A DNA stretch of 64,000 nt from Nitrospirota bacterium (GCA_021789495.1 JAJYJM010000002.1:26399-90398); one strand, 5' to 3'; numbered from the stretch's first letter, positions 1 to 64,000 are shown. The notes: generated from the letters alone by a model not told the origin. Translations and numbers: made by a program.

Positions 1-576
1 CTGTCTTGCCCCGTTAAAATACCAATGGCCGGAAAAATATTCCTTCCATTCCTCTTTTGTGAGCCTGGCCTGCTCCTTAAGGTTCTTGGGAACGCTGGGG
101 GCTTCGCCGAGTTTTTTGAAGAGCAGAATAAATTCATAATCAAGTTCGACTATTCCATTTCTCGGATATGGAAAGGACCCCATGATGCTGGCGCCGCCCG
201 TAGTGTTCATTGTTGTTTTCTTCTGCCAGATTACGGCACCCATATAATCGAATCCAACGGTTTCACAAAATTTTATGATTTCCGTTCTAATTGGAATTAT
301 CTTATAACGTCCATAATAAACAGAGCGGGCAAACTGGTCTCCGATATTTATTGCCATCCTGCAACCAGGATGCAGGACACGATAACACTCATTCCAGACG
401 AGATTCAGATTGTTTATGTAGGCTTCGTAAGTGTCGTCGAAACCAATCTGCCCTTTGAATCCGTAATCCTTTAACTGCCAATAGGGCGGAGATGTGACTA
501 CCAGGTGGACGGAGTCGTTCCCGACCTCCTTCATGCATCTTGAATCGCCTGTTATTATTTTGTGTTCAGTCATCAT
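1..576 (-). CDS. Site-specific DNA methyltransferase (N4-cytosine/N6-adenine, beta-type), partial; runs off the window start
   Basis: Manual translation of the minus strand from ATG 576 gives MMTEHKIITGDSRCMKEVGNDSVHLVVTSPPYWQLKDYG...ECYRVLHPG, with an N-terminal catalytic (T)SPPY motif. The segment is AT-rich. It is missing from the ORF track because it has no stop in the window. Confidence 0.88.
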   Translation of the reverse strand, partial: MMTEHKIITGDSRCMKEVGNDSVHLVVTSPPYWQLKDYGFKGQIGFDDTYEAYINNLNLVWNECYRVLHPGCRMAINIGDQFARSVYYGRYKIIPIRTEIIKFCETVGFDYMGAVIWQKKTTMNTTGGASIMGSFPYPRNGIVELDYEFILLFKKLGEAPSVPKNLKEQARLTKEEWKEYFSGHWYFNGARQ

Positions 577-659
577 TAAAACCTATTTCCGCATAAATAA
601 AACGCGCAGTCAATAAATTTCTAACGGCGGGTGATGGCGCGTCCGGGTTGTTACCTGGA

Positions 660-815
660 GCCGGTCGACTGGCTGAAAACGAAAATCAATGAAAAAATAG
701 GTATGTGTCCCTATTTTTTATTTCGGGTCGGGCGCGGCGTTCTTTCCGGTCGTTTTGCGGGGCGAAGCGGGCGGTTTCCGGGCGCATACGGGGGGCCGGG
801 GAAGCTGTTTTTTCA
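660..815 (+). repeat. Dispersed ~150-bp intergenic element, copy A
   Basis: Colinear with the reverse complement of 47151-47308. Shared blocks include tgtgtccctatttttt and gcgaaRcgggcgg. Confidence 0.75.
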
Positions 816-1322
816 TCAGAACAGGTTCATAAGTTCCTCGACCGCCTTGGCCTTCCTCTGGACTTCCTCCGCCATATTCTTCTTATAATCCGATAACTTG
901 CGCGCGATTTCCTCGTCGAACGCGCCGATAATCTCTGCCGCGAACAGGCCGGCGTTTTTCGCCCCCGCCTTGCCGATTGCCATAGCCGCGACAGGCACTC
1001 CGCCCGGCATCTGCACTGTAGAAAGCAACGAATCCAAGCCGTTAAGCGTCGATTCGATAGGAACACCTATTACCGGTAAGGTCGTGTGAGCCGCGATGAC
1101 GCCCGCCAAATGGGCCGCGCCGCCCGCCCCTGCGATTATGACTTTCAGGCCCTTTTCTCTTGCTTCCTCCGCGAATTTATTGGCTTTTTCGGGCGTCCTG
1201 TGCGCCGAGGCCACCGTCGTAACTGACGGTATTTTCAGCTCGTCCAGCACCTTCTTCGCCTCCTGCATGACTGATAAATCCGAGTCCGAACCCATCACAA
1301 TCCCGACCATCGGCTGCGCCAT
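816..1322 (-). CDS. purE: N5-carboxyaminoimidazole ribonucleotide mutase
   Basis: Motifs VGIVMGSDSD, SAHRTP, AGAGGAAHL and VQMPGGVPV. Confidence 0.97.
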   Translation of the reverse strand: MAQPMVGIVMGSDSDLSVMQEAKKVLDELKIPSVTTVASAHRTPEKANKFAEEAREKGLKVIIAGAGGAAHLAGVIAAHTTLPVIGVPIESTLNGLDSLLSTVQMPGGVPVAAMAIGKAGAKNAGLFAAEIIGAFDEEIARKLSDYKKNMAEEVQRKAKAVEELMNLF

Positions 1323-1394
1323 ATTCCCTCCTGTTTTCAGTGAATTAGGGCACTATATCAAATGCGGCGGATTTAATAAAGTCTTTTCTGAGGG

Positions 1395-1470
1395 GCGCGG
1401 AAAACGGCTAAATTTCCCCCCTTTAAAATGCCCGGAAACCGCCCCCCCCGCGCCCAAAACCGCATGAATC
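1395..1470 (-). repeat. Partial degenerate copy of the ~150-bp element (its 3' half), inverted relative to copy A
   Basis: The reverse complement contains gttttg..gggcggtttccgggc..ggggg..agcNgtttt, as at 752-812. Confidence 0.45.
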
Positions 1471-1647
1471 CGATACCGGATAAAATCTGTTGATTTTTCC
1501 GTTTATATATGAGTTAATTTGAATAATTGACGGCTTGGCGGATTAAACAGGAAGAGTTATTAAGAGCATAAGTTGAAACTTTGAGATTCCAAAATGAAAT
1601 CTTAAACACATTTGGCGCCGCCAATATTAATATCATTGGGAGTAACA

Positions 1648-2085
1648 ATGAGCGACAAAAAGGCTTTGATTGCAGCTTGCGGGCTGGACTGCTTTAATTG
1701 CGCTTTACATGAAAGCAACCTTTCCGAAAAGCTTGCCGAAGAAATCCATTCCAAATTCGGAGTCCCTAAAGAGGAAGCTGCCTGCAAGGGGTGCCGGCAG
1801 CAGGATGGGAAACATTTCCATCTGCCGAACGGGTGCGCCACGCTCGATTGCGTTAAAGAAAGAGGAGTGGAATTTTGCTGCGATTGCAGCGACTTCCCGT
1901 GCCCGTATCTTGCGCCGGTTGCGGACGGAGCCGCCCAATATCCACATAACATGAAGATGTACAACCTCTGCCGGATAAAAAGAATCGGTACCGAGCGGTG
2001 GATGGGAGAGGCTGGCCGGATAAGAGAAGAATATTTTACCGGCAAGAGACGGCGGCATCCCTGGAACAAATATTTCAAGCCGTGA
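1648..2085 (+). CDS. Cys-rich DUF3795-family protein (putative metal/Fe-S binding)
   Basis: Motifs IAACGLDCFNC, CKGCR and FCCDCSDFPC. GGGAG RBS before ATG 1648. Confidence 0.8.
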   Translation: MSDKKALIAACGLDCFNCALHESNLSEKLAEEIHSKFGVPKEEAACKGCRQQDGKHFHLPNGCATLDCVKERGVEFCCDCSDFPCPYLAPVADGAAQYPHNMKMYNLCRIKRIGTERWMGEAGRIREEYFTGKRRRHPWNKYFKP

Positions 2086-5000
2086 ATACCTCCAACCTTC
2101 ATATACTGCCCTTCGGGCCGCAGGCGTGGGAGCGGCGCAGGGAGATATTCGCCGGTATGATCGCAGACCGGGCGACTTGCGGCAAGATGCCTGTTGGTCG
2201 CCCGGATGTCGGCCCCGAAGCCGGTCTGCCGGACTTCCGCGATATTCTCATCCTCGTGCCGAACGAGCGCAAGGCGAAGCCGTTGCTCGCGCTCTTCCTC
2301 GACGCTCTTGAAAAGGCCAGAGTTGGCAGACAAAGCGCCGAAGCAGGGCAGTCCGATGCGGCTCAAGCCGCTGGTCTACCGGCTCGACCGGTCGCCTGCA
2401 TACCGCCCGCGGTAATGGCGCTTAACCGCTTTGTGGAGTCCCGCATCCGGGGCGTGAAGATAATCCATCCAGCCGCAAGAAAGCTCCTGCTGGAGGATAT
2501 TTGCCGTGGGCTGAAAGGGAGCCGCTCAAACGGTCTCGACTTGCCGTGGCTTGAGGACGAGGAACTTGCAAGGTCGCTCTCCGGGCCAATCTCCGAGGCG
2601 CTGGAGAGGATATACCTCAATAACGCCGGGGTGTTGCCTGATGACGGCAATACCCTGCTCCCGGCACCTGCTTATGTAAAAAAAGAATACGAGAAGCGCC
2701 TGCGTAAACTGGGGCTTTCCGACCGGGCGGCTGTCCTGGCAGGTTGGGAGCCGAAGGCGGAGGATTTCGCAGAATACCACGTGGTAATTCTGGACGGATT
2801 TTATGACGCCCTGCCGCACGAACTCAGGCTGATGAAGGCGGCGACCGGTAGACCGGCTTCGACCGTGCTGGGCAGATGCGGCTCCAGCCGCTTTTATTTT
2901 ATACTCGAAGCGCAGGGGCTTATGCTTCCCGAGCTTTCCGCCGAAGGAATGCCGTATGCCGGGACACAGAGGCTTATAAACGAGCTTTTTCCGGGCGAAA
3001 CGGCCTCGTTCTGCGACCAGCGTTCGGAGCAGGACGCCCGGATATTTGCCGGGGCCATATTCCTTGGCAGGCCGATAAGCGAGACGGTGAGACTTCTGAG
3101 GGAGGGAACGGCGGGATGCCGTCTGAAAATAATCTCCACGCTAACGCCGGAGGACGAGGTCGTTTTTATCGCACGCACGATAAAGGAGCGCGCGCTTGAG
3201 GGGCGAATCCGGCTGGACAGGACGCTTATCCTCTTCCCGGAGCCGGAAGCATACGCGCACGCCCTGAAGGAGATCTTCACGGACTACGGCATCCCGTACA
3301 ATTTCGGGGAAGAAAAGCCGCTTATCTCAAGCCCCCCGGCGCAGGCGTTCCTGTCGCTTCTTTCCATACCCGCGGAGGGCTATCCGTTCCGCTTGGTGAG
3401 GCGGGCATTCTATCCGCCTGTAGGGAGCGCGTCTGGCGCGGCGGCGGACTTCGAGTTGTGCGTCCGCGACAGGAGCCGGGCAACCGGTGCGCCGTCCGCC
3501 GGGCGAAGCTTTTGGGAGGCGCTTGCCAGGGAGAAGCGATCCTTTTCGGGAGAGCTTTCGAGGATTCTGGACTGGCTTGGGCCGCTCGACAAAAGGGACG
3601 ATTATCCGGCTGGATGGGCGGAGCTTGCGCTTGGGCTTCTGGACAATACCGGCATGAAAGACTCCCTTGAGCCTCTTGAGAAAACCCTTCCGGAGCTTCG
3701 GGAGGCCCTGAAAAACCTTAACCTGAAGATAGCTCCGGGGCGGTTTATCTCCATGCTGAAAGACGCGATGAACAGGGGCGGGGCCAGGCATACAAGCGAG
3801 TTCCGGGGCGTCCGGGCGCTCGGCAGGCTGGAGGCATTCTCCGAGGGGTTCGAGACAGTCTTTATCGCGGGCATGAATTCAGACATCATGCCGCCCGGCA
3901 CGCGCCAGGATTTATTTTTCGGGACGGCTCCCTGGACGCTGGAAGGCAGGACGCGGGATTCCCGCCTCTTCATGGGACTTCTGCTTGGAGCGAAAGAGGC
4001 GTATCTCTCATACCCGAAAGAAAAAGGCGGGAGGGCCGCGTCGCCTTCGCCCTGGATAATGGCGTTAAGGCCGTTTGTAATCGCGGGGCAGGCGGAAGAA
4101 ATCAACGACTATTCCAGGCCGTCCGAGCCTGAGGCCGCTATGGGCGAGGGCGAGCTTCAGCGGGCCATGGCGATAGGCGGCTGTCAACCTGAGAACGAAG
4201 AGACGCCGCCGGAGGTCTGCTATCCGCCGCAGAAGAGGCGCAGGTTTTCGGCAACCGAGCTGGAGGCTTATATCCGGTGCGGATACAGGTATTGGCACCG
4301 TTATATATTGCGCGACATGCCGCCGGAGGAGCCGGGAGAGGACGAATCTTCGGACATGGCCGGCAGGGTCGTTCACGACATACTGGCGAAATTTTATGCC
4401 GGGCGCAAAGGCCGCTCCGTGAGGCCGGACGAGATGGAGACAGCGCACGCGGAGCTTTCAAGGCTTGCCGGGCGCGAATTTGCCAGGCTGCCGGAAAGTC
4501 TCGCCAACCGGGAGGCGAAACGGAAATTCCTTGAGAAATATGTCCCGCGCGTCCTGGCGGCGGACTCGGAACTCCCCGTCGGAGTCGTTATAGCGGATGT
4601 CGAGAAGAAGGTCGATGCGGAGATCCCCGTAAACGACACGGAGACGGCGGTAATAACCGGGAGGATAGACCGGCTTGAATTAAACGAAAACGGCTCATAC
4701 GCGCTGGTGGACTACAAGACCGGACACTACCCGAACGGAAAGGATATTCCGCTTTCAAAGGAATTCCAGCTCCCGCTCTATGCATATCTCCTCAGGAACT
4801 GCCTGCCGGACAGAAGGCCGTCGTCGTTTGTTTACTACAACCTCGGCAGGGCGGGCGAGACCAGAGACGTCGTATGCTGCGACAGCACAAGATATACCGG
4901 GAAGGCGACAAAAAACAAGAAGAGGAAACGCGAAGACGGTGCGCAGATGGACGAATATGTCAACGGCATAGCCGCGAAAGCAGCCTCCGCCGCGCTGGGG

Positions 5001-5114
5001 ATAATCGAAGGCCGGTTCCCCAAGGCGGACAGCGAAGAGGAGTGCAGGTACTGCGAACTGGCCGACGCCTGCCCCGGCGCGGACGAGAAGGAGCCGGAAG
5101 GGAGCGAGCAATGA
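2082..5114 (+). CDS. addB: AddB/RexB-like ATP-dependent nuclease subunit (PD-(D/E)XK with Fe-S staple)
   Basis: FSATELEAYIRCGYRY, GRIDRLE, LVDYKTG, QLPLY and C-terminal CRYCELADAC. The GTG start overlaps the upstream TGA (GTGA). Confidence 0.8.
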   Translation: MNTSNLHILPFGPQAWERRREIFAGMIADRATCGKMPVGRPDVGPEAGLPDFRDILILVPNERKAKPLLALFLDALEKARVGRQSAEAGQSDAAQAAGLPARPVACIPPAVMALNRFVESRIRGVKIIHPAARKLLLEDICRGLKGSRSNGLDLPWLEDEELARSLSGPISEALERIYLNNAGVLPDDGNTLLPAPAYVKKEYEKRLRKLGLSDRAAVLAGWEPKAEDFAEYHVVILDGFYDALPHELRLMKAATGRPASTVLGRCGSSRFYFILEAQGLMLPELSAEGMPYAGTQRLINELFPGETASFCDQRSEQDARIFAGAIFLGRPISETVRLLREGTAGCRLKIISTLTPEDEVVFIARTIKERALEGRIRLDRTLILFPEPEAYAHALKEIFTDYGIPYNFGEEKPLISSPPAQAFLSLLSIPAEGYPFRLVRRAFYPPVGSASGAAADFELCVRDRSRATGAPSAGRSFWEALAREKRSFSGELSRILDWLGPLDKRDDYPAGWAELALGLLDNTGMKDSLEPLEKTLPELREALKNLNLKIAPGRFISMLKDAMNRGGARHTSEFRGVRALGRLEAFSEGFETVFIAGMNSDIMPPGTRQDLFFGTAPWTLEGRTRDSRLFMGLLLGAKEAYLSYPKEKGGRAASPSPWIMALRPFVIAGQAEEINDYSRPSEPEAAMGEGELQRAMAIGGCQPENEETPPEVCYPPQKRRRFSATELEAYIRCGYRYWHRYILRDMPPEEPGEDESSDMAGRVVHDILAKFYAGRKGRSVRPDEMETAHAELSRLAGREFARLPESLANREAKRKFLEKYVPRVLAADSELPVGVVIADVEKKVDAEIPVNDTETAVITGRIDRLELNENGSYALVDYKTGHYPNGKDIPLSKEFQLPLYAYLLRNCLPDRRPSSFVYYNLGRAGETRDVVCCDSTRYTGKATKNKKRKREDGAQMDEYVNGIAAKAASAALGIIEGRFPKADSEEECRYCELADACPGADEKEPEGSEQ

Positions 5115-8100
5115 GGGTCGAGGGACAGGCGAGGGCGGGAAGACCGAACATATCGGCGCTCCTTACGGCCCCGGCAGGCTCCGGAAAGACGCGCTCTCTC
5201 GTTGGCCGCATAGTGACGCTTTTGTCTTTTGGCGCCCGGCCTTCCGACATTGCCGCCATAACGTTTACGGAAAAGGCCGCAGCCGAGATGAAGGAGCGGC
5301 TTTTCAGAACCTTGAGCGACCCCGCGCTCTGCAAATCCACGGCGAAAGAGGTATTCGAGCTTTCCCCCGAAGACCTGGCCGGACAACCGGCGGCCGGCCC
5401 GGCCCTTACGCTGGAAGAGATTTTCGGGAGTCTTGTCCGGGAGCCGGGCTCGCTCAAGATAGGCACCATCCATTCCTTCCTGCTCGACCTGCTGCGCTCC
5501 TATCCTCTTGAGGCCGGTCTGCCTGCGGACTTTGAAATCCTGCCGGAGACGGGCCTCCTGCTTCGGCGCGACGAGGCGGTGGAGGAGGTCTTGAGGCTCC
5601 TTGAGGGAGGCGCGCGTTCAGACGAGTGCGATATGCTCTACAGGGCCGGGTATGACATAAGAAAGCTCCGTGCCCTTATAGCGCTTTCCCTTGAGAAACG
5701 CGGCCTTATCGCCCATGCACGCAAAGGCTTTGGAGGACTGGGGCAAAATGCGGAAAAGGTCGCCTCTATGCTGCGGGAGGCGATAAATTCCGGGAGCGCG
5801 CAGGCCCTGGCCCGGCAGGCCCTTCGGCTTATTCCGGAGATGCTCGACGGTGAAATCAAGGAATCCCTGAGCGCCCTGTCGAAGCTCCGGGAGCCGGACG
5901 ACCTGCCGGAGATATTCGAGGCCGTAAAGGGATTTTTTTACACGGACAAAGGCTCGCCGCTTGTCAATATTCCGCCCGCGAAGAAGGGGTTCAAGGAAGT
6001 TTACGGCAAAACGGAATGGACGGCAAGGCGGGCAAAGTGGGTGGAAACCTATACCGCGCTTCGGGAATCATTCTCAGAGCCGGCGCGTCTCTATGACTCC
6101 ACCGTCTCGGCTGGGGCGGTGTCCGCATTTCTCTCGCTTGCGCGGCTCTCCGGCGAGGTCTACAGGAAGATGTGCCTGCGGGACGGCTTTATAGACTTCG
6201 AGGACATAGAGATATACGCGCTGAAGCTCCTTGACTCCCGCCCGGACATCCGGCTGCCCCGGCATCTGCTCGTTGACGAGTTCCAGGACACCTCCCGGAT
6301 GCAGTGGGGACTGCTGACAAAAATTGCCGGAGAACAATTTTCCGGCGAAGGGGCCGAGGGCTTGAATTCCCCGACTTTTTTCGCCGTCGGGGACGTAAAC
6401 CAGTCGATATACCGCTTTAGAAAGGCGGAGACGCGGCTGACGAAAGACCTGCGCGCCCTGATGGAAGAACGGATTGCCCCGCAGAAACGGGATTTCCCGG
6501 AGCTTGATATTAATTTCAGGAGCGCGCCTGAGATAATAGAATTTACGGACCAGACATTTATGCCGCTTCTGGGCGGGGACTACAGGGGAGGCCGGGCGGC
6601 AAGGGACTTTGGGGGCAGCGTGAGGCTGAGACTTGCCGAAGATGAGCCGCGCGCCCTTGCGGAGGAGGTTATAAAGGCCCTTCGGCTCGACGTCGAGGTT
6701 GACGGGAAAGTCCGGAAGGCGCGCCTCGGCGACATGGCCGTCCTGGTACAGTCCCGGAGCAGGCTGAAGGATTACGAGCGCGCGCTGAGGCGGTGCGGCA
6801 TACCGTTCCGGGTCCTGGGCGGCACTGGCTTCTTTCGGCAGGACGAGGTTCGGGCGGTCCTTGCCGTCCTGAAGTATCTTGAAAACCCTTCCGACACCTT
6901 CTCGCTCCGCAGGGCCCTTGCGTCCCCCTTTTTCGGTATTCCGGAGGGGAGCATACCGCCGTTTGCGGGTAAAGACCCCATTGCCTGGCTTGCAGAGTCG
7001 GGCCAGGCCGATGCTGCGGGGCTTTTCGTGAATTGGCGCGAGGCGGCAGGGAACGTGCCGTTTCCTGAGCTGGTGGACTGCATAACAAACTTCGCTCGAA
7101 GCCGGTCTGCCGGCCAGGCGGTTTTCAACATCGAGAGACTCTCAAGGCTCGCGCGCGATTTCGGCCAGTATACAGGTTCGGCAGGCGGCGGCCTGCACGA
7201 CTTCATGGAGTGGGTGCGGGATTATCGAAAGGGCGGGGATTTGCCTTCCGAGGACATGCGCAAGGGCGGGGACGAAGGCGCCAACTACCTGACAATACTC
7301 ACAATTCATTCGGCGAAGGGACTTGAGTTCCCGGTGGTCTTTCTGCCGGGGATGGGCGCGTATACCAGGAGCGATAACGGAAGTGTCTTGTTCGGCCAGC
7401 CTGGAGACGACATACCGCTCGCCATGCGGACGGAATCGCTCTTTGAGGAGAACGGGGATTACCAGGCGCTAAAAGAACTGGAGGCCGTCGAGAGGGCCAA
7501 AGAGAAGGCACGACTCTTTTACGTCGCGGTCACGAGGGCGCGGGACCACCTTATAATGCTCTCCGGCAGCCGGGCGACCAGCTTCGGACAAGGCCGGTCT
7601 TTTCGTCCTGAAAGTTTCGCCGGAATGCTCCTTTACGCTTCGCCCGAATGCCTGTTCGGGCAGGGATTTTCTGCGGACGTTACTGAATACGACTATCCGG
7701 AAGCGCGTTTTTCCGGCACTTCCCCCGACTACCTCGACTCTTTCACCCCGGCTGTAGAAGGCGGGGAGACCCGGCATAAAATGCCGCCGCCGGAGCGTGT
7801 TGCCCCCCTGCCGGATTGTCCGGGCGTCGGCAGCCTGGCGACCGGACGATTCATATCGCCCAGCTCCCTTGCCGACAGCGCACTTTTAAAAGATGCCGGG
7901 CGCTCCGAAGGCTCGGCGGCTGTCGGAAGTCTTGTGCACGAGGCCCTGGAATCCTACGGGAAAACAGGCGGTTATAATATCAGGACATTGCCGTCGTTTG
8001 GCCGGTCGTCCGGAGATGAGGCCGCCGAGGCGGATAAAATACTGGCTAATTTGCTGTCCCTGCCGCATGTAAAAGAGATATTCTCCGCCCCCGGCTACTA

Positions 8101-8353
8101 CGAGCTTCCACTGCTTCTCCGGGACGGGGACGACATAATATACGGTTTTGCCGATCTTGTCATCGTCGAAAACGGCATGGCGAGGGTAATCGACTTCAAG
8201 ACCGGCATGGCGGACGTCCCGGAAGATATATGCGTGCGGGCATACAGGCCGCAGCTTGAGGCCTATGCAAAGGCCGTCCGGGCGGTCTTCGGCGTGGGGG
8301 AGCCGGAGAAATACCTCCTGATTGCCGAAACGGGTAAATTACTGCCTGTATAG
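5111..8353 (+). CDS. addA: AddA/RexA-like UvrD helicase-nuclease
   Basis: APAGSGKT, ITFTEKAAAEMKER, TIHSF, VDEFQDT, VGDVNQSIYRFR, TIHSAKGLEFP, YVAVTRARD and nuclease IDFKTG. ATGA overlap with addB. Confidence 0.88.
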   Translation: MRVEGQARAGRPNISALLTAPAGSGKTRSLVGRIVTLLSFGARPSDIAAITFTEKAAAEMKERLFRTLSDPALCKSTAKEVFELSPEDLAGQPAAGPALTLEEIFGSLVREPGSLKIGTIHSFLLDLLRSYPLEAGLPADFEILPETGLLLRRDEAVEEVLRLLEGGARSDECDMLYRAGYDIRKLRALIALSLEKRGLIAHARKGFGGLGQNAEKVASMLREAINSGSAQALARQALRLIPEMLDGEIKESLSALSKLREPDDLPEIFEAVKGFFYTDKGSPLVNIPPAKKGFKEVYGKTEWTARRAKWVETYTALRESFSEPARLYDSTVSAGAVSAFLSLARLSGEVYRKMCLRDGFIDFEDIEIYALKLLDSRPDIRLPRHLLVDEFQDTSRMQWGLLTKIAGEQFSGEGAEGLNSPTFFAVGDVNQSIYRFRKAETRLTKDLRALMEERIAPQKRDFPELDINFRSAPEIIEFTDQTFMPLLGGDYRGGRAARDFGGSVRLRLAEDEPRALAEEVIKALRLDVEVDGKVRKARLGDMAVLVQSRSRLKDYERALRRCGIPFRVLGGTGFFRQDEVRAVLAVLKYLENPSDTFSLRRALASPFFGIPEGSIPPFAGKDPIAWLAESGQADAAGLFVNWREAAGNVPFPELVDCITNFARSRSAGQAVFNIERLSRLARDFGQYTGSAGGGLHDFMEWVRDYRKGGDLPSEDMRKGGDEGANYLTILTIHSAKGLEFPVVFLPGMGAYTRSDNGSVLFGQPGDDIPLAMRTESLFEENGDYQALKELEAVERAKEKARLFYVAVTRARDHLIMLSGSRATSFGQGRSFRPESFAGMLLYASPECLFGQGFSADVTEYDYPEARFSGTSPDYLDSFTPAVEGGETRHKMPPPERVAPLPDCPGVGSLATGRFISPSSLADSALLKDAGRSEGSAAVGSLVHEALESYGKTGGYNIRTLPSFGRSSGDEAAEADKILANLLSLPHVKEIFSAPGYYELPLLLRDGDDIIYGFADLVIVENGMARVIDFKTGMADVPEDICVRAYRPQLEAYAKAVRAVFGVGEPEKYLLIAETGKLLPV

Positions 8354-8478
8354 CTTTTTCCCCTTTACCAAATCGCGTTTTTCTGGCATATAGATATAAA
8401 GTTTTGACTTTCTTGTCCCGTTTTTGTATATTTCGGGTTTGTCCGTTTTCTTTTGTCTGCAAACAAATTGAAGTATAA

Positions 8479-9528
<1,050 letters not shown>

Positions 9529-9548
9529 AAAATTCCCGGAGGCGTCCC

Positions 9549-10754
<1,206 letters not shown>

Positions 10755-10766
10755 AAGAGGAGGGTA

Positions 10767-11363
10767 ATGGCCAACTCCTTAAAAGACGTTACCGGGCGCA
10801 ACTCGAAGACACGGCCGGACCCGGTTGCCGTCATAGAAAAATACTACGCCCCCGGCACTAAATCTTACGAATATATAATCCGCCACGGGCGTATGGTGGC
10901 GGATAAAGCGCTCTCCATAGCCAGGGCGGTTCATTGGCTTCCCCCGGAGACGATATTCATCGAAGAAGCGGCGCTCCTTCACGACATAGGCATTTTCATG
11001 TGCGATTCTCCGCACTTGGGCTGCGCCGGAAGCTACCCGTACGTCGCCCACGGATACCTGGGAAGGCAGATACTGGAAGACGAGGGTTATCCACTGCATG
11101 CGCTGGTCTGCGAGAGGCACGTCGGCTGCGGGTTGAAACTATCCGAGATACGGGAGGCCAAGCTGCCGGTGCCGGAGAGAGATATGATGCCCATTACGAC
11201 GGAGGAAGAAATAATCTGCTTCGCGGACAAGTTCTTCCCCGTGACGCCGGAGAGGATGCTCACGGAGCAGAGCCTTGATGACGCGCGGGAGATGGTCGCG
11301 GCATATGGCGAGAGGCCGCTCAAGACATTCGACAGATGGGCGGCGAAGTTCGGGATGTCATAG
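10767..11363 (+). CDS. HD-domain (HDIG) phosphohydrolase
   Basis: H...LLHDIG...HG...CERHVG...ICFADKF. Confidence 0.85.
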   Translation: MANSLKDVTGRNSKTRPDPVAVIEKYYAPGTKSYEYIIRHGRMVADKALSIARAVHWLPPETIFIEEAALLHDIGIFMCDSPHLGCAGSYPYVAHGYLGRQILEDEGYPLHALVCERHVGCGLKLSEIREAKLPVPERDMMPITTEEEIICFADKFFPVTPERMLTEQSLDDAREMVAAYGERPLKTFDRWAAKFGMS

Positions 11364-11375
11364 GAGGAATGGGTT

Positions 11376-12206
11376 ATGAGAAAGATTTTTATCATTTCTT
11401 TCTCTCTAATTTTTTTTAGCGGTTCGTCGAATGCAGCATTCAACGATCCTATTTGGGTTAAATCCGAGATAGGAAGTTTTAAAAATTACGAAGTACAGGT
11501 TTTTAATAATTACGACACTGGCGAAGGCTATTTTGAGATATTTAAAAATGGCAAGAGCATTTATAGGGAAGATGGGTTTGCGTTCAAAATAGGGCTGATT
11601 CATGATAACAAAACAATAGCTATGGGGATGGACATTACCGGCGATGGCATACCTGACCTGGTAGTGAGTGAATGGACGGGAGGCGCCCATTGCTGTTTTA
11701 AATTTCATATATTTGAAATAGGCCGAACTTTTAAAAAAATTGCAGTGCTTGATGGCGGTGATGAGCTCGGGTCACATTTTGAAGATATTAATAATGATAA
11801 AAAGTTAGAATTTATAACCAGAGACTGGACATTTCAATACTGGAAAACAGATTTTGCTGCTTCTCCCGCCCCTCGAGTTATTCTTCGTTATTCTAAAGGA
11901 AAATACTCAATAGCGGAAGATTTAATGTTTAAGCCGGGGCCGGAACGGGCAGAATTTAGAAAAAAAGCCAAGGAGATTAAATCAGAAAAATCCTGGAGAA
12001 AGGGAAATCCTCCTCCTGTACTTTGGGGTTATATGCTGGATTTAATTTATACCGGACATGAAGATTTAGCCTTAAAATTTATAAAATTGGCATGGCCTGT
12101 AGATGTAACGGGGCAGGATGAATTTTTAAAAGAATTTCGAGAGCAATTAGCTACAAGTCCTTATTGGCCCCAAATTCAGGAGATGAATAAAAGATATTCT
12201 AAATAG
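11376..12206 (+). CDS. Hypothetical exported protein, AT-rich
   Basis: Signal-peptide-like N-terminus, WTGGAHCC, and DxxxDG-type motifs (DITGDGIPD, DINNDKKLE). GGAGGA RBS. Confidence 0.7.
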   Translation: MRKIFIISFSLIFFSGSSNAAFNDPIWVKSEIGSFKNYEVQVFNNYDTGEGYFEIFKNGKSIYREDGFAFKIGLIHDNKTIAMGMDITGDGIPDLVVSEWTGGAHCCFKFHIFEIGRTFKKIAVLDGGDELGSHFEDINNDKKLEFITRDWTFQYWKTDFAASPAPRVILRYSKGKYSIAEDLMFKPGPERAEFRKKAKEIKSEKSWRKGNPPPVLWGYMLDLIYTGHEDLALKFIKLAWPVDVTGQDEFLKEFREQLATSPYWPQIQEMNKRYSK

Positions 12207-12219
12207 CTATTACATAGTC

Positions 12220-12855
12220 ATGCTCCCCTTAACCGAATACATAAAAATATTTGTCGCGCTCGTCTCCATCGTTGACCCCGTCGGGGCCATACCGATACTC
12301 GTGGGCCTGACCGAGGGCATGAGCGAGGCGGAGAGAAGGAACATCGCCCGCGTGACTGGTCTTTCCGTCGCGGCGATACTTGTCGGTTCGGCGCTGTTCG
12401 GCAGGATAATTCTGGGCGTCTTCGGCATAAGCATCGGCTCGTTCAAGATAGGCGGCGGGATAATAATCCTCCTCATGGCCGTATCCATGATGCAGGCGCG
12501 CAATACCAGCGCGCGGCAGACGGCGGAAGAATACCAGGAGGCGGAGGAGAAAAAGAGCATCGCCGTCGTGCCAATAGCCATGCCGCTTCTGGCCGGCCCC
12601 GCCGCAATCTCGACCGTCATGGTCTATGCGCAGTCACCCTACGGACCACTGCATATCGCCGTTATCGTATTCATCTGCATACTGGTCGCATTCCTTACCT
12701 GGGTATTGCTCCGGGCGGCGGGCAGGGTAAGCCGCGTCATGTCGAGAACGGCCATAAACGTCGTTACGCGCCTTATGGGGCTTCTGCTCGCGGCAATCTC
12801 CGTGGAGCTTATCACCGGCGGCCTGTCCCAGATTTTTCCAGCCCTGACAAAATAA
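12220..12855 (+). CDS. MarC-family integral membrane protein
   Basis: IVDPVGAIP, VVPIAMPLLAGPAAIS and TRLMGLLLAAI. Confidence 0.92.
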   Translation: MLPLTEYIKIFVALVSIVDPVGAIPILVGLTEGMSEAERRNIARVTGLSVAAILVGSALFGRIILGVFGISIGSFKIGGGIIILLMAVSMMQARNTSARQTAEEYQEAEEKKSIAVVPIAMPLLAGPAAISTVMVYAQSPYGPLHIAVIVFICILVAFLTWVLLRAAGRVSRVMSRTAINVVTRLMGLLLAAISVELITGGLSQIFPALTK

Positions 12856-12894
12856 TTCACGCGAAAAAGATTCCTTTTGCTATACTTTAATTTT

Positions 12895-13737
12895 ATGAAA
12901 CCCACAGTATTTTGCACTGTTATATTCATAGCCGCCCTTTGCGCCCTTTTGCCGGCGCTTGCGCGGGCCCACGGGGTATTCGAGACACAGGCCGAGCAGA
13001 ACGAGATACTCAAATATTCGAAGGTTGACGAGAAGCTTGGGGCAACCGTCCCCAAAGGGCTGGTATTCAGAGACGAGATGGGCAGGCCTTTTAATCTCGA
13101 CGATTATCTTAAGGACAAACCCGTTCTCCTGACGCTCAACTACTACGAATGCCCCATGCTCTGTCCCATAATCCTGAATAACCTTGCCCATACAATGGAC
13201 CATATTGGCGGCATCACGCCGGGCAGGGACTTCAAATTATTGACCGTGAGCATCAATTCCGAGGGCACGCTCCCCGACGCGCGCGACAGGGCCGAGGAGA
13301 CATACAGGATGGTCTCAAAGTACAAAGACCCGCGTCGCTGGTGGCCGTTCCTGCTGGGAGACGAGCAGAACATACGGGCGCTTACGGACTCCGTGGGCTT
13401 CCACTATAAAAAACTCGGCCCGGACAATTTCGCCCATCCCTCTGTGCTTGTCGTGCTCGCGCCGGGCGGCAAAATATCGAGGTATCTGTACGGGGTAACC
13501 TATTCACCGAGGGACCTGCGGCTCGCGCTCATCGAGGCGTCCAGTGGCAAAATAGGCGCGTCGGAAACCTTAAACAGGCTGTTCCTCTTCTGCTATCACT
13601 ACGACCCGGTCGGCAAGAAATATCAGCTGCTCGCGTTAAACGTCGCCAAGCTCATCGGCGGATTTACGATACTCAGCCTGTTGGTCATGTTCGGCATCCT
13701 CCGGCTTACGGGGCGCAGGAGAAAGCCGGATGAGTAG
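12895..13737 (+). CDS. SCO1/SenC family copper chaperone for cytochrome c oxidase
   Basis: YYECPMLC (CxxxC), FAHP, and a C-terminal TM helix. First gene of the cox cluster. Confidence 0.9.
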   Translation: MKPTVFCTVIFIAALCALLPALARAHGVFETQAEQNEILKYSKVDEKLGATVPKGLVFRDEMGRPFNLDDYLKDKPVLLTLNYYECPMLCPIILNNLAHTMDHIGGITPGRDFKLLTVSINSEGTLPDARDRAEETYRMVSKYKDPRRWWPFLLGDEQNIRALTDSVGFHYKKLGPDNFAHPSVLVVLAPGGKISRYLYGVTYSPRDLRLALIEASSGKIGASETLNRLFLFCYHYDPVGKKYQLLALNVAKLIGGFTILSLLVMFGILRLTGRRRKPDE

Positions 13738-14674
13738 CGCCCCGACAGCGTTCGGGGCAGCGTCGCACGTGGCCTCGGAAGTGGACAACGTATTCATCTT
13801 CATCCTTGTCATCACCGCGTTTTTCTTCGTCGCCACGCAGGGGACGCTGATATATTTCGTCATAAGATACCGGCACAGGAAGGGCCGGCCGGACGTCGCC
13901 ACATCCTCCGTCATAACGAACCGCATCCTGGAAGGTATATGGATAGGCGTTCCAAGCATCGCGGTCGCGGCCATTTTCTTCTATGGATATACCGTATGGG
14001 AGGATATACGCACGGTGCCGAAGGGCGCCGAGGAGATTAACGTAACGGCAAGACAGTGGCTCTACCAGTTCCAGTATCCCGACGGGCGGAAGTCCATAAA
14101 CGAAGTCCGCGTGCCGGTGGGCCAAGCGGTGGAGTTCAACCTGACATCGGCGGACGTCCTGCATGGGTTTTATCTCCCCGCCTTCCGCATAAAGCAGGAC
14201 GCCGTCCCGGGCAGGTATACGTATGTATGGCTCCGGGCGTCAGACCCCGGGAGCTACGACATATTCTGCACGCAGTACTGCGGCGTGGGCCACTCTCAGA
14301 TGCGGGCAAAGCTTATAGTCATGCCCCCGGCCCGGTATCGGCAGTGGTACCGGCAGGAGACGGCGAAGGCCGAGAAGGTCCTGCCGCTTGCGGACAAGGG
14401 GAAGGCGGTGGTTCAGAGGCTCGGATGCCTCGCCTGCCACTCCACCGACGGCACGGTAAAGGTCGGGCCGACATGGAAGAACCTGTACGAAAGCCGCGTG
14501 CTGCTTGAGAACGGAAAGACGGTCATAGCCGACGACAATTACATCAGGACGAAAATATTGAATCCCGCGGCGACGACCGTCAAGGGATTCCCGAAGGTTA
14601 TGCCGACGTTCAAGGGCATCATAAAAGACGACGAGATAACCGCCGTTATAGCGTATATAAAGACATTGAAATAA
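13730..14674 (+). CDS. coxB: Cytochrome c oxidase subunit II with fused c-type cytochrome (caa3-type)
   Basis: CuA ligands DVLHGF...[12 protein letters not shown] and C-terminal CLACH heme motif. Confidence 0.95.
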
Positions 14675-14684
14675 TGACAGCTAT

Positions 14685-16295
14685 ATGATCAATGGTCTGA
14701 TTATGAACGAAACCTCTGAGCCTAATTACTTAACCGAGACCCGCGGCCTGTCCTCCTGGATATTCACGCTCGACCACAAGAGGATAGGGATTATGTACCT
14801 GTGCATTATCCTGTTCTTTTTCCTGGTCGGCGGCGTGTTCGGTCTGCTTGTGCGGCTGGAGCTTTTGAAGCCTAACAACTGGCTGATGTCCAACCAGACC
14901 TACAACGAGATGTTCACCCTGCACGGGGTGATAATGATATTCCTGTTCGTCATCCCCGTAATACCGTCCGCGCTGGGGAATTTCTTCATACCGCTTTTGA
15001 TTGGCGCGCGCGATGTTGCGTTCCCACGGCTCAATCTCTTCAGTGTCTGGTTGTTCGGGGCCGGCGTCCTTGTCGTAATAGCCTCCTTTTCTCATCCCAT
15101 AGACACCGGCTGGACCTTTTATACCCCCTATTCTGCGAGGACCGCCGCCGCCGTGACGATACTGGTCGGCGGGATATTCCTGATGGGCATGTCCACGATA
15201 CTCACCGCGCTGAACTTTATCGTCACAATACACAGGCTCCGCGCGCCGGGCATGACGTGGCACAGGCTCCCGCTATTTATCTGGAGCATGTACGCGACCA
15301 GCATAATAAATGTCATCGCGACGCCGGTCGTCGGCATGACGTTCATGCTCCTTATGGCGGAGAGGCTTTTCGGAATCGGTTTCTTCGACCCCGCCAAGGG
15401 CGGAGACCCGCTTCTCTTCCAGCACTTCTTCTGGTTCTACTCCCATCCTGCGGTATATGTTATGATACTCCCCGCAATGGGCATTATAAGCGAGATTATA
15501 CCGGTATTCTCCAGGAAGCCCATATTCGGATACAGGGCCATAGCCTATTCCTCGATGGCCATCGCGTTCTCCGGGTTCCTTGTATGGGGTCACCACATGT
15601 TCGTCGCCGGGATGTCCAACGCTGCGGACATATTCTTCTCGTTCTTCACGTTCTCCGTCGCCGTCCCGACGGGCATAAAGGTCTTCAACTGGATAGCGAC
15701 TATGTATAAGGGATCGATTCATCTTGACACGCCCATGATATACGCGCTGACGTTCATATTCTCTTTCGTCATAGGAGGGCTTACCGGCCCGTTCCTCGGC
15801 GCGCTGGCCACGGACGTCCCTCTGCACGACACGTATTTTGTCGTCGCGCACTTTCATTACACCATGATGGGCGGGACGGTCATGGGACTCTTCGCCGGGC
15901 TTCACTACTGGTATCCGAAGATGACGGGCAGGATGCTTAACGAAAAGGTGGCGAAACTCGCCTGGGCGCTGATATTCGTGGGCTTCTTCGTAACGTTTTT
16001 CAACATGTTTATCCTGGGCTTCCGAGGGATGCCGAGGCGATGGGCGACCTACCCGCCCCGGTTCCAGACCCAGCACATAATATCCACGGTAGGCTCATGG
16101 ATACTTGCGGCGGGCATCGTGATAATGTTCTATAACTTTATCCGGTGCCTCAAAAAAGGAGAGAAGGCCCCGCCCAATCCCTGGGGAGCGAAAACGCTCG
16201 AATGGCAGGTGCCGTCTCCGCCGCCGACCGGGAACTTCACGGAGATACCCGTGATAACCGACTGGCCGTACAGTTATCCGAAAAGGGATGAGTGA
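14685..16295 (+). CDS. coxA: Cytochrome c oxidase subunit I, A2 family
   Basis: [21 protein letters not shown] (YS motif of the A2 type), [26 protein letters not shown] and GMPRR. Alternative start at 14703. Confidence 0.97.
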
Positions 16296-16888
16296 TGAGC
16301 GAACGGGAAAAAGGGGGCCACGAAAACCCGGTTTTCGTGCTGGAGACCTCGAAGCTCGGCATATGGACATTCCTTGCGACGGAACTCCTGCTTTTCGGCG
16401 CGCTCTTTACGGTCTACACGGTATTCAGGATAAAATATCCGGAGCTTTTCTATGCCCAGCACTTGAAACTTAACCGCGTAATGGGTTTTGCGAACACGGT
16501 AGTCCTGATATGCAGCAGCTTGAGCGTCGCCGTCGGCATCGCGGGGATAAGAAGGGGAAACGTGAAGGCGCTGAAAATCGCCCTCGTCGTCACACTCATT
16601 CTCGGCGCGGCGTTCCTGGTGATAAAGGGTTTCGAGTACAGGGAGCACTTCGAGCGCGGGGAGTTTCCGGGCACGAACATATTCTTCTCGCTATACTACG
16701 TGATGACCGCCATACATGCCCTGCACGTCGTGGCCGGGATGTCTGCGCTTGCCTACTGCCTCATCAGGACAATGCGTGGGGACTTTTCGGCGGATTACGC
16801 CGTGCCGGTCGAGGTCTCAGGGATATACTGGCACTTTGTCGATCTCGTATGGATATACCTCTTTCCCATGCTGTATCTTATGGGATAA
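16292..16888 (+). CDS. coxC: Cytochrome c oxidase subunit III
   Basis: [24 protein letters not shown] and [14 protein letters not shown]. Confidence 0.95.
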
Positions 16889-16901
16889 GGATGTGAGAGA
16901 C

Positions 16902-17198
16902 ATGAACGAACAGACGCGGGTTAAAGAGCGCGGGATGGCGGCGTACAGGACATATATTTTCGTCTGGGGAGCGCTTCTTTGTCTCACGGTCATCACGTGG
17001 GGAGTTTCCTATCTCCGGCTTGGGCTTTTCAATGCGGTTGTGGCGCTTACGATAGCCTCGGTCAAGGCGTCTCTCGTGGCGCTCTTCTTCATGCACTTGA
17101 AGTCAGAGAAGGAGCTGGTCTGGACATTCGCCCTGCTCCCGATTGGGTTCCTTGCGCTTCTTATCCTGGGCACGCTCACCGACTCTCTGTTCCGGTGA
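16902..17198 (+). CDS. coxD: Cytochrome c oxidase subunit IV
   Basis: Three TM helices and KASLVALFFMHLK. Confidence 0.88.
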   Translation: MNEQTRVKERGMAAYRTYIFVWGALLCLTVITWGVSYLRLGLFNAVVALTIASVKASLVALFFMHLKSEKELVWTFALLPIGFLALLILGTLTDSLFR

Positions 17199-17215
17199 AA
17201 AAGGAGGTTTATTAA

Positions 17216-18088
17216 ATGCTCGGTAAAATTACCCTCGGAGCTTTCTTTACACTGCTTATCTGGGGCAACCTTGTCGCCGGCATGAAGGCGGGGCTCGGTT
17301 GCCCGGACTGGCCGCTATGCCACGGGAGTCTTCTGCCGCCCTTTAATCTGGACACCTACATGGAATACGGCCACAGGGTAATAGCGTCAATCGCGACAGT
17401 CCTGCTTATTTGGCTCTCCTCAAGGCGGCTTAAGAGTTACCGCGGGGCCGCGAAGGCAATCCCTCTGGCTGCGATAGGGCTTATAGCGCTGGAGATACTC
17501 CTTGGCGGGTTCGTGGTGCTATTCGGCCTGCCGGTTCAGCTTACCACCATTCACTTCATGGTCGGGCTTTGCATGTTTACGATGGTCTTTTACATGGCCG
17601 TTTTCGACGGGCGCAGGCTTGAGCCGGCATTTTCGGCCTCCGGCGCGGCGGGATTTCTCCTGGGCCTTGGGGCGCTCGTATTTTGCCAGGCGTCCCTGGG
17701 CGCGTATGTCAGGCATTCCGGTTCCGGGCTTGCATGTCCGGACTTCCCGCTATGCGAAGGAAGGGTGCTTCCGTCGCTTTCCGACCCGAAGATCCTCGCA
17801 CAGTATTCGCACAGGCTCTCGGCCTATCTTATCCTTGCCACCGCCCTGGTTTTTTATATATACGCCCTTGTCGGCATAGGCGGCGAGAGGTTCAGGAAAC
17901 GGGCGCTTTTGATACTCGGCCTTATAGCGGTTCAGATAATCGCGGGAGCGGTGGTGGTGTTTTCCAGGCTTTATTTTGCGGCGACGGCAGTTCACCTGGC
18001 GATAGCGCTCCTGCTTATCATGGTCATAGGCCGCCTGTGGGCGGACGAAGCCGTTACAAGCTCTGGGGCGAGGGAATCCCTGCCCTAA
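17216..18088 (+). CDS. ctaA: Heme A synthase (COX15/CtaA)
   Basis: GLGCPDWPLCHG, EYGHR, GLACPDFPLC, HRL and HL. Confidence 0.92.
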   Translation: MLGKITLGAFFTLLIWGNLVAGMKAGLGCPDWPLCHGSLLPPFNLDTYMEYGHRVIASIATVLLIWLSSRRLKSYRGAAKAIPLAAIGLIALEILLGGFVVLFGLPVQLTTIHFMVGLCMFTMVFYMAVFDGRRLEPAFSASGAAGFLLGLGALVFCQASLGAYVRHSGSGLACPDFPLCEGRVLPSLSDPKILAQYSHRLSAYLILATALVFYIYALVGIGGERFRKRALLILGLIAVQIIAGAVVVFSRLYFAATAVHLAIALLLIMVIGRLWADEAVTSSGARESLP

Positions 18089-18100
18089 GAGAACTCTCGC

Positions 18101-19003
18101 ATGACAATGAAATTTTCGAGACATATGTTCAGCATCATGAAGCCCGGCATTGCTTCGGCCTCCGCCTTGGCGTCCCTCGCCGGGATGTCTATCGCCGACA
18201 GGGGCCTGCCGTCAGCAAGACTGATTGTATTGACGCTTTCCTGCATTATTGCCGCAGCATGCGGCTCCGGGCTGTTAAATGTGCTGCTGGAGCGGGAAAC
18301 GGACGCGCTGATGCCCAGGGTTGCCTCCAGGGGCCGGGCGCTCGATGCCTTGGGCGTCCGGACAGCCTGGGTTCTGGCCGCCCTGCTTACGGCATCGTCT
18401 TTTATGGCTTCCTGGCTGTTTATCAACCCTGCCGCCTCGTTAATTATCGCGTCCGCCGTATTACTTTATGTTGTTTTTTATACCCTTTGCCTGAAAAAAA
18501 ACTCCCCTTTCGGAACCGTGCTGGGAGCGGTGCCCGGCGCCCTTCCCGTGCTTGCGGGCTATGCGGCGGTTGACCCGAAAATCGGCCCTGGAGGCTGGAT
18601 ACTTTTCGCGGTGCTTCTTGTATGGCAGCAGCCGCACTTCCTCGCCCTCGCGCTTGAATACCGGGAGGAATACGCCTCCGCCGGTTTTCCGGTGATGCCT
18701 GTTCGCATGGGAGAGGAATATACCAGGGCATCGCTTCTTATGTACGCCTCCGCCATGTTGCCTCTTACGCTTTCGCTTGCATGGCTCGGCTTTTGCACGG
18801 CAATGTTCGGTATTGCGGCCTTTGCCGCCGGGACGTTGTTCCTTGCCTTCACATGGTCTTCCGTTATAAAAAACAGGGGGTTCGGGAGGGTTTTCACGGT
18901 CTCGATCATATATCTCGCCGCCCTGCTTCTTGCCATTGTGCTCGACCAGAAATTCGGCCTTGAAAACCGTAATTTGACAGGGCCGCTTTTTTTGCTAAAC
19001 TGA
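18101..19003 (+). CDS. cyoE: Protoheme IX farnesyltransferase (heme O synthase)
   Basis: KPGI, N..LERETDALMPR, YT..LKK, GAVPGALP and WQQPHF...EEY..AG.P. Confidence 0.9.
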   Translation: MTMKFSRHMFSIMKPGIASASALASLAGMSIADRGLPSARLIVLTLSCIIAAACGSGLLNVLLERETDALMPRVASRGRALDALGVRTAWVLAALLTASSFMASWLFINPAASLIIASAVLLYVVFYTLCLKKNSPFGTVLGAVPGALPVLAGYAAVDPKIGPGGWILFAVLLVWQQPHFLALALEYREEYASAGFPVMPVRMGEEYTRASLLMYASAMLPLTLSLAWLGFCTAMFGIAAFAAGTLFLAFTWSSVIKNRGFGRVFTVSIIYLAALLLAIVLDQKFGLENRNLTGPLFLLN

Positions 19004-19202
19004 TTATAATAATAAGATGTCCGTTGTTCTTTGCGGCTGTCGATTTCTTTGTAGCACAAGCTTTGAGAGACCTTACCCAGATAGCCACCTGATTTCCTGC
19101 AGAAATCCGCTTCAAAACCTTCCGGCAACCGCAACCAAACCTTACGGGAATAACCGCGCTCTATCGCTTTGTCATGGTTGGCGATGCGGCGGGAAACGGC
19201 TT

Positions 19203-20372
19203 ATGATGGATGGCGGCATGGATATAGCCTTCTTCGGGCCTGGCCCGCTCTCAGTCTGCCGGAATGGCGCCTCGGCCTATTACCGCGGAATAATCTGTGC
19301 GCTGCACGAGCGCGGGCACAGTATTACGTTTTACGAGCCGGGCACGACGGCAGGCCAAGGACACCTGGCTCGAAACCGGATTGGCAGCCGGTCGAACGGC
19401 CAGGAATGGGCCTCCGTGCTCGTATATCCGCCGAATGAGGAGGGCGCGCGCCGCGCGATTAAGATGGCGCAGGAGGCGGATATACTGATAAAAATCTCCT
19501 GCGGCGGAGACCGGCCAATCGGTCCGACCGACAGCCCGCATATGGAAGGTATGCGAGCGCCGAAGCGGCTCCAGCCGCTTGACCGGCTGGACACCTGGCT
19601 CGAAGAGGCCGTATTGACCGCAAGAAAGGACGGAGCAAGGGCCGTATTCTGGGACGTGGACGCCCCGGCGACGCTTGAACGCCTGCGTCAAAACGGCAAA
19701 GACCCCTTCATGCGTCTTGTGCCGGGATACGATTATATATTCACATACGGAGGCGGGACGCCCGTAATCAAGGGATACAGGGAATTGGGCGCAAAATCCT
19801 GCGTGCCCATATACAACGCGCTTGACCCTTTGGTACATTACCCTGCGCCCTGCGATAAAAGGTTCCATGCGGATATGTCTTTTTTGGGAAACCGCATACC
19901 GTCCAGGGAGGCGCGGATGGAGGAGTTTTATCTCCGCCCGGCGCGTATGTTGAAACATAAATCCTTTGTGCTGGGCGGAACCGGATGGGAAGGGAAGGCA
20001 AAACCGCCGAACGTGCGTTACGTGGGGGACGTTCGTCCATGCGATCAAAACGCCTTTAACTGCTCAGCGAAAACGGCGCTGGACGTTTGTTGGGGGAGAG
20101 CGGCGCTCGCGGGCTGCATGCCGTCGGCGCGCATATTCGAGGCCGCGGGCGCGGGCGCGTGTATAATAACCGACCCCCTGGATGGAATAGAACTGTTCTT
20201 TGAGCCGGGCAGAGAGATACTTACGGCAAAAGACGGGGAAGAGGTGGCGGAGATACTTGCATCGCTGAGTCCGGACGACGCCAGGGAGATAGGCCAGGCC
20301 GCGCTCTCGAAGGTTCTGGCCCAGCATACCTATGCGCACCGCGCGGCGCAGTTCGAGATGGTCTTCGGCTGA
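19203..20372 (+). CDS. CgeB-family glycosyltransferase
   Basis: NGASAYYRG, FWDVDAPATL, TYGGG, YNALDP, SARIFEAAGAG and HTYAHRA. The start is uncertain (19203-19218). Confidence 0.8.
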   Translation: MMDGGMDIAFFGPGPLSVCRNGASAYYRGIICALHERGHSITFYEPGTTAGQGHLARNRIGSRSNGQEWASVLVYPPNEEGARRAIKMAQEADILIKISCGGDRPIGPTDSPHMEGMRAPKRLQPLDRLDTWLEEAVLTARKDGARAVFWDVDAPATLERLRQNGKDPFMRLVPGYDYIFTYGGGTPVIKGYRELGAKSCVPIYNALDPLVHYPAPCDKRFHADMSFLGNRIPSREARMEEFYLRPARMLKHKSFVLGGTGWEGKAKPPNVRYVGDVRPCDQNAFNCSAKTALDVCWGRAALAGCMPSARIFEAAGAGACIITDPLDGIELFFEPGREILTAKDGEEVAEILASLSPDDAREIGQAALSKVLAQHTYAHRAAQFEMVFG

Positions 20373-20394
20373 AGGTTGGCAAGGGGGTAGTGAA

Positions 20395-21486
20395 ATGCGT
20401 ATCGTCATCCTTGGACATTCCATAACGTCTTCCTGGGGCAACGGCCATGCCGTCGCCTATAGATGCCTGGCGCGTGAGCTTTCGGGACTGGGGCACGAAG
20501 TCCTGTTTCTCGAGCGAGACCTGCCGCAGCATGCAAAAAACCGGGACATGCCCAGGCCGCCTTACTGCCGCACATGTCTTTACGGCGACGTAGCTGAACT
20601 AAGAAAAAAATTCATCGAAGACATAATGACCGCCGACTGCGTCATCGTCGGCTCGTATGTGCCGGAAGGCGCAAAGGTGGGCGAACTAGTAACATCCGGC
20701 GCCAGGGGCGTGACCGTCTTTTACGACCTGGACGCCCCGCTCACGCTCGCAGGCCTCAAGGAGGGACGGTGCGGCTATCTTACACGAAAGCTCGTAAGAA
20801 ACTACTCCATTTATCTCTCCTCCACCTCGGGGCCGATACTTGAGAAAATCGAGCGGGAGTTCGGCTCTCCCATGGCCAGGCCGCTTTACTGTCCCGCCGA
20901 CCCGGAGACCTGCTACCCTGAGGTTGTAACCGACCGCCGCATCTGGGACATGGGGTATATGGGGACTTACAGCCCGGACCGGCAGCAATCGCTCGAAGAG
21001 ATGATGCTCAAGGCCGCGAAGAAACTTAAAACCAAGACATTCGTTGTGGCGGGCCCGCAGTATCCGGAAGATATAACGTGGCCGCTTAACATTCAGAGAC
21101 TGGAATACCTGCCGCAGGCCATGCACAGGAGGTTTTACAATTCTCAAAAATTTACGCTGAACATCACCCGCGCCGACATGAAAAGGGCCGGATACTCCCC
21201 GCCGGGGCGTCTGTTCGAGGCGGCGGCATGCGGCACGCCGATTATAAGCGACCTGTGGGAGGGCCTAAGCGAGATATTCGAGCCGGGAAGGGAAATACTT
21301 ATCTCGCGCTCCGCCGAGGAGACGATGGACTACCTGCTTTATACGCCGGAGCGGGAAAGGGTAAAACTCGGCATAAGGGCGAGGGAGCGGGTTCTCGGTT
21401 CCCATACCGCCGCGCACAGGGCAACAGAGCTTGAAGATTACATCCGCGAGGCCTCAGGCGCTGCGAGGCTTAGGAAGGCGGGGTAA
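20395..21486 (+). CDS. CgeB-family glycosyltransferase
   Basis: SSWGNGHA..YR, VGSYVPEG, GTYSPDRQ, RLFEAAACG and HTAAHRA. Confidence 0.85.
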   Translation: MRIVILGHSITSSWGNGHAVAYRCLARELSGLGHEVLFLERDLPQHAKNRDMPRPPYCRTCLYGDVAELRKKFIEDIMTADCVIVGSYVPEGAKVGELVTSGARGVTVFYDLDAPLTLAGLKEGRCGYLTRKLVRNYSIYLSSTSGPILEKIEREFGSPMARPLYCPADPETCYPEVVTDRRIWDMGYMGTYSPDRQQSLEEMMLKAAKKLKTKTFVVAGPQYPEDITWPLNIQRLEYLPQAMHRRFYNSQKFTLNITRADMKRAGYSPPGRLFEAAACGTPIISDLWEGLSEIFEPGREILISRSAEETMDYLLYTPERERVKLGIRARERVLGSHTAAHRATELEDYIREASGAARLRKAG

Positions 21487-21772
21487 TATTTAATATTAGG
21501 GGGCGGGAGTATTCTTGAAGAAAAATTATCTTGAACGTAAAAAAGAACGATAGCCGTTAAAGCGCAATTGTGAATAATAATTTTTCGGAAAGAATGCCCC
21601 CGCCCCCGGCACACGGCATATCCGCTAAAGAGTCGGCAACTGCGACTCGGCCTTTTCCTTGAGATCTGCGAGCATCCCGACGGTTATATTCCGGAGCTTT
21701 GCCTCCGGCAGGAACATCAGAAAGGTTTTGGGTCAGACGAATTTTCCCCTGCTCGCGACAAACGCCGCTATA

Positions 21773-23740
21773 TCACACCCTGACCGGCATCAGCATGATT
21801 GGTATGCCCTGGTTGTAGAAATAGCGCTGGACGGCGAAGATGGTGTAATTGTGGAGCATCCCCGTGAAGACGCCGGGGTTCGGGAAAACAAGCTGGCCGC
21901 CGAAGAACGTGGAATTCGGGAAGCGATCTATAATCTTCGGGGAGAGCTTCGATATTTCTTCTACGACATCGGTCCCGAACGAGGAGAAGCCTTCGGCGTA
22001 CAGGCCGTGGGTGCGGGCAAGCTTCATGTATTTTTCCAGGTCCTCGCCTACCCGCTTCTTCAGGGCGTCCAGTTCCTGGGTGCCCTTGAACGTGCCCGCG
22101 TCTACCACGCCTATCTCAATAAAAGCGAAGTTCTTGTATACTCCCCCGAACTGGCGGATTACGTTCAGAAAAGTGTGCAGGCCAAGGCCGTTGTAGCCGC
22201 TCACGAGCAGGATTGCCGTCTTCCCCGTCGGATCGAGTCCGGGCGCAGTTCCAGCCGCCCCGGCAGGGGCCTCGTCCAGGCCGTATCCAGCCGCCTCGAC
22301 CAGGGAGTCCAGCCTCTTGAGGAGTTTGGCGGTATTTTGATAATGCTTTCTTATGAGGAACGCAAGTCCGATCAATACGCACGTTATGACTATCGTTATC
22401 CAGCCGCCCTCGGCGAATTTCAGCACTACGACAGTGACGAGTATGAATGAGGTCAGGGAAAACCCGAGCCCATTTATAAACAGCTTCTTACGCCAGTGCT
22501 CCGCCCTGCCCCGTTCAAGCCACCAGTGCCGCACCATGCCGAGCTGTGAGAGCGAGAACGTTATGAAGACGTTAATGGAGTAGAGCACTACGAGGAAATC
22601 AACCGAGCCACTGGCAATCGCCATCATCAAAAAGGCGGCGATTCCCATTATCAGGATGCCCTTTTGTGTTACGAGCCTGTCGGAAAAAGTCGCGAATTTT
22701 GTCGGGAACCACCTGTCGAGAGCCATGTTCGCCAGCACCCTGGGGCCGTCCAGGAAGCCCGTCTGGGCCGCGACAAGGAGCAGGATTGCCTCGGAGATCA
22801 GTGTTACAATCATCAGAACGTACCCACCGGTTCCCCAGCCCTTTGTAATGGATTCGTATAGCACGGCGTTCAACGTCTTGCCGGGCACGTGTTTTACATT
22901 ATAGAGGAGATAGGCGACCATAAGGCCCAGGACCATGAACGAAAGCGAGAAGGCCATGTACCTCATGGTGTGCTTGCCAGTTTTTACCTTCGGCTCCCGG
23001 AGTATGGGCAGGCCGTTTGATACGGCCTCGATGCCGGTATATGTGCCTGCGCCCATGCTGTATGCCCTGAGGATGAGGAATATCATTCCGAATGTCCCCA
23101 GGGCTGTCTGCGTATTGTGTATGTCGGACTTTGTCGCGGCAAACATTGCAGGGAAATCGCCTGCGTTATGCGCGAACGCATAGACTATGAAAAAGACGTG
23201 AGTGACGATGAATACCATGAACAGCGGCACAAGCGGCAGGACGGATTCCTTGACGCCGCGCATATTCATTACGGTCATGAAGAGAAGCGCCGCGAAGGCG
23301 AAGTATAGCTTGTACTGAAGCCAGGCCGCCGGAAGGAAGCTGAAGATATAATCCGCGCCGGAGGCTATGGAAAGCGTAATGGTAAGGACGTAGTCTATCA
23401 GGAGAGCGGAACCGGACAGCATTCCCGCCGTGGGGGACAGGAGTTTTGTCGCCACGAGGTATCCGCCGCCGCCCGTAGGGAAAAGTTCTATTATCTGGGA
23501 GTAGCTGGTGCTGATTATGAATACGGTAATGACGGAGGCGACGGCCACGAATACGGTAAGGTGGACATTGCTCTGGAGGGCGCGAAATGCCTCCTCCGGA
23601 CCGTAGGAGGATGACGAAAGCCCGTCTGCACCCAAACCCACCCAGGCGAAGAAGGCTATAAGGGAGACATTGTGGAAGATGCGCGGGTCGTAAATGTCTC
23701 TCGCGCCGCCGATGACGACTTTCTTGAGCCAGCCGAACAT
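21773..23740 (-). CDS. kimA: APC-superfamily KimA/YdaO-like K+ transporter
   Basis: GADGLSSSSYGPEE, GGGGYLVA, LLIDYVLT and TGIEAVSNG, with a cytoplasmic C-terminal domain. Preceded by a c-di-AMP riboswitch. Confidence 0.8.
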   Translation of the reverse strand: MFGWLKKVVIGGARDIYDPRIFHNVSLIAFFAWVGLGADGLSSSSYGPEEAFRALQSNVHLTVFVAVASVITVFIISTSYSQIIELFPTGGGGYLVATKLLSPTAGMLSGSALLIDYVLTITLSIASGADYIFSFLPAAWLQYKLYFAFAALLFMTVMNMRGVKESVLPLVPLFMVFIVTHVFFIVYAFAHNAGDFPAMFAATKSDIHNTQTALGTFGMIFLILRAYSMGAGTYTGIEAVSNGLPILREPKVKTGKHTMRYMAFSLSFMVLGLMVAYLLYNVKHVPGKTLNAVLYESITKGWGTGGYVLMIVTLISEAILLLVAAQTGFLDGPRVLANMALDRWFPTKFATFSDRLVTQKGILIMGIAAFLMMAIASGSVDFLVVLYSINVFITFSLSQLGMVRHWWLERGRAEHWRKKLFINGLGFSLTSFILVTVVVLKFAEGGWITIVITCVLIGLAFLIRKHYQNTAKLLKRLDSLVEAAGYGLDEAPAGAAGTAPGLDPTGKTAILLVSGYNGLGLHTFLNVIRQFGGVYKNFAFIEIGVVDAGTFKGTQELDALKKRVGEDLEKYMKLARTHGLYAEGFSSFGTDVVEEISKLSPKIIDRFPNSTFFGGQLVFPNPGVFTGMLHNYTIFAVQRYFYNQGIPIMLMPVRV

Positions 23741-23758
23741 GGGACTATTTATACCTCC

Positions 23759-23790
23759 AAAAAAAAAGCCGCCGGGCGAACCGGAGGCTC
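23759..23790 (-). terminator. Intrinsic terminator forming the riboswitch expression platform
   Basis: Minus strand AGCCTCCGG-TTCGC-CCGGCGGCT followed by a long U run, just before the GGAGG RBS. Confidence 0.8.
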
Positions 23791-23837
23791 TTCAAGGACG
23801 CGGACGTGCGCGCCCCATTCTGCCCTGGTTGCTCTCC

Positions 23838-24032
23838 AAATGCCTGCGAGGTTAGCTGCCGGGCTCAGGCTTGGCAGTGCCTTATCCCCTGAGGCGCCCG
23901 ATAAATCAGGCGTCGCAAGAAGAATTCGCCCCGTGAATCCCTGGTTCCCCCGCACCCATTGGCAGGCTTAAGTCACCGAAGGCAAAGTATGACTCGCCGC
24001 CGGTCTACCGGCCCCGCCCGGGTTTAGGCCGC
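23838..24032 (-). ncRNA. c-di-AMP (ydaO/yuaA) riboswitch
   Basis: The minus strand reads GCCUAAACCC...GGGUGCGGGGGAACC...GGGGCGAAU...CCUGAGCCCGGCAGCUAACCUCGCAGGC, matching the ydaO core segments. It lies upstream of a KimA-like gene. Confidence 0.88.
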
Positions 24033-24088
24033 AATCTTGTTTAGCGGAAAGTAAAATAATCCCGTTTTATTTTGTTGTCAAGAAAATT

Positions 24089-24451
24089 TTAAAACGTCAT
24101 AACCTCCCTATCCATAGCGAGGTCTACAAGCGTCTGGGCGCCGGCCATCTCGGCATTTGGGAGCAGGTCCTCCGGCTTGACGCCGAACTGCGCCGCGCAG
24201 GGCGTGCAGACATAAAACTTCTGCCCTGCCTCTACCAGGGAAGCCATGAGGTCCTTAATCGGCGGGAACGCCTTCTGCTCCTTGATAGTCTCCGCAAAGC
24301 CCTTCTTGACCAGGAGCGCCCCCTCGTTTATGGTAAATACTATCACGTCGATGCCGTTCGCGACGGCGGTGTTCGCGATTGAGAGCGCGGCTCCGGCGCG
24401 CTCAGGCGCGTCGAAAGAGTGCGTGGCGACCAAAAGCAGTTTCTTGTCCAT
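24089..24451 (-). CDS. DsrE/DsrF-like family protein
   Basis: 120 aa with PER..A, F...EG.LL and VCTPC. Confidence 0.8.
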   Translation of the reverse strand: MDKKLLLVATHSFDAPERAGAALSIANTAVANGIDVIVFTINEGALLVKKGFAETIKEQKAFPPIKDLMASLVEAGQKFYVCTPCAAQFGVKPEDLLPNAEMAGAQTLVDLAMDREVMTF

Positions 24452-24531
24452 TTTTACACCTCCCGTTGTTCTGGTATCTATAATTTTAGCTTTTTATACA
24501 TTATTATTGGAGATTCTGTCAATAGAAATGG

Positions 24532-24560
24532 TTGACTATCGCCGATATTAAAAATAGAAT
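24532..24560 (+). promoter_or_regulatory. sigma70-type promoter for the trmFO operon
   Basis: TTGACT-N17-TAGAAT. Confidence 0.55.
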
Positions 24561-24568
24561 GAGAGGAT

Positions 24569-25885
24569 ATGCCTGAGAAATTTCTGACTGTAATCGGCGG
24601 AGGGCTTGCAGGGTCGGAGGCGGCCTGGGCGGCGGCAAGGCGCGGGATAAGGGTGCGGCTCTTCGAGATGCGGCCCAATAAAATGACTCCGGCGCACAAG
24701 ACTGGGCTCCTGGCCGAGTTGGTATGCTCGAACTCTCTGCGCTCCTCCGACCTGCATAACGCCGTAGGTCTCCTAAAGGAGGAGATGCGGCGGATGGGAT
24801 CGCTCGTGATGGAGGCGGCGGACAAGACCGCAGTCCCCGCCGGGAGCGCCCTGGCCGTTGACAGGGAGGCCTTCGCCGCATATATCACCGGCGCGATTGA
24901 GGCTCACCCGAATATAGAAGTAATCCGCGAAGAGATAATCGCGGTTCCGGAGCCTGTGGCGGTAATCGCTACCGGGCCGCTCACATCGGACAAAATGGCA
25001 GGCGCAATCGGCGCCATGACCGGGGCGGAGCACCTGCATTTCTACGACGCCATCGCGCCCATAATCGACGCGGACTCCGTGGACATGAGCATTGCCTTCC
25101 GCGCCTCGCGCTACGGAAAGGGCGGAGACGATTACGTCAACTGCCCGATGACGAAGGAAGAATACGACGCTTTCTACGACGCCCTGACGGGCGCGGAAAA
25201 GGCCCCGGTGCGCCAGTTCGAGAGCATGCGGTGCTTCGAGGGATGCATGCCCATAGAGACAATGGCGGAGCGCGGACGCGAGACGCTCACGCACGGCCCC
25301 ATGAAGCCCGTGGGGATAACAGACCCAAAAACAGGCGCGAGACCTTACGCCGTGGTTCAGCTGAGGCGGGAAGACGCCGAGGGGACGGCGTATAATATAG
25401 TCGGGTTCCAGACGAGGCTCAAATGGCCGGAGCAGGGGCGGGTCTTCCGCATGATTCCGGGGCTTGGGGACGTGAAATTTTTAAGGTACGGGAGTCTGCA
25501 CCGGAACACTTTCATAAACGGGCCGATGTTCCTTGAGCCGACTCTTGAGATTAAGGGTCGCCTCGGCCTTTTCATGGCAGGCCAGGCGTCGGGCGTGGAA
25601 GGCTATGTCGAGTCGTCTGCAACGGGGATACTGGTAGGGATTAATGCAGCGCGTATTATCAAGGGCTTGCCGCCGCTTGCGCCGCCGGATACGACTGCGC
25701 ACGGCGCGCTCGTTACCCACCTAACGAAGACCGATCCGGCCCGCTTCCAGCCGACGAACGTGATATTCTCCCTGTTCCCGCCGCTTGGCAGAAAGGTGCG
25801 GAAAAAGGATGAGCGGCGCGAGTTTCTGGCCGCGAGGGCGCTTGAGGACATTGAGTCCTGGAAATCGAGGCTGGAGAATGGCTGA
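24569..25885 (+). CDS. trmFO: Methylenetetrahydrofolate--tRNA-(uracil-5-)-methyltransferase
   Basis: [29 protein letters not shown] and GVEGYVES. Confidence 0.97.
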
Positions 25886-26798
25886 TTATCTTTCGGAATT
25901 TCTTGACTATATGCGCTACGAGAAAGGCGCCTCCGGGAATACGCTCGTCGGCTACGGGAACGATATCAGGCAGTTCGCGGAATATCTGAAAGGGCCGGGC
26001 GAGCCGGTTGACCGGCGTCGGGCCGAGCCGGACTTGCTGAAGGCGGATAACCTCGACATCCGGGGGTTCCTGGCGCACCTGGTGAAGCGCGGAATAAAAA
26101 AATCTTCCGCGCAGAGAAAGGTTGCATCGATAAGAAGCCTGTATCGCTACCTGTTCAGGGAAGGTCTTGTCGAGAAGAATCCGGCGAAACTTGTCGCTAC
26201 GCCGAAGAGAGAAAAATCCCAGCCGATTGCCCTCTCGGTGGACGACGCGGTGATGCTGGTGGAGGCGCCGGGCGGCGACAAACTGGAAGGCCTGCGGGAC
26301 AGGGCAATACTTGAAGTCTTTTACTCGGCGGGCATCCGCATATCGGAGCTTGCGGGCCTTGACCGCGAGCAGGCAGACCTGACTCAGGGGCTGGCAAAGG
26401 TAACGGGAAAGGGGAACAAGGAGCGGTTCGTGCCGCTTGGCAGGAAGGCGGTGGAGGCCATATTGGATTATATCGCTGCGGCGAATTCGGCGAAAAAGAC
26501 CCCGGCGCATTCCCCATGTCCGATGTTCCTGAACAACAGGGGTGAAAGGTTAAGCGTCCGGAGTATTCGCCGCGTGGTTATGAAATACGTGCGCGAGAAA
26601 CGTATTCCTGGAAACGTGTCCCCGCATACGCTAAGGCATACCTTCGCCACGCACCTTTTGGGAGCGGGCGCGGACCTGCGGTCGATACAGGAGATGCTCG
26701 GACACGTCTCGCTCTCCACGACGCAGAAGTATACGCACCTGGACATGGAAAGGCTCATGGAGGTCTACGACAAGGCCCATCCCAGGGCGAAAGGATAG
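25878..26798 (+). CDS. xerC: Tyrosine recombinase XerC
   Basis: RDRAILE...[27 protein letters not shown] and [11 protein letters not shown]. Located between trmFO and hslV. Confidence 0.92.
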
Positions 26799-26800
26799 AA

Positions 26801-27334
26801 ATGGAAAACATTCACGGAACCACAATCCTCTGTGTCCGCAAGGACGGCCATGTTTCCATAGGGGGAGACGGGCAGGTCACTATGGGCGCAACGGTTATGA
26901 AACACAACGCGAAGAAGATTCGTAAGCTGTATAATAATACGATACTGGCCGGGTTCGCGGGCGCGACCGCGGACGCCTTCACGCTTATCGAGAAGTTCGA
27001 GGGCAAGATAGAAGAATACCACGGCAACATTGCGCGCGCGGCGGTAGAGCTTGCGAAGGAGTGGAGGACGAACAAGATGCTCCGGCAGTTGGAGGCGCTT
27101 TTGATTGTCGCGGACAAGGAGCATACCTTCATCATCTCCGGGACGGGCGACGTCATAGAGCCGGAGGACGGCATCGCCGCGATAGGTTCCGGAGGGGCGT
27201 ACGCCCAGGCCGCGGCCCAGGCGCTGATTAAGCATTCGTCCCTCGATGCGAAGGCGGTAGTGAAGGAGTCCATGGAGATTGCGTCGGGGATTTGCATATA
27301 CACGAACTCGAACATTATGATAGAGGAGTTATAG
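26801..27334 (+). CDS. hslV: ATP-dependent protease peptidase subunit
   Basis: [20 protein letters not shown] and IGSGG. Confidence 0.97.
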
Positions 27335-27336
27335 AA

Positions 27337-28722
27337 ATGCGGGAGCTTACACCCAGGGAAGTAGTCGCCGAGCTGGATAAATATATAATCGGCCAGAATA
27401 ACGCTAAACGCGCCGTGGCCGTCGCGCTTCGGACGAGATGGCGCAGGCAGCGCCTGCCGGAGGAACTGAGAGACGAGGTGGTGCCGAAAAATATTATAAT
27501 GATAGGCTCCACGGGGGTCGGAAAGACCGAGATTGCCAGGCGACTGGCGAAGCTTGTGGACGCGCCTTTTGTAAAGGTGGAGGCCTCGAAGTTCACGGAG
27601 GTCGGCTATGTCGGGCGGGATGTCGAATCCATCGTCCGGGACATCACGGAGCAGTCCGTCGCGATGGTGCGCTCCGAGCATTCGGAGGCAGTCATGGAGC
27701 GTGCGCGCGCCGCGGCTGAGGAGCGGGTGCTTGACGCGCTCCTGCCGAGACGCAGGGGACCGGTAGACCGGATACAGGCACATGAGCAACCGGAGGAAGA
27801 GCCTGTGGACTGGATGCACGAGAGCTACGAGGCCGAAAGTCCGACCAGGGAGAAATTCCGGAAGATGTTAAGAGGCGGCAAGCTCGATGACCGCACCGTC
27901 GAACTTGAGGTCAGGGAGAAAGGCGGGATGCCGCTCGGAGTCATCTCCAACATCGGAATGGAGGAACTGGAGATAAGCCTTAAGGAGATGATGGGGAACA
28001 TGTTCCCTGAGAAGACAAAGAGAAGAAGCCTTAAGGTCCCGGAGGCGATGAAGGTCCTGACGCAGGAGGAGGCGTCCAAGCTCATAGACATGGACAAGGT
28101 GGCGAGAGAGGCCATATCGCGCGTGGAGCAGTCGGGCATCGTTTTCGTGGACGAGATAGACAAGGTGGCCGGCAGAGAATCGGGAGGAGGAGGCGGGCCG
28201 GACGTATCGCGTGAAGGCGTGCAGAGAGACCTGCTCCCGATAATCGAAGGCTCGACGGTCAACACGAAGCATGGGCCGGTGCATACGGACCATATCCTGT
28301 TCATCGCAGCCGGAGCGTTCCATGTGGCGAAGCCCTCGGACCTCATCCCGGAGCTCCAGGGCCGTTTCCCCATACGCGTGGAGCTGGACAACCTGACGGA
28401 AGGCGATTTCGTGAGGATACTCACCGAGCCGAAAAACGCCCTGATACGCCAGTATGTCGGGCTTCTCGGCACGGAGGGGCTGGACGTGGAGTTCATGGAC
28501 GACGCCATACGCGAGATTGCGAGGATTGCGGCGTCCGTCAACAGCCGCACCGAGAATATCGGGGCGAGACGTTTGTATACCGTGATGGAGAGGCTCCTCG
28601 AAGAGGTGAGCTTCCACGCCCCCGACGCGGTGCAGAAGAATATCAGGGTGAACGCGGAATATGTGCGGAAGCAGTTAATCGACATTACCAAAGACGAGGA
28701 CTTGAGCAGGTTCATCTTATAA
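27337..28722 (+). CDS. hslU: ATP-dependent protease ATPase subunit
   Basis: [33 protein letters not shown] and DLSRFIL. Confidence 0.97.
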
Positions 28723-28736
28723 TTCGCGAGGGCGTT

Positions 28737-29633
28737 ATGAAAGAGTTTATCAGAGAAGCAGGAGTTAAAGCAGGAATTCTGATGGAAGCTCTACCTTACA
28801 TTGAAGAATTCAAAGGCAAAAGATTCGTTATTAAATATGGCGGCAATGCGATGATAGACGATAAACTGAAAGAATCGTTTGCCAGGGATATAGTTTTGAT
28901 GAATCATATTGGGATAAAAATTATAATCGTTCACGGTGGCGGGCCGGAAATATCTTCCACCATGAAGAAGATGGGGCTTAAGCCGAAGTTTGTGGAAGGT
29001 TACCGGGTAACGGACGCTGAAACCATGGACATAGTCGAGATGGTTTTAGGTTTTATTAACAAGGGAATCGTTACCCTTATTAACTCATCTTCAAAAGAAT
29101 GGCAGGCAGTCGGTCTAACCGGCAAGGATGGCGGGCTTATAATAGCTAAGAAAAAATTAATTTCCAAAACATCCTCAGGCAAGGGTCCATCAGAAAAAAT
29201 AGATATCGGATTGGTTGGCGAGGTTGCTTCGGTAAATACGCGTGTGCTTACCACGCTCGACGAAAAAGGCTTTATACCCGTCATCGCCCCAGTTGGCATG
29301 GGTGAGAATGGCGAGACATACAACATAAACGCAGATCTTGTCGCGGGTGCGGTGGCGGCTGAAGTCTCTGCGGCAAAACTCGTTATGCTAACGGATACAG
29401 AAGGGATTAAAGACGCCGACGGACAGTTGCTGCCGGCGCTCACAAAGGCTCAAGCAAAAAATATGATAAAGAAGAACGTAATCTCCGGCGGAATGCTCCC
29501 GAAGGTGGCGGCCTGTTTCGACGCCCTCGGCGGCAAGGTCGGCAAGGTGCATGTCGTGGACGGACGCGTCCCGCACGCGCTCCTCTTGGAGATATTTACG
29601 GACAAGGGCATCGGGACGGAAATATCTATGTAG
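28737..29633 (+). CDS. argB: Acetylglutamate kinase
   Basis: EALPYI, IKYGGNAM, VHGGGP, YNINAD, GGMLPK and EIFTDKGIGT. Confidence 0.96.
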   Translation: MKEFIREAGVKAGILMEALPYIEEFKGKRFVIKYGGNAMIDDKLKESFARDIVLMNHIGIKIIIVHGGGPEISSTMKKMGLKPKFVEGYRVTDAETMDIVEMVLGFINKGIVTLINSSSKEWQAVGLTGKDGGLIIAKKKLISKTSSGKGPSEKIDIGLVGEVASVNTRVLTTLDEKGFIPVIAPVGMGENGETYNINADLVAGAVAAEVSAAKLVMLTDTEGIKDADGQLLPALTKAQAKNMIKKNVISGGMLPKVAACFDALGGKVGKVHVVDGRVPHALLLEIFTDKGIGTEISM

Positions 29634-29657
29634 CAAGCACCGTCATTTGGAGGGTCA

Positions 29658-30419
29658 ATGAAAAAGCCTGCCAAGATAGTGTTAGGTATTTTGAGCTTCA
29701 TGCCTATATTTCTTTTTGCCCTCTTTTTCCTCTCTTTCTTTTACATGATGATTAACGCGCCACAGATGCATCCGGCGTTTGGTCCGTGCAATGCGCACAG
29801 GCCGGGGCCGCCTCCCGAATTCTTCCTCATTTTTGTCTTTGAAATACTTATGTTCCTGTTCAACTTCGGCATGATCATCTTTTACGTCATCCATCTTTTA
29901 AGCAGCTCGGTCGCGTCAACTTCGGAGAAAATAGCCTGGACCCTGCTCCTTCTTTTCCTGAACTTCCTGGCGTTTCCCGTTTACTGGTATCTTTATATAT
30001 GGAAGGAGCCGAAACCGGCGGCCCCGCCGGAGAAGTTCGAGAGCGGGAAAATCTACTGCCAAAAGTGCGGCATGCAGCAGGATTACAACAACTACGCCTG
30101 TTCGGCGTGCGGATTCATACTCCATCATGCGCCCGAGGCCGGCTCGAGATATGAGCCCATAGGCGCCATAATCCCATATAAGAATAAAAGCGCGCTCATC
30201 GGTTATTATCTCGGGGTGTTCTCTTTGATACCGTTCGTGGGCATAGTGCTCGGAGCCTTGGCCTTTATTTTCGGCCTGAAGGGGAGGCGCCTTGCGATAG
30301 AACATCCCGAGGTCAGGGGGAGCGTCCATGCCTGGATAGGAATAATACTGGGCGGTCTTTGCTTCCTGGGCTATTCCCTGTTGTCGGTTTATGTATGGTC
30401 GCGTTTTCAAGGGCTTTAA
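29658..30419 (+). CDS. Membrane protein with zinc ribbon and C-terminal DUF4190-like domain
   Basis: N-terminal TM helices, YCQKCG..CSACG, and IPYKN..AL.GYYLG...G.VHAWIGI. Confidence 0.7.
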   Translation: MKKPAKIVLGILSFMPIFLFALFFLSFFYMMINAPQMHPAFGPCNAHRPGPPPEFFLIFVFEILMFLFNFGMIIFYVIHLLSSSVASTSEKIAWTLLLLFLNFLAFPVYWYLYIWKEPKPAAPPEKFESGKIYCQKCGMQQDYNNYACSACGFILHHAPEAGSRYEPIGAIIPYKNKSALIGYYLGVFSLIPFVGIVLGALAFIFGLKGRRLAIEHPEVRGSVHAWIGIILGGLCFLGYSLLSVYVWSRFQGL

Positions 30420-30436
30420 AAAATTCCCCTCTTTCC

Positions 30437-30465
30437 TTGACAGATTGCCCCCGCCCGGTTATACT
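30437..30465 (+). promoter_or_regulatory. sigma70 promoter upstream of yqeY-mutS2
   Basis: TTGACA-N17-TATACT. Confidence 0.65.
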
Positions 30466-30542
30466 TCAACCCCAAACTCGTAATGCCATGCCACCCCGTA
30501 AGGCTGTTTTCCGTGAATATTCAAGACCATCGCGAGGCTAAA

Positions 30543-30989
30543 ATGACCCTGAAAGAGAGATTGAACTCGGATATGAAGGAGGCGCTCAAGGCCCACGACG
30601 CAGCCCGGCTCTCCGCAATAAGGATGATTATCTCCGCCTACAGGAACAAGGAGATAGATTCGCGCAAAGACTTAGACGACGAAGGGATGCTCTCTGTGCT
30701 CTCCACGGCGGCGAAGCAGCGCCGGGAGTCCATAGAGCAGTACGGGAAGGCCGGGCGGAAGGACCTGGTGGACAAGGAGACAGCGGAGCTAGAGGTCATC
30801 CAGTCCTACATGCCAAAACAAATGAGCAAGGAGGAGATAGAGGCGCTGGTAAAGGAAGCGGTTGCCGAGTCCGGGGCGAAGGGGCCTTCCGATATGGGCA
30901 AGGCAATGAAGATACTTATGCCGAAGGTCAAGGGCCGCGCGGACGGAAAGCTTGTTAATGAGCTTGTGAAGGTGGCCTTGGGCGGCTGA
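30543..30989 (+). CDS. GatB/YqeY domain protein
   Basis: MTLKERLNSDMKEALK, KQRRESIEQY and DMGKAM...GRADGK. Confidence 0.93.
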   Translation: MTLKERLNSDMKEALKAHDAARLSAIRMIISAYRNKEIDSRKDLDDEGMLSVLSTAAKQRRESIEQYGKAGRKDLVDKETAELEVIQSYMPKQMSKEEIEALVKEAVAESGAKGPSDMGKAMKILMPKVKGRADGKLVNELVKVALGG

Positions 30990-33361
30990 TGGACGAACAC
31001 GCATTAAAGGTCCTTGAATTTTACAAAGTGATCGAGGCCGTATCCGCCCGCGCGGCATCGGAACCCGGGCAGGCCGAAGCGCTCACAATCGCTCCTTTAA
31101 CCGATATAAAAGAGGTGACCCTTCGGCTCCGGGAAGCCGACGAGCTTAAAAGATACCTCTCCTCCCGCCATGAATTCCCGATACGCGGCCTTCAGGACAT
31201 TTCCCCGCAGCTTAAAAAGGCGGCTGTCGAAGGGGCGGCGCTAAGCCCGCAGGAACTCCTGTGCGTGCTCTCCGTGGCGAAGGCTTCCCGGCTTATGAAA
31301 TCGGCCCTGGCGAAGGTTAAGCAGGAGTATCCTGTTTTAGTCAGAAGAGGCTCGAGCCTCTCGGTTTTTGAAAACATTGAGAACGAAATTACCCGCGCGA
31401 TAGGCGAGGACGGCGAAGTTCTCGACTCTGCATCCCCGGAGCTCAAAAGGATACGGGTCTCGGCTGCGCAGGCCCGTTTCCGGATTAACCGGGAGCTTGA
31501 AGGTATAATCCAGGACTCGTCGCTCTCGAAGGCCGTGCAGGAGCCTGTGATAACCATGCGCGGCGAGAGATACGTGCTTCCGCTAAAAACCAACTTCCGC
31601 ACATACCTCCAGGGAATCGTCCACGACCACTCACAAAGCGGCTCTACCGTTTTCGTGGAGCCTGAGAAGACTGTAGAGCTTAACAACCGCCTTGTGAGCC
31701 TTAAAAGAGACGAGAGCCGCGAGATAGAAAGGATACTGTGGCGTCTCACGGGAACCGTCCGGGAAAACGGCGGCGGACTGGAGGCGTCATATCTTGCCCT
31801 TGTAAAGCTCGACGCGCTTTATGCAATCGCGTCGTTTGCCATTGAAACCGGCGGGAATCTGCCGTCCGTCAACGACAAGGGATACATGGATCTCAAGGAC
31901 GCCAGACACCCACTGCTTATAATGTCCAAGGGCATGGAGAATACCGTGCCGCTGGATATGCGGCTTGGGCGCGATTTCGACACGCTCGTCATCACCGGCC
32001 CGAATACCGGCGGGAAAACGGTCGTCTTAAAGACCGTGGGCCTGCTTGTCCTCATGGCGCAGGCCGGGCTTCTCATTCCCGCCGCGCCGGACTCCTCTAT
32101 TTCCGTGTTCGACGGAGTATACTCGGATATCGGAGACGAGCAGAGCGTCGAGCAGAACTTAAGCACGTTCTCCTCGCACATGAATCAAATCGTTCATATG
32201 CTGAAAGAGGCGGCCAGGAATTCGTTGCTCCTGCTCGACGAGCTCGGCGCGGGAACGGACCCGTCCGAGGGTTCCGCGCTCGGCGTCGCCGTCATCGAGG
32301 ATCTGCACAGGCGCGGCGCTAAAACAGTCGTCACGACGCACCACGGCGCGCTCAAAGTCTTCGCATCCAATACCCCCGGCGTGATGAACGCCTCGGTAGA
32401 GTTCGACCCTGTCACGCTCATGCCGACATACCGCCTTGCAATTGGCCGTCCCGGCAGGAGCAGCGCGATACTTGTCGCCTCGCGGCTCGGTATGCCGAAA
32501 GGCGTCCTTGAGCGGGCAAAGGAGAGCCGGGCGGCGGGCGAGGCGGAGCTTGACACGCTCATCGAGAAGCTTGAGAAAGAGGCCCAGGCCGCGCGCGAGG
32601 ACAGGCGCAAGGCCGCGCAGGAGGCCCTTGAGGCCAGGGCCGAGAAGGAGCGGCTCCAGGGGCTTGTAAGGCGGGCGGAGGACGAGCGCAGGGAGGCCGT
32701 CAGGAAGGCCAAGGAGAAGGCACAGAATGTAATTAATCAACTGAAGTTCAAGCTCCGGGATTTGGACGAACTGACAAAGAAAGCCTCGAAGGGGCCTGAA
32801 CGCGCAGAAGTAAAAAAACGGGCCGAAGAGGTTCAGACCCTTGAGGCGCAGTTGAATGACGCCGAGGCCGCCGCGCCGATTAGAAAGCTGGAGATCGAAT
32901 CCCTCTCCGTCGGGGACTCGGTGAAGGTCTACAAATACAATAGACTGGGTCAGGTAATCGAGATAAAGCGCGACAGGCAAAAGGTGGTCGTTCAGCTTGG
33001 GACGATGCGCGTTACGCTGTCCCCGGACGAGCTTGAGCTTTCCACTCGCGCGGCTCCGGGCAGGGCGAAGACGCAGGCCTTCACGGTAACGAGGGCCGAA
33101 GAAGAGGAAGAGGAATCTCCCGGCATGGAGATAAACATCATCGGCCTTCGCGTGGAGGAGGCGCTCCCGAAGGTGCAGAAGTTCCTGGACAAGACCATGC
33201 TATCCGGCATGGGCAGCGTAAGGATTATCCACGGGCGCGGCACGGGGGCACTAAGGAAGGCCGTCCGCGAGGAGCTTATCGTCACCCCCGGCGTGAAGGA
33301 CTTCCATGACGAGACCTCCGAGCATGGCGGCGACGCGGTAACGGTGGTGGGGTTTAAGTAA
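30989..33361 (+). CDS. mutS2: Endonuclease MutS2
   Basis: TGPNTGGKT, DIGDEQS, LDELGAGTDP, coiled coil, and Smr domain IIHGRGTG. Confidence 0.96.
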   Translation: MDEHALKVLEFYKVIEAVSARAASEPGQAEALTIAPLTDIKEVTLRLREADELKRYLSSRHEFPIRGLQDISPQLKKAAVEGAALSPQELLCVLSVAKASRLMKSALAKVKQEYPVLVRRGSSLSVFENIENEITRAIGEDGEVLDSASPELKRIRVSAAQARFRINRELEGIIQDSSLSKAVQEPVITMRGERYVLPLKTNFRTYLQGIVHDHSQSGSTVFVEPEKTVELNNRLVSLKRDESREIERILWRLTGTVRENGGGLEASYLALVKLDALYAIASFAIETGGNLPSVNDKGYMDLKDARHPLLIMSKGMENTVPLDMRLGRDFDTLVITGPNTGGKTVVLKTVGLLVLMAQAGLLIPAAPDSSISVFDGVYSDIGDEQSVEQNLSTFSSHMNQIVHMLKEAARNSLLLLDELGAGTDPSEGSALGVAVIEDLHRRGAKTVVTTHHGALKVFASNTPGVMNASVEFDPVTLMPTYRLAIGRPGRSSAILVASRLGMPKGVLERAKESRAAGEAELDTLIEKLEKEAQAAREDRRKAAQEALEARAEKERLQGLVRRAEDERREAVRKAKEKAQNVINQLKFKLRDLDELTKKASKGPERAEVKKRAEEVQTLEAQLNDAEAAAPIRKLEIESLSVGDSVKVYKYNRLGQVIEIKRDRQKVVVQLGTMRVTLSPDELELSTRAAPGRAKTQAFTVTRAEEEEEESPGMEINIIGLRVEEALPKVQKFLDKTMLSGMGSVRIIHGRGTGALRKAVREELIVTPGVKDFHDETSEHGGDAVTVVGFK

Positions 33362-33398
33362 TAGATTCGGTCACTATAATTTTAACCCGGAGAGTATT

Positions 33399-34394
33399 AT
33401 GGACGAGAGAAGTATGCCCATCGTAAGCGTTGTAATACCTGTATACAACTGCGAAGCCTTCATCCGAGAGACAGTCGAGAGCGCCCTGGCGCAGACGTAT
33501 CCGAACATCGAGATAATGGTGGTGGACGACGGCTCGACCGACGGCACTAAAAAACAAATTGAAGACCTGATAAAAGACCGCCGGATAAAATATATATTCC
33601 AGGAAAACGCCGGCCCGGGGGTCGCGCGCAATACCGGCATAAAGAATACGTTGGGAGAGCTTATAGCCCTCCTCGACCACGATGATTTATGGATGCCGGA
33701 AAAGATCGAGAAGCAGGTTCAATTCATACGTGAGAATCCGTGGGCGGATATTGTCTTCTGCGAAGGCTATGGTTTCGATGAAAAGGGGAATGATAAAAGG
33801 AGGATGGCAAGGGCTGAAAAGCGCATAAAAATGATACACAAGGTTTTGATTAAGAAAAAGAAAGAAGAGAACGGCGTTCTCCGGCCAGATTTTACAGATA
33901 TGATTTGCGAGGGGATAATCCGTTCGCCAACTTCAGTCATGTTTAAACGGCGCGCATTTGAATTAACCGGGGATTTTGCAAAAAATAAAGTGGATGATTG
34001 GATAGATGACGATTGGGACATGTGGCTTCGCATGGCTGCAAAGGGCCTGAAGTTTGCCTATGTTTGCGAGGTGCTGTTTAAAAAAAGGGCGCACTCTGCG
34101 AATCTGACAAAGTTATTAATGGCTAAAACTGAACCAAGCAGGAAAACTCCCAACTCTTTTGAGTCATTTATGGAAGGTTCGTCCGAGAAGAATACGCCGA
34201 TTGCAAAAGTGTGGTCTGCAACCAATGCGTTTTCTTGGTCGCGCAATTCGATGTCCCAGGGCAACTTACGCGACGGCGTGGGTTTCGGCTTAAGAGCCGC
34301 CAGATTTAATAAAAAATACTATCTTAAACTGCCGGGACTCCTTGTGCGATATTTCAGATTCATGCTCAGACGAAAATTGGGGATTAATCAATAA
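33399..34394 (+). CDS. Glycosyltransferase family 2
   Basis: VSVVIPVYN, VDDGSTD, ARNTG, LDHDD and DWDMWLR. Confidence 0.92.
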   Translation: MDERSMPIVSVVIPVYNCEAFIRETVESALAQTYPNIEIMVVDDGSTDGTKKQIEDLIKDRRIKYIFQENAGPGVARNTGIKNTLGELIALLDHDDLWMPEKIEKQVQFIRENPWADIVFCEGYGFDEKGNDKRRMARAEKRIKMIHKVLIKKKKEENGVLRPDFTDMICEGIIRSPTSVMFKRRAFELTGDFAKNKVDDWIDDDWDMWLRMAAKGLKFAYVCEVLFKKRAHSANLTKLLMAKTEPSRKTPNSFESFMEGSSEKNTPIAKVWSATNAFSWSRNSMSQGNLRDGVGFGLRAARFNKKYYLKLPGLLVRYFRFMLRRKLGINQ

Positions 34395-34430
34395 TCCCTC
34401 TCGCAAGCCCTTTAATTTTCATTGATTTTG

Positions 34431-34448
34431 TTATACTATATAGTATAA
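34431..34448. promoter_or_regulatory. Perfect 18-bp palindrome overlapping the probable dnaG promoter
   Basis: TTATACTATATAGTATAA lies just downstream of TTGATT (34422) and overlaps a -10-like TAAAAT. Confidence 0.4.
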
Positions 34449-34481
34449 AATAGTTAGTTCACGCTTTTATAAGGCAGTGAT

Positions 34482-36347
34482 TTGAACGGCTTAATAACGG
34501 ATGAGGCGTTAGAGCGGGTGCGTTCCGCGACGGACATCGTCGAGCTTGTCTCCCAGCACGTCTCGCTGAAGAAGAGCGGCGCGAACTACCTGGGCCTGTG
34601 CCCGTTCCACCAGGAGAAGACGCCGTCGTTCACCGTAAGCCCGTCCAAGCAGATATTCCACTGCTTCGGATGCGGGGCGGGCGGGGACGCCGTCGGCTTC
34701 GTTATGCGCCAGGGAAACTACTCCTTCCCGGACGCGGTGCAATTCCTGGCCGACAGAGCGGGTATAGAGCTTCCTGAGCGGACAGCCGGAAGCCGGTCTG
34801 CCGGCGAGGATTGGGATAAATTAATCGCCGCGAACGAGGCGGCGGCGAAATTCTACCAGGAGCGGCTCTGGAATTCGCCGGACGGGGAAAAGGCGGTAAA
34901 ATACCTCGAAGGACGCAGCATGCCGGAAGACGCGGCAAAGGGCTTTGAGCTGGGTTACTCCTCGGTCTCGTGGGACGCGCTTCTGACCCATTTAAAGGCC
35001 GGGGGACACGATTCCCGCATAATCGAAAAAGCGGGTCTTGCGATAAAAAAGACTGATGGGACGGGCAGTTACGACCGATTCCGCGACAGACTGATGTTCC
35101 CCATAAGAGACGTCAAGGGAAGGTGCATCGGTTTCGGCGGAAGGGCTTTAAAAAACGAGGAGTTACCAAAATATCTAAACTCTCCGGAGACGCCGCTGTT
35201 CAAAAAGGGCGAAACGCTCTATGGTATTGATTTTGCAAAGGAAGAAATACGCAAGAAGGACTACGCGGTAATCGTCGAAGGCTACATGGACGCCATCGCC
35301 TGCCACAGGGCGGGAATAACGAATGCGACGGCGACCTTGGGAACGGCGCTAACCACTGGACATTTAAGGCTTTTATCGCGCTTCAGCAGGAACGTATTAT
35401 TGGTCTTCGACGCCGACGAAGCGGGCCGGAAGGCGGCAGCGCGCTCCCTGGAAGTTTTCCTGTCCTTTGGCCCCAAAATGGCCGCGAAAGTCGCGCTCTT
35501 GCCCCAGGGAGACGACCCGGACAGCCTCCTTGCGCGAGAAGGCCCCGATGCCCTCAAGGAAGCATTTAAAGGGCGCGAAAAGCTTCTCGAATTTGTAATC
35601 AAACGGGAGGCATCCGCCGTCTCCGATATAGACGGGAAAATCAAGGCCGCAGGGACAATTACCGGTATACTCGCGCGTCTGGACGATGCGGTCGAGAGAA
35701 GCCATTACCTGAAGATGGCCGCATCCGAGCTTGGAGTCGAGGAGTCGGCATTAAAAGAAGAACTGGAGAAAAAGATTAACGGCGGCGCAAAGACCGGGGT
35801 TTATCGTTCCGGGGTCGCCAATAAAAAACTGGCCCCTATGGATAAAATCGAAGCGGGGCTTATCCAGGCAGCGCTTAAAGACCCTGAGGCGGCACTGTAC
35901 GCGGCGGATAATTTGGTGCCGGATGATTTTTCGGACGAGAGGCTGAAAAAAATAGCCGAAGCTCTTTTCCGAATGGCCCTCGGAGGGGACTCGGTTTTAG
36001 TCCCGAAGCTCTTGGACGCGCTCCCGGACGAGGACATGAAGCGGACGGCGTTGGAGCTGTCATTAAAAGAGTTCGAGAAAGCCCACTATGGCAAGATGGA
36101 AGATCCTGAGAGCTTCGTGAAGGGGGCAGTCGGCACGTTAACGGAGTCCCGTTATAAGAGGGTAGTTGAGGAGGTGAATGCCCTCCTTGAGAAGGCAAAC
36201 GCCTTAGGCGAGCCGGTGGCGGTAAAGGAGTTGTCCGACTTCCGGATGAAGATGATGAAGGCTTTATCAGGCAAGGACTTTGAGCTTTTAAATAAACTGC
36301 AGAAGGAGTTAACCGAATGGCAAAAGAAGAGAAGCTGGACGAAGTAA
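34482..36347 (+). CDS. dnaG: DNA primase
   Basis: [15 protein letters not shown] zinc finger, [13 protein letters not shown] and DADEAG. TTG start. Confidence 0.97.
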
Positions 36348-38146
36348 AACAGTTAATCAGCGTCGGGAAGGAAAAGGGCTACCTGACCTACGACGATTTG
36401 AATAACGTTCTGCCGCCCGAAATTTCGTCCTCCGAGCAGATAGAGAATATAATGAACATCTTCGGGGACATGGACATCGAGGTTATCGATTCCGGGCAGG
36501 AGGAGCGCTACGCCCGGATAATCGAGGCGGAAGAGGAGGAAGAAACTGCAAAAACCCGCACCTACGCCGACCTCGATTTCGAGGAAGAGGGCGAGGAGGA
36601 AGAGGAGGAAGAAGCCCTCGACTTAACCCCCGGCGCCATAGGCAAGACGGACGACCCGGTGCGTATGTATCTCCGGGAGATGGGGACGGTATCCCTTCTT
36701 TCCCGCGAGGGCGAGATAGTCATCGCAAAGCGCATCGAGGACGGCCAGAGGGAAATTGCCAAGGTCATGTACAGCATGCCCGCCGCGCTCAAAGAGCTTG
36801 TCTTGCTTGGCGACAAGCTCAAGAGAGGCCGCCTGGGCGTCCGGGACATCGTGCATACATACGAGGAGGAGTTCGAGGAGATAGAGGAGATAAACGAGGA
36901 AGAGTTAAAGGAGAAGACGATAACCCTTCTTGACGATGCGACCGCCCTCTACGAAAGGCTTATCCCTCAGCTCATCGAGCTTAAAAAGCCGAACCTCTCC
37001 GAATCGAAGCAGAAGAGGCTTAAAGGCTCTGTCCGCCAGATAAAGAAGGAGCTTTCCGAGAAGCTCGATATGGTAAACCTGCACCCCAGGCAGGTGGAGC
37101 TTGTCGCGCAGAAGCTAAGAGATTATGCCTGGACGGTTATGGAGGCCGAGAAGGACATAAGGGCGTGCGCAAGGCGCGCCGGCGTAACCATCGATGAACT
37201 GCACAATATATTTCTGAAGCCCCGCCCGGAAAAGGGGAAGGTTAAAGTCCCGAAGAAGGTGAGGCTGACCCCCGACCAGTTCCTTGAACTGGAGAAGTCC
37301 TATGAGAACGCGAAGAAAAAACTGGAGCGCGTGCAGACGGAGACGCTTGTTGCTCCGGACGAGCTTCGGGCCGCGGTATCGTCGCTCGACAAGGGCGAGT
37401 TCAACATGAAGACAGCGAAGACGGAGCTTGTAGAGGCGAACCTCCGGCTTGTGGTTTCGATAGCGAAAAAATACACGAACAGGGGCCTTCAGTTCCTTGA
37501 CTTAATCCAGGAAGGCAATATCGGCCTGATGAAGGCGGTGGACAAGTTCGAGTATAAACGCGGCTACAAGTTCTCGACGTATGCGACGTGGTGGATACGC
37601 CAGGCTATTACGCGCGCCATAGCAGACCAGGCGCGCACCATACGCATACCTGTGCATATGATTGAGACTATCAACAAGCTTATCCGCACATCGCGGCATC
37701 TTGTGCAGGAGCTCGGACGCGAGCCGTCCCCCGAGGAAATAGCAAACGAGATGGGACTGCCGCTTGAGAAAGTCCGCAAGGTTCTGAAGATAGCGAAGGA
37801 ACCCATCTCGCTTGAGACGCCCATAGGCGAGGAAGAAGATTCCCACTTGGGCGATTTCATCGAGGACAAGCGCTCCCCGTCGCCGCTTGAGTCCGCTATA
37901 AACTACGACCTCTCCGAGCAGGTGCGCAGGGTGCTCCAGACCCTTACTCCAAGGGAGGAAAAGGTGCTTCGTAGAAGGTTCGGCATAGGCGAGGCCGCAG
38001 ACCATACATTGGAAGAGGTCGGGCAGGAGTTCGACGTAACCAGGGAGCGCATACGCCAGATTGAGGCGAAGGCCCTGCGCAAGCTTCGACATCCGTCCAG
38101 GAGCAAGAGACTTAAGAGCTTCGCGGAAGGCGGCGGCGGGGCGTAA
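36317..38146 (+). CDS. rpoD: RNA polymerase primary sigma factor
   Basis: [35 protein letters not shown] and RERIRQIE. Confidence 0.98.
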
Positions 38147-38174
38147 AATTTAAAATTACAGGAGGCAATTTCTT

Positions 38175-39530
38175 TTGGCTGACGTAATACCTTTTCGAGG
38201 ACTAAGATACAGCGAGTTGGCCGGGCTTTCCAGGCTTGTTGCGCCGCCTTACGACATAATATCGCCGCAGTACAGGCACGAGCTCTACGCCCGCGACCCG
38301 CACAATGTCGTCCGGGTAGATTTCGGGATGCCGGAAGAGGGCGACTCGGAAAGCAACAACCAGTACACGCGCGCGGCAAAGAGCCTCAAGAGGTGGCTTG
38401 GAGACGGGGTCTTGAAACGCGAGGAAAAGCCCGCGCTCTACCTCTACGAAATTGAATATGAAACCCCGCGGGGCGAGAAAAAATCCATGCGCGGCTTTAT
38501 ATGCCTGCTTAAGCTCGAAGAGTGGGACAAGGGAGTCGTCCTTCCGCATGAAGGGACGCTCAAAGGCCCCAAGGCTGACCGCTTCGAACTTCTGAAGGCC
38601 GCCTCGGCCTCCGCAAGCCAGGTCTTCGCGCTGTATTCCGACCCGGAAAAGAAGATCTCAAGGCTGCTTGCATCGGCTGTCCGCTCTGATGCCGGTCTAC
38701 CGGTAGAGGCAATCGACGACGACGGTTCAAGACACATGTTGCGGGCCGTTACGGACGCAGAGGTTATGGAGTCTATACGGAAGGCAATGGCGGACAAGAA
38801 AATTTTCATAGCCGACGGACACCACCGCTACGAGACCGCGCTTGCATACCGCGACTACAGAAGGACCGAGGCCGGGGCATGGAGAGGGGACGAAGGATTT
38901 AATTTTTTCCCTGTGTTCCTGTCCAATATGGACGAGGACGGCCTTACCATACTTCCCACTCACAGGCTGATTCTCGATGCGGGAAATCTGACGCTGGACG
39001 ACGTGCTGGAACGCTCGTCACGCTATTTCAAGGTAAAGAGGTTTCCTTTTCTTCCGGAAAACGAGGACGAGGCCCGCTCGGAGTTCCTGCGGTCGCTTGC
39101 CGAGGCCGGGGATGATTCCCATGGGCCCGGTAAACCGGTTTTCGGTTTCTGCTGGGACAGCGCCCCATGCTATTATATCCTTATATTGAAGGACATGAAT
39201 GCCGTGTCGAGGCTGCACGGGCAACGCCATTCCGAGACCTACTGCAATCTCGACGTTACGATCCTGCATTCGCTTATCGTGGAGAACGTGCTTGGAATAG
39301 ACACGGAAAAGATTTCGTCTTCCCGGCCCGTGCAGTTCGAAAAGGACGGTGAAAGGGCGATTGACCGGGTAATCTCCGGAGAATTCGCGATGTGCTTTCT
39401 TTTGAATCCGACAAAGGTCAGGGAGGTGAAAGAAGTCGCCCTGGCTAGGGAGATAATGCCTCAGAAATCGACATACTTTTATCCGAAGCTTTTGACCGGC
39501 CTGGTTATAGCGGACTTGAACCAAATATAA
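38175..39530 (+). CDS. DUF1015-family protein
   Basis: PFRG, APPYD, LPHE.T, IADGHHRYETA and MPQKSTYFYPKL. Confidence 0.9.
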   Translation: MADVIPFRGLRYSELAGLSRLVAPPYDIISPQYRHELYARDPHNVVRVDFGMPEEGDSESNNQYTRAAKSLKRWLGDGVLKREEKPALYLYEIEYETPRGEKKSMRGFICLLKLEEWDKGVVLPHEGTLKGPKADRFELLKAASASASQVFALYSDPEKKISRLLASAVRSDAGLPVEAIDDDGSRHMLRAVTDAEVMESIRKAMADKKIFIADGHHRYETALAYRDYRRTEAGAWRGDEGFNFFPVFLSNMDEDGLTILPTHRLILDAGNLTLDDVLERSSRYFKVKRFPFLPENEDEARSEFLRSLAEAGDDSHGPGKPVFGFCWDSAPCYYILILKDMNAVSRLHGQRHSETYCNLDVTILHSLIVENVLGIDTEKISSSRPVQFEKDGERAIDRVISGEFAMCFLLNPTKVREVKEVALAREIMPQKSTYFYPKLLTGLVIADLNQI

Positions 39531-39577
39531 AGGCCGTTGAAACGAGCGAATCATCGGGCAGCGAGTTCAACGGCCTT
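39530..39577. terminator. Inverted repeat (12-bp stem), possible terminator or processing stem
   Basis: AAGGCCGTTGAA ... TTCAACGGCCTT. Confidence 0.4.
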
Positions 39578-39593
39578 AAATTAGGTATTTAAT

Positions 39594-40103
39594 ATGCCGC
39601 GACAGTTTATACCCGTCGGCGAAATCTTAAAGGACGTCCTTAAGTCGCGCGGCCTGGGAAGCGGGGATTTGCTTTTCCGGATACAGCGCAACTGGGCATC
39701 GGCGGTAGGGGAAAAGATTGCTCAGCACGCCTGCCCGCACATGCTCAGGGACGGCAGACTCACCATATCCGTTGACAGCCCCGCCTGGATGTCCGAGCTT
39801 TCAATGCTTTCCCCGCAGATTATCGAAAAAATAAATTCCGGATTAAACGATGGGGCGACCGGCAACAGAGGGAATCCGCCCGGCGACGCTGTGCGAGAGC
39901 TGAAATTCCGCCTGGCCGGGCGACCGGCGGCAGATAAAGCCGACAGGCCGGCTTCCGGGGAAAACGCGCCTCCCATAAAAAAACGGGCGCTTACCCTCGA
40001 TGAGAAAACCGCCGTGGAGGCCGCCACGGCCAATATTCAAGACGGCGAGCTTCGCCTCCAGGCCGAGAGAATGCTGTCGAATTCATGCGGGAGGGAAAGA
40101 TAA
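39594..40103 (+). CDS. DUF721/DciA-family protein
   Basis: W..AVG..IAQH..P....G.L.I.V.SPAWMSEL...IIEKIN. Confidence 0.82.
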   Translation: MPRQFIPVGEILKDVLKSRGLGSGDLLFRIQRNWASAVGEKIAQHACPHMLRDGRLTISVDSPAWMSELSMLSPQIIEKINSGLNDGATGNRGNPPGDAVRELKFRLAGRPAADKADRPASGENAPPIKKRALTLDEKTAVEAATANIQDGELRLQAERMLSNSCGRER

Positions 40104-40790
40104 TTGGCCTGCGACTGCAAAAACTGCATAGTAAGAAGCCTGACGATTTTCTCGGACCTCGGCATGGGCGAGCTTGAGAAGGTAGGCTCCCTGATATACC
40201 TCAAGACCTTCCGCCGCAAGAAAGTCATATTCATCGAAGACACGCCGAGCCAGACTGTATACGTGATTCGCTCCGGCACCGTAAAGTGTTATAAGTCGCT
40301 TGCGGATGGACGTGAGCTTATAATCAGCGTCCTGGCCGCCGGAGACATGCTGGGGTTCGATTCCCTCTACGAAAACCACTACTCCAACACCGCCGAGGCC
40401 ATACAGGATACGGAACTCTGCTGTATCCGCAAAAAAGACCTGGTGGATCTGCTCCGGAAAAGCCCCGAAGTCGGAGTCCGGTTTATCAAAAAAATGAACA
40501 AGGAACTCCAGAACGCACAGGAGCGCATCCGGGACCTGGGCCTGAAGGATGCCCGCGAGCGTGTGGCGACGCTCCTTATGACGCTTTTCATCTCTCGCGG
40601 GGAGGGGCGGGGGCCGAAGTTCACGCTCTCCAGGCAGGAGATTTCCGAGATGGCCGGAGTCGCCCAGGAGACGGTGATAAGGATACTTTCCGAGTTCAAG
40701 GCCGACGGGCTGATTACCTCCGAGGGTAGGAATATAATGGTGTTAAAGCCGGAAGATCTCAAGAGGACAGCGGGGATTTTCGAGATATGA
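40104..40790 (+). CDS. Crp/Fnr-family regulator with N-terminal Cys cluster
   Basis: N-terminal CDCKNC, cNMP-like beta barrel, and HTH LSRQEISEMAGVAQETVIR. TTG start immediately after the upstream stop. Confidence 0.9.
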   Translation: MACDCKNCIVRSLTIFSDLGMGELEKVGSLIYLKTFRRKKVIFIEDTPSQTVYVIRSGTVKCYKSLADGRELIISVLAAGDMLGFDSLYENHYSNTAEAIQDTELCCIRKKDLVDLLRKSPEVGVRFIKKMNKELQNAQERIRDLGLKDARERVATLLMTLFISRGEGRGPKFTLSRQEISEMAGVAQETVIRILSEFKADGLITSEGRNIMVLKPEDLKRTAGIFEI

Positions 40791-42103
40791 AAGATTTGCG
40801 AATCTGTGCCCGGCATACAACAATTTTTCTCACTGCAATGGTGGTATTTTCGTTAGCGGCGCCGACCTTTGCCCAGCCCCTGAAAAACCCGCAGGACGAT
40901 GCAGACGCGCGGTATCGCATGGGACTTGACCTCATTAAAAAGGCCGATTACGCCCGCGCGCTTCACGAGCTGTCGATTACGGCCAGTCTTAAAAAAGGGG
41001 ACGACAAGGGAGAGGCGCGGGTCTATGACGCCGAGGGGATTGCTTATTACAAACAGGGCCTGAACATCGAGGCGCAGGGCGAGTTCGGCAAGGCCCTTTC
41101 AAAGGCCCCGGGCGATATAGACGCGCTGTATTATATCGGACTTATAAACTACAAGGTAAACGGCTACACAGCCGCCTCCCGGTATTTTAACGAAATAATC
41201 GCAGCCGGGGGAAAAGACGCGAAGGTGAGGGATTCGCTATTCAGGAAGTTTTTCAATCTGGGCATTGACTTCCAGAACCGAGGCAAGTCCAGTTCGGCGG
41301 CGGAGATGTTCGGAGAGGCGCTGGGCCTGAAGCCGGACGACCCGAAGACGCATTTCTACCGGGGACAGGACTATATGGCGCTTGAACGGTACGGTGACGC
41401 GGTCTCGGAGTTCAGGAAGGCGCTTGCATTGAAGCCTGATTCTACAAAGACAAAGGCGCAGCTTGAGGCATCGAAGAAACTGGCCGCAGAAGATGCCGTG
41501 AAAGATGCTAAAAGCGTCTTGGGCAAGGGCGAATATTACTCCGCGCTGAAGTTTTATAAACAGGCGGCGTCTTACGACCCGTCCAACGCGGATGCAAAAA
41601 AGGGAACGGCGAAAAGTTCGTCGCTGCTCGCTGCCAGGACGCGCGAGGAGTGTTCAAAAGTAAAGGCGCTGATCGAAAAGGGAGACTTTGCTGACGCGAA
41701 GGACGCGCTTGCGGCGTTAAAGAAACAGAACCCGGACTCGGACGAGGCGAAGTCATTATCTGTGGAGCTTGCCGCAAAATCCGCGCAGGCGATTAACGAT
41801 CTGTTTTCAAAGGCAAAAAAGGCCGAGGACGCCGAGGCCCTTTCAAGGGCGGAGGAATTCTATTTCAGAATACTTTTGATTGAGCCTTCAAACAAAAAAG
41901 CGGCGAATAACGAGCGGCTCATGAGCGGAAAGATAAGCGATGAGTGGAAAAAGGCGAAGGCGGCTGAGGCGGAAGGGAACCTTGCGCTGGCGGAGAAACG
42001 CCTCGAAAAGCTGGCCGTATATACGCCGGACGACCCGGTGGTAAAGGTCGATCTGAAAAGAATCATGTCCGGGATCCGGGACAAACAAAGCCATAAGCGG
42101 TAG
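40787..42103 (+). CDS. Exported tetratricopeptide-repeat protein
   Basis: Signal peptide (…APTFA) and multiple TPR-like units. Confidence 0.8.
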   Translation: MKDLRICARHTTIFLTAMVVFSLAAPTFAQPLKNPQDDADARYRMGLDLIKKADYARALHELSITASLKKGDDKGEARVYDAEGIAYYKQGLNIEAQGEFGKALSKAPGDIDALYYIGLINYKVNGYTAASRYFNEIIAAGGKDAKVRDSLFRKFFNLGIDFQNRGKSSSAAEMFGEALGLKPDDPKTHFYRGQDYMALERYGDAVSEFRKALALKPDSTKTKAQLEASKKLAAEDAVKDAKSVLGKGEYYSALKFYKQAASYDPSNADAKKGTAKSSSLLAARTREECSKVKALIEKGDFADAKDALAALKKQNPDSDEAKSLSVELAAKSAQAINDLFSKAKKAEDAEALSRAEEFYFRILLIEPSNKKAANNERLMSGKISDEWKKAKAAEAEGNLALAEKRLEKLAVYTPDDPVVKVDLKRIMSGIRDKQSHKR

Positions 42104-42337
42104 GCCGACACTCAAGTACGGCACGATGCCGCTCATGGCTCTTTGTCCGCTAAAATTAATATTCTTCCGGCGCGGCAATATATCAGAATACTGGAAAATC
42201 AGTACCGTGTTTCAGGTTTATAACCGAGATTTTCTAACTCGGAATTGACCAGCTTTAAAAATTTGGTTCTCTCTCGTTTTGTGTTGGTAAAAGAGCAGCG
42301 TTCAGAATAGGGCGCAACACACGAAAATTGAAAAGCG

Positions 42338-42359
42338 GATTCTTAGCTTCGCTCAGAAT
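42338..42359. repeat. REP-like half element (GATTCTT...CTCAGAAT family)
   Basis: GATTCTTAGCTTCGCTCAGAAT resembles 47407-47434. Confidence 0.5.
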
Positions 42360-42368
42360 AGATTTTTT

Positions 42369-42397
42369 TGTAAACCTTTGTCCCGGCTGGCCGTCTA
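42369..42397 (+). promoter_or_regulatory. ECF sigma promoter upstream of the Lys-rich protein
   Basis: TGTAAACC-N15-CGTCTA, with identical elements and spacing to 43058-43086. Confidence 0.75.
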
Positions 42398-42458
42398 ACA
42401 CTCGCGCTGGGATTAAAACCCATTTTTTTATGGCCCACCGGGCCGGGAGGAAAGAGGA

Positions 42459-42809
42459 ATGAAGAAGATTCTCGCAGCACTGATTATGGCCATGCTTTTG
42501 GCCGCCCCGTTATCCATGGCTTTCGCGCAGGACCAGAACGCCGCCCCTGCCGCCAAGACTGCGGTTAAGAAGAAAGTAAAGAAAGCCAAGAAAAAGGCCG
42601 TCAAAAAGGCAAAGAAGGCAAAGAAAAGGGTAGTCAGGAAGGCCAAAAAGGCAAAGAAGGCCAAAAAGGCCATGAAGAAGGGCAAGAAGGCCGCCAAGAA
42701 GGGCAAGAAGGCTGTCAAGAAGGGCAAGAAGGCAATGAAGAAGGGCAAGAAGGCAATGAAGAAGGGCAAGAAGGCTGTCAAGAAGGCAAAGAAGGAAGAG
42801 AAGAAGTAA
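42459..42809 (+). CDS. Exported, extremely Lys/Ala-rich small protein (Asr- or histone H1-like composition)
   Basis: Sec signal MKKILAALIMAMLLAAPLSMAFA followed by KKAKK/KKGKKA repeats. Good RBS (GAGGA). Confidence 0.8.
   Translation: MKKILAALIMAMLLAAPLSMAFAQDQNAAPAAKTAVKKKVKKAKKKAVKKAKKAKKRVVRKAKKAKKAKKAMKKGKKAAKKGKKAVKKGKKAMKKGKKAMKKGKKAVKKAKKEEKK
42675..42779 (+). repeat. Five tandem 21-bp coding repeats (KKGKKA[A/V/M])
   Basis: aagaagggcaagaaggc-NNNN repeated five times. Confidence 0.9.
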
Positions 42810-43057
42810 GCTCCTTTCCGGGGGACCTTCCCAGCGCGCGACGGTCCCCGGGAAAGCGCGGTCGGCCACAGTTATACTGATAAAGGCCGGGGCTTCCATA
42901 ACTGGCAGTCCCGGCCCCCGGCCCTCCGGCCGGAAAGCAATCGGTCAATAGCCGTCGCAGGATTTTCAAGCCGGCGCTCCACCGCCATCCGGCAACAGGT
43001 CTCGCATCACATAAACCTCCTCAAACCAATACCTTCGAGCTTCCGGCACGTTTCCGG

Positions 43058-43086
43058 TGTAAACCTTCTCCTCTCTCATACGTCTA
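43058..43086 (+). promoter_or_regulatory. ECF sigma promoter (probably autoregulatory)
   Basis: TGTAAACC-N15-CGTCTA upstream of the ECF sigma gene. Confidence 0.75.
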
Positions 43087-43229
43087 TAAGTAATAATTCC
43101 GAGAGTCCCGGCGCCAGGTTTTCTTGAAGTAAAGGCCCCGAATGAAGTATAATAACTCGTAAAAGGGGCCGGGTTATTTACGGCTTAATCGGGTTTAACA
43201 GGCGCGGCTGTTTAATAGAAGGAAACCAT

Positions 43230-44072
43230 ATGCTGGAAGAGACTGCGGCTGGTCAATCGGCCCTGATCGCGCCGAAACCGGCTGGCGGGATGCTTGGCGG
43301 AGAGGCGGACACGACCGACAGGCCGTTCGACTTTGCGGGCGTGCCTGACGGGGCCGGGGGGGTTGGGGAAGAGGCCGGGGTTGTCTCCGCGCCGTTTGAT
43401 GCGGCGGACGGCGATGGGTCGACGGGCAGCGTGCGGGCATCGGGTTTTGGCCTGCGCCGCGCAAGAGAGCCGGGACAGGCCGGGATGGCCCCGAACGAAC
43501 AGGAGCTTGTCGAGGCTTCGAGGAACGGGGACCCGGAGGCGTTCGGCGCGCTCGTGAAGATGTACATGCCACGGGCGCTCGCATTCGCCCGGCAGATGAC
43601 CGGTAACGCCGACGACGCCCAGGACCTCGCCCAGGACGCCTTCATAAAGGCGTACAAGGCGCTGAACTCCTTCAAGGGCGGCTCGTCGTTTTACACTTGG
43701 TTTATCAGGATACTGTCGAACGTCTGCCTGGACTTTCTCCGCAAACGGACGTTCATCAAAAAGCTTTTCTTTTTTGCCGCCCCCGATGAAGAGGAGGACG
43801 GGCATGACGCGGTCGATCAGGCGCCGGATTGTTCCCGCTCGATAAACCCGGACATGCCCCTGGAGCAGAAGGAACTCCGGGCGGCCCTCAAAAAGGCGCT
43901 TTTGTCGCTGCCTCCGAGGCAGAGGGTTGTATTCCTTATGAAGCACGAGGAAGACCTGAAGCTTTCCGAAATAGCGGCGGCCCTGAGAATAAGTGAAGGC
44001 GCCGTCAAGGCTCACCTCTTCAGGGCGGTTGAGACCTTGAAAAAGGGTATGAAAGGGTATCGTTATGGATGA
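43230..44072 (+). CDS. ECF RNA polymerase sigma factor
   Basis: DAQDLAQDAFIKAY, SSFYTWFIRILSN, and region 4 LPPRQR...EIAAAL.ISEGAVKAHLFRA. Has a long low-complexity N-terminus; alternative start near 43486. Confidence 0.92.
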   Translation: MLEETAAGQSALIAPKPAGGMLGGEADTTDRPFDFAGVPDGAGGVGEEAGVVSAPFDAADGDGSTGSVRASGFGLRRAREPGQAGMAPNEQELVEASRNGDPEAFGALVKMYMPRALAFARQMTGNADDAQDLAQDAFIKAYKALNSFKGGSSFYTWFIRILSNVCLDFLRKRTFIKKLFFFAAPDEEEDGHDAVDQAPDCSRSINPDMPLEQKELRAALKKALLSLPPRQRVVFLMKHEEDLKLSEIAAALRISEGAVKAHLFRAVETLKKGMKGYRYG

Positions 44073-44646
44073 CAGGTTTTTATGTGACTTCAGCGAGAAG
44101 CTGATACTATACCACTACGGAGAGCTCTCAAGAGAGCAGGCCTCCGAGGTCGCCGCGCATGTGCTTTCCTGCGCCCCCTGCCGGAAGGAGCTCGACGACA
44201 TTTCCTTTGCGCTCTCCAGCGTTCCGGGGCCGGTAACCCCAACCTCCGGCGAGAGTTATGCCGCCGCCAAGGGCGTTATGCGCAGACTTTTCCGAAAGCC
44301 GTCCGCATTCAGGAAGTTCGTCCCCGTCTACATCACCGCCGCGGCAGCGATAGCCGCCGTATTGATAGCATTGTATCTGCCCGGTTTTAATACAACAAAA
44401 CAGCCGATGCAGGCCCAGGCGGTCAAGGCCCCTGCGCCGGTAGACTGGGAAGTCCTGAATAATATCGACGTAATAGACGACCTCGACGTCATACACCAGA
44501 TAGACCAGAGCGGTCTGGACGAACTGGGGCCGATAAGGGAATCGCGGCACAGTGCCGGTGCAAGGATGGCCGACAAGGGGCCTGTCAAGGCGGGAATCAG
44601 CGCGGACGGCGGGCGTCCGGAGATTGCCGAGGCTAACGGGGGCTGA
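44065..44646 (+). CDS. Zinc-finger (HxxxCxxC) transmembrane anti-sigma factor
   Basis: HVLSCAPC and a single TM helix. Overlaps the sigma stop. Confidence 0.85.
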   Translation: MDDRFLCDFSEKLILYHYGELSREQASEVAAHVLSCAPCRKELDDISFALSSVPGPVTPTSGESYAAAKGVMRRLFRKPSAFRKFVPVYITAAAAIAAVLIALYLPGFNTTKQPMQAQAVKAPAPVDWEVLNNIDVIDDLDVIHQIDQSGLDELGPIRESRHSAGARMADKGPVKAGISADGGRPEIAEANGG

Positions 44647-44706
44647 GCCGTGCGGCTTAAAAGGGAAGTCCGGCGTGTTTTTAAGCCCCCGGCGCGAAGA
44701 TTGGGG

Positions 44707-45378
44707 ATGATGTCTATAAAAAAACTCGCAATCGCGGCCCTGTTTGTCGGGCTGTCTATTTCTGTTCCGGCTTTTGCGGCGCAGGTCCAGGCCCTGCCCG
44801 TAAACGCAAATAAAACGCCTCCGTCCCATAAAAGCCGGGCGGGCGGGCGTCCGGTGCATATCGTCCGTTACAGGCGTCTTAAGAGAAGGACGTTAAAAGA
44901 CCGTTGGGAATCCCTCTCCCCGCGCGAGCAGCAGGACCTTCTGGAAAACTATGAGATATGGAGGACTATGTCCCCGGCGAGGCGTAGGCGCCTCAGGAGG
45001 GCATACCGCCTGTTTAACTCGCTGCCGCCCGCCAGGAGACAGGAACTCCGGGACAAATACGAAAAGATGAAGACCCTACCCCCGGAAGAGCGCGCGAAGG
45101 TGATGGGCAAGGTGGAGCGCTGGCGGGAGATGACGCCGCAGGAGAAGCAGGCATACAGGGACGGCATCACCAGGTTCAACGCCCTGCCGCCTGAGAAACA
45201 GCTCAAAATTCGTTCCCAGCTTCGGGTGCTTAAGTCCCTCCCCCCACGCGAGCGAGCCAGGCGGCGCGAAGTGATAAGGCGGGAACTCGCCCGCCAAGGC
45301 ATAATAATCCCCCGCAGGAAAACCGCCGGACAGACCCGAAAGCCCGCAGTAAAACCCGTGCAAAAGGCGTCAAGGTAA
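44707..45378 (+). CDS. DUF3106-like exported helical-repeat protein
   Basis: Signal peptide and repeats W/F-xx-L/M-S/P/T-P-x-x-R/K/Q. Confidence 0.8.
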   Translation: MMSIKKLAIAALFVGLSISVPAFAAQVQALPVNANKTPPSHKSRAGGRPVHIVRYRRLKRRTLKDRWESLSPREQQDLLENYEIWRTMSPARRRRLRRAYRLFNSLPPARRQELRDKYEKMKTLPPEERAKVMGKVERWREMTPQEKQAYRDGITRFNALPPEKQLKIRSQLRVLKSLPPRERARRREVIRRELARQGIIIPRRKTAGQTRKPAVKPVQKASR

Positions 45379-45385
45379 AAACAAA

Positions 45386-45886
45386 TTAATGCGCCTGCAC
45401 GGGCGCGAGAGGCGCCCGCATTACGAACGGCCCGGATACCTTGCCGACCATGTAAAGACACCGCCTGGTATCGTCGAGCATCATCCCGATGCCCTTCTGC
45501 CAGCTCACGGCCCCGCCTGGATGGTTCGCCGCTCCATATGCCGCGCCTTTACCGTTCCCTATCAGCGCAAGAAGCGCGAGGTTGATCTGGTCGAGATTCC
45601 GGACCAGGAGCCTGAAAAGCCCCCTCTGGTCCCTCGGAAGGACCTTGAGGCCCAGCCTGCGCAGGTTGTCTATGGCCGCCCGCCTTGCCGTAATCCTGTC
45701 AGCCGCCGCCTTCAGCTTCCGCGCGTCCATTGCCCTGGCGCCGCCTGCGCCGTGCATATCCACCTTTATGGCCTCATAATCACTTTGTGTAGCGTCGAGG
45801 AGATTGGAAATCCTGCTTTCAGCGTGCGCGGTAGCGGCAAGGGAAGCAAATGCCAGTACCGATACAAAAAAAGCCTGATACTTCAT
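45386..45886 (-). CDS. Hypothetical exported protein
   Basis: AAGGAGG RBS before ATG 45886 and a signal peptide ending AHA. Confidence 0.65.
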   Translation of the reverse strand: MKYQAFFVSVLAFASLAATAHAESRISNLLDATQSDYEAIKVDMHGAGGARAMDARKLKAAADRITARRAAIDNLRRLGLKVLPRDQRGLFRLLVRNLDQINLALLALIGNGKGAAYGAANHPGGAVSWQKGIGMMLDDTRRCLYMVGKVSGPFVMRAPLAPVQAH

Positions 45887-46274
45887 CGCCGCCTCCTTTC
45901 TTGAAACCGGGATATTCGCAGACCCAAAGAGGCATAGGCCCGTCAAGGGTAAAGTACGCCGTCTTTAAGTCGTGCCGAAAATCCGTTTTTCGACTTTTTG
46001 CCGGAGATTTCGTATTGCTTTTTGTTTGTAAAATGGAACGCCCAGAGGTTGATTCCGGGGTCTATAGGGAGTATAATATCCGTGTTTCTTTCAAAGAACG
46101 TTTTACTACCGTAGACGTGGTTATAAGTATAATGCCTTTTCATTGCCTGGTCAAGTACTATGTTTTGCAGTAATTTCAACGAGATAGACATTAAATAAAA
46201 TTAATTATTATTTTCTTGCCGCGAGCTGTTCGTTGAGGCTATTATCTCACGGGGGGGGCAGGAAAGGGATAAAA

Positions 46275-47009
46275 TTGAAAGATCTCAAAATAGATTTTCA
46301 TATTCACTCGAAGGAAGACCCGCACGACTTCCTTAGAAACGACGCCTACAAGATTATCGACATTATGGCGGCCAGGGGATTCGATGCAATCGCCATTACG
46401 AACCATAACCGGTTCACCTGGTCGGAGCGGCTCCGGGACTACGCTAAAGAGAGAGGCGTAATATTGATACGCGGGGTCGAGCGCACGATAAAACGAAGGC
46501 ACGTCCTGCTTATAAATTTCCCAGGAGAAATAAGCGATTACCGCACCTTGAACGATGTCGAAGGGGCAAAAAGAGAGGATAACCTTGTAATCGCCGCGCA
46601 TCCGTACTTCCCGATGCCGACGGCCTCCGGGATTCTCCTCGACAGCCGCCCGGAGGTGTTCGACGCCGTGGAATACTGCCATTATTACGTAAAGAACTTA
46701 AACTTCAACAACTGGGCGGTATCGCGCGCCTTTGAGATGGGAAAGCCGCTCATCGGCAACTCGGACGCGCACGTAACGCGTCAGATTGGCCGGACTTATT
46801 CTATTGTAAAGGCTGAGAAAAATCCTGAGGCGATAATCCGGGCGATAAAGGAAGGCCGGGTGAAGGTCGTAAGCCGCCCGTACCGCGCCGCCCAGCTTTT
46901 GCGCATATCCTCGGTAATCTCCATAAGGAACTTCCACGGCAGGATGAAATGCCTCATAAAGAACGGCAGATACGGCTACCGGGGCGAGGCGGACACGCTG
47001 CCGGACTGA
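46275..47009 (+). CDS. PHP-domain metal-dependent phosphoesterase
   Basis: DFHIHS, AITNHN, GVE, AAHP and GNSDAH. The TTG start is inferred. Confidence 0.88.
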   Translation: MKDLKIDFHIHSKEDPHDFLRNDAYKIIDIMAARGFDAIAITNHNRFTWSERLRDYAKERGVILIRGVERTIKRRHVLLINFPGEISDYRTLNDVEGAKREDNLVIAAHPYFPMPTASGILLDSRPEVFDAVEYCHYYVKNLNFNNWAVSRAFEMGKPLIGNSDAHVTRQIGRTYSIVKAEKNPEAIIRAIKEGRVKVVSRPYRAAQLLRISSVISIRNFHGRMKCLIKNGRYGYRGEADTLPD

Positions 47010-47150
47010 GCGGAACTGCTTGATTTCCTGTCCTTTTCAGCCTGTCAGTCTGGGGAAGCCCAAGCCCTTAGGGCGTGTCGTCGGCATCCTTAAGACCCGC
47101 CTTTCTCTGAACCTTTTCCCGTCCCGGTAGAAGAAAAGGTTCGGCCCGCG

Positions 47151-47308
47151 CTGGACAAAAAAGTTTACTCCCTGCGCCCCCTTTTCGCCGCGAAACCCGC
47201 CCGTTTCGCTGTAAAAACCACCCCGAAACAAAGCCGCAGATGCCCCGTTTAAAAAAATAGGGACACACCCTATATTTTTCATCGGTTTTTATTTTCATCC
47301 GGTCGGCC
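47151..47308 (-). repeat. Dispersed ~150-bp intergenic element, copy B
   Basis: The reverse complement is colinear with 660-815. Confidence 0.75.
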
Positions 47309-47328
47309 ATTGAATATGATAAGTTGTT

Positions 47329-47434
47329 GGGTTCCCGCTTTCGCGGGAATGACGGGGAACATCCGGACGCAATAAATTGCGTCCCTACAATGGCGGGCAA
47401 AAAGGCAGATTCTTCGGCGGAGCCTCAGAATGAC
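47329..47434. repeat. Cluster of three different REP-like palindromes
   Basis: GGGTTCCCGCTTTCGCGGGAATGAC; GGACGCAATAAATTGCGTCCCTAC (GTAG end); AGATTCTTCGGCGGAGCCTCAGAATGAC. Confidence 0.75.
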
Positions 47435-47515
47435 AAGGGGGGGGTGATGCGGTTCGGAACAGGCCGCGCAGGGTGCTCGAGTGGACAATGCCCCTGCAAC
47501 GCGGGCGACCTGGCG

Positions 47516-48505
47516 TTATAAGAGTTTTTCCGCCGCGAGGGCGGCGAGGAAGTCTATGAAGGCGGGATCGTCGTCCAGACTCTTCGTCCTTTCGTATTTC
47601 ATGCCGAGCGATGAGGCGAGGGACTTCTGGAGGACGTCGCAGTCGTAGAGCGTCTCGACGTTTTCGGCGACGAAGCTTATGGGCACGATCAGGACTCCGC
47701 GCGCGCCGGAGGCGGCTGCGGCCTTTATCTCCTCGTCCGTCTCAGGCTTCAGCCATTCCATGCCCGTACGCCCTTTGCTCTGGAAACCGACGTGCGTCCG
47801 TATCTCCCCAAGCTCTTCCTGGAGCATCGAGGCGGTGCAGAGGACATGATCTAAGTACGGGTCTCCTCTGCTTATCAGCTCCTCCGGGAGGCTGTGCGCG
47901 GAGAATATCACGGACAGCACCGGCAGACCGGCCTCGGGGCCGCCGGCACCGGGTTCCGGCGTGGTCTCAGTAAGCCTCTTCAGCGCGTCGTGCATCCTTC
48001 CCGACAGAAGCGCCGTGAACCGGGGATCGGCTCCGAATCCTTCGTAATAGACAATCTCCGGCGGGTTTGGGTCTTTTTCCGCCAGGGCCTTTAAGGCGCC
48101 GAAGCCGGAGCCGGTTATCGCGGGCGAGAAGTGCGGGTATAGCGGAATGGCCAACAACTTTCCAATGCCGTCCCCTTTTATTTTCCGGTAAGTATCCCGT
48201 ATGGAGGGCATTGTATACCTGTTGGCGTGGTATACGGAGACGTCCCTGTCCTTCAGCGCCGTCCGAAGCGCGGCGGCCTGTCTTTCGGTAATCGCGTCCA
48301 TTGGAGAGCCGCCGCCGATAGCCTGGTATTTCTCCTTCACCGGCTCCTTTCGCATCGTGGCGACATACAGCGCGAGCAGGGGGCGTATCGGCCCCGGTGC
48401 CGGAAGGATATGCGGGTCCATGAAGAGCTTCATCAGGTACGGGAACACCCCCCGCACGTCGGACGGGTCTCCCATGGTCATAAGAAGGACGGCTTTGTTA
48501 TTCAT
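47516..48505 (-). CDS. hemH: Ferrochelatase (possibly coproporphyrin-type)
   Basis: LLMTMGDP, Y.AIGGGSP, PLYPHFS, FSAHSLP, GDPY, FQS...WLKP and ETLYD. Confidence 0.93.
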   Translation of the reverse strand: MNNKAVLLMTMGDPSDVRGVFPYLMKLFMDPHILPAPGPIRPLLALYVATMRKEPVKEKYQAIGGGSPMDAITERQAAALRTALKDRDVSVYHANRYTMPSIRDTYRKIKGDGIGKLLAIPLYPHFSPAITGSGFGALKALAEKDPNPPEIVYYEGFGADPRFTALLSGRMHDALKRLTETTPEPGAGGPEAGLPVLSVIFSAHSLPEELISRGDPYLDHVLCTASMLQEELGEIRTHVGFQSKGRTGMEWLKPETDEEIKAAAASGARGVLIVPISFVAENVETLYDCDVLQKSLASSLGMKYERTKSLDDDPAFIDFLAALAAEKLL

Positions 48506-49548
48506 TTTACCCGGTGGCTCTCACCGTGCTCGTGGACGAAATCGACCAGCGCCTTCACGTGCTCCGGCGGGGTCTCCGGGATTATGCCGTGGCCGAGGTT
48601 GAATACGTGCCCCGTGTCGCCCGCGGCGGCCAGAATCTCCTTCACCCGCTTCTCGATCTCCGGGATGGGCGCGAGAAGGAATATCGGGTCCATGTTGCCC
48701 TGGACGGCCTTCCTACCGACCTGGTTTCTGGCAGCGGCGATGTCGATGCGCCAGTCTATGCCTATGACGTCCCCGCCCGCCTGCGCGACGAGCGGCAGGA
48801 ATCCCTGGCTGTTCCCGACGAAGTTGATTACCGGAACCTTGTCGCCTTCAGGGGATGTTTTTATGCCCTGTATGACGAGCCTGGTATACGGCATGACGAA
48901 GTTCAGGTAATCCGCCGGAGAGAGCACGCCGCCCCATGTGTCGAAGATCTGTATCGCCTGCGCGCCAGCGTCAACCTGCGCGTTCAGATACTTTATTACC
49001 GTCTCCGTGAGCTTCTCCATCAGGGAGCGATATACCTTCGGCGCGCTCCACATCATGGTCTTTAAGTTCTGGAAGCTCCTGCTTCCGCCGCCCTCGACCA
49101 TGTAGCTCGCAAGCGTAAAAGGCGCGCCCGCGAAGCCGATAAGCGGCACGTTGCAAGATTCAAGTTCGCGCCGGAGCATTTTTACCGTCTCCGGGACGAA
49201 CGGCACGTCCGCCTCAGGGTCGATTACCCGGAGCGCGTCCACGTCGGCCTGCGTGCGGATTGGTTTCTCGAAGACGGGAGCAGGGTTGAAATCGAGTTTT
49301 GCCCCCATCGCCTCGACGGGGATTAATATGTCGGAGAAGAGTATCGCGGCGTCGATGCCGAACTTGTCTATCGGCTGGAGCGTCACCTCCGTGCAAAGCT
49401 CCGGGGACTTGCAGAGCGTCAGGAAGTCCACCTTCGCGCGGACGGCGCGGTATTCCTCCATGTAGCGCCCCGCCTGGCGCATGAGCCATACGGGCGTCCT
49501 GTCCACGGGCTTGGAAAAGCAGGCGTTGATGAAGCGGTAATCGGACAT
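48502..49548 (-). CDS. hemE: Uroporphyrinogen decarboxylase
   Basis: PVWLMRQAGRY, AAILFSDIL, QIFDTW and FNLGHG. Confidence 0.97.
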   Translation of the reverse strand: MSDYRFINACFSKPVDRTPVWLMRQAGRYMEEYRAVRAKVDFLTLCKSPELCTEVTLQPIDKFGIDAAILFSDILIPVEAMGAKLDFNPAPVFEKPIRTQADVDALRVIDPEADVPFVPETVKMLRRELESCNVPLIGFAGAPFTLASYMVEGGGSRSFQNLKTMMWSAPKVYRSLMEKLTETVIKYLNAQVDAGAQAIQIFDTWGGVLSPADYLNFVMPYTRLVIQGIKTSPEGDKVPVINFVGNSQGFLPLVAQAGGDVIGIDWRIDIAAARNQVGRKAVQGNMDPIFLLAPIPEIEKRVKEILAAAGDTGHVFNLGHGIIPETPPEHVKALVDFVHEHGESHRVK

Positions 49549-49758
49549 TTATGCCACCTTCTGCGATTTTATCTCGTACTGGATGCCCTTGGGGTCTGCA
49601 ACCTTCTGCGATGCGTCAAGTATTTCTATCGAGATTATTTTCCCATTTTTGCCATAATCTACAATGACGCCTTCTCTGATTTCATCGCTTTCTACGATTG
49701 ATTCGTCGGAAAGGATGAAATCGACTATATCGTTTTCAGGGTCATAAATTACCTTCAT
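49549..49758 (-). CDS. DUF2283-family small protein (putative antitoxin)
   Basis: MKVIYDPENDIV...ESDEI..GVIVDY...G.I..IEILDAS. Confidence 0.85.
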   Translation of the reverse strand: MKVIYDPENDIVDFILSDESIVESDEIREGVIVDYGKNGKIISIEILDASQKVADPKGIQYEIKSQKVA

Positions 49759-50024
49759 TTTGAATCCTCCTTCCAGTATTTATCGAACTTGGAAGTTTTA
49801 TAAACCGTAACAACTTTAAAAGTTATTCGTTCTTTAATGCCTATAACCCGGAGAACCATTTTTTTGTTCAGTTGCGGGTCAAAATATTTCCCCTGCAATA
49901 TTACCCGCCCACCCCTTGAAGGAATGACCAGCGTTGGTTCGTTAACAACGGCGAACAGAACCTCTTTTGAAATTCCCCTTCTGCCCATCTCAAACAGGGC
50001 GTGGTCAGAAAGGATTATTTCCAT
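49755..50024 (-). CDS. DUF4258-family protein (putative RelE/BrnT-like toxin)
   Basis: LSDHALFEM.RRGIS....V..P and LRV......VVTVY. Confidence 0.8.
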   Translation of the reverse strand: MEIILSDHALFEMGRRGISKEVLFAVVNEPTLVIPSRGGRVILQGKYFDPQLNKKMVLRVIGIKERITFKVVTVYKTSKFDKYWKEDSK

Positions 50025-51109
50025 TATTTGTTTGCCCTATCCTTCCTCATCCTCGCCGGGGTGTAATTGCAGAACGGCTCTTCCTGCAAGTAATCGCCTG
50101 AGATTGCGTCGGCCCGCGCGCGGCAGCCGCCGCAGACGTTTATGTATTCGCACACTCCGCACTTGCCCTTGTATTTTTTGAAGTCCCGTAGCTCCTGGAA
50201 TAAGGGCGCACTCTCCCAAATCTCTTTGAACGGCGTCTTCTTGACGTTCCCCGCCGAGTGCGGGAAATAACTGCACGGGTACACCTCGCCCTCGGCGGTG
50301 ATGAGGCATATAACCTGGCCCGCCAGACAGCCTTTCGAGCCGCCGGTGGAGAACTTCAGCGTCCTGCGCTCCAGCTTGTCCCCTTCTTCGGCCAGCTTGT
50401 TCATCTGCGGCACGATGCGGTAGTAATGCGGCGCGCAGGTCGGGCGCATGAGGATGTCGGTCTCGTGCTTTTCCGTTTCATAGTGCCACTTCAGAAGCTC
50501 CTCGTAGTCCTCCTTGCTGATAAGCTCGGACATTATCTCCTCGCCCCGGCCTGTCGGGACGATCATGAACATGTACCACGCCTTCGCGCCAAGGGACTTG
50601 GCGAGCTTCATCACTTCCGGGATCTCTTTCTGGTTCCTCTTCGTAAAGGAGGAGTTTATCAGGAACTCGATGCCGTGCTTGTTGAAGAGCGATGCGGCGC
50701 GAACGACGCCCTCGAACGCCCCCGGCTGGCCTCTGAAATTATCGTGGACAGCCGAATTGGAGCCGTCGAGGCTCATGGACACCATCTTGATTTTGGCCTC
50801 TTTCATCTTCCCGCATATCTCGTCCGTGACGAGGAAGCCGTTCGTGGCGATGCACATCCGAAGGCCGAGCGATGTTCCGTGCGAGGCTATCTCGAAGAGG
50901 TCGGGCCTGAGGAGCGGCTCCCCGCCGGAGAGGACTATCACCGGGGAGGCGAAGGCGGCTATGTCGCCAAGGAGCTTCTTCGCCTCGGCGGTATCGAAGG
51001 CCGTGTCGAAGGAATTTACCCCTGAGGCGGAGCGGCAGTGGACACAGCTCAGGTTGCATCGGCGTGTAACCTCCCATGCTATCCACTTCGGGACAAAATC
51101 CATGTTCAT
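50024..51109 (-). CDS. ahbD: Radical SAM/SPASM heme biosynthesis protein (AhbD/NirJ-like)
   Basis: [35 protein letters not shown] and [22 protein letters not shown]. Co-operonic with hemE and hemH. Confidence 0.75.
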
Positions 51110-51270
51110 AACATAAATCTCCGGGAAAAACTCTGGAAATGCGTGGGGTTAATATAACACAGGCGGGCGGGCGAAAGCAACTCAAATCGGGGCGGGGCAA
51201 GACTGTGCGCCAGGCGCAATTTCCTCTTTAAATTAAGGTTTTTCTGGTATACTTATTTTGAAAAGCCGAT

Positions 51271-51295
51271 GGATTCCCGTTTTCACGGGAATGAC
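51271..51295. repeat. REP-like palindrome (ATTCCC-N8-GGGAAT-GAC family)
   Basis: GGATTCCCGTTTTCACGGGAATGAC. Confidence 0.75.
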
Positions 51296-51343
51296 GTTTG
51301 CCCGGGATTTGCGGGGGCATGAAACCTGCGAGGGAGGGCTGTC

Positions 51344-53440
51344 TTGAAGAAGATGGACATTGAAGACCTGTGCGTCAATACGATACGTTTCCTTGCGGTG
51401 GACGCCGTCCAGAACGCCAACTCCGGACATCCGGGCATGCCCATGGGCACGGCGCCGGTCGCGCACGTCCTGTGGACGAAGTTCCTGAAATATAACCCCC
51501 AAAACCCGCTCTGGGCAGACCGCGACCGATTCGTCCTCTCGGCGGGGCACGGTTCGATGCTCCTTTACGCCATGCTCTATTTGACGGGATACGACCTCTC
51601 GCTCGACGACATAAAAAACTTCCGCAAGTGGGGGAGCAGGACGCCCGGCCACCCGGAATACGGGCACACGCCGGGGGTTGAGTGCACGACCGGGCCGCTC
51701 GGCCAGGGGTTCGCAAACGGCGTGGGCATGGCCATCGCCGAGCGATACCTTGCTGCGAGGTTCAACCGTCCGGGGCACGAGATTGTAGACCACCACACCT
51801 TCGCCATCGTGAGCGACGGGGACTTGATGGAAGGCGTCGCCTCAGAGGCGGCGTCCCTTGCCGGACACCTAAAGCTCGGCAAGCTGATTTACATATACGA
51901 CAACAACCACACGACCCTCTCGGCTGACACGAAGCTCTCCTTCACGGAGGACGTTATAAAGCGCTTCGAGGCGTACGGTTGGCACACGCTTGGCGTGGAA
52001 GACGGAAACGACCTGGAGGCCGTATCGAAGGCCGTCGCGGCGGCAAGGGAGGAGACAGGCAGGCCGTCGCTTGTCTCCGTCCGGACGCACCTGGGCTACG
52101 GAAGTCCGAACAAGCAGGACAGCTACCTGGCGCACGGCTCGCCATTGGGCGAGGAAGAGGTGCGCCTGACGAAGGACAACCTGGGATGGCCGCCTGACGA
52201 GGTGTTCTACGTGCCGGACCAGGCCCTGAAGGTCTTCCGCGAGGCCGGGGCAAAGGGCGCGGCGCGCGAGGAGGAGTGGACGGGTCTTTTGCGGGCTTAT
52301 GGTAAAAAATACCCCGAACTCCTTGCGCAGTGGGAGCTTATGACGGGGCCGAAGCTCCCGGAAGATTGGGACAGCGACATACCCGTCTTCCCGCCGGACG
52401 AAAAGGGCATGGCCACGCGCGCCGCGGGCGGGAAGATATTAAACGCCGTGGCGGAGAAGATACCGTCGCTCATCGGCGGCTCAGGAGACCTCGACCCCTC
52501 GACGAAAACGGCCATGGACGGCAGAGGCGATTTCCAGAACCCGGCTGGCGGCGACGAAGGCGTGCAGGGCGCGGTTACCGGGCACTGGGGCTACGGCGGG
52601 GCGAATATCGCATACGGCGTGAGGGAGCACGCGATGGCGGCCATAAGCAACGGCATCTCCCTGCACGGCGGTCTTATACCGTTCGCGGCGACATTCCTGA
52701 TATTCTCGGACTACATGAGACCGGCAATCCGCCTGGCAGCGCTCTCCCGTGTCAAGGTCATTTACGTTTTCACGCACGACTCCGTCGCCCTGGGCGAGGA
52801 CGGCCCGACGCATCAGCCGGTGGAGCAGCTGGCCTCGCTCCGGGCCATGCCCGGGATACGGGTAATCCGCCCGGCGGACGCGAACGAGACCGCCGAGGCC
52901 TGGAAATCCGCGCTCCTGGAAAAGGACGGGCCTGTGGCGCTCGCGCTTACAAGGCAGAAGGTCCCGGTAATCGACCGGAAAAAATACGCAGCCGCGTCCG
53001 GGCTTCATATGGGGGCGTACATACTTGCCGACGCGCCGAAGGGCCGCCCGGAGCTTATTATCATCGCCACGGGCTCGGAGGTGCACATAGCCCTTGAGGC
53101 ATACAAGAGGCTGGCGAAGGAAGGGGTTTCGGCAAGGGTGGTGAGCATGCCCTGCCGGGAGACGTTCGAGAAGCAGCCCCGCGAATACAAAGACAAGGTG
53201 CTTCCGCCCGGCACAGCGGCGAGGATAACCGTGGAGGCCGGCTCGACGTTCGGCTGGGAGAAGTACGCCGGGCCTGCAGGCATAACAATCGGCATGGAGC
53301 GTTTCGGGGCCTCCGCGCCGGGCGGCGTAAATATGGAGAAGTTCGGTTTCACCGCGGATAATATCGTCGAGAAGGCCAGGAGGCTTCTGGAGCGCAAAGG
53401 CAGCGAACACAGGAAGAGGGCGGCGGCGAAACAATCATAA
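51344..53440 (+). CDS. tkt: Transketolase
   Basis: [37 protein letters not shown] and FGASAP. Confidence 0.97.
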
Positions 53441-53454
53441 ACAAGGAGACCGAC

Positions 53455-54600
53455 ATGGCAGGCAACCCTTTAATTCAACTGAACCAGGCAGGACAAAGCG
53501 TCTGGCTGGACTTCTTAAGCCGCGACATCATCCGCTCCGGCAGGCTCGGCGCGCTCCTGCGGGAGGACAACGTCTCCGGCGTTACGTCCAACCCGACAAT
53601 TTTCCAGGGAGCAATCGAGGGAAGCGACATTTACGACGCGCAGATAAGGGAGCTTGCCGGGCGCGGAGGTGCGGAGCCGGAAAAAGTATACGAGGCTATA
53701 ACCACCGAAGACATCCGCGAGGCGGCGGATGTTCTTATGGAGGTCTACGACAGAAGCGGCGGACAGGACGGATACGTCAGCGTCGAGGTGTCGCCGGACC
53801 TTGCGCGGGACGCCGGCGCTTCAATAAACGAGGCGAAGCGGCTCGTCTCGGAGATAGGCAGGAAGAATATATCCGTGAAGATACCGGGAGTCCCGGAAGG
53901 AGTCCGGGCCGTAGAGGAACTGACGGCGGAAGGCATAAACGTAAACGTGACGCTTCTTTTCTCCGTCCAGAGGTACGAGGCCGCGGCCCTGGCCTATCTG
54001 AAGGGCATCGAGCGAAGGATAAGCGCGGGGCTTCCCGTCTCCGACATACACTCCGTGGCGAGCTTCTTCGTCAGCCGGGTGGACACGCTTTTCGACGCGA
54101 TGTTCAACGAGAAGCTCCCTGCGGCGGGCACGGAGAACGAGGAGCGGCGGGTAAAAAATCTCTACGGGAAGGCGGGCGTGGCGAACTGCAAGCTCGCATA
54201 CCAGAAATACAAGGAGATATTCCTGGGCACCGGTTTCAGGCTTATACGCGAGAAGGGCGCGAACGCGCAGAGGCTCCTCTGGGCCTCGACAGGGACGAAA
54301 AACCCGAAGTACAGCGACATCAAATACGTGGAGGAGTTGATTGCTCCCGATACCGTAAACACCATGCCGCTTGAGACGCTGACGAAGTTCAAGGACCACG
54401 GCAAGGTACGCGTAACGATAGAACAGGACATCCAGGACGCGCGGGACGTGTTCGAGAAGATATCGTCCATAGGCATAAACCTCGAGCAGGCGACGGGGCG
54501 GCTCGAAGAAGAAGGGATAAAAAAATTCGGCGATTCATACAATGACGTCCTCGGCGCGATTGCAAGGAAGCTGGAAGGGATAACGAAGAGGGCGGCGTAA
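53455..54600 (+). CDS. tal: Transaldolase (type II)
   Basis: QSVWLD, GVTSNPTIF, VKIP, NVTLLFS, ASFFVSRVD and QRLLWAST. Confidence 0.95.
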   Translation: MAGNPLIQLNQAGQSVWLDFLSRDIIRSGRLGALLREDNVSGVTSNPTIFQGAIEGSDIYDAQIRELAGRGGAEPEKVYEAITTEDIREAADVLMEVYDRSGGQDGYVSVEVSPDLARDAGASINEAKRLVSEIGRKNISVKIPGVPEGVRAVEELTAEGINVNVTLLFSVQRYEAAALAYLKGIERRISAGLPVSDIHSVASFFVSRVDTLFDAMFNEKLPAAGTENEERRVKNLYGKAGVANCKLAYQKYKEIFLGTGFRLIREKGANAQRLLWASTGTKNPKYSDIKYVEELIAPDTVNTMPLETLTKFKDHGKVRVTIEQDIQDARDVFEKISSIGINLEQATGRLEEEGIKKFGDSYNDVLGAIARKLEGITKRAA

Positions 54601-54612
54601 AAGGAGGCGATA

Positions 54613-55518
54613 GTGCAGTTCGGCATGATAGGACTTGGGAAGATGGGCGGCAACATGGTCAGAAGGCTTCTGAAGGGCGGGCACGCCGCGGTGGTATTCG
54701 ACCGCTCGCCTTCCAATGTGGCGGCCCTTGCCGGAGAAGGGGCGGAGACATGTTCTTCTCTGGAGGAACTCGTCCGGAAGCTCTCTCCGCCGCGCGCGGT
54801 ATGGCTGATGCTCCCCGCCGGGGAGCCGGTCGAGGACACGATTAACTCGCTTAAGGGAATCCTCTCGAAGGGCGACGTAATCGTGGACGGCGGGAACAGT
54901 TTCTACAAGGATTCAATCCGTCGGGAGAATTCTCTAAGGCTGCTCGGCATCGGCTTCATCGATGCCGGGGTATCCAGCGGCATCTGGGGCCTGGAGAAGG
55001 GATACTGCCTGATGATCGGCGGGGAAGGGGAACTCTTTGACCGGCTCACTCCGCTTTTTCAAACGCTTGCGCCGAATGACGCCGGGTTCATGCACTGCGG
55101 CCCGGCGGGCGCGGGGCATTTCATAAAGATGACGCATAACGGGATTGAATACGCGCTTATGTCCGCCTACGGAGAGGGTTTCGAGATTGTGAAGAAATCC
55201 CCTTACGGCAATATCGATTTTGAAGGGCTTGCGAGACTCTGGAACAACGGCAGCATAATACAGTCCTGGCTCCTGGAGTTCGTGGAGGCCGCGTTCAGGA
55301 AGCATGGAGACCTCTCCGGCATCGAGGCGTGGGTGGAGGACTCCGGCGAGGGCAGATGGACGGTGCGTGAGGCTGTGGACTTCGCCGTCCATGCGCCGCT
55401 CATCTCCGGCGCGCTTTTCCAGAGGTTCCGTTCAAGGGACAGGGAGTGTTTTTCGGAGAGGCTCCTTGCCGCCATGCGCGACGAGTTCGGCGGCCACGGT
55501 TTTAAAAAGAGCGAATAA
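54613..55518 (+). CDS. gnd: 6-phosphogluconate dehydrogenase (decarboxylating, short type)
   Basis: IGLGKMG, DGGNS, GHFIKMTHNGIEY, DSGEGRW and MRDEFGGH. Confidence 0.94.
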   Translation: MQFGMIGLGKMGGNMVRRLLKGGHAAVVFDRSPSNVAALAGEGAETCSSLEELVRKLSPPRAVWLMLPAGEPVEDTINSLKGILSKGDVIVDGGNSFYKDSIRRENSLRLLGIGFIDAGVSSGIWGLEKGYCLMIGGEGELFDRLTPLFQTLAPNDAGFMHCGPAGAGHFIKMTHNGIEYALMSAYGEGFEIVKKSPYGNIDFEGLARLWNNGSIIQSWLLEFVEAAFRKHGDLSGIEAWVEDSGEGRWTVREAVDFAVHAPLISGALFQRFRSRDRECFSERLLAAMRDEFGGHGFKKSE

Positions 55519-55522
55519 GAAA

Positions 55523-55969
55523 ATGAAAATCGGTCTTGCGGCTGACCACGGCGGACGAGAACTGAAGGGCCGTCTCAAGGCGTATCTCGAAGAGTCCGGG
55601 CACGACGTGAAGGACTTCGGGGCATATGAAACCTATCCGGACGACGACTATCCGGACTATGTCGTCCCGATGGCCCGAGCCGTGGCGTCCGGCGAGCGCG
55701 AGCGCGGGATAGCTGTGTGCGCAAGCGGAGTCGGCGCGTCGATCGCGGCAAATAAAGTCCCCGGAGCGCGGGCGGCGCTTATAGTCGATGCGTTCTCCGC
55801 AAGGCAGGGAGTGGAGGACGACGACATGAACATAATCTGCCTGGGCGGAAGCGTTGTCGGCTACAGCCTTGCCAGGGACCTCGTCGATATTTTCCTTAAG
55901 GCGCGCTTCAAGGCCGAAGAGCGCTTCGTCCGCAGGCTTTCCAAGATAGCGCGGCTGGAGGAGCGATGA
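55523..55969 (+). CDS. rpiB: Ribose-5-phosphate isomerase B
   Basis: ADHGG, DYPD, CASGVG..IAANK and N.ICLG. Confidence 0.92.
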   Translation: MKIGLAADHGGRELKGRLKAYLEESGHDVKDFGAYETYPDDDYPDYVVPMARAVASGERERGIAVCASGVGASIAANKVPGARAALIVDAFSARQGVEDDDMNIICLGGSVVGYSLARDLVDIFLKARFKAEERFVRRLSKIARLEER

Positions 55970-57543
55970 ACAAAGAGGCCCCGCCATCCCCGAACCCGGT
56001 CGACCGGCCCGCAGACTTGCGCGCGGAGTGCATCACGGCGCCGAGGCCGGACTTCTGCGGGATAGAGAGGCCCGGGCCCTGCGGAGTAGTCATCTTCGGC
56101 GCGTGCGGAGACCTCTCGAAGAGAAAACTTGTCCCGTCGCTCTACCACTGCTTCGCCGCGGGGCACCTCCCCGACGGGTTATTTATTTTCGGCTCCGACC
56201 GCATGGAGACCGGCGACGCCGGGTACCGCAGTCTTATGGAAGGAGCCGTAAGGGCCGCGTTTCCCGAAACCTTTTCTCCGGATTTGTGGCTGAAGTTCTC
56301 CGAAAAACTCTTCTATGAAAACGCGGATTTCAATTCTCCGGATTTTTTCGTTTCCCTCCCGGCGCGCCTGAAACCGCTCGAAGAAAAATTCGGGACGCGC
56401 TCAAACCGGATATTCTACATGGCCCTGCCTCCGGCGGTCTACGAGACCGTGATACGGCGCCTCGGCGGCGCGGGCCTCGCCTCGGAGGAGCGCGGCTATT
56501 CGCGCATCGTCGTGGAAAAGCCCTTCGGCTACGACACGGAGTCATCAAGGCATTTAAACGGCGTTATAGGCGCGTCGTTCTCCGAGTCCCAGACCTTTCG
56601 CATGGACCACTACCTCGCCAAGGAAAACGTCCAGAACATACTCATGTTCCGGTTTGCGAACTCCATCTTCGAGCCGCTCTGGAACAGGAGATACATAGAC
56701 CACGTCGAGATTACAATCTCCGAGACGCTGGGCGTGGAGCACAGGGCGGGGTATTACGAAAGCGCCGGGGTGCTCCGCGACATGTTCCAAAACCACATGC
56801 TCCAGCTCCTGTCCCTCACGGCGATGGAGCCTCCCGCGGCATTCGTGTCCGAGCGCGTGCGGGAGGAGAAGGTGAAGGTGCTGAGGTCGATAAGGCCGGC
56901 GCCTCTCGACAGATTGAGCGAGCACGTAGTCCTGGGCCAGTATGGAGGGGGCAGTATAAACGGAGAGGATGTCGTATCCTATAAAGACGAGCCGGGCGTG
57001 GATAAAAACTCGACCACGCCGACATATGCGGCTATGAAGCTTTTCATAGACAACTGGCGCTGGAGCGGCGTGCCGTTCTACATACGCTCCGGCAAGAGGC
57101 TCGGGGCGGCGAAGGCGGAGATTGCGATAAGGTTCCGTGCCGTGCCTCACCTGATGTTCTCCAACTTTTTACCTAACAATATAGACCCGAACCTGCTCGT
57201 CCTGAGGGTGCAGCCGGACGAGGGGATAAGCCTTCAGTTCCAGACGAAGATGCCGGACTCCCGCGCGTGTCTGCGGCCCGTCCTGATGGACTTCAGATAC
57301 GAGAAGATATTCCTACTCGACGCGTATGAGCGGGTTCTGCTCGACTGCATGACGGGCGACCAGATGCTCTTCGTGAGCGGCGAAATCGAGGAGCTGACCT
57401 GGGGACTCCTCTCGCCGGTCATAGAGAGGCTGGAATGCATGAAGGACAGCTTCAGGTTCCCGAACTACCCGGCGGGTTCAAACGGGCCCGCGGAGGCGGA
57501 TGACCTGATGCTCAGAGACGGGCGTCAGTGGCGGGCACTGTAG
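55966..57543 (+). CDS. zwf: Glucose-6-phosphate 1-dehydrogenase
   Basis: IFGACGDL, VEKPFG, RMDHYLAKE, RDMFQNH and WSGVPFYIRSGK. Confidence 0.96.
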   Translation: MNKEAPPSPNPVDRPADLRAECITAPRPDFCGIERPGPCGVVIFGACGDLSKRKLVPSLYHCFAAGHLPDGLFIFGSDRMETGDAGYRSLMEGAVRAAFPETFSPDLWLKFSEKLFYENADFNSPDFFVSLPARLKPLEEKFGTRSNRIFYMALPPAVYETVIRRLGGAGLASEERGYSRIVVEKPFGYDTESSRHLNGVIGASFSESQTFRMDHYLAKENVQNILMFRFANSIFEPLWNRRYIDHVEITISETLGVEHRAGYYESAGVLRDMFQNHMLQLLSLTAMEPPAAFVSERVREEKVKVLRSIRPAPLDRLSEHVVLGQYGGGSINGEDVVSYKDEPGVDKNSTTPTYAAMKLFIDNWRWSGVPFYIRSGKRLGAAKAEIAIRFRAVPHLMFSNFLPNNIDPNLLVLRVQPDEGISLQFQTKMPDSRACLRPVLMDFRYEKIFLLDAYERVLLDCMTGDQMLFVSGEIEELTWGLLSPVIERLECMKDSFRFPNYPAGSNGPAEADDLMLRDGRQWRAL

Positions 57544-57707
57544 CGGCGCGCCGATCCTAACGCCCTTATCCCCCGGTATTATTCCGCTCTTTCGGATATC
57601 CGGAGGCCTTCGGTAAAACCCGTGCCGGCATGCGTGCGAGGGCTCGGAAAGCCGCCTGAAATCAAGCTTCGCCGCCCGGTTCCCATCTGACCGCATACGC
57701 CAAAATC

Positions 57708-57797
57708 TGCCTAATAATTAATCATATTGCCAGCCAAGCCGTATTATTATGCAACGAAAAGGCTACAGCAGACTACTCACCGCATAAATTATAAGCA
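57708..57797. promoter_or_regulatory. Two candidate NtrC-type enhancer sites
   Basis: TGCCTAATAATTAATCA (57708-57724) and CGCATAAATTATAAGCA (57781-57797). Both have a TGC-N11-GCA-like form with an AT-rich core and lie upstream of a sigma54 promoter. Confidence 0.5.
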
Positions 57798-57853
57798 AAA
57801 AATACTGTGATTTATCAATATGTTATCACTGAAGCCCGGCTTTTGTAAAAAAA

Positions 57854-57869
57854 TGGCACGGCTTTTGTA
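57854..57869 (+). promoter_or_regulatory. sigma54 (-24/-12) promoter
   Basis: TGGCACGGCTTTTGTA: a canonical -24 element with a GT variant at -12. Confidence 0.65.
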
Positions 57870-57951
57870 AAAACTACCTAACAGGGGGAGCGCCGAAACG
57901 GTTTTGGCGCGGGAGTTATTTTCGAGTTTTCTTTACGGAAAGGAGAAGGTA

Positions 57952-58764
57952 ATGAGGAAAAGATTAGTAATTTTGCTTCTCGGCGGCCTTTTTTCGGTCC
58001 TGGTTTCGGGCACGGCGCTGGCCACGCCTTCCACGCAGATATGGATACCTTCGACGGACATCCAGCCGTACGGGACCTTTCACCTGGACCTTGACACATA
58101 CGTCCGGACCAAGAAGAGCGGCGGTTCTTACGCCCCGATAATGTACGACCTGGGCGTGCTTGCGGGCGTTCTGCCGTTCAAAAAAGTCCAGGCGGAAGTC
58201 GGCATCGATTACATGCGCGTCGGGCCGCAGGCGGACGGCCACGGCGGATCGAGCGAGGCCATAGACGACGCCCCGGTCTATTTCAACGCAAAGGTAGCAA
58301 CTCCGGAGGACGCATTCTTTAAATACCAGCCCGCGGTCGCGGTCGGCATATACAATGCCGGCGTCCGCGGCGGGGATGTCTTCCACAACACGGAGACGGA
58401 CATATCCTATGCCCTCGCTGCGAGGACATTCCCCTACGTCGGCAGGCTCTCCGCAGGGTGGTATGTCGGCAACGGCGGGAACATCTTCATGAAGGACAAC
58501 AGCATCCAGGCAAACGGCATAGGCCGCACGCAGAACAACGGCGTGCTCGCCTCCTGGGACCGCACGATGACGGAAATCTCCGACAATCTGTGGATGGGAG
58601 TGGACTACCAGGGCGGCAATAACGCCTTCGGAGCCCTGAGCTTCGGCGCCTCGTGGAATTTCTCGAAGAATGTCGCCGTCATCCTGGGCTACGACATCTT
58701 CAACAAGAAGGCCACCGGCGGCCAGCCGACCTTCACGACGCAGCTCGACATCAACTTCCCGTAA
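57952..58764 (+). CDS. Putative outer-membrane beta-barrel/porin
   Basis: Signal peptide (…GTALA), amphipathic beta strands rich in aromatics and Gly, and C-terminal QLDINFP. Confidence 0.7.
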   Translation: MRKRLVILLLGGLFSVLVSGTALATPSTQIWIPSTDIQPYGTFHLDLDTYVRTKKSGGSYAPIMYDLGVLAGVLPFKKVQAEVGIDYMRVGPQADGHGGSSEAIDDAPVYFNAKVATPEDAFFKYQPAVAVGIYNAGVRGGDVFHNTETDISYALAARTFPYVGRLSAGWYVGNGGNIFMKDNSIQANGIGRTQNNGVLASWDRTMTEISDNLWMGVDYQGGNNAFGALSFGASWNFSKNVAVILGYDIFNKKATGGQPTFTTQLDINFP

Positions 58765-58777
58765 AGGAACGTAAAAA

Positions 58778-60031
58778 ATGGGCGCGAATACAATCCCGGT
58801 TCTTTTGTGCGCTTCCCTGGTCATGTTCATGCAGGCGGGCTTTGCCCTCTACGGGACAGGCTTCACGCGCGCAAAGAATGCAAGCCATACCATGGCGATG
58901 AGCCTCATGTCGTTTGCCCTGGCGATGCTTGCATACTGGGCGGCTGGATTTGCCGTCCAATCGGGAGATTACCGCATGTGTTTTCTCTCTGCCGCAGATA
59001 ATGCCCCCGGGATTTTTGCCCCGTTCTTCTTCCAGGCGGTATTGATGGGCATTACAGCCGCAATCCCCGCCGGGGCAATGGCCGAGAGATGGAGTTTCAA
59101 ATCATTTTCCATCTATGCGGTCATAATGGGCGCGGCCATTTATCCGCTGTTCGCCAACTGGGCCTGGGGCGGCGGATGGCTCTCCCGGCTCGGCGTCGAT
59201 TTCGGGTTGGGGCACGGCTTCGTGGATTTCGCAGGCTCCTCCGTAATTCACATGACTGGCGGCGTTACGGCGCTTGTCGGGGCGCGGATGCTCGGCCCCC
59301 GGATGGGCAAGTTCGGCAGGAACGGCTCTCCCAGCGCGTTTCCCGGCCACCACATCCCCATGGCAGTCGCGGGCGCGCTGATACTTATCTTCGGATGGCT
59401 TGGGCTGACCCTCGGCTCCACGCTCTCCGGCGGAGATTTCAGGCCGGGCATGGTGGTTGTGAACACCGTCCTGGCAGGCGGTGCGGGCGCGGCGGCGGCA
59501 ATGCTCTACATGTGGCTTCGCTTCGGAAGGCCGGACTTGAGCCTCGTTTTAAACGGCCTTCTCGCGGGGCTTGTCGCCATCAGCGCGCCGTGCGCATATG
59601 TCGGAACGCCTGCCTCCGTGTTCATAGGGGCAATCGCGGGAGCGCTGGCCTGCTGGGGCGTATTTTTCACGGAGCGCAAGCTGAAGGTGGACGACCCTGT
59701 CGGCGCGTTCGCCGTGCATGGGCTTGGCGGCGCGTGGGGGGCGCTTGCGCTCGGGCTTTTCGCAAACGGTGGATTCGGGGCGGGCGTAAACGGCGCCGCC
59801 GGGCCGGTATTGGGCCTTTTTTACGGGGCGCCGGGCCAGCTCCTGGCTCAGGCAATCGGGGTCGCGGCCAGTATTTTATACGCCGGGGCGGCGGCATTTA
59901 TATTGTTCAAGGCGCTCGACCTTGCCGTGGGCAACAGGGTTCCGCCTGAGATGGAGGACGAGGGTCTCGACGCCTCCGAGGTGAGCGTGGCGGCATATCC
60001 GGACTTCAACTTGCGCAAGACGTCGAGGTAG
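58778..60031 (+). CDS. amt: Ammonium transporter family (Amt), divergent
   Basis: MQAGFA, GAMAER, DFAGSSVIH, NGLLAGLVAI, DDPVGAFAVHG and E..GLD. Confidence 0.9.
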   Translation: MGANTIPVLLCASLVMFMQAGFALYGTGFTRAKNASHTMAMSLMSFALAMLAYWAAGFAVQSGDYRMCFLSAADNAPGIFAPFFFQAVLMGITAAIPAGAMAERWSFKSFSIYAVIMGAAIYPLFANWAWGGGWLSRLGVDFGLGHGFVDFAGSSVIHMTGGVTALVGARMLGPRMGKFGRNGSPSAFPGHHIPMAVAGALILIFGWLGLTLGSTLSGGDFRPGMVVVNTVLAGGAGAAAAMLYMWLRFGRPDLSLVLNGLLAGLVAISAPCAYVGTPASVFIGAIAGALACWGVFFTERKLKVDDPVGAFAVHGLGGAWGALALGLFANGGFGAGVNGAAGPVLGLFYGAPGQLLAQAIGVAASILYAGAAAFILFKALDLAVGNRVPPEMEDEGLDASEVSVAAYPDFNLRKTSR

Positions 60032-60067
60032 CCGGTTGGGAAAGTGTAGTGGGTAGTCATCAAAAAG

Positions 60068-60117
60068 CCGTCATTCCCGCGAAAGTCGCTGGGCTCCCGT
60101 TTTCACGGGGGTGACGG
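60068..60117. repeat. REP-like doublet between amt and the APC permease
   Basis: CCGTCATTCCCGCGAAAG...CTCCCGTTTTCACGGGGGTGACGG, the same family as 47329 and 51271. Confidence 0.75.
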
Positions 60118-60140
60118 GATACCAGGAGGAGGTTTTTATC

Positions 60141-62039
60141 ATGGCAAACGAACAACCATCCAGAGGGACATTGGGCCTTACCGGCCTTACGATTAACGCG
60201 ATGGCCCTGATTGCGCCCGGCGCATTTCTGTGGCTGACATTCCAGATGCAGTCGCTCTACGGCGCGCCGATGGCCGGCATGTCCATGTGGGCCGGCATTC
60301 TGTTCGCGCTTCTTCTTTGCCTGGCAACGGCATACAGCTACGCCGAACTGGCGAAGCTCTATCCCGGCCCCGGTTCGTCATATCTATACGCGGAGCAGGC
60401 GTATCTTTCAAAGACTAACGCATACAAGTTCGCCCGCATAGCGAAGTTCTTCACAGGCTGGGCGAGCCACCTGTATTACTGGGTGTATCCGGGGGTGATG
60501 GTCGGCGTCACGGCCATTCTGGGCGGATTCCTCTTGAACCAGTTCTGGCCCGATACCTTCAGCGGCACGTATAACAGCCCGCTCTTCATGTACCTCTTCT
60601 GCATCGTGTTCGCCTTCGGCGTCGCGTATATAGCCTTCCGGGGTGTAACCGGCACGACAGCCGTCAACATGGCAATAAACGTCATCCAGATCTCCGCGCT
60701 TATAGTCTTCTCCGTCATAGCCATCGGCTACAGGATGGAGCACCCACAGGGCTCGGTCGGCTATCACTTAAGTAACGGCATAGCCGTGAACTACCAGGTC
60801 GCGCAGGTGCCGGTGAAGGACGACAAGGGGAACCCAATGCCGGCACTGGACGCCAACAACAAGCCGACCTTCGACAAGGCCGGGAAGCCCGTATACCAGA
60901 TGCAGGACGGGACGGACGCGAACGGCAATCCATTGCCTGCGGATGCAAACGGAAACCCGGTCAAGGACGCCAAGCTCGCGGCGCCGTTCACGGTGGATTA
61001 TTCAGCGGCGGGTGCGGTAACGAAGGACGCCAACGGCAATGCGACTTTCAACTACCACACCTCCGCCAAGTCGGTCATAATGCCGCACAGCTTCAACTTT
61101 GTCTTCATACAGGCGGCCATCGCGATTCTCATCCTGGTCGGCTTCGAGTCCGTCACGGCCATGGGCGAGGAGGCGAAGCATCCGAAAAGGGACATCCCAA
61201 GGGCGGTGCTTCTTTCCCTGGTAATCCAGGGCGCGATATGCTACATGTTCGAGTACTTCGCAGCGAACTACCTCCTGCATAACGGCTACACCATGCCTAT
61301 GGCGGGGGCGTCCGGCGCGCCGCTCGGCGACATGATGGTCATTACCGGCACGTGGCTCTTCGGGAGCTACGCCGCAGGCAGGGCCTTCATGCTGGTGCAG
61401 GCGTTCACGGTGTTCCTGGCCCTCATCGGGACTACGCTCTCCTGCCTCTCCACTGGCGCGCGCGTCACGTACGCTATGGGCAAGGACGAAGAGCTCGGCT
61501 CCCACTTCGGAATGCTCCACGGCAAGACGGCGTCCCCCTACAAGGCGATATGGACACTTGCCGCCATTTCCGCAGTTATCGGCATAATCTCCGTTACGGT
61601 ATACCTGGGCGGCACGACACCGGCGGCGCTGGACAAGCACAACTTCTGGTACAGCTTCGGTATTTTCTCGCCCGCGGCATACGCAAAGCTCCCGAACACA
61701 CTGCTCATCATGACGCTTGTCAGCAACTTCGGGACCTTCGTGCTCTACATGTTCACCTGCTGGATCGCGATGGTTGCCTTCAAGGAACACCACAGCTTCA
61801 ATACCATAAAACACGTGGTCATCCCGGTACTGGGACTCCTGGCGAACCTGGTAATCATGCTCTTCTATCTCATCGGGCCGTTTACGGTGGCCGGGATGAG
61901 CTGGAAAGAGCCGTTCATCGCGCTCGGCATATGCCTCGCCTGGGGGATCTATGGTGTGATATACTTCCTGAAGTCCAGCAAGGAAAAGGGCAAGGAGGTA
62001 TTCCTGACCAGCAAGCCGGTTGCATCGAACGTTGGGTAG
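60141..62039 (+). CDS. APC-family amino acid/amine permease with repeat-rich extracytoplasmic insertion
   Basis: YAELAKLYPGPGSSY.Y, GFES...GEEAKHPKRDIP and ARV.YAMG.D. Confidence 0.88.
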   Translation: MANEQPSRGTLGLTGLTINAMALIAPGAFLWLTFQMQSLYGAPMAGMSMWAGILFALLLCLATAYSYAELAKLYPGPGSSYLYAEQAYLSKTNAYKFARIAKFFTGWASHLYYWVYPGVMVGVTAILGGFLLNQFWPDTFSGTYNSPLFMYLFCIVFAFGVAYIAFRGVTGTTAVNMAINVIQISALIVFSVIAIGYRMEHPQGSVGYHLSNGIAVNYQVAQVPVKDDKGNPMPALDANNKPTFDKAGKPVYQMQDGTDANGNPLPADANGNPVKDAKLAAPFTVDYSAAGAVTKDANGNATFNYHTSAKSVIMPHSFNFVFIQAAIAILILVGFESVTAMGEEAKHPKRDIPRAVLLSLVIQGAICYMFEYFAANYLLHNGYTMPMAGASGAPLGDMMVITGTWLFGSYAAGRAFMLVQAFTVFLALIGTTLSCLSTGARVTYAMGKDEELGSHFGMLHGKTASPYKAIWTLAAISAVIGIISVTVYLGGTTPAALDKHNFWYSFGIFSPAAYAKLPNTLLIMTLVSNFGTFVLYMFTCWIAMVAFKEHHSFNTIKHVVIPVLGLLANLVIMLFYLIGPFTVAGMSWKEPFIALGICLAWGIYGVIYFLKSSKEKGKEVFLTSKPVASNVG

Positions 62040-62044
62040 GGGAT

Positions 62045-62117
62045 AAAAAAGCTTGGGGCCGCGCCGCTCTTCGATAATGTTTTCAGAGAGTTATCGCGGT
62101 GCGGCCCTTGTTTTTAA
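62045..62117. terminator. Probable bidirectional terminator between convergent genes
   Basis: An A-run, GGGGCCGCGCCGC...GCGGTGCGGCCC, then a T-run. Confidence 0.55.
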
Positions 62118-62118
62118 A

Positions 62119-63147
62119 TTACGCAAGCTCGGCTAAGTCGCGGACGAGCCGCTCCGAATCCTCCCAGCCGAGGCAGGGGTCCGTTATAGACCTGCCGTAG
62201 ACGTTTTCCCCGATTTTCTGAGACCCCTCGACGAGATAGCTCTCGATCATAAGCCCCTTTACCCTGTTTCGGAGCGTCTTTGAGGCCGCGCGGCTTTGCA
62301 TGACTTCCCTGGCAATCCTCGGCTGCTCATGGAAAATCTTGTTTGAATTCGCATGGTTGGTATCGACTATTATCGCCGGGAATTGCAGGTTCCGCTTCTT
62401 GTAAACCTCGGAGAGGCGCACGAGGTTTTCGTAGTGGTAGTTTGGGATGCTTGCGCCGTGCTGGTCAACCGCGCCCCTTAAAATACAATGGGTTAGCGGG
62501 TTTCCGGAGGTCTTAACCTCCCAGCCGTTGTATACCAGGACGTGCGGGAGCTGGGCCGCGTTCACGGAGTTTAACATGACCTCCATGTCGCCGTTCGTCG
62601 GGTTCTTCATCCCGGCGGGAACGCTTATTCCGCTTACGGTTAGGCGATGCAGCTGGTTTTCGACCGAGCGCGCGCCGACGGCGACATAGCCCAAAATATC
62701 CTCGATATACGCGTAGTTTTCGGGATAAAGCATCTCGTCCGCAGCGGTCAGGTGCGCCTCCTTCATGGCCCGTATGTGCATTTTCCTTATTGCTTTCAAG
62801 CCCTTGACCATGTTCGGCGCCTCGGTCGGCGTCGGCTGGTGGGCCATGCCCTTGTAGCCCTCGCCGGTGGTGCGGGGCTTGTTCGTGTAAATCCTTGGGA
62901 TCAATACTATTTTATCCTGCACCTCGTCCTGGAGGGCGGCGAGCTTCGAGACATACTCTATCAGCGCGTCCTCGTTGTCTGCGGAGCAAGGTCCTATAAT
63001 TACAAGGAATTTCTCGCTTGCGCCGTTTATTACGGCGGTAATCTCGCGGTCGCGCGCGGCCTTGACATCCGCCAGCTTCTCCGGGAGCGGCATGGTATCG
63101 AGTATTTCTTCTACGGACGGCATTTTTCTTACGCGTTGAAAGCTCAT
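62119..63147 (-). CDS. 3-deoxy-7-phosphoheptulonate (DAHP) synthase, class I
   Basis: IGPCS, KPRTTG.GYKG, VGARS..QLHR, GMKN, ILRG, D.NHANS, G.MIES and SITDPC. Start MSFQRV follows GAGG. Confidence 0.93.
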   Translation of the reverse strand: MSFQRVRKMPSVEEILDTMPLPEKLADVKAARDREITAVINGASEKFLVIIGPCSADNEDALIEYVSKLAALQDEVQDKIVLIPRIYTNKPRTTGEGYKGMAHQPTPTEAPNMVKGLKAIRKMHIRAMKEAHLTAADEMLYPENYAYIEDILGYVAVGARSVENQLHRLTVSGISVPAGMKNPTNGDMEVMLNSVNAAQLPHVLVYNGWEVKTSGNPLTHCILRGAVDQHGASIPNYHYENLVRLSEVYKKRNLQFPAIIVDTNHANSNKIFHEQPRIAREVMQSRAASKTLRNRVKGLMIESYLVEGSQKIGENVYGRSITDPCLGWEDSERLVRDLAELA

Positions 63148-63412
63148 CTCTTTACCTCGCGGATTTAAAAAACGGAATACACAGGGCAGGAATATCTTAT
63201 AGATTAAGGGCTTTGAGGTCAATAGCAAATTTATACGCGGGGCGCCTGCCGTCGCTATAACGTCTTTCAGTCCTTCGCTGCAATGAATTGCGCCCCCGCC
63301 AATGACAGGCGGGCATTTCTTACCTTTTCGGTCGGCTTGGTATTCATATTTAAAACGATAGCAGAGCGCAGTAATTTTGTCAGTCAGGCCAGTTTTATGA
63401 TAATATCGTGCA

Positions 63413-64000
63413 ATGAAAAAACATACGGTCGTCTTCGAGCCTGCCGGCGCAAGGTGTGAGATAAACGACGGCGCGACGCTGCTCGAAGCGGCGGCGAGGG
63501 CGGGCGTAGGCTTGGGCAGCATCTGCGGCGGGAGCGGCATCTGCGGCAAGTGCAGGGTCACAGTAAAAGCAGGGATGTCCAGCTTAAGCGGATATACGGA
63601 TGCGGAAAGGGAATTTATTAAACAAGCCGAAGTCGGCCTGCGGCTCGCCTGCGAGTGCCGCATATACGGAGACGTGACGGTGCGCGTGCCGCCGCAGGAC
63701 ATGGTTTCGAGAAAAGCCGCGCGGAAAGTCTCGGTAAACCTCGACCCGGCCGTCAGGAAATATTCCGTGAAGATTGCCCCGCCTTCAATGCAGGACATGG
63801 GCAAAGGCGACCGGGAGCGCGTCATGGAAGCCCTCGCGGCGCAGCATGGGCTTTCCGGGTTGTCGCTGGATTTTCACGTCCTGAAGGGACTCCAGAAAAC
63901 CATCAGGGATGCTCGCGGGGATGTCACGGCGTCGGTATGGATGGGAAGGGAGATAATAAGACTTGAGCCTTCCGTCTCCGGCGCCGCTTACGGCCTTGCC
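63413..64000 (+). CDS. ASKHA-domain 2Fe-2S protein (RACo/RamA-like corrinoid reductive activator), partial
   Basis: Manual translation gives MKKHTVVFEPAG...TLLEAA...SICGGSGICGKC...RLAC...P...D.ER...YGLA, which is the entry into the ASKHA domain. Runs off the window end. Confidence 0.8.
   Translation, partial: MKKHTVVFEPAGARCEINDGATLLEAAARAGVGLGSICGGSGICGKCRVTVKAGMSSLSGYTDAEREFIKQAEVGLRLACECRIYGDVTVRVPPQDMVSRKAARKVSVNLDPAVRKYSVKIAPPSMQDMGKGDRERVMEALAAQHGLSGLSLDFHVLKGLQKTIRDARGDVTASVWMGREIIRLEPSVSGAAYGLA

Follow-up and report, generated by a model that had tools for sequence, protein, structure and literature searches.

A very small oriented repeat that probably spreads by insertion into protein loops in a genus of Nitrospirota

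Introduction

The DUS of Neisseria, the USS of the Pasteurellaceae and the cyanobacterial HIP1 have a density of about one per kb or higher and originate from point substitutions under drive. The SDRs of Nostoc and its relatives (Elhai et al.) are reportedly hairpin-capable repeats of 21-27 nt, found as insertions between orthologous loci; to our knowledge, they have no known enzyme and are not mainly intragenic.

The intragenic GTAG- and CGTC-tagged REPs are described by Di Nocera and colleagues (2013, PMC3733652) as short stem-loops of 20-40 bp carrying the tag at one end. According to the same paper, REPs are mostly extragenic, intragenic copies being a minority, and those of the CGTC type "apparently lack a dedicated transposase" (PMC3733652). 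The Rickettsia palindromic elements (RPE) measure about 150 bp, with 44 insertions in R. conorii, according to a review on MITEs (PMC10969869).

The present study concerns a motif dispersed in a window of DNA, by which we mean the whole stretch of 64,000 nucleotides analysed here from a Nitrospirota bacterium (GCA_021789495.1). An earlier note had described it as a 16-nt quasi-palindrome lying in coding loops, and had proposed either an uptake-sequence-like or HIP1-like signal or a REP-derived coding invader.

Results

Excess of the motif

Exact copies of GAAGCCGGTCTRCCGG lie at all four of the places reported for them (2217-2232, 7098-7113 and 34789-34804 on the + strand, 2845-2860 on the - strand), and the sequence described was recovered in 16 of the 16 coordinate ranges of the earlier note. 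The similarity pointed out between 2210-2232 and the reverse complement of 47913-47935 is also real, 22 of 23 nt being identical and GPEAGLP being coded by both. The exact motif is absent from 100 dinucleotide shuffles of the window (expected 0.00, observed 4). With at most two mismatches, 12 matches are present in the window, whereas the shuffles average 0.12 and never exceed 2; the matches include those at 38688, 47920, 23996, 26004, 27760, 39940 and 55992.

The draft genome (G000, 2.077 Mb in 53 contigs) contains 23 exact 16-mers and 95 copies of the core GCCGGTNNACCGGC, for which Markov models of order 3 and order 5 predict 0.4 and 0.8, respectively (10 simulations per order). Called ORFs contain 83 copies of GCCGGTNNACCGGC. 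Shuffling of synonymous codons without change of the protein leaves 2.25 (maximum 4) and permutation of the codons 0.15, in 20 replicates each; the excess thus lies in the DNA and not in the peptide or the codon usage. The k-mer count suggested as a check is therefore far above both the Markov and the codon-preserving expectations. The view that the motif is propagated as DNA holds as well: copies are found in three frames and in either orientation, and the excess outlasts the codon shuffle. The motif is confirmed as a real observation, far beyond chance.

Anatomy of the unit

The description as a 16-nt quasi-palindrome has to be revised, the unit being an oriented sequence of 18-19 nt of which 12-14 nt, the core, are palindromic. 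It consists of a tag CYGARG followed by CCGG-TCKA-CCGG and usually by C. Under this definition 213 copies are present in 2.08 Mb, about 1 per 10 kb. When these sites are oriented by their flank, the information content is confined to the span between -6 and +12, with background levels on either side; no base is conserved outside these limits, there is no target consensus, and the copies are not embedded in a longer repeat. The tag ends in GAAG in 66 copies, GAGG in 41, GCCG in 29 and GACG, the reverse complement of CGTC, in 14. The centre is asymmetric relative to the tag (TCTA 56 versus TAGA 10, p=7e-9; TCTG 13 versus CAGA 3). The core of 14 nt is perfectly palindromic, and the last 14 nt, as single-stranded DNA, are predicted to form a hairpin whose stem has 5 bp and whose loop has 4 nt (-5.4 kcal/mol). 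The TCGA form is free of stops in all six frames, and the residues coded by the unit are small or polar (EAGRP, RSTG, PVDR). Eight of the 19 neighbouring pairs in the same orientation are spaced by exactly 18 nt, and 18-nt tandem arrays exist; the 13 pairs of opposite orientation within 300 nt are spaced by 21-233 nt, none of these distances being preferred.

Location in genes

Gene calls came from our own crude ORF caller. By these calls, 179 of 199 sites, or 195 of 213 by the wider definition (about 90%), fall in ORFs, and the intergenic share does not exceed the non-coding fraction of 11.6% (p=0.2-0.6). Another repeat of this genome, a classical CGTC-tagged one, serves as an internal control: all 16 of its 16 copies are intergenic. 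The in-ORF sites are distributed over the reading frames as 84/55/40; sense and antisense copies number 75 and 58 (p=0.17). In proteins that are otherwise conserved, new copies occupy loops, linkers and termini; the copies lie within contigs, away from contig ends. The prominence of DNA-maintenance genes pointed out in the earlier note is suggestive. By raw counts, PriA (5 copies), Mfd (3), a DinG-like helicase (3), AddA and AddB make up 5 of the 23 annotated multi-copy hosts, the remaining 18 being unrelated enzymes; DnaG and XerC also carry copies.

The copies in the window are collected in Table 1. Pfam supports the gene names proposed before: an AddB-like PD-(D/E)XK nuclease, an AddA-like UvrD helicase with nuclease, an XerC/D-type integrase, an HslU-type AAA protein, DnaG, DUF1015, DciA, ferrochelatase and G6PD. 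The placement of copies in linkers or insertions was likewise borne out, the DnaG copy falling after the Zn-ribbon (aa 6-100) and before the catalytic core (aa 124-252) and orthologue alignments showing indels at the copies.

Table 1. Copies of the repeat in the window, numbered from its first nucleotide (G-numbers designate genomes).
Feature	Position	Strand	Remarks
Degenerate copy CTGGAG-CCGGTCGACTGG-C	655..673	+	outside called ORFs
addB-like gene, copy CCGAAG-CCGGTCTGCCGG-A	2215..2233	+	PEAGLP; variable N-terminal loop, hypervariable among orthologues
addB-like gene, degenerate copy GCTGGTCTACCGGC	2368..2383	+	inside a 12-21 aa stretch missing from G003, G005, G008
addB-like gene, copy with tag TCGAAG, centre TCTA	2844..2862	-	TGRPAS; 9-11 aa missing in G002, G003, G005, G008
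addA-like gene, 2-mismatch copy GAGGCCGGTCTGCCTG	5510..5525	+	
addA-like gene, copy TCGAAG-CCGGTCTGCCGG-C	7096..7114	+	frame RSRSAG
Intergenic copy TCGCCG-CCGGTCTACCGG-C	23994..24012	+	10 nt from c-di-AMP riboswitch; partly decayed but kept in G004, G002, G003
xerC/D-type integrase gene, copy CCGACG-CCGGTCAACCGG-C	26003..26021	-	18-nt indel: filled in G000, G002; empty in G003, G005
hslU, copy between two AAA segments (I-domain region)	27759..27777	-	common to G004; other sequence in G002, G003, G005, G010
dnaG, copy	34787..34805	+	GSRSAG; in G004, decayed in G002, not in G003; sister genus 6 nt shorter
DUF1015 gene, copy CTGATG-CCGGTCTACCGG-T	38686..38704	+	two overlapping copies in G002; none in G003, G004, G005, G010
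DciA C-terminal tail, two degenerate copies	39915..39955	-	39916-39927 CCGGGCGACCGG; 39940-39955 reverse complement GAAGCCGGCCTGTCGG
zf-HC2 protein gene, degenerate core CCGGTAGACTGG	44437..44448	-	
Ferrochelatase gene, copy CCGAGG-CCGGTCTGCCGG-T	47919..47937	-	GPEAGLP; 22/23 identical to addB copy
G6PD, copy CCGAAC-CCGGTCGACCGG-C	55990..56008	+	aa 9-14, ahead of first Pfam domain (from aa 42)

Distribution and turnover

Only one genus has the repeat in high copy number. Its five genomes contain 95, 35, 56, 52 and 92 cores (0-1 for the reversed core used as control), the sister genus 10-16, and the other 33 genomes 0-4 in 32 cases, with 6 in G009 of the same family. The genomes involved are fragmented drafts of 10 to 270 contigs, possibly metagenome bins. 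Between G000 and G002, 41 copies are shared and 20 specific; between G000 and G004, 20 are shared and 10 specific, the species-specific share being about 20-30%. The centre variants also differ, G004 being rich in TCTA, G000 having TCGA and TCTA in similar numbers and G002 being mixed.

Origin by insertion

The decisive result is that, where a copy is present in one species and missing in its sister (at least four mismatches), the aligned sequences point to an insertion, of 18 nt in the modal case. In the comparison of G000 with 1.08 Mb of G002, the side bearing the motif is longer in 30 of 35 present/absent cases, by exactly 18 nt in 10; the length difference is zero in 30 of the 75 copies kept in both. 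With 0.26 Mb of G004, the motif side is longer in 12 of 15 species-specific cases, by exactly 18 nt in 4. The indels range in size from 12 to 48 nt (12, 15, 18, 21, 24, 30, 33, up to 48) around a mode of exactly 18 nt, i.e. six codons, and the boundaries appear to scatter by about ±3 nt, as judged from diverged species. The alignment of host proteins with their orthologues, recommended in the earlier note, gives the same picture. Of 19 aligned genomes, two (G000 and G004) have VKPVDR in MnmA, and the 17 others, from across genus, family and phylum, lack it; XerC shows a clean 18-nt indel between species, AddB has 4-5 separate insertion spots among orthologues, and both element-coded stretches of RsmD are gaps against PDB 3p9n.

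Target-site duplications of 2, 3, 4 or 6 nt do not exceed the shuffled expectation (44 matches versus 36.5±4.9). In the absence of such a duplication and of a target consensus, no standard transposition chemistry fits. No 18-nt polymorphism was detected at six window sites in the contigs of four runs, a search of low power because contigs drop rare variants.

Search for a mobilising enzyme

The search for RAYT transposases (NF047646), another proposed check, gave no match over the cut-off in the five genomes of the genus, which are drafts, so that absence is not proven; G003 scores 74 bits for a cut-off of 80, and the only genome over it, G006, is itself without the repeat. Nor did G002 (96% complete), G004 or the sister genus yield a RAYT. 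The single Y1 transposase of G000 is an ordinary IS200 TnpA, the only kind present in G000 and G001, and the search for Y1 transposases gave none for G002, G004 and the sister genus. RVT_1, DDE_Tnp_1 and TnpB, searched for as mobilising enzymes, were not found, and the mobile-element genes of G000 comprise only 2 rve and 1 IS200.

Discussion

These observations lead us to propose that the motif is probably the core of a very small, oriented repeat propagated by insertion, with a unit of about 18 nt, which accumulates in loops as selfish DNA. Our best reading is that of a minimal insertion repeat of the REP-like kind, which protein loops tolerate, and not of an uptake or HIP1-like signal; among the alternatives of the earlier note, that of a REP-derived coding invader fits.

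The resemblance to REPs (PMC3733652) lies in the tagged stem-loop, in the abundance in some lineages with none in close relatives and, for the CGTC type, in the apparent lack of a dedicated transposase. The differences from that description (PMC3733652) are a GARG tag instead of GTAG or CGTC, a length of 18-19 nt instead of 20-40 bp and an intragenic location in about 90% of cases. We do not assign the repeat to the REP/REPIN-RAYT family: the tag and hairpin architecture is present, but the tag itself differs, the location is not predominantly extragenic, no RAYT passes the cut-off in the genus, and copies mostly stand singly or in 18-nt direct tandems, not in inverted doublets of fixed spacing. 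Like the RPE (PMC10969869), it is a palindromic repeat inserted in frame in unrelated genes with an added peptide tolerated by the fold; unlike them, it measures 18 nt and has about 200 copies, the comparison being one of descriptions. A MITE was rejected on account of the lack of target-site duplication and of a longer surrounding repeat and of the few IS genes of G000; an IS200/IS605-type mini-element was rejected as well, there being no fixed target beyond -6..+12 and no strand bias (80/64 relative to the G-rich strand defined by GC skew, p=0.21). The Nostoc SDRs share with our repeat the very short, hairpin-capable unit seen as insertions between orthologues; ours belongs to another phylum, has another sequence, and is shorter, a multiple of three and open in its frames.

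How the copies arise is the point on which the explanations diverge. A reading as chance, codon bias, peptide selection or an artefact of assembly or synthetic linkers deserves practically no credence: the CCGGTCGACCGG core resembles a synthetic SalI linker and every genome involved is a fragmented draft, but the counts (95 versus 0.4-0.8; 83 versus 2.25 with the protein kept), the use of three frames and both orientations, and the occurrence of copies, with substitutions, at orthologous positions in independently assembled species and not at contig ends refute it. A functional DNA signal, either an uptake sequence or a palindromic site for a chromosome-organising or regulatory protein, is improbable; biased uptake or selection would then favour the copies, and their position in coding sequence would be incidental. 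The perfect 14-nt palindromic core would suit a dimeric binder, the motif is common to all five species of the genus, and the SRSTGL insertion of AddB, present in G000, G002 and G003 but not in G004, against the identity ranking, could reflect interspecies exchange. The repeat also shares with DUS, USS and HIP1 the character of a short, lineage-specific word over-represented inside genes in several frames. Yet its density is roughly tenfold under that of DUS and USS, and copies begin as whole insertions and not by point-mutational convergence; the 128 12-nt cores in 2.08 Mb, with no other palindromic k-mer dominating the k-mer tables, speak against a HIP1-like palindrome. Moreover, copies retained in two species do not exceed their flanks in identity (0.87 versus 0.88, n=12 pairs), the centre being most variable, the turnover from one sister species to another affects 20-30% of copies, and a symmetric binding site leaves the one-sided, oriented tag unexplained. 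As to competence, ComEC, DprA and three secretins are present, but they decide nothing because the same families occur in 6 (secretin), 10 (ComEC) and 11 (DprA) of 14 control genomes.

A more serious competitor, possible in our estimation, is an enzyme-free templated insertion, in which the GC-rich palindrome would stall or break replication and the nascent end would switch to another copy through a microhomology of a few bases (CCGG, CGG, GCC), copy about one unit and return, the spread being a by-product of repair. In its favour are the failure to find a target-site duplication, a target consensus or a dedicated enzyme, the sliding boundaries (about ±3 nt) with the spread of indel sizes, and the clustering of copies (147 host genes versus 181.3±3.5 expected by gene length) with 18-nt tandem arrays. 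In several filled/empty pairs the target already has part of the unit at the junction: the GC of the MnmA target completes the core, the xerC target has GAGCCGGAC, and at C17:121119 GGCCGCA stands on both sides. The sharp information edges and one-sided tag are, however, those of a defined unit, the asymmetry of the centre relative to the tag implies that distinct oriented source variants have been copied faithfully, and microhomology alone would hardly produce a mode of exactly 18 nt; microhomology of the CCGG type is in addition common at 56% GC, and only about 10-14 cases are clean.

Within the reading as an insertion-propagated selfish repeat, our best guess for the copying route is REP-like: a trans-acting nuclease or transposase would recognise the tag and the hairpin on single-stranded DNA. 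We put this mobilisation forward tentatively, somewhat short of an even chance, with enzyme-free switching between copies nearly as likely. Copies would accumulate in permissive loops because the unit is frame-neutral, stop-free and codes for small or polar residues, and selection would purge them only at constrained positions, the repeat behaving as selfish DNA.

In conclusion, some 200 copies, nearly all intragenic, each add six amino acids to a protein loop, in a repeat akin to known bacterial palindromic repeats, yet unusually small and unusually suited to coding sequence. We know of no smaller insertion-propagated repeat in bacteria, the comparison being with the cyanobacterial SDRs of 21-27 nt. 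It is conceivable, although doubtful, that this is the smallest one, adapted to genes and spread without a recognisable transposase, RAYT or reverse transcriptase by an undescribed copying guided by the hairpin or by microhomology. If so, the genus would harbour a gene-shaped repeat of exactly six codons, stop-free in six frames and coding for loop-friendly residues, which would provide a steady supply of six-residue loop insertions, conspicuous in large helicases and nucleases of DNA repair and replication such as PriA, Mfd, AddAB and DnaG.

A short oriented repeat

The 16-mer GAAGCCGGTCTRCCGG, reported in the earlier note as a dispersed quasi-palindrome, is present in four exact copies in the window at the coordinates claimed, where none is expected from 100 dinucleotide-preserving shuffles of the window, and the matches with at most two mismatches number 12 for a shuffle mean of 0.12. 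Each coordinate range of that note was read back and carries the sequence claimed, the gene names are backed by Pfam, and the segments in addB and, in reverse complement, in the ferrochelatase gene agree at 22 of 23 nt and both encode GPEAGLP. The window is positions 26399-90398 of contig C17 of G000, the Nitrospirota bacterium under study. Across its draft genome (2.077 Mb, 53 contigs, 55.8% GC), the core GCCGGTNNACCGGC occurs 95 times versus 0.4 and 0.8 for Markov models of order 3 and order 5. Called ORFs hold 83 of these cores; protein-preserving shuffles of synonymous codons lead one to expect 2.25, and codon permutation 0.15. The large excess therefore resides in the DNA, as the note had supposed, and not in peptides or codon usage.

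The k-mer tables identify the true core as the palindrome CCGG-T-NN-A-CCGG, found in 128 copies whose central dinucleotide is CG in 46, AG/CT in 53 and TG/CA in 15. Flanks that would covary as a longer hairpin stem were rejected: complementarity at flank positions 1-12 does not exceed the shuffled expectation, the first pair alone standing slightly above it (0.72 vs 0.67, z 2.9). A consensus hexamer (CCGAAG, CCGAGG, CTGAAG, CCGCCG etc.) stands on one side only of each site, and the 213 sites oriented by this flank, the centre being left out of the orienting, show information from -6 to +12 that reads C-Y-G-A-R-G / CCGG-T-C-K-A-CCGG / C. The four central bases are then TCGA in 60 sites, TCTA in 56, TCAA in 17 and TCTG in 13, versus TAGA in 10, TTGA in 7 and CAGA in 3. 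Since the centre had no part in the orientation, this asymmetry (TCTA vs TAGA, p=7e-9) demonstrates that the element itself is oriented.

The unit's final 14 nt, taken as single-stranded DNA, form a hairpin of a 5-bp stem and a 4-nt loop (-5.4 kcal/mol). Among the 213 oriented sites no base is conserved beyond the unit; target-site duplications of 2-6 nt and fixed inverted doublets were not found at the copies, and tag and centre variants show no significant linkage (chi-square p=0.12). The copies are not embedded in a MITE or other longer parent element, similarity past about 40-56 nt being confined to loci with tandem copies. Eight of 19 same-orientation neighbour pairs are spaced by exactly 18 nt. 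In the TCGA form all six frames are free of stop codons (PKPVDR, RSRSTG, EAGRP, AGRPAS, PVDRLR, RSTGF), and the TCTA and TCAA forms close one frame each. Separately, several palindromes are strongly avoided in G000 (observed/expected CTAG 0.09, CGGCCG 0.13, GTCGAC 0.19, CTGCAG 0.21, CCCGGG 0.24, GATC 0.29); despite the avoidance of GTCGAC, 62 of its 144 sites lie in GGTCGACC, the context supplied by the TCGA centre.

Coding sequence as habitat

With our own ORF calls (1822 ORFs, 88% coding), 179 of 199 sites matching the 14-mer with at most one mismatch fall within ORFs (84/55/40 over the three frames), as do 195 of 213 under the oriented definition; intergenic copies are no more frequent than the non-coding fraction would give. 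Sense and antisense copies (75/58, p=0.17) and orientations relative to the G-rich strand (80/64, p=0.21) show no significant bias. All 16 plus-strand regex matches to a second repeat of G000, CGTCATTCCCGCGAAAGCGGGAAYCCAG, are intergenic, which shows that these ORF calls can tell coding from non-coding sites and that the 18-mer is particular in its coding habitat. This second family, an ATTCCC-N8-GGGAA hairpin with a CGTC tag whose 16-mers occur about 35-37 times on both strands and not in the window, looks like a classical CGTC-tagged REP.

The copies cluster, occupying 147 host genes where 181.3±3.5 would be expected from gene length. Annotation of 20 of the 35 multi-copy hosts, and of three more in the window, gives PriA (5 copies), Mfd (3), a DinG-like helicase (3), AddA and AddB; the other annotated hosts include a fused NuoBCD, NuoG, CobQ, TrpE, MoeA, RsmB, E2 acyltransferase, NrdD, TatC, MnmA, HflX and CusB. 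A REPtron-like arrangement was rejected for the densest non-coding cluster observed, the adjoining genes being of serA/serC type, Fur and FeoB.

Locations of individual features in the window and in other contigs (C) of G000
Feature	Location	Strand	Remarks
N6/N4 DNA methylase gene	window 1-576	-	left edge of window
Segment with the addB copy	window 2210-2232		shares 7 more bases upstream of the tag (CGGCCCC GARG...) with the ferrochelatase copy; similarity of 23 nt, longer than the 18-19 nt consensus unit
c-di-AMP (ydaO/yuaA) riboswitch	window 23827-23984	-	upstream of a gene for an amino-acid permease; 62.4 bits (gathering score 38)
Element copy by the riboswitch	window 23994-24012		10 nt off the riboswitch
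hslU I-domain region	window 27756-27853		96 nt, starting at the element copy, skipped in a metagenome contig
Segment with the ferrochelatase gene copy	window 47913-47935	-	see addB copy
NuoB-C-D fusion	C8:23659-26139	-	826-aa ORF; 20-kDa, 30-kDa and 49-kDa NADH dehydrogenase domains; three element copies
Densest non-coding cluster	C22:5545-5736		three to four whole or partial copies in both orientations; 340 intergenic nt flanked by an aminotransferase gene and an unnamed ORF
IS200-family gene	C13:35771-36228, continuing C49:1-130		NF033573, 113.7 bits; breaks the assembly; adjoins a likely integrase-type gene
CRISPR array	C7:154397-155228 and C21:1-50		at least 12 repeats of GTTTCAATCCTCACCCGGTGCAAAGACCGGGTGCAAC; contig end
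Second repeat CGTCATTCCCGCGAAAGCGGGAAYCCAG, example sites	C1:30863, C9:4102, C42:21111

Copies arise by insertion

Comparison by tblastn of G000 with 1.08 of the approximately 2.1 Mb of G002, a member of the same genus, covered 73 and 51 sites respectively, a copy being scored as present in one species with at most one mismatch and as absent in the other with four or more. The orthologue is longer on the motif side in 30 of the 35 species-specific cases, with a mode of exactly 18 nt (10 cases), the rest differing by 6-48 nt and five by zero or a negative length. Where the motif is kept in both species the length difference is zero in 30 of 75 cases and is otherwise distributed symmetrically. 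Clean gaps of 18 nt are seen in nucleotide alignments. In a comparison with 0.26 Mb of the closer relative G004, the copy-bearing side has the greater length in 12 of 15 species-specific cases, four times by exactly 18 nt.

Single genes make the polarity clear. In MnmA, aligned over 19 genomes of the genus, family and phylum after exclusion of 12 further hits with partial or broken frames, only G000 and G004 have VKPVDR, placed between GLNYSS and PGGRSYV, and the other 17 lack it. The xerC copy of the window is an 18-nt presence/absence, filled in G000 and G002 and empty in the relatives G003 and G005; both element-coded stretches of RsmD are gaps with respect to the solved homologue 3p9n; and the dnaG, hslU, DUF1015 and dciA copies of the window fall in stretches hypervariable among five relatives. 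AddB has received insertions at four or five separate spots, one of which (SRSTGL) is found in G000, G002 and G003 and not in G004 or G005, a distribution that hints at precise loss or parallel gain. The copies thus originate by insertion of a unit of roughly 18 nt.

Lineage and turnover

Of 41 genomes, the five of the genus have core counts of 95, 35, 56, 52 and 92, and three of the sister genus have 10-16; 32 of the remaining 33 hold 0-4 cores and one of the same family (G009) holds 6, while the reversed-pattern control gives 0-1 per genome inside the genus. Synergistaceae/Synergistales were considered as a repeat-rich lineage on account of 6 of 53 scattered 20-mer loci and rejected, those genomes holding 1-3 cores.

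About 56-66% of the copies mapped between G000 and G002 are shared and 27-30% are species-specific; for G000 and G004 the figures are 20 shared and 10 specific. One oriented consensus holds in all three species, with different centres: TCTA in 14 of 31 copies of G004, TCGA and TCTA about equal in G000, and a mixture richer in TCTG and TCAA in G002, as would be expected if the families stem from different source variants. In copies that both species keep, conservation does not exceed that of the flanks (identity 0.87 vs 0.88, n=12). TCGA accounts for 14 of 35 specific and 16 of 74 shared copies, a mere trend (p=0.065) toward TCGA being younger. The unit is tolerated in coding loops, restricted to a lineage, and turns over.

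In the contigs of four runs of one study labelled mine drainage metagenome, which drop rare variants and give low power, no 18-nt indel was found at six sites of window 22000-41999. A metagenome scan for relatives of AddB gave none. One contig of run X2, with a depth of 177 close to the main depth, has the 96-nt skip in the hslU I-domain region, which points to another strain or species living alongside whose I-domain insert differs.

Discussion

No family of the mobilising enzymes sought tracks the repeat, and RAYT, IS200, reverse transcriptase, DDE and TnpB were all rejected as mobilisers. In the draft assemblies of the genus no RAYT passes the cut-off (G003 scores 74 of 80 bits), and the enzyme does occur in two genomes, G006 and G007, which are without the repeat. 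G000 has a single Y1 transposase, an ordinary TnpA of the IS200 type lying at a contig end, and the drafts of G002, G004 and the sister genus yielded none. RVT_1 was not found in the repeat-rich drafts of the family, nor DDE_Tnp_1 and TnpB in that of G000, which has two rve genes. Two hairpins elsewhere in G000 recall the element: the IS200 right end CCCGGCTCTGCCGGG is faintly like its TCTG form, and the arms of the CRISPR repeat (CCGGT...ACCGG) resemble its own, which may be coincidence.

How, then, would the unit be copied? The absence of target-site duplications, of a target consensus and of strand bias, together with inferred insertion ends that scatter by about ±3 nt and a spread of indel sizes, argues against textbook transposition and leaves room for an enzyme-free templated insertion, in which microhomology would guide template switching between copies. 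The sharp-edged information profile, the one-sided tag, the oriented centre variants and the mode of exactly 18 nt speak against such switching and for a defined unit that is faithfully copied. A REP-like mobilisation of the unit by an enzyme is the possibility that we tentatively favour, and the enzyme-free route is nearly as probable, though neither is more likely than not.

The nearest described class is that of the tagged stem-loop REPs, which, according to Di Nocera et al. (2013, PMC3733652), carry a GTAG or CGTC tag, measure 20-40 bp and, for the CGTC type, have no dedicated transposase. The element shares with them the plan of a tag and a hairpin and the presence of copies in repair genes, whereas the identity of the tag, the extragenic habitat, the RAYT and the doublets all fail, and the unit is shorter. 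Rickettsia palindromic elements have in-frame insertion in common with it, but are about 150 bp long (PMC10969869), compared with 18 nt. The literature surveyed, to which the intragenic-REP list in supplementary file 3 of PMC3733652 is external, did not describe any 18-nt repeat that is predominantly intragenic. The earlier note had proposed an uptake-sequence or HIP1-like signal or a REP-derived coding invader; the analogy with uptake sequences and HIP1 fails on a density that is too low and on an origin by insertion, and the coding REP-like invader fits. In size, the small dispersed repeats of cyanobacteria described by Elhai and colleagues in 2008 are reportedly the nearest to the unit.

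Three traits set the element apart: it is extremely small, its design is frame-neutral and stop-free, and it lives inside genes with no mobilising enzyme that can be recognised. It sharpens the puzzle of how tagged palindromic repeats multiply when they have no cognate transposase, a question already posed for the CGTC REPs by Di Nocera et al. (2013, PMC3733652); with a unit so small and insertions so clean, the chemistry would be testable with oligonucleotides and a reporter gene. The indels that such repeats make in marker genes can lead to errors of alignment, of orthology assignment and of strain typing in metagenome bins. If our reading is true, it would lower the minimum size of bacterial repeats propagated by insertion, add a repeat whose habitat is coding sequence and not intergenic space, and offer a concrete source, one that can be dated, for the short insertions in loops of conserved proteins.
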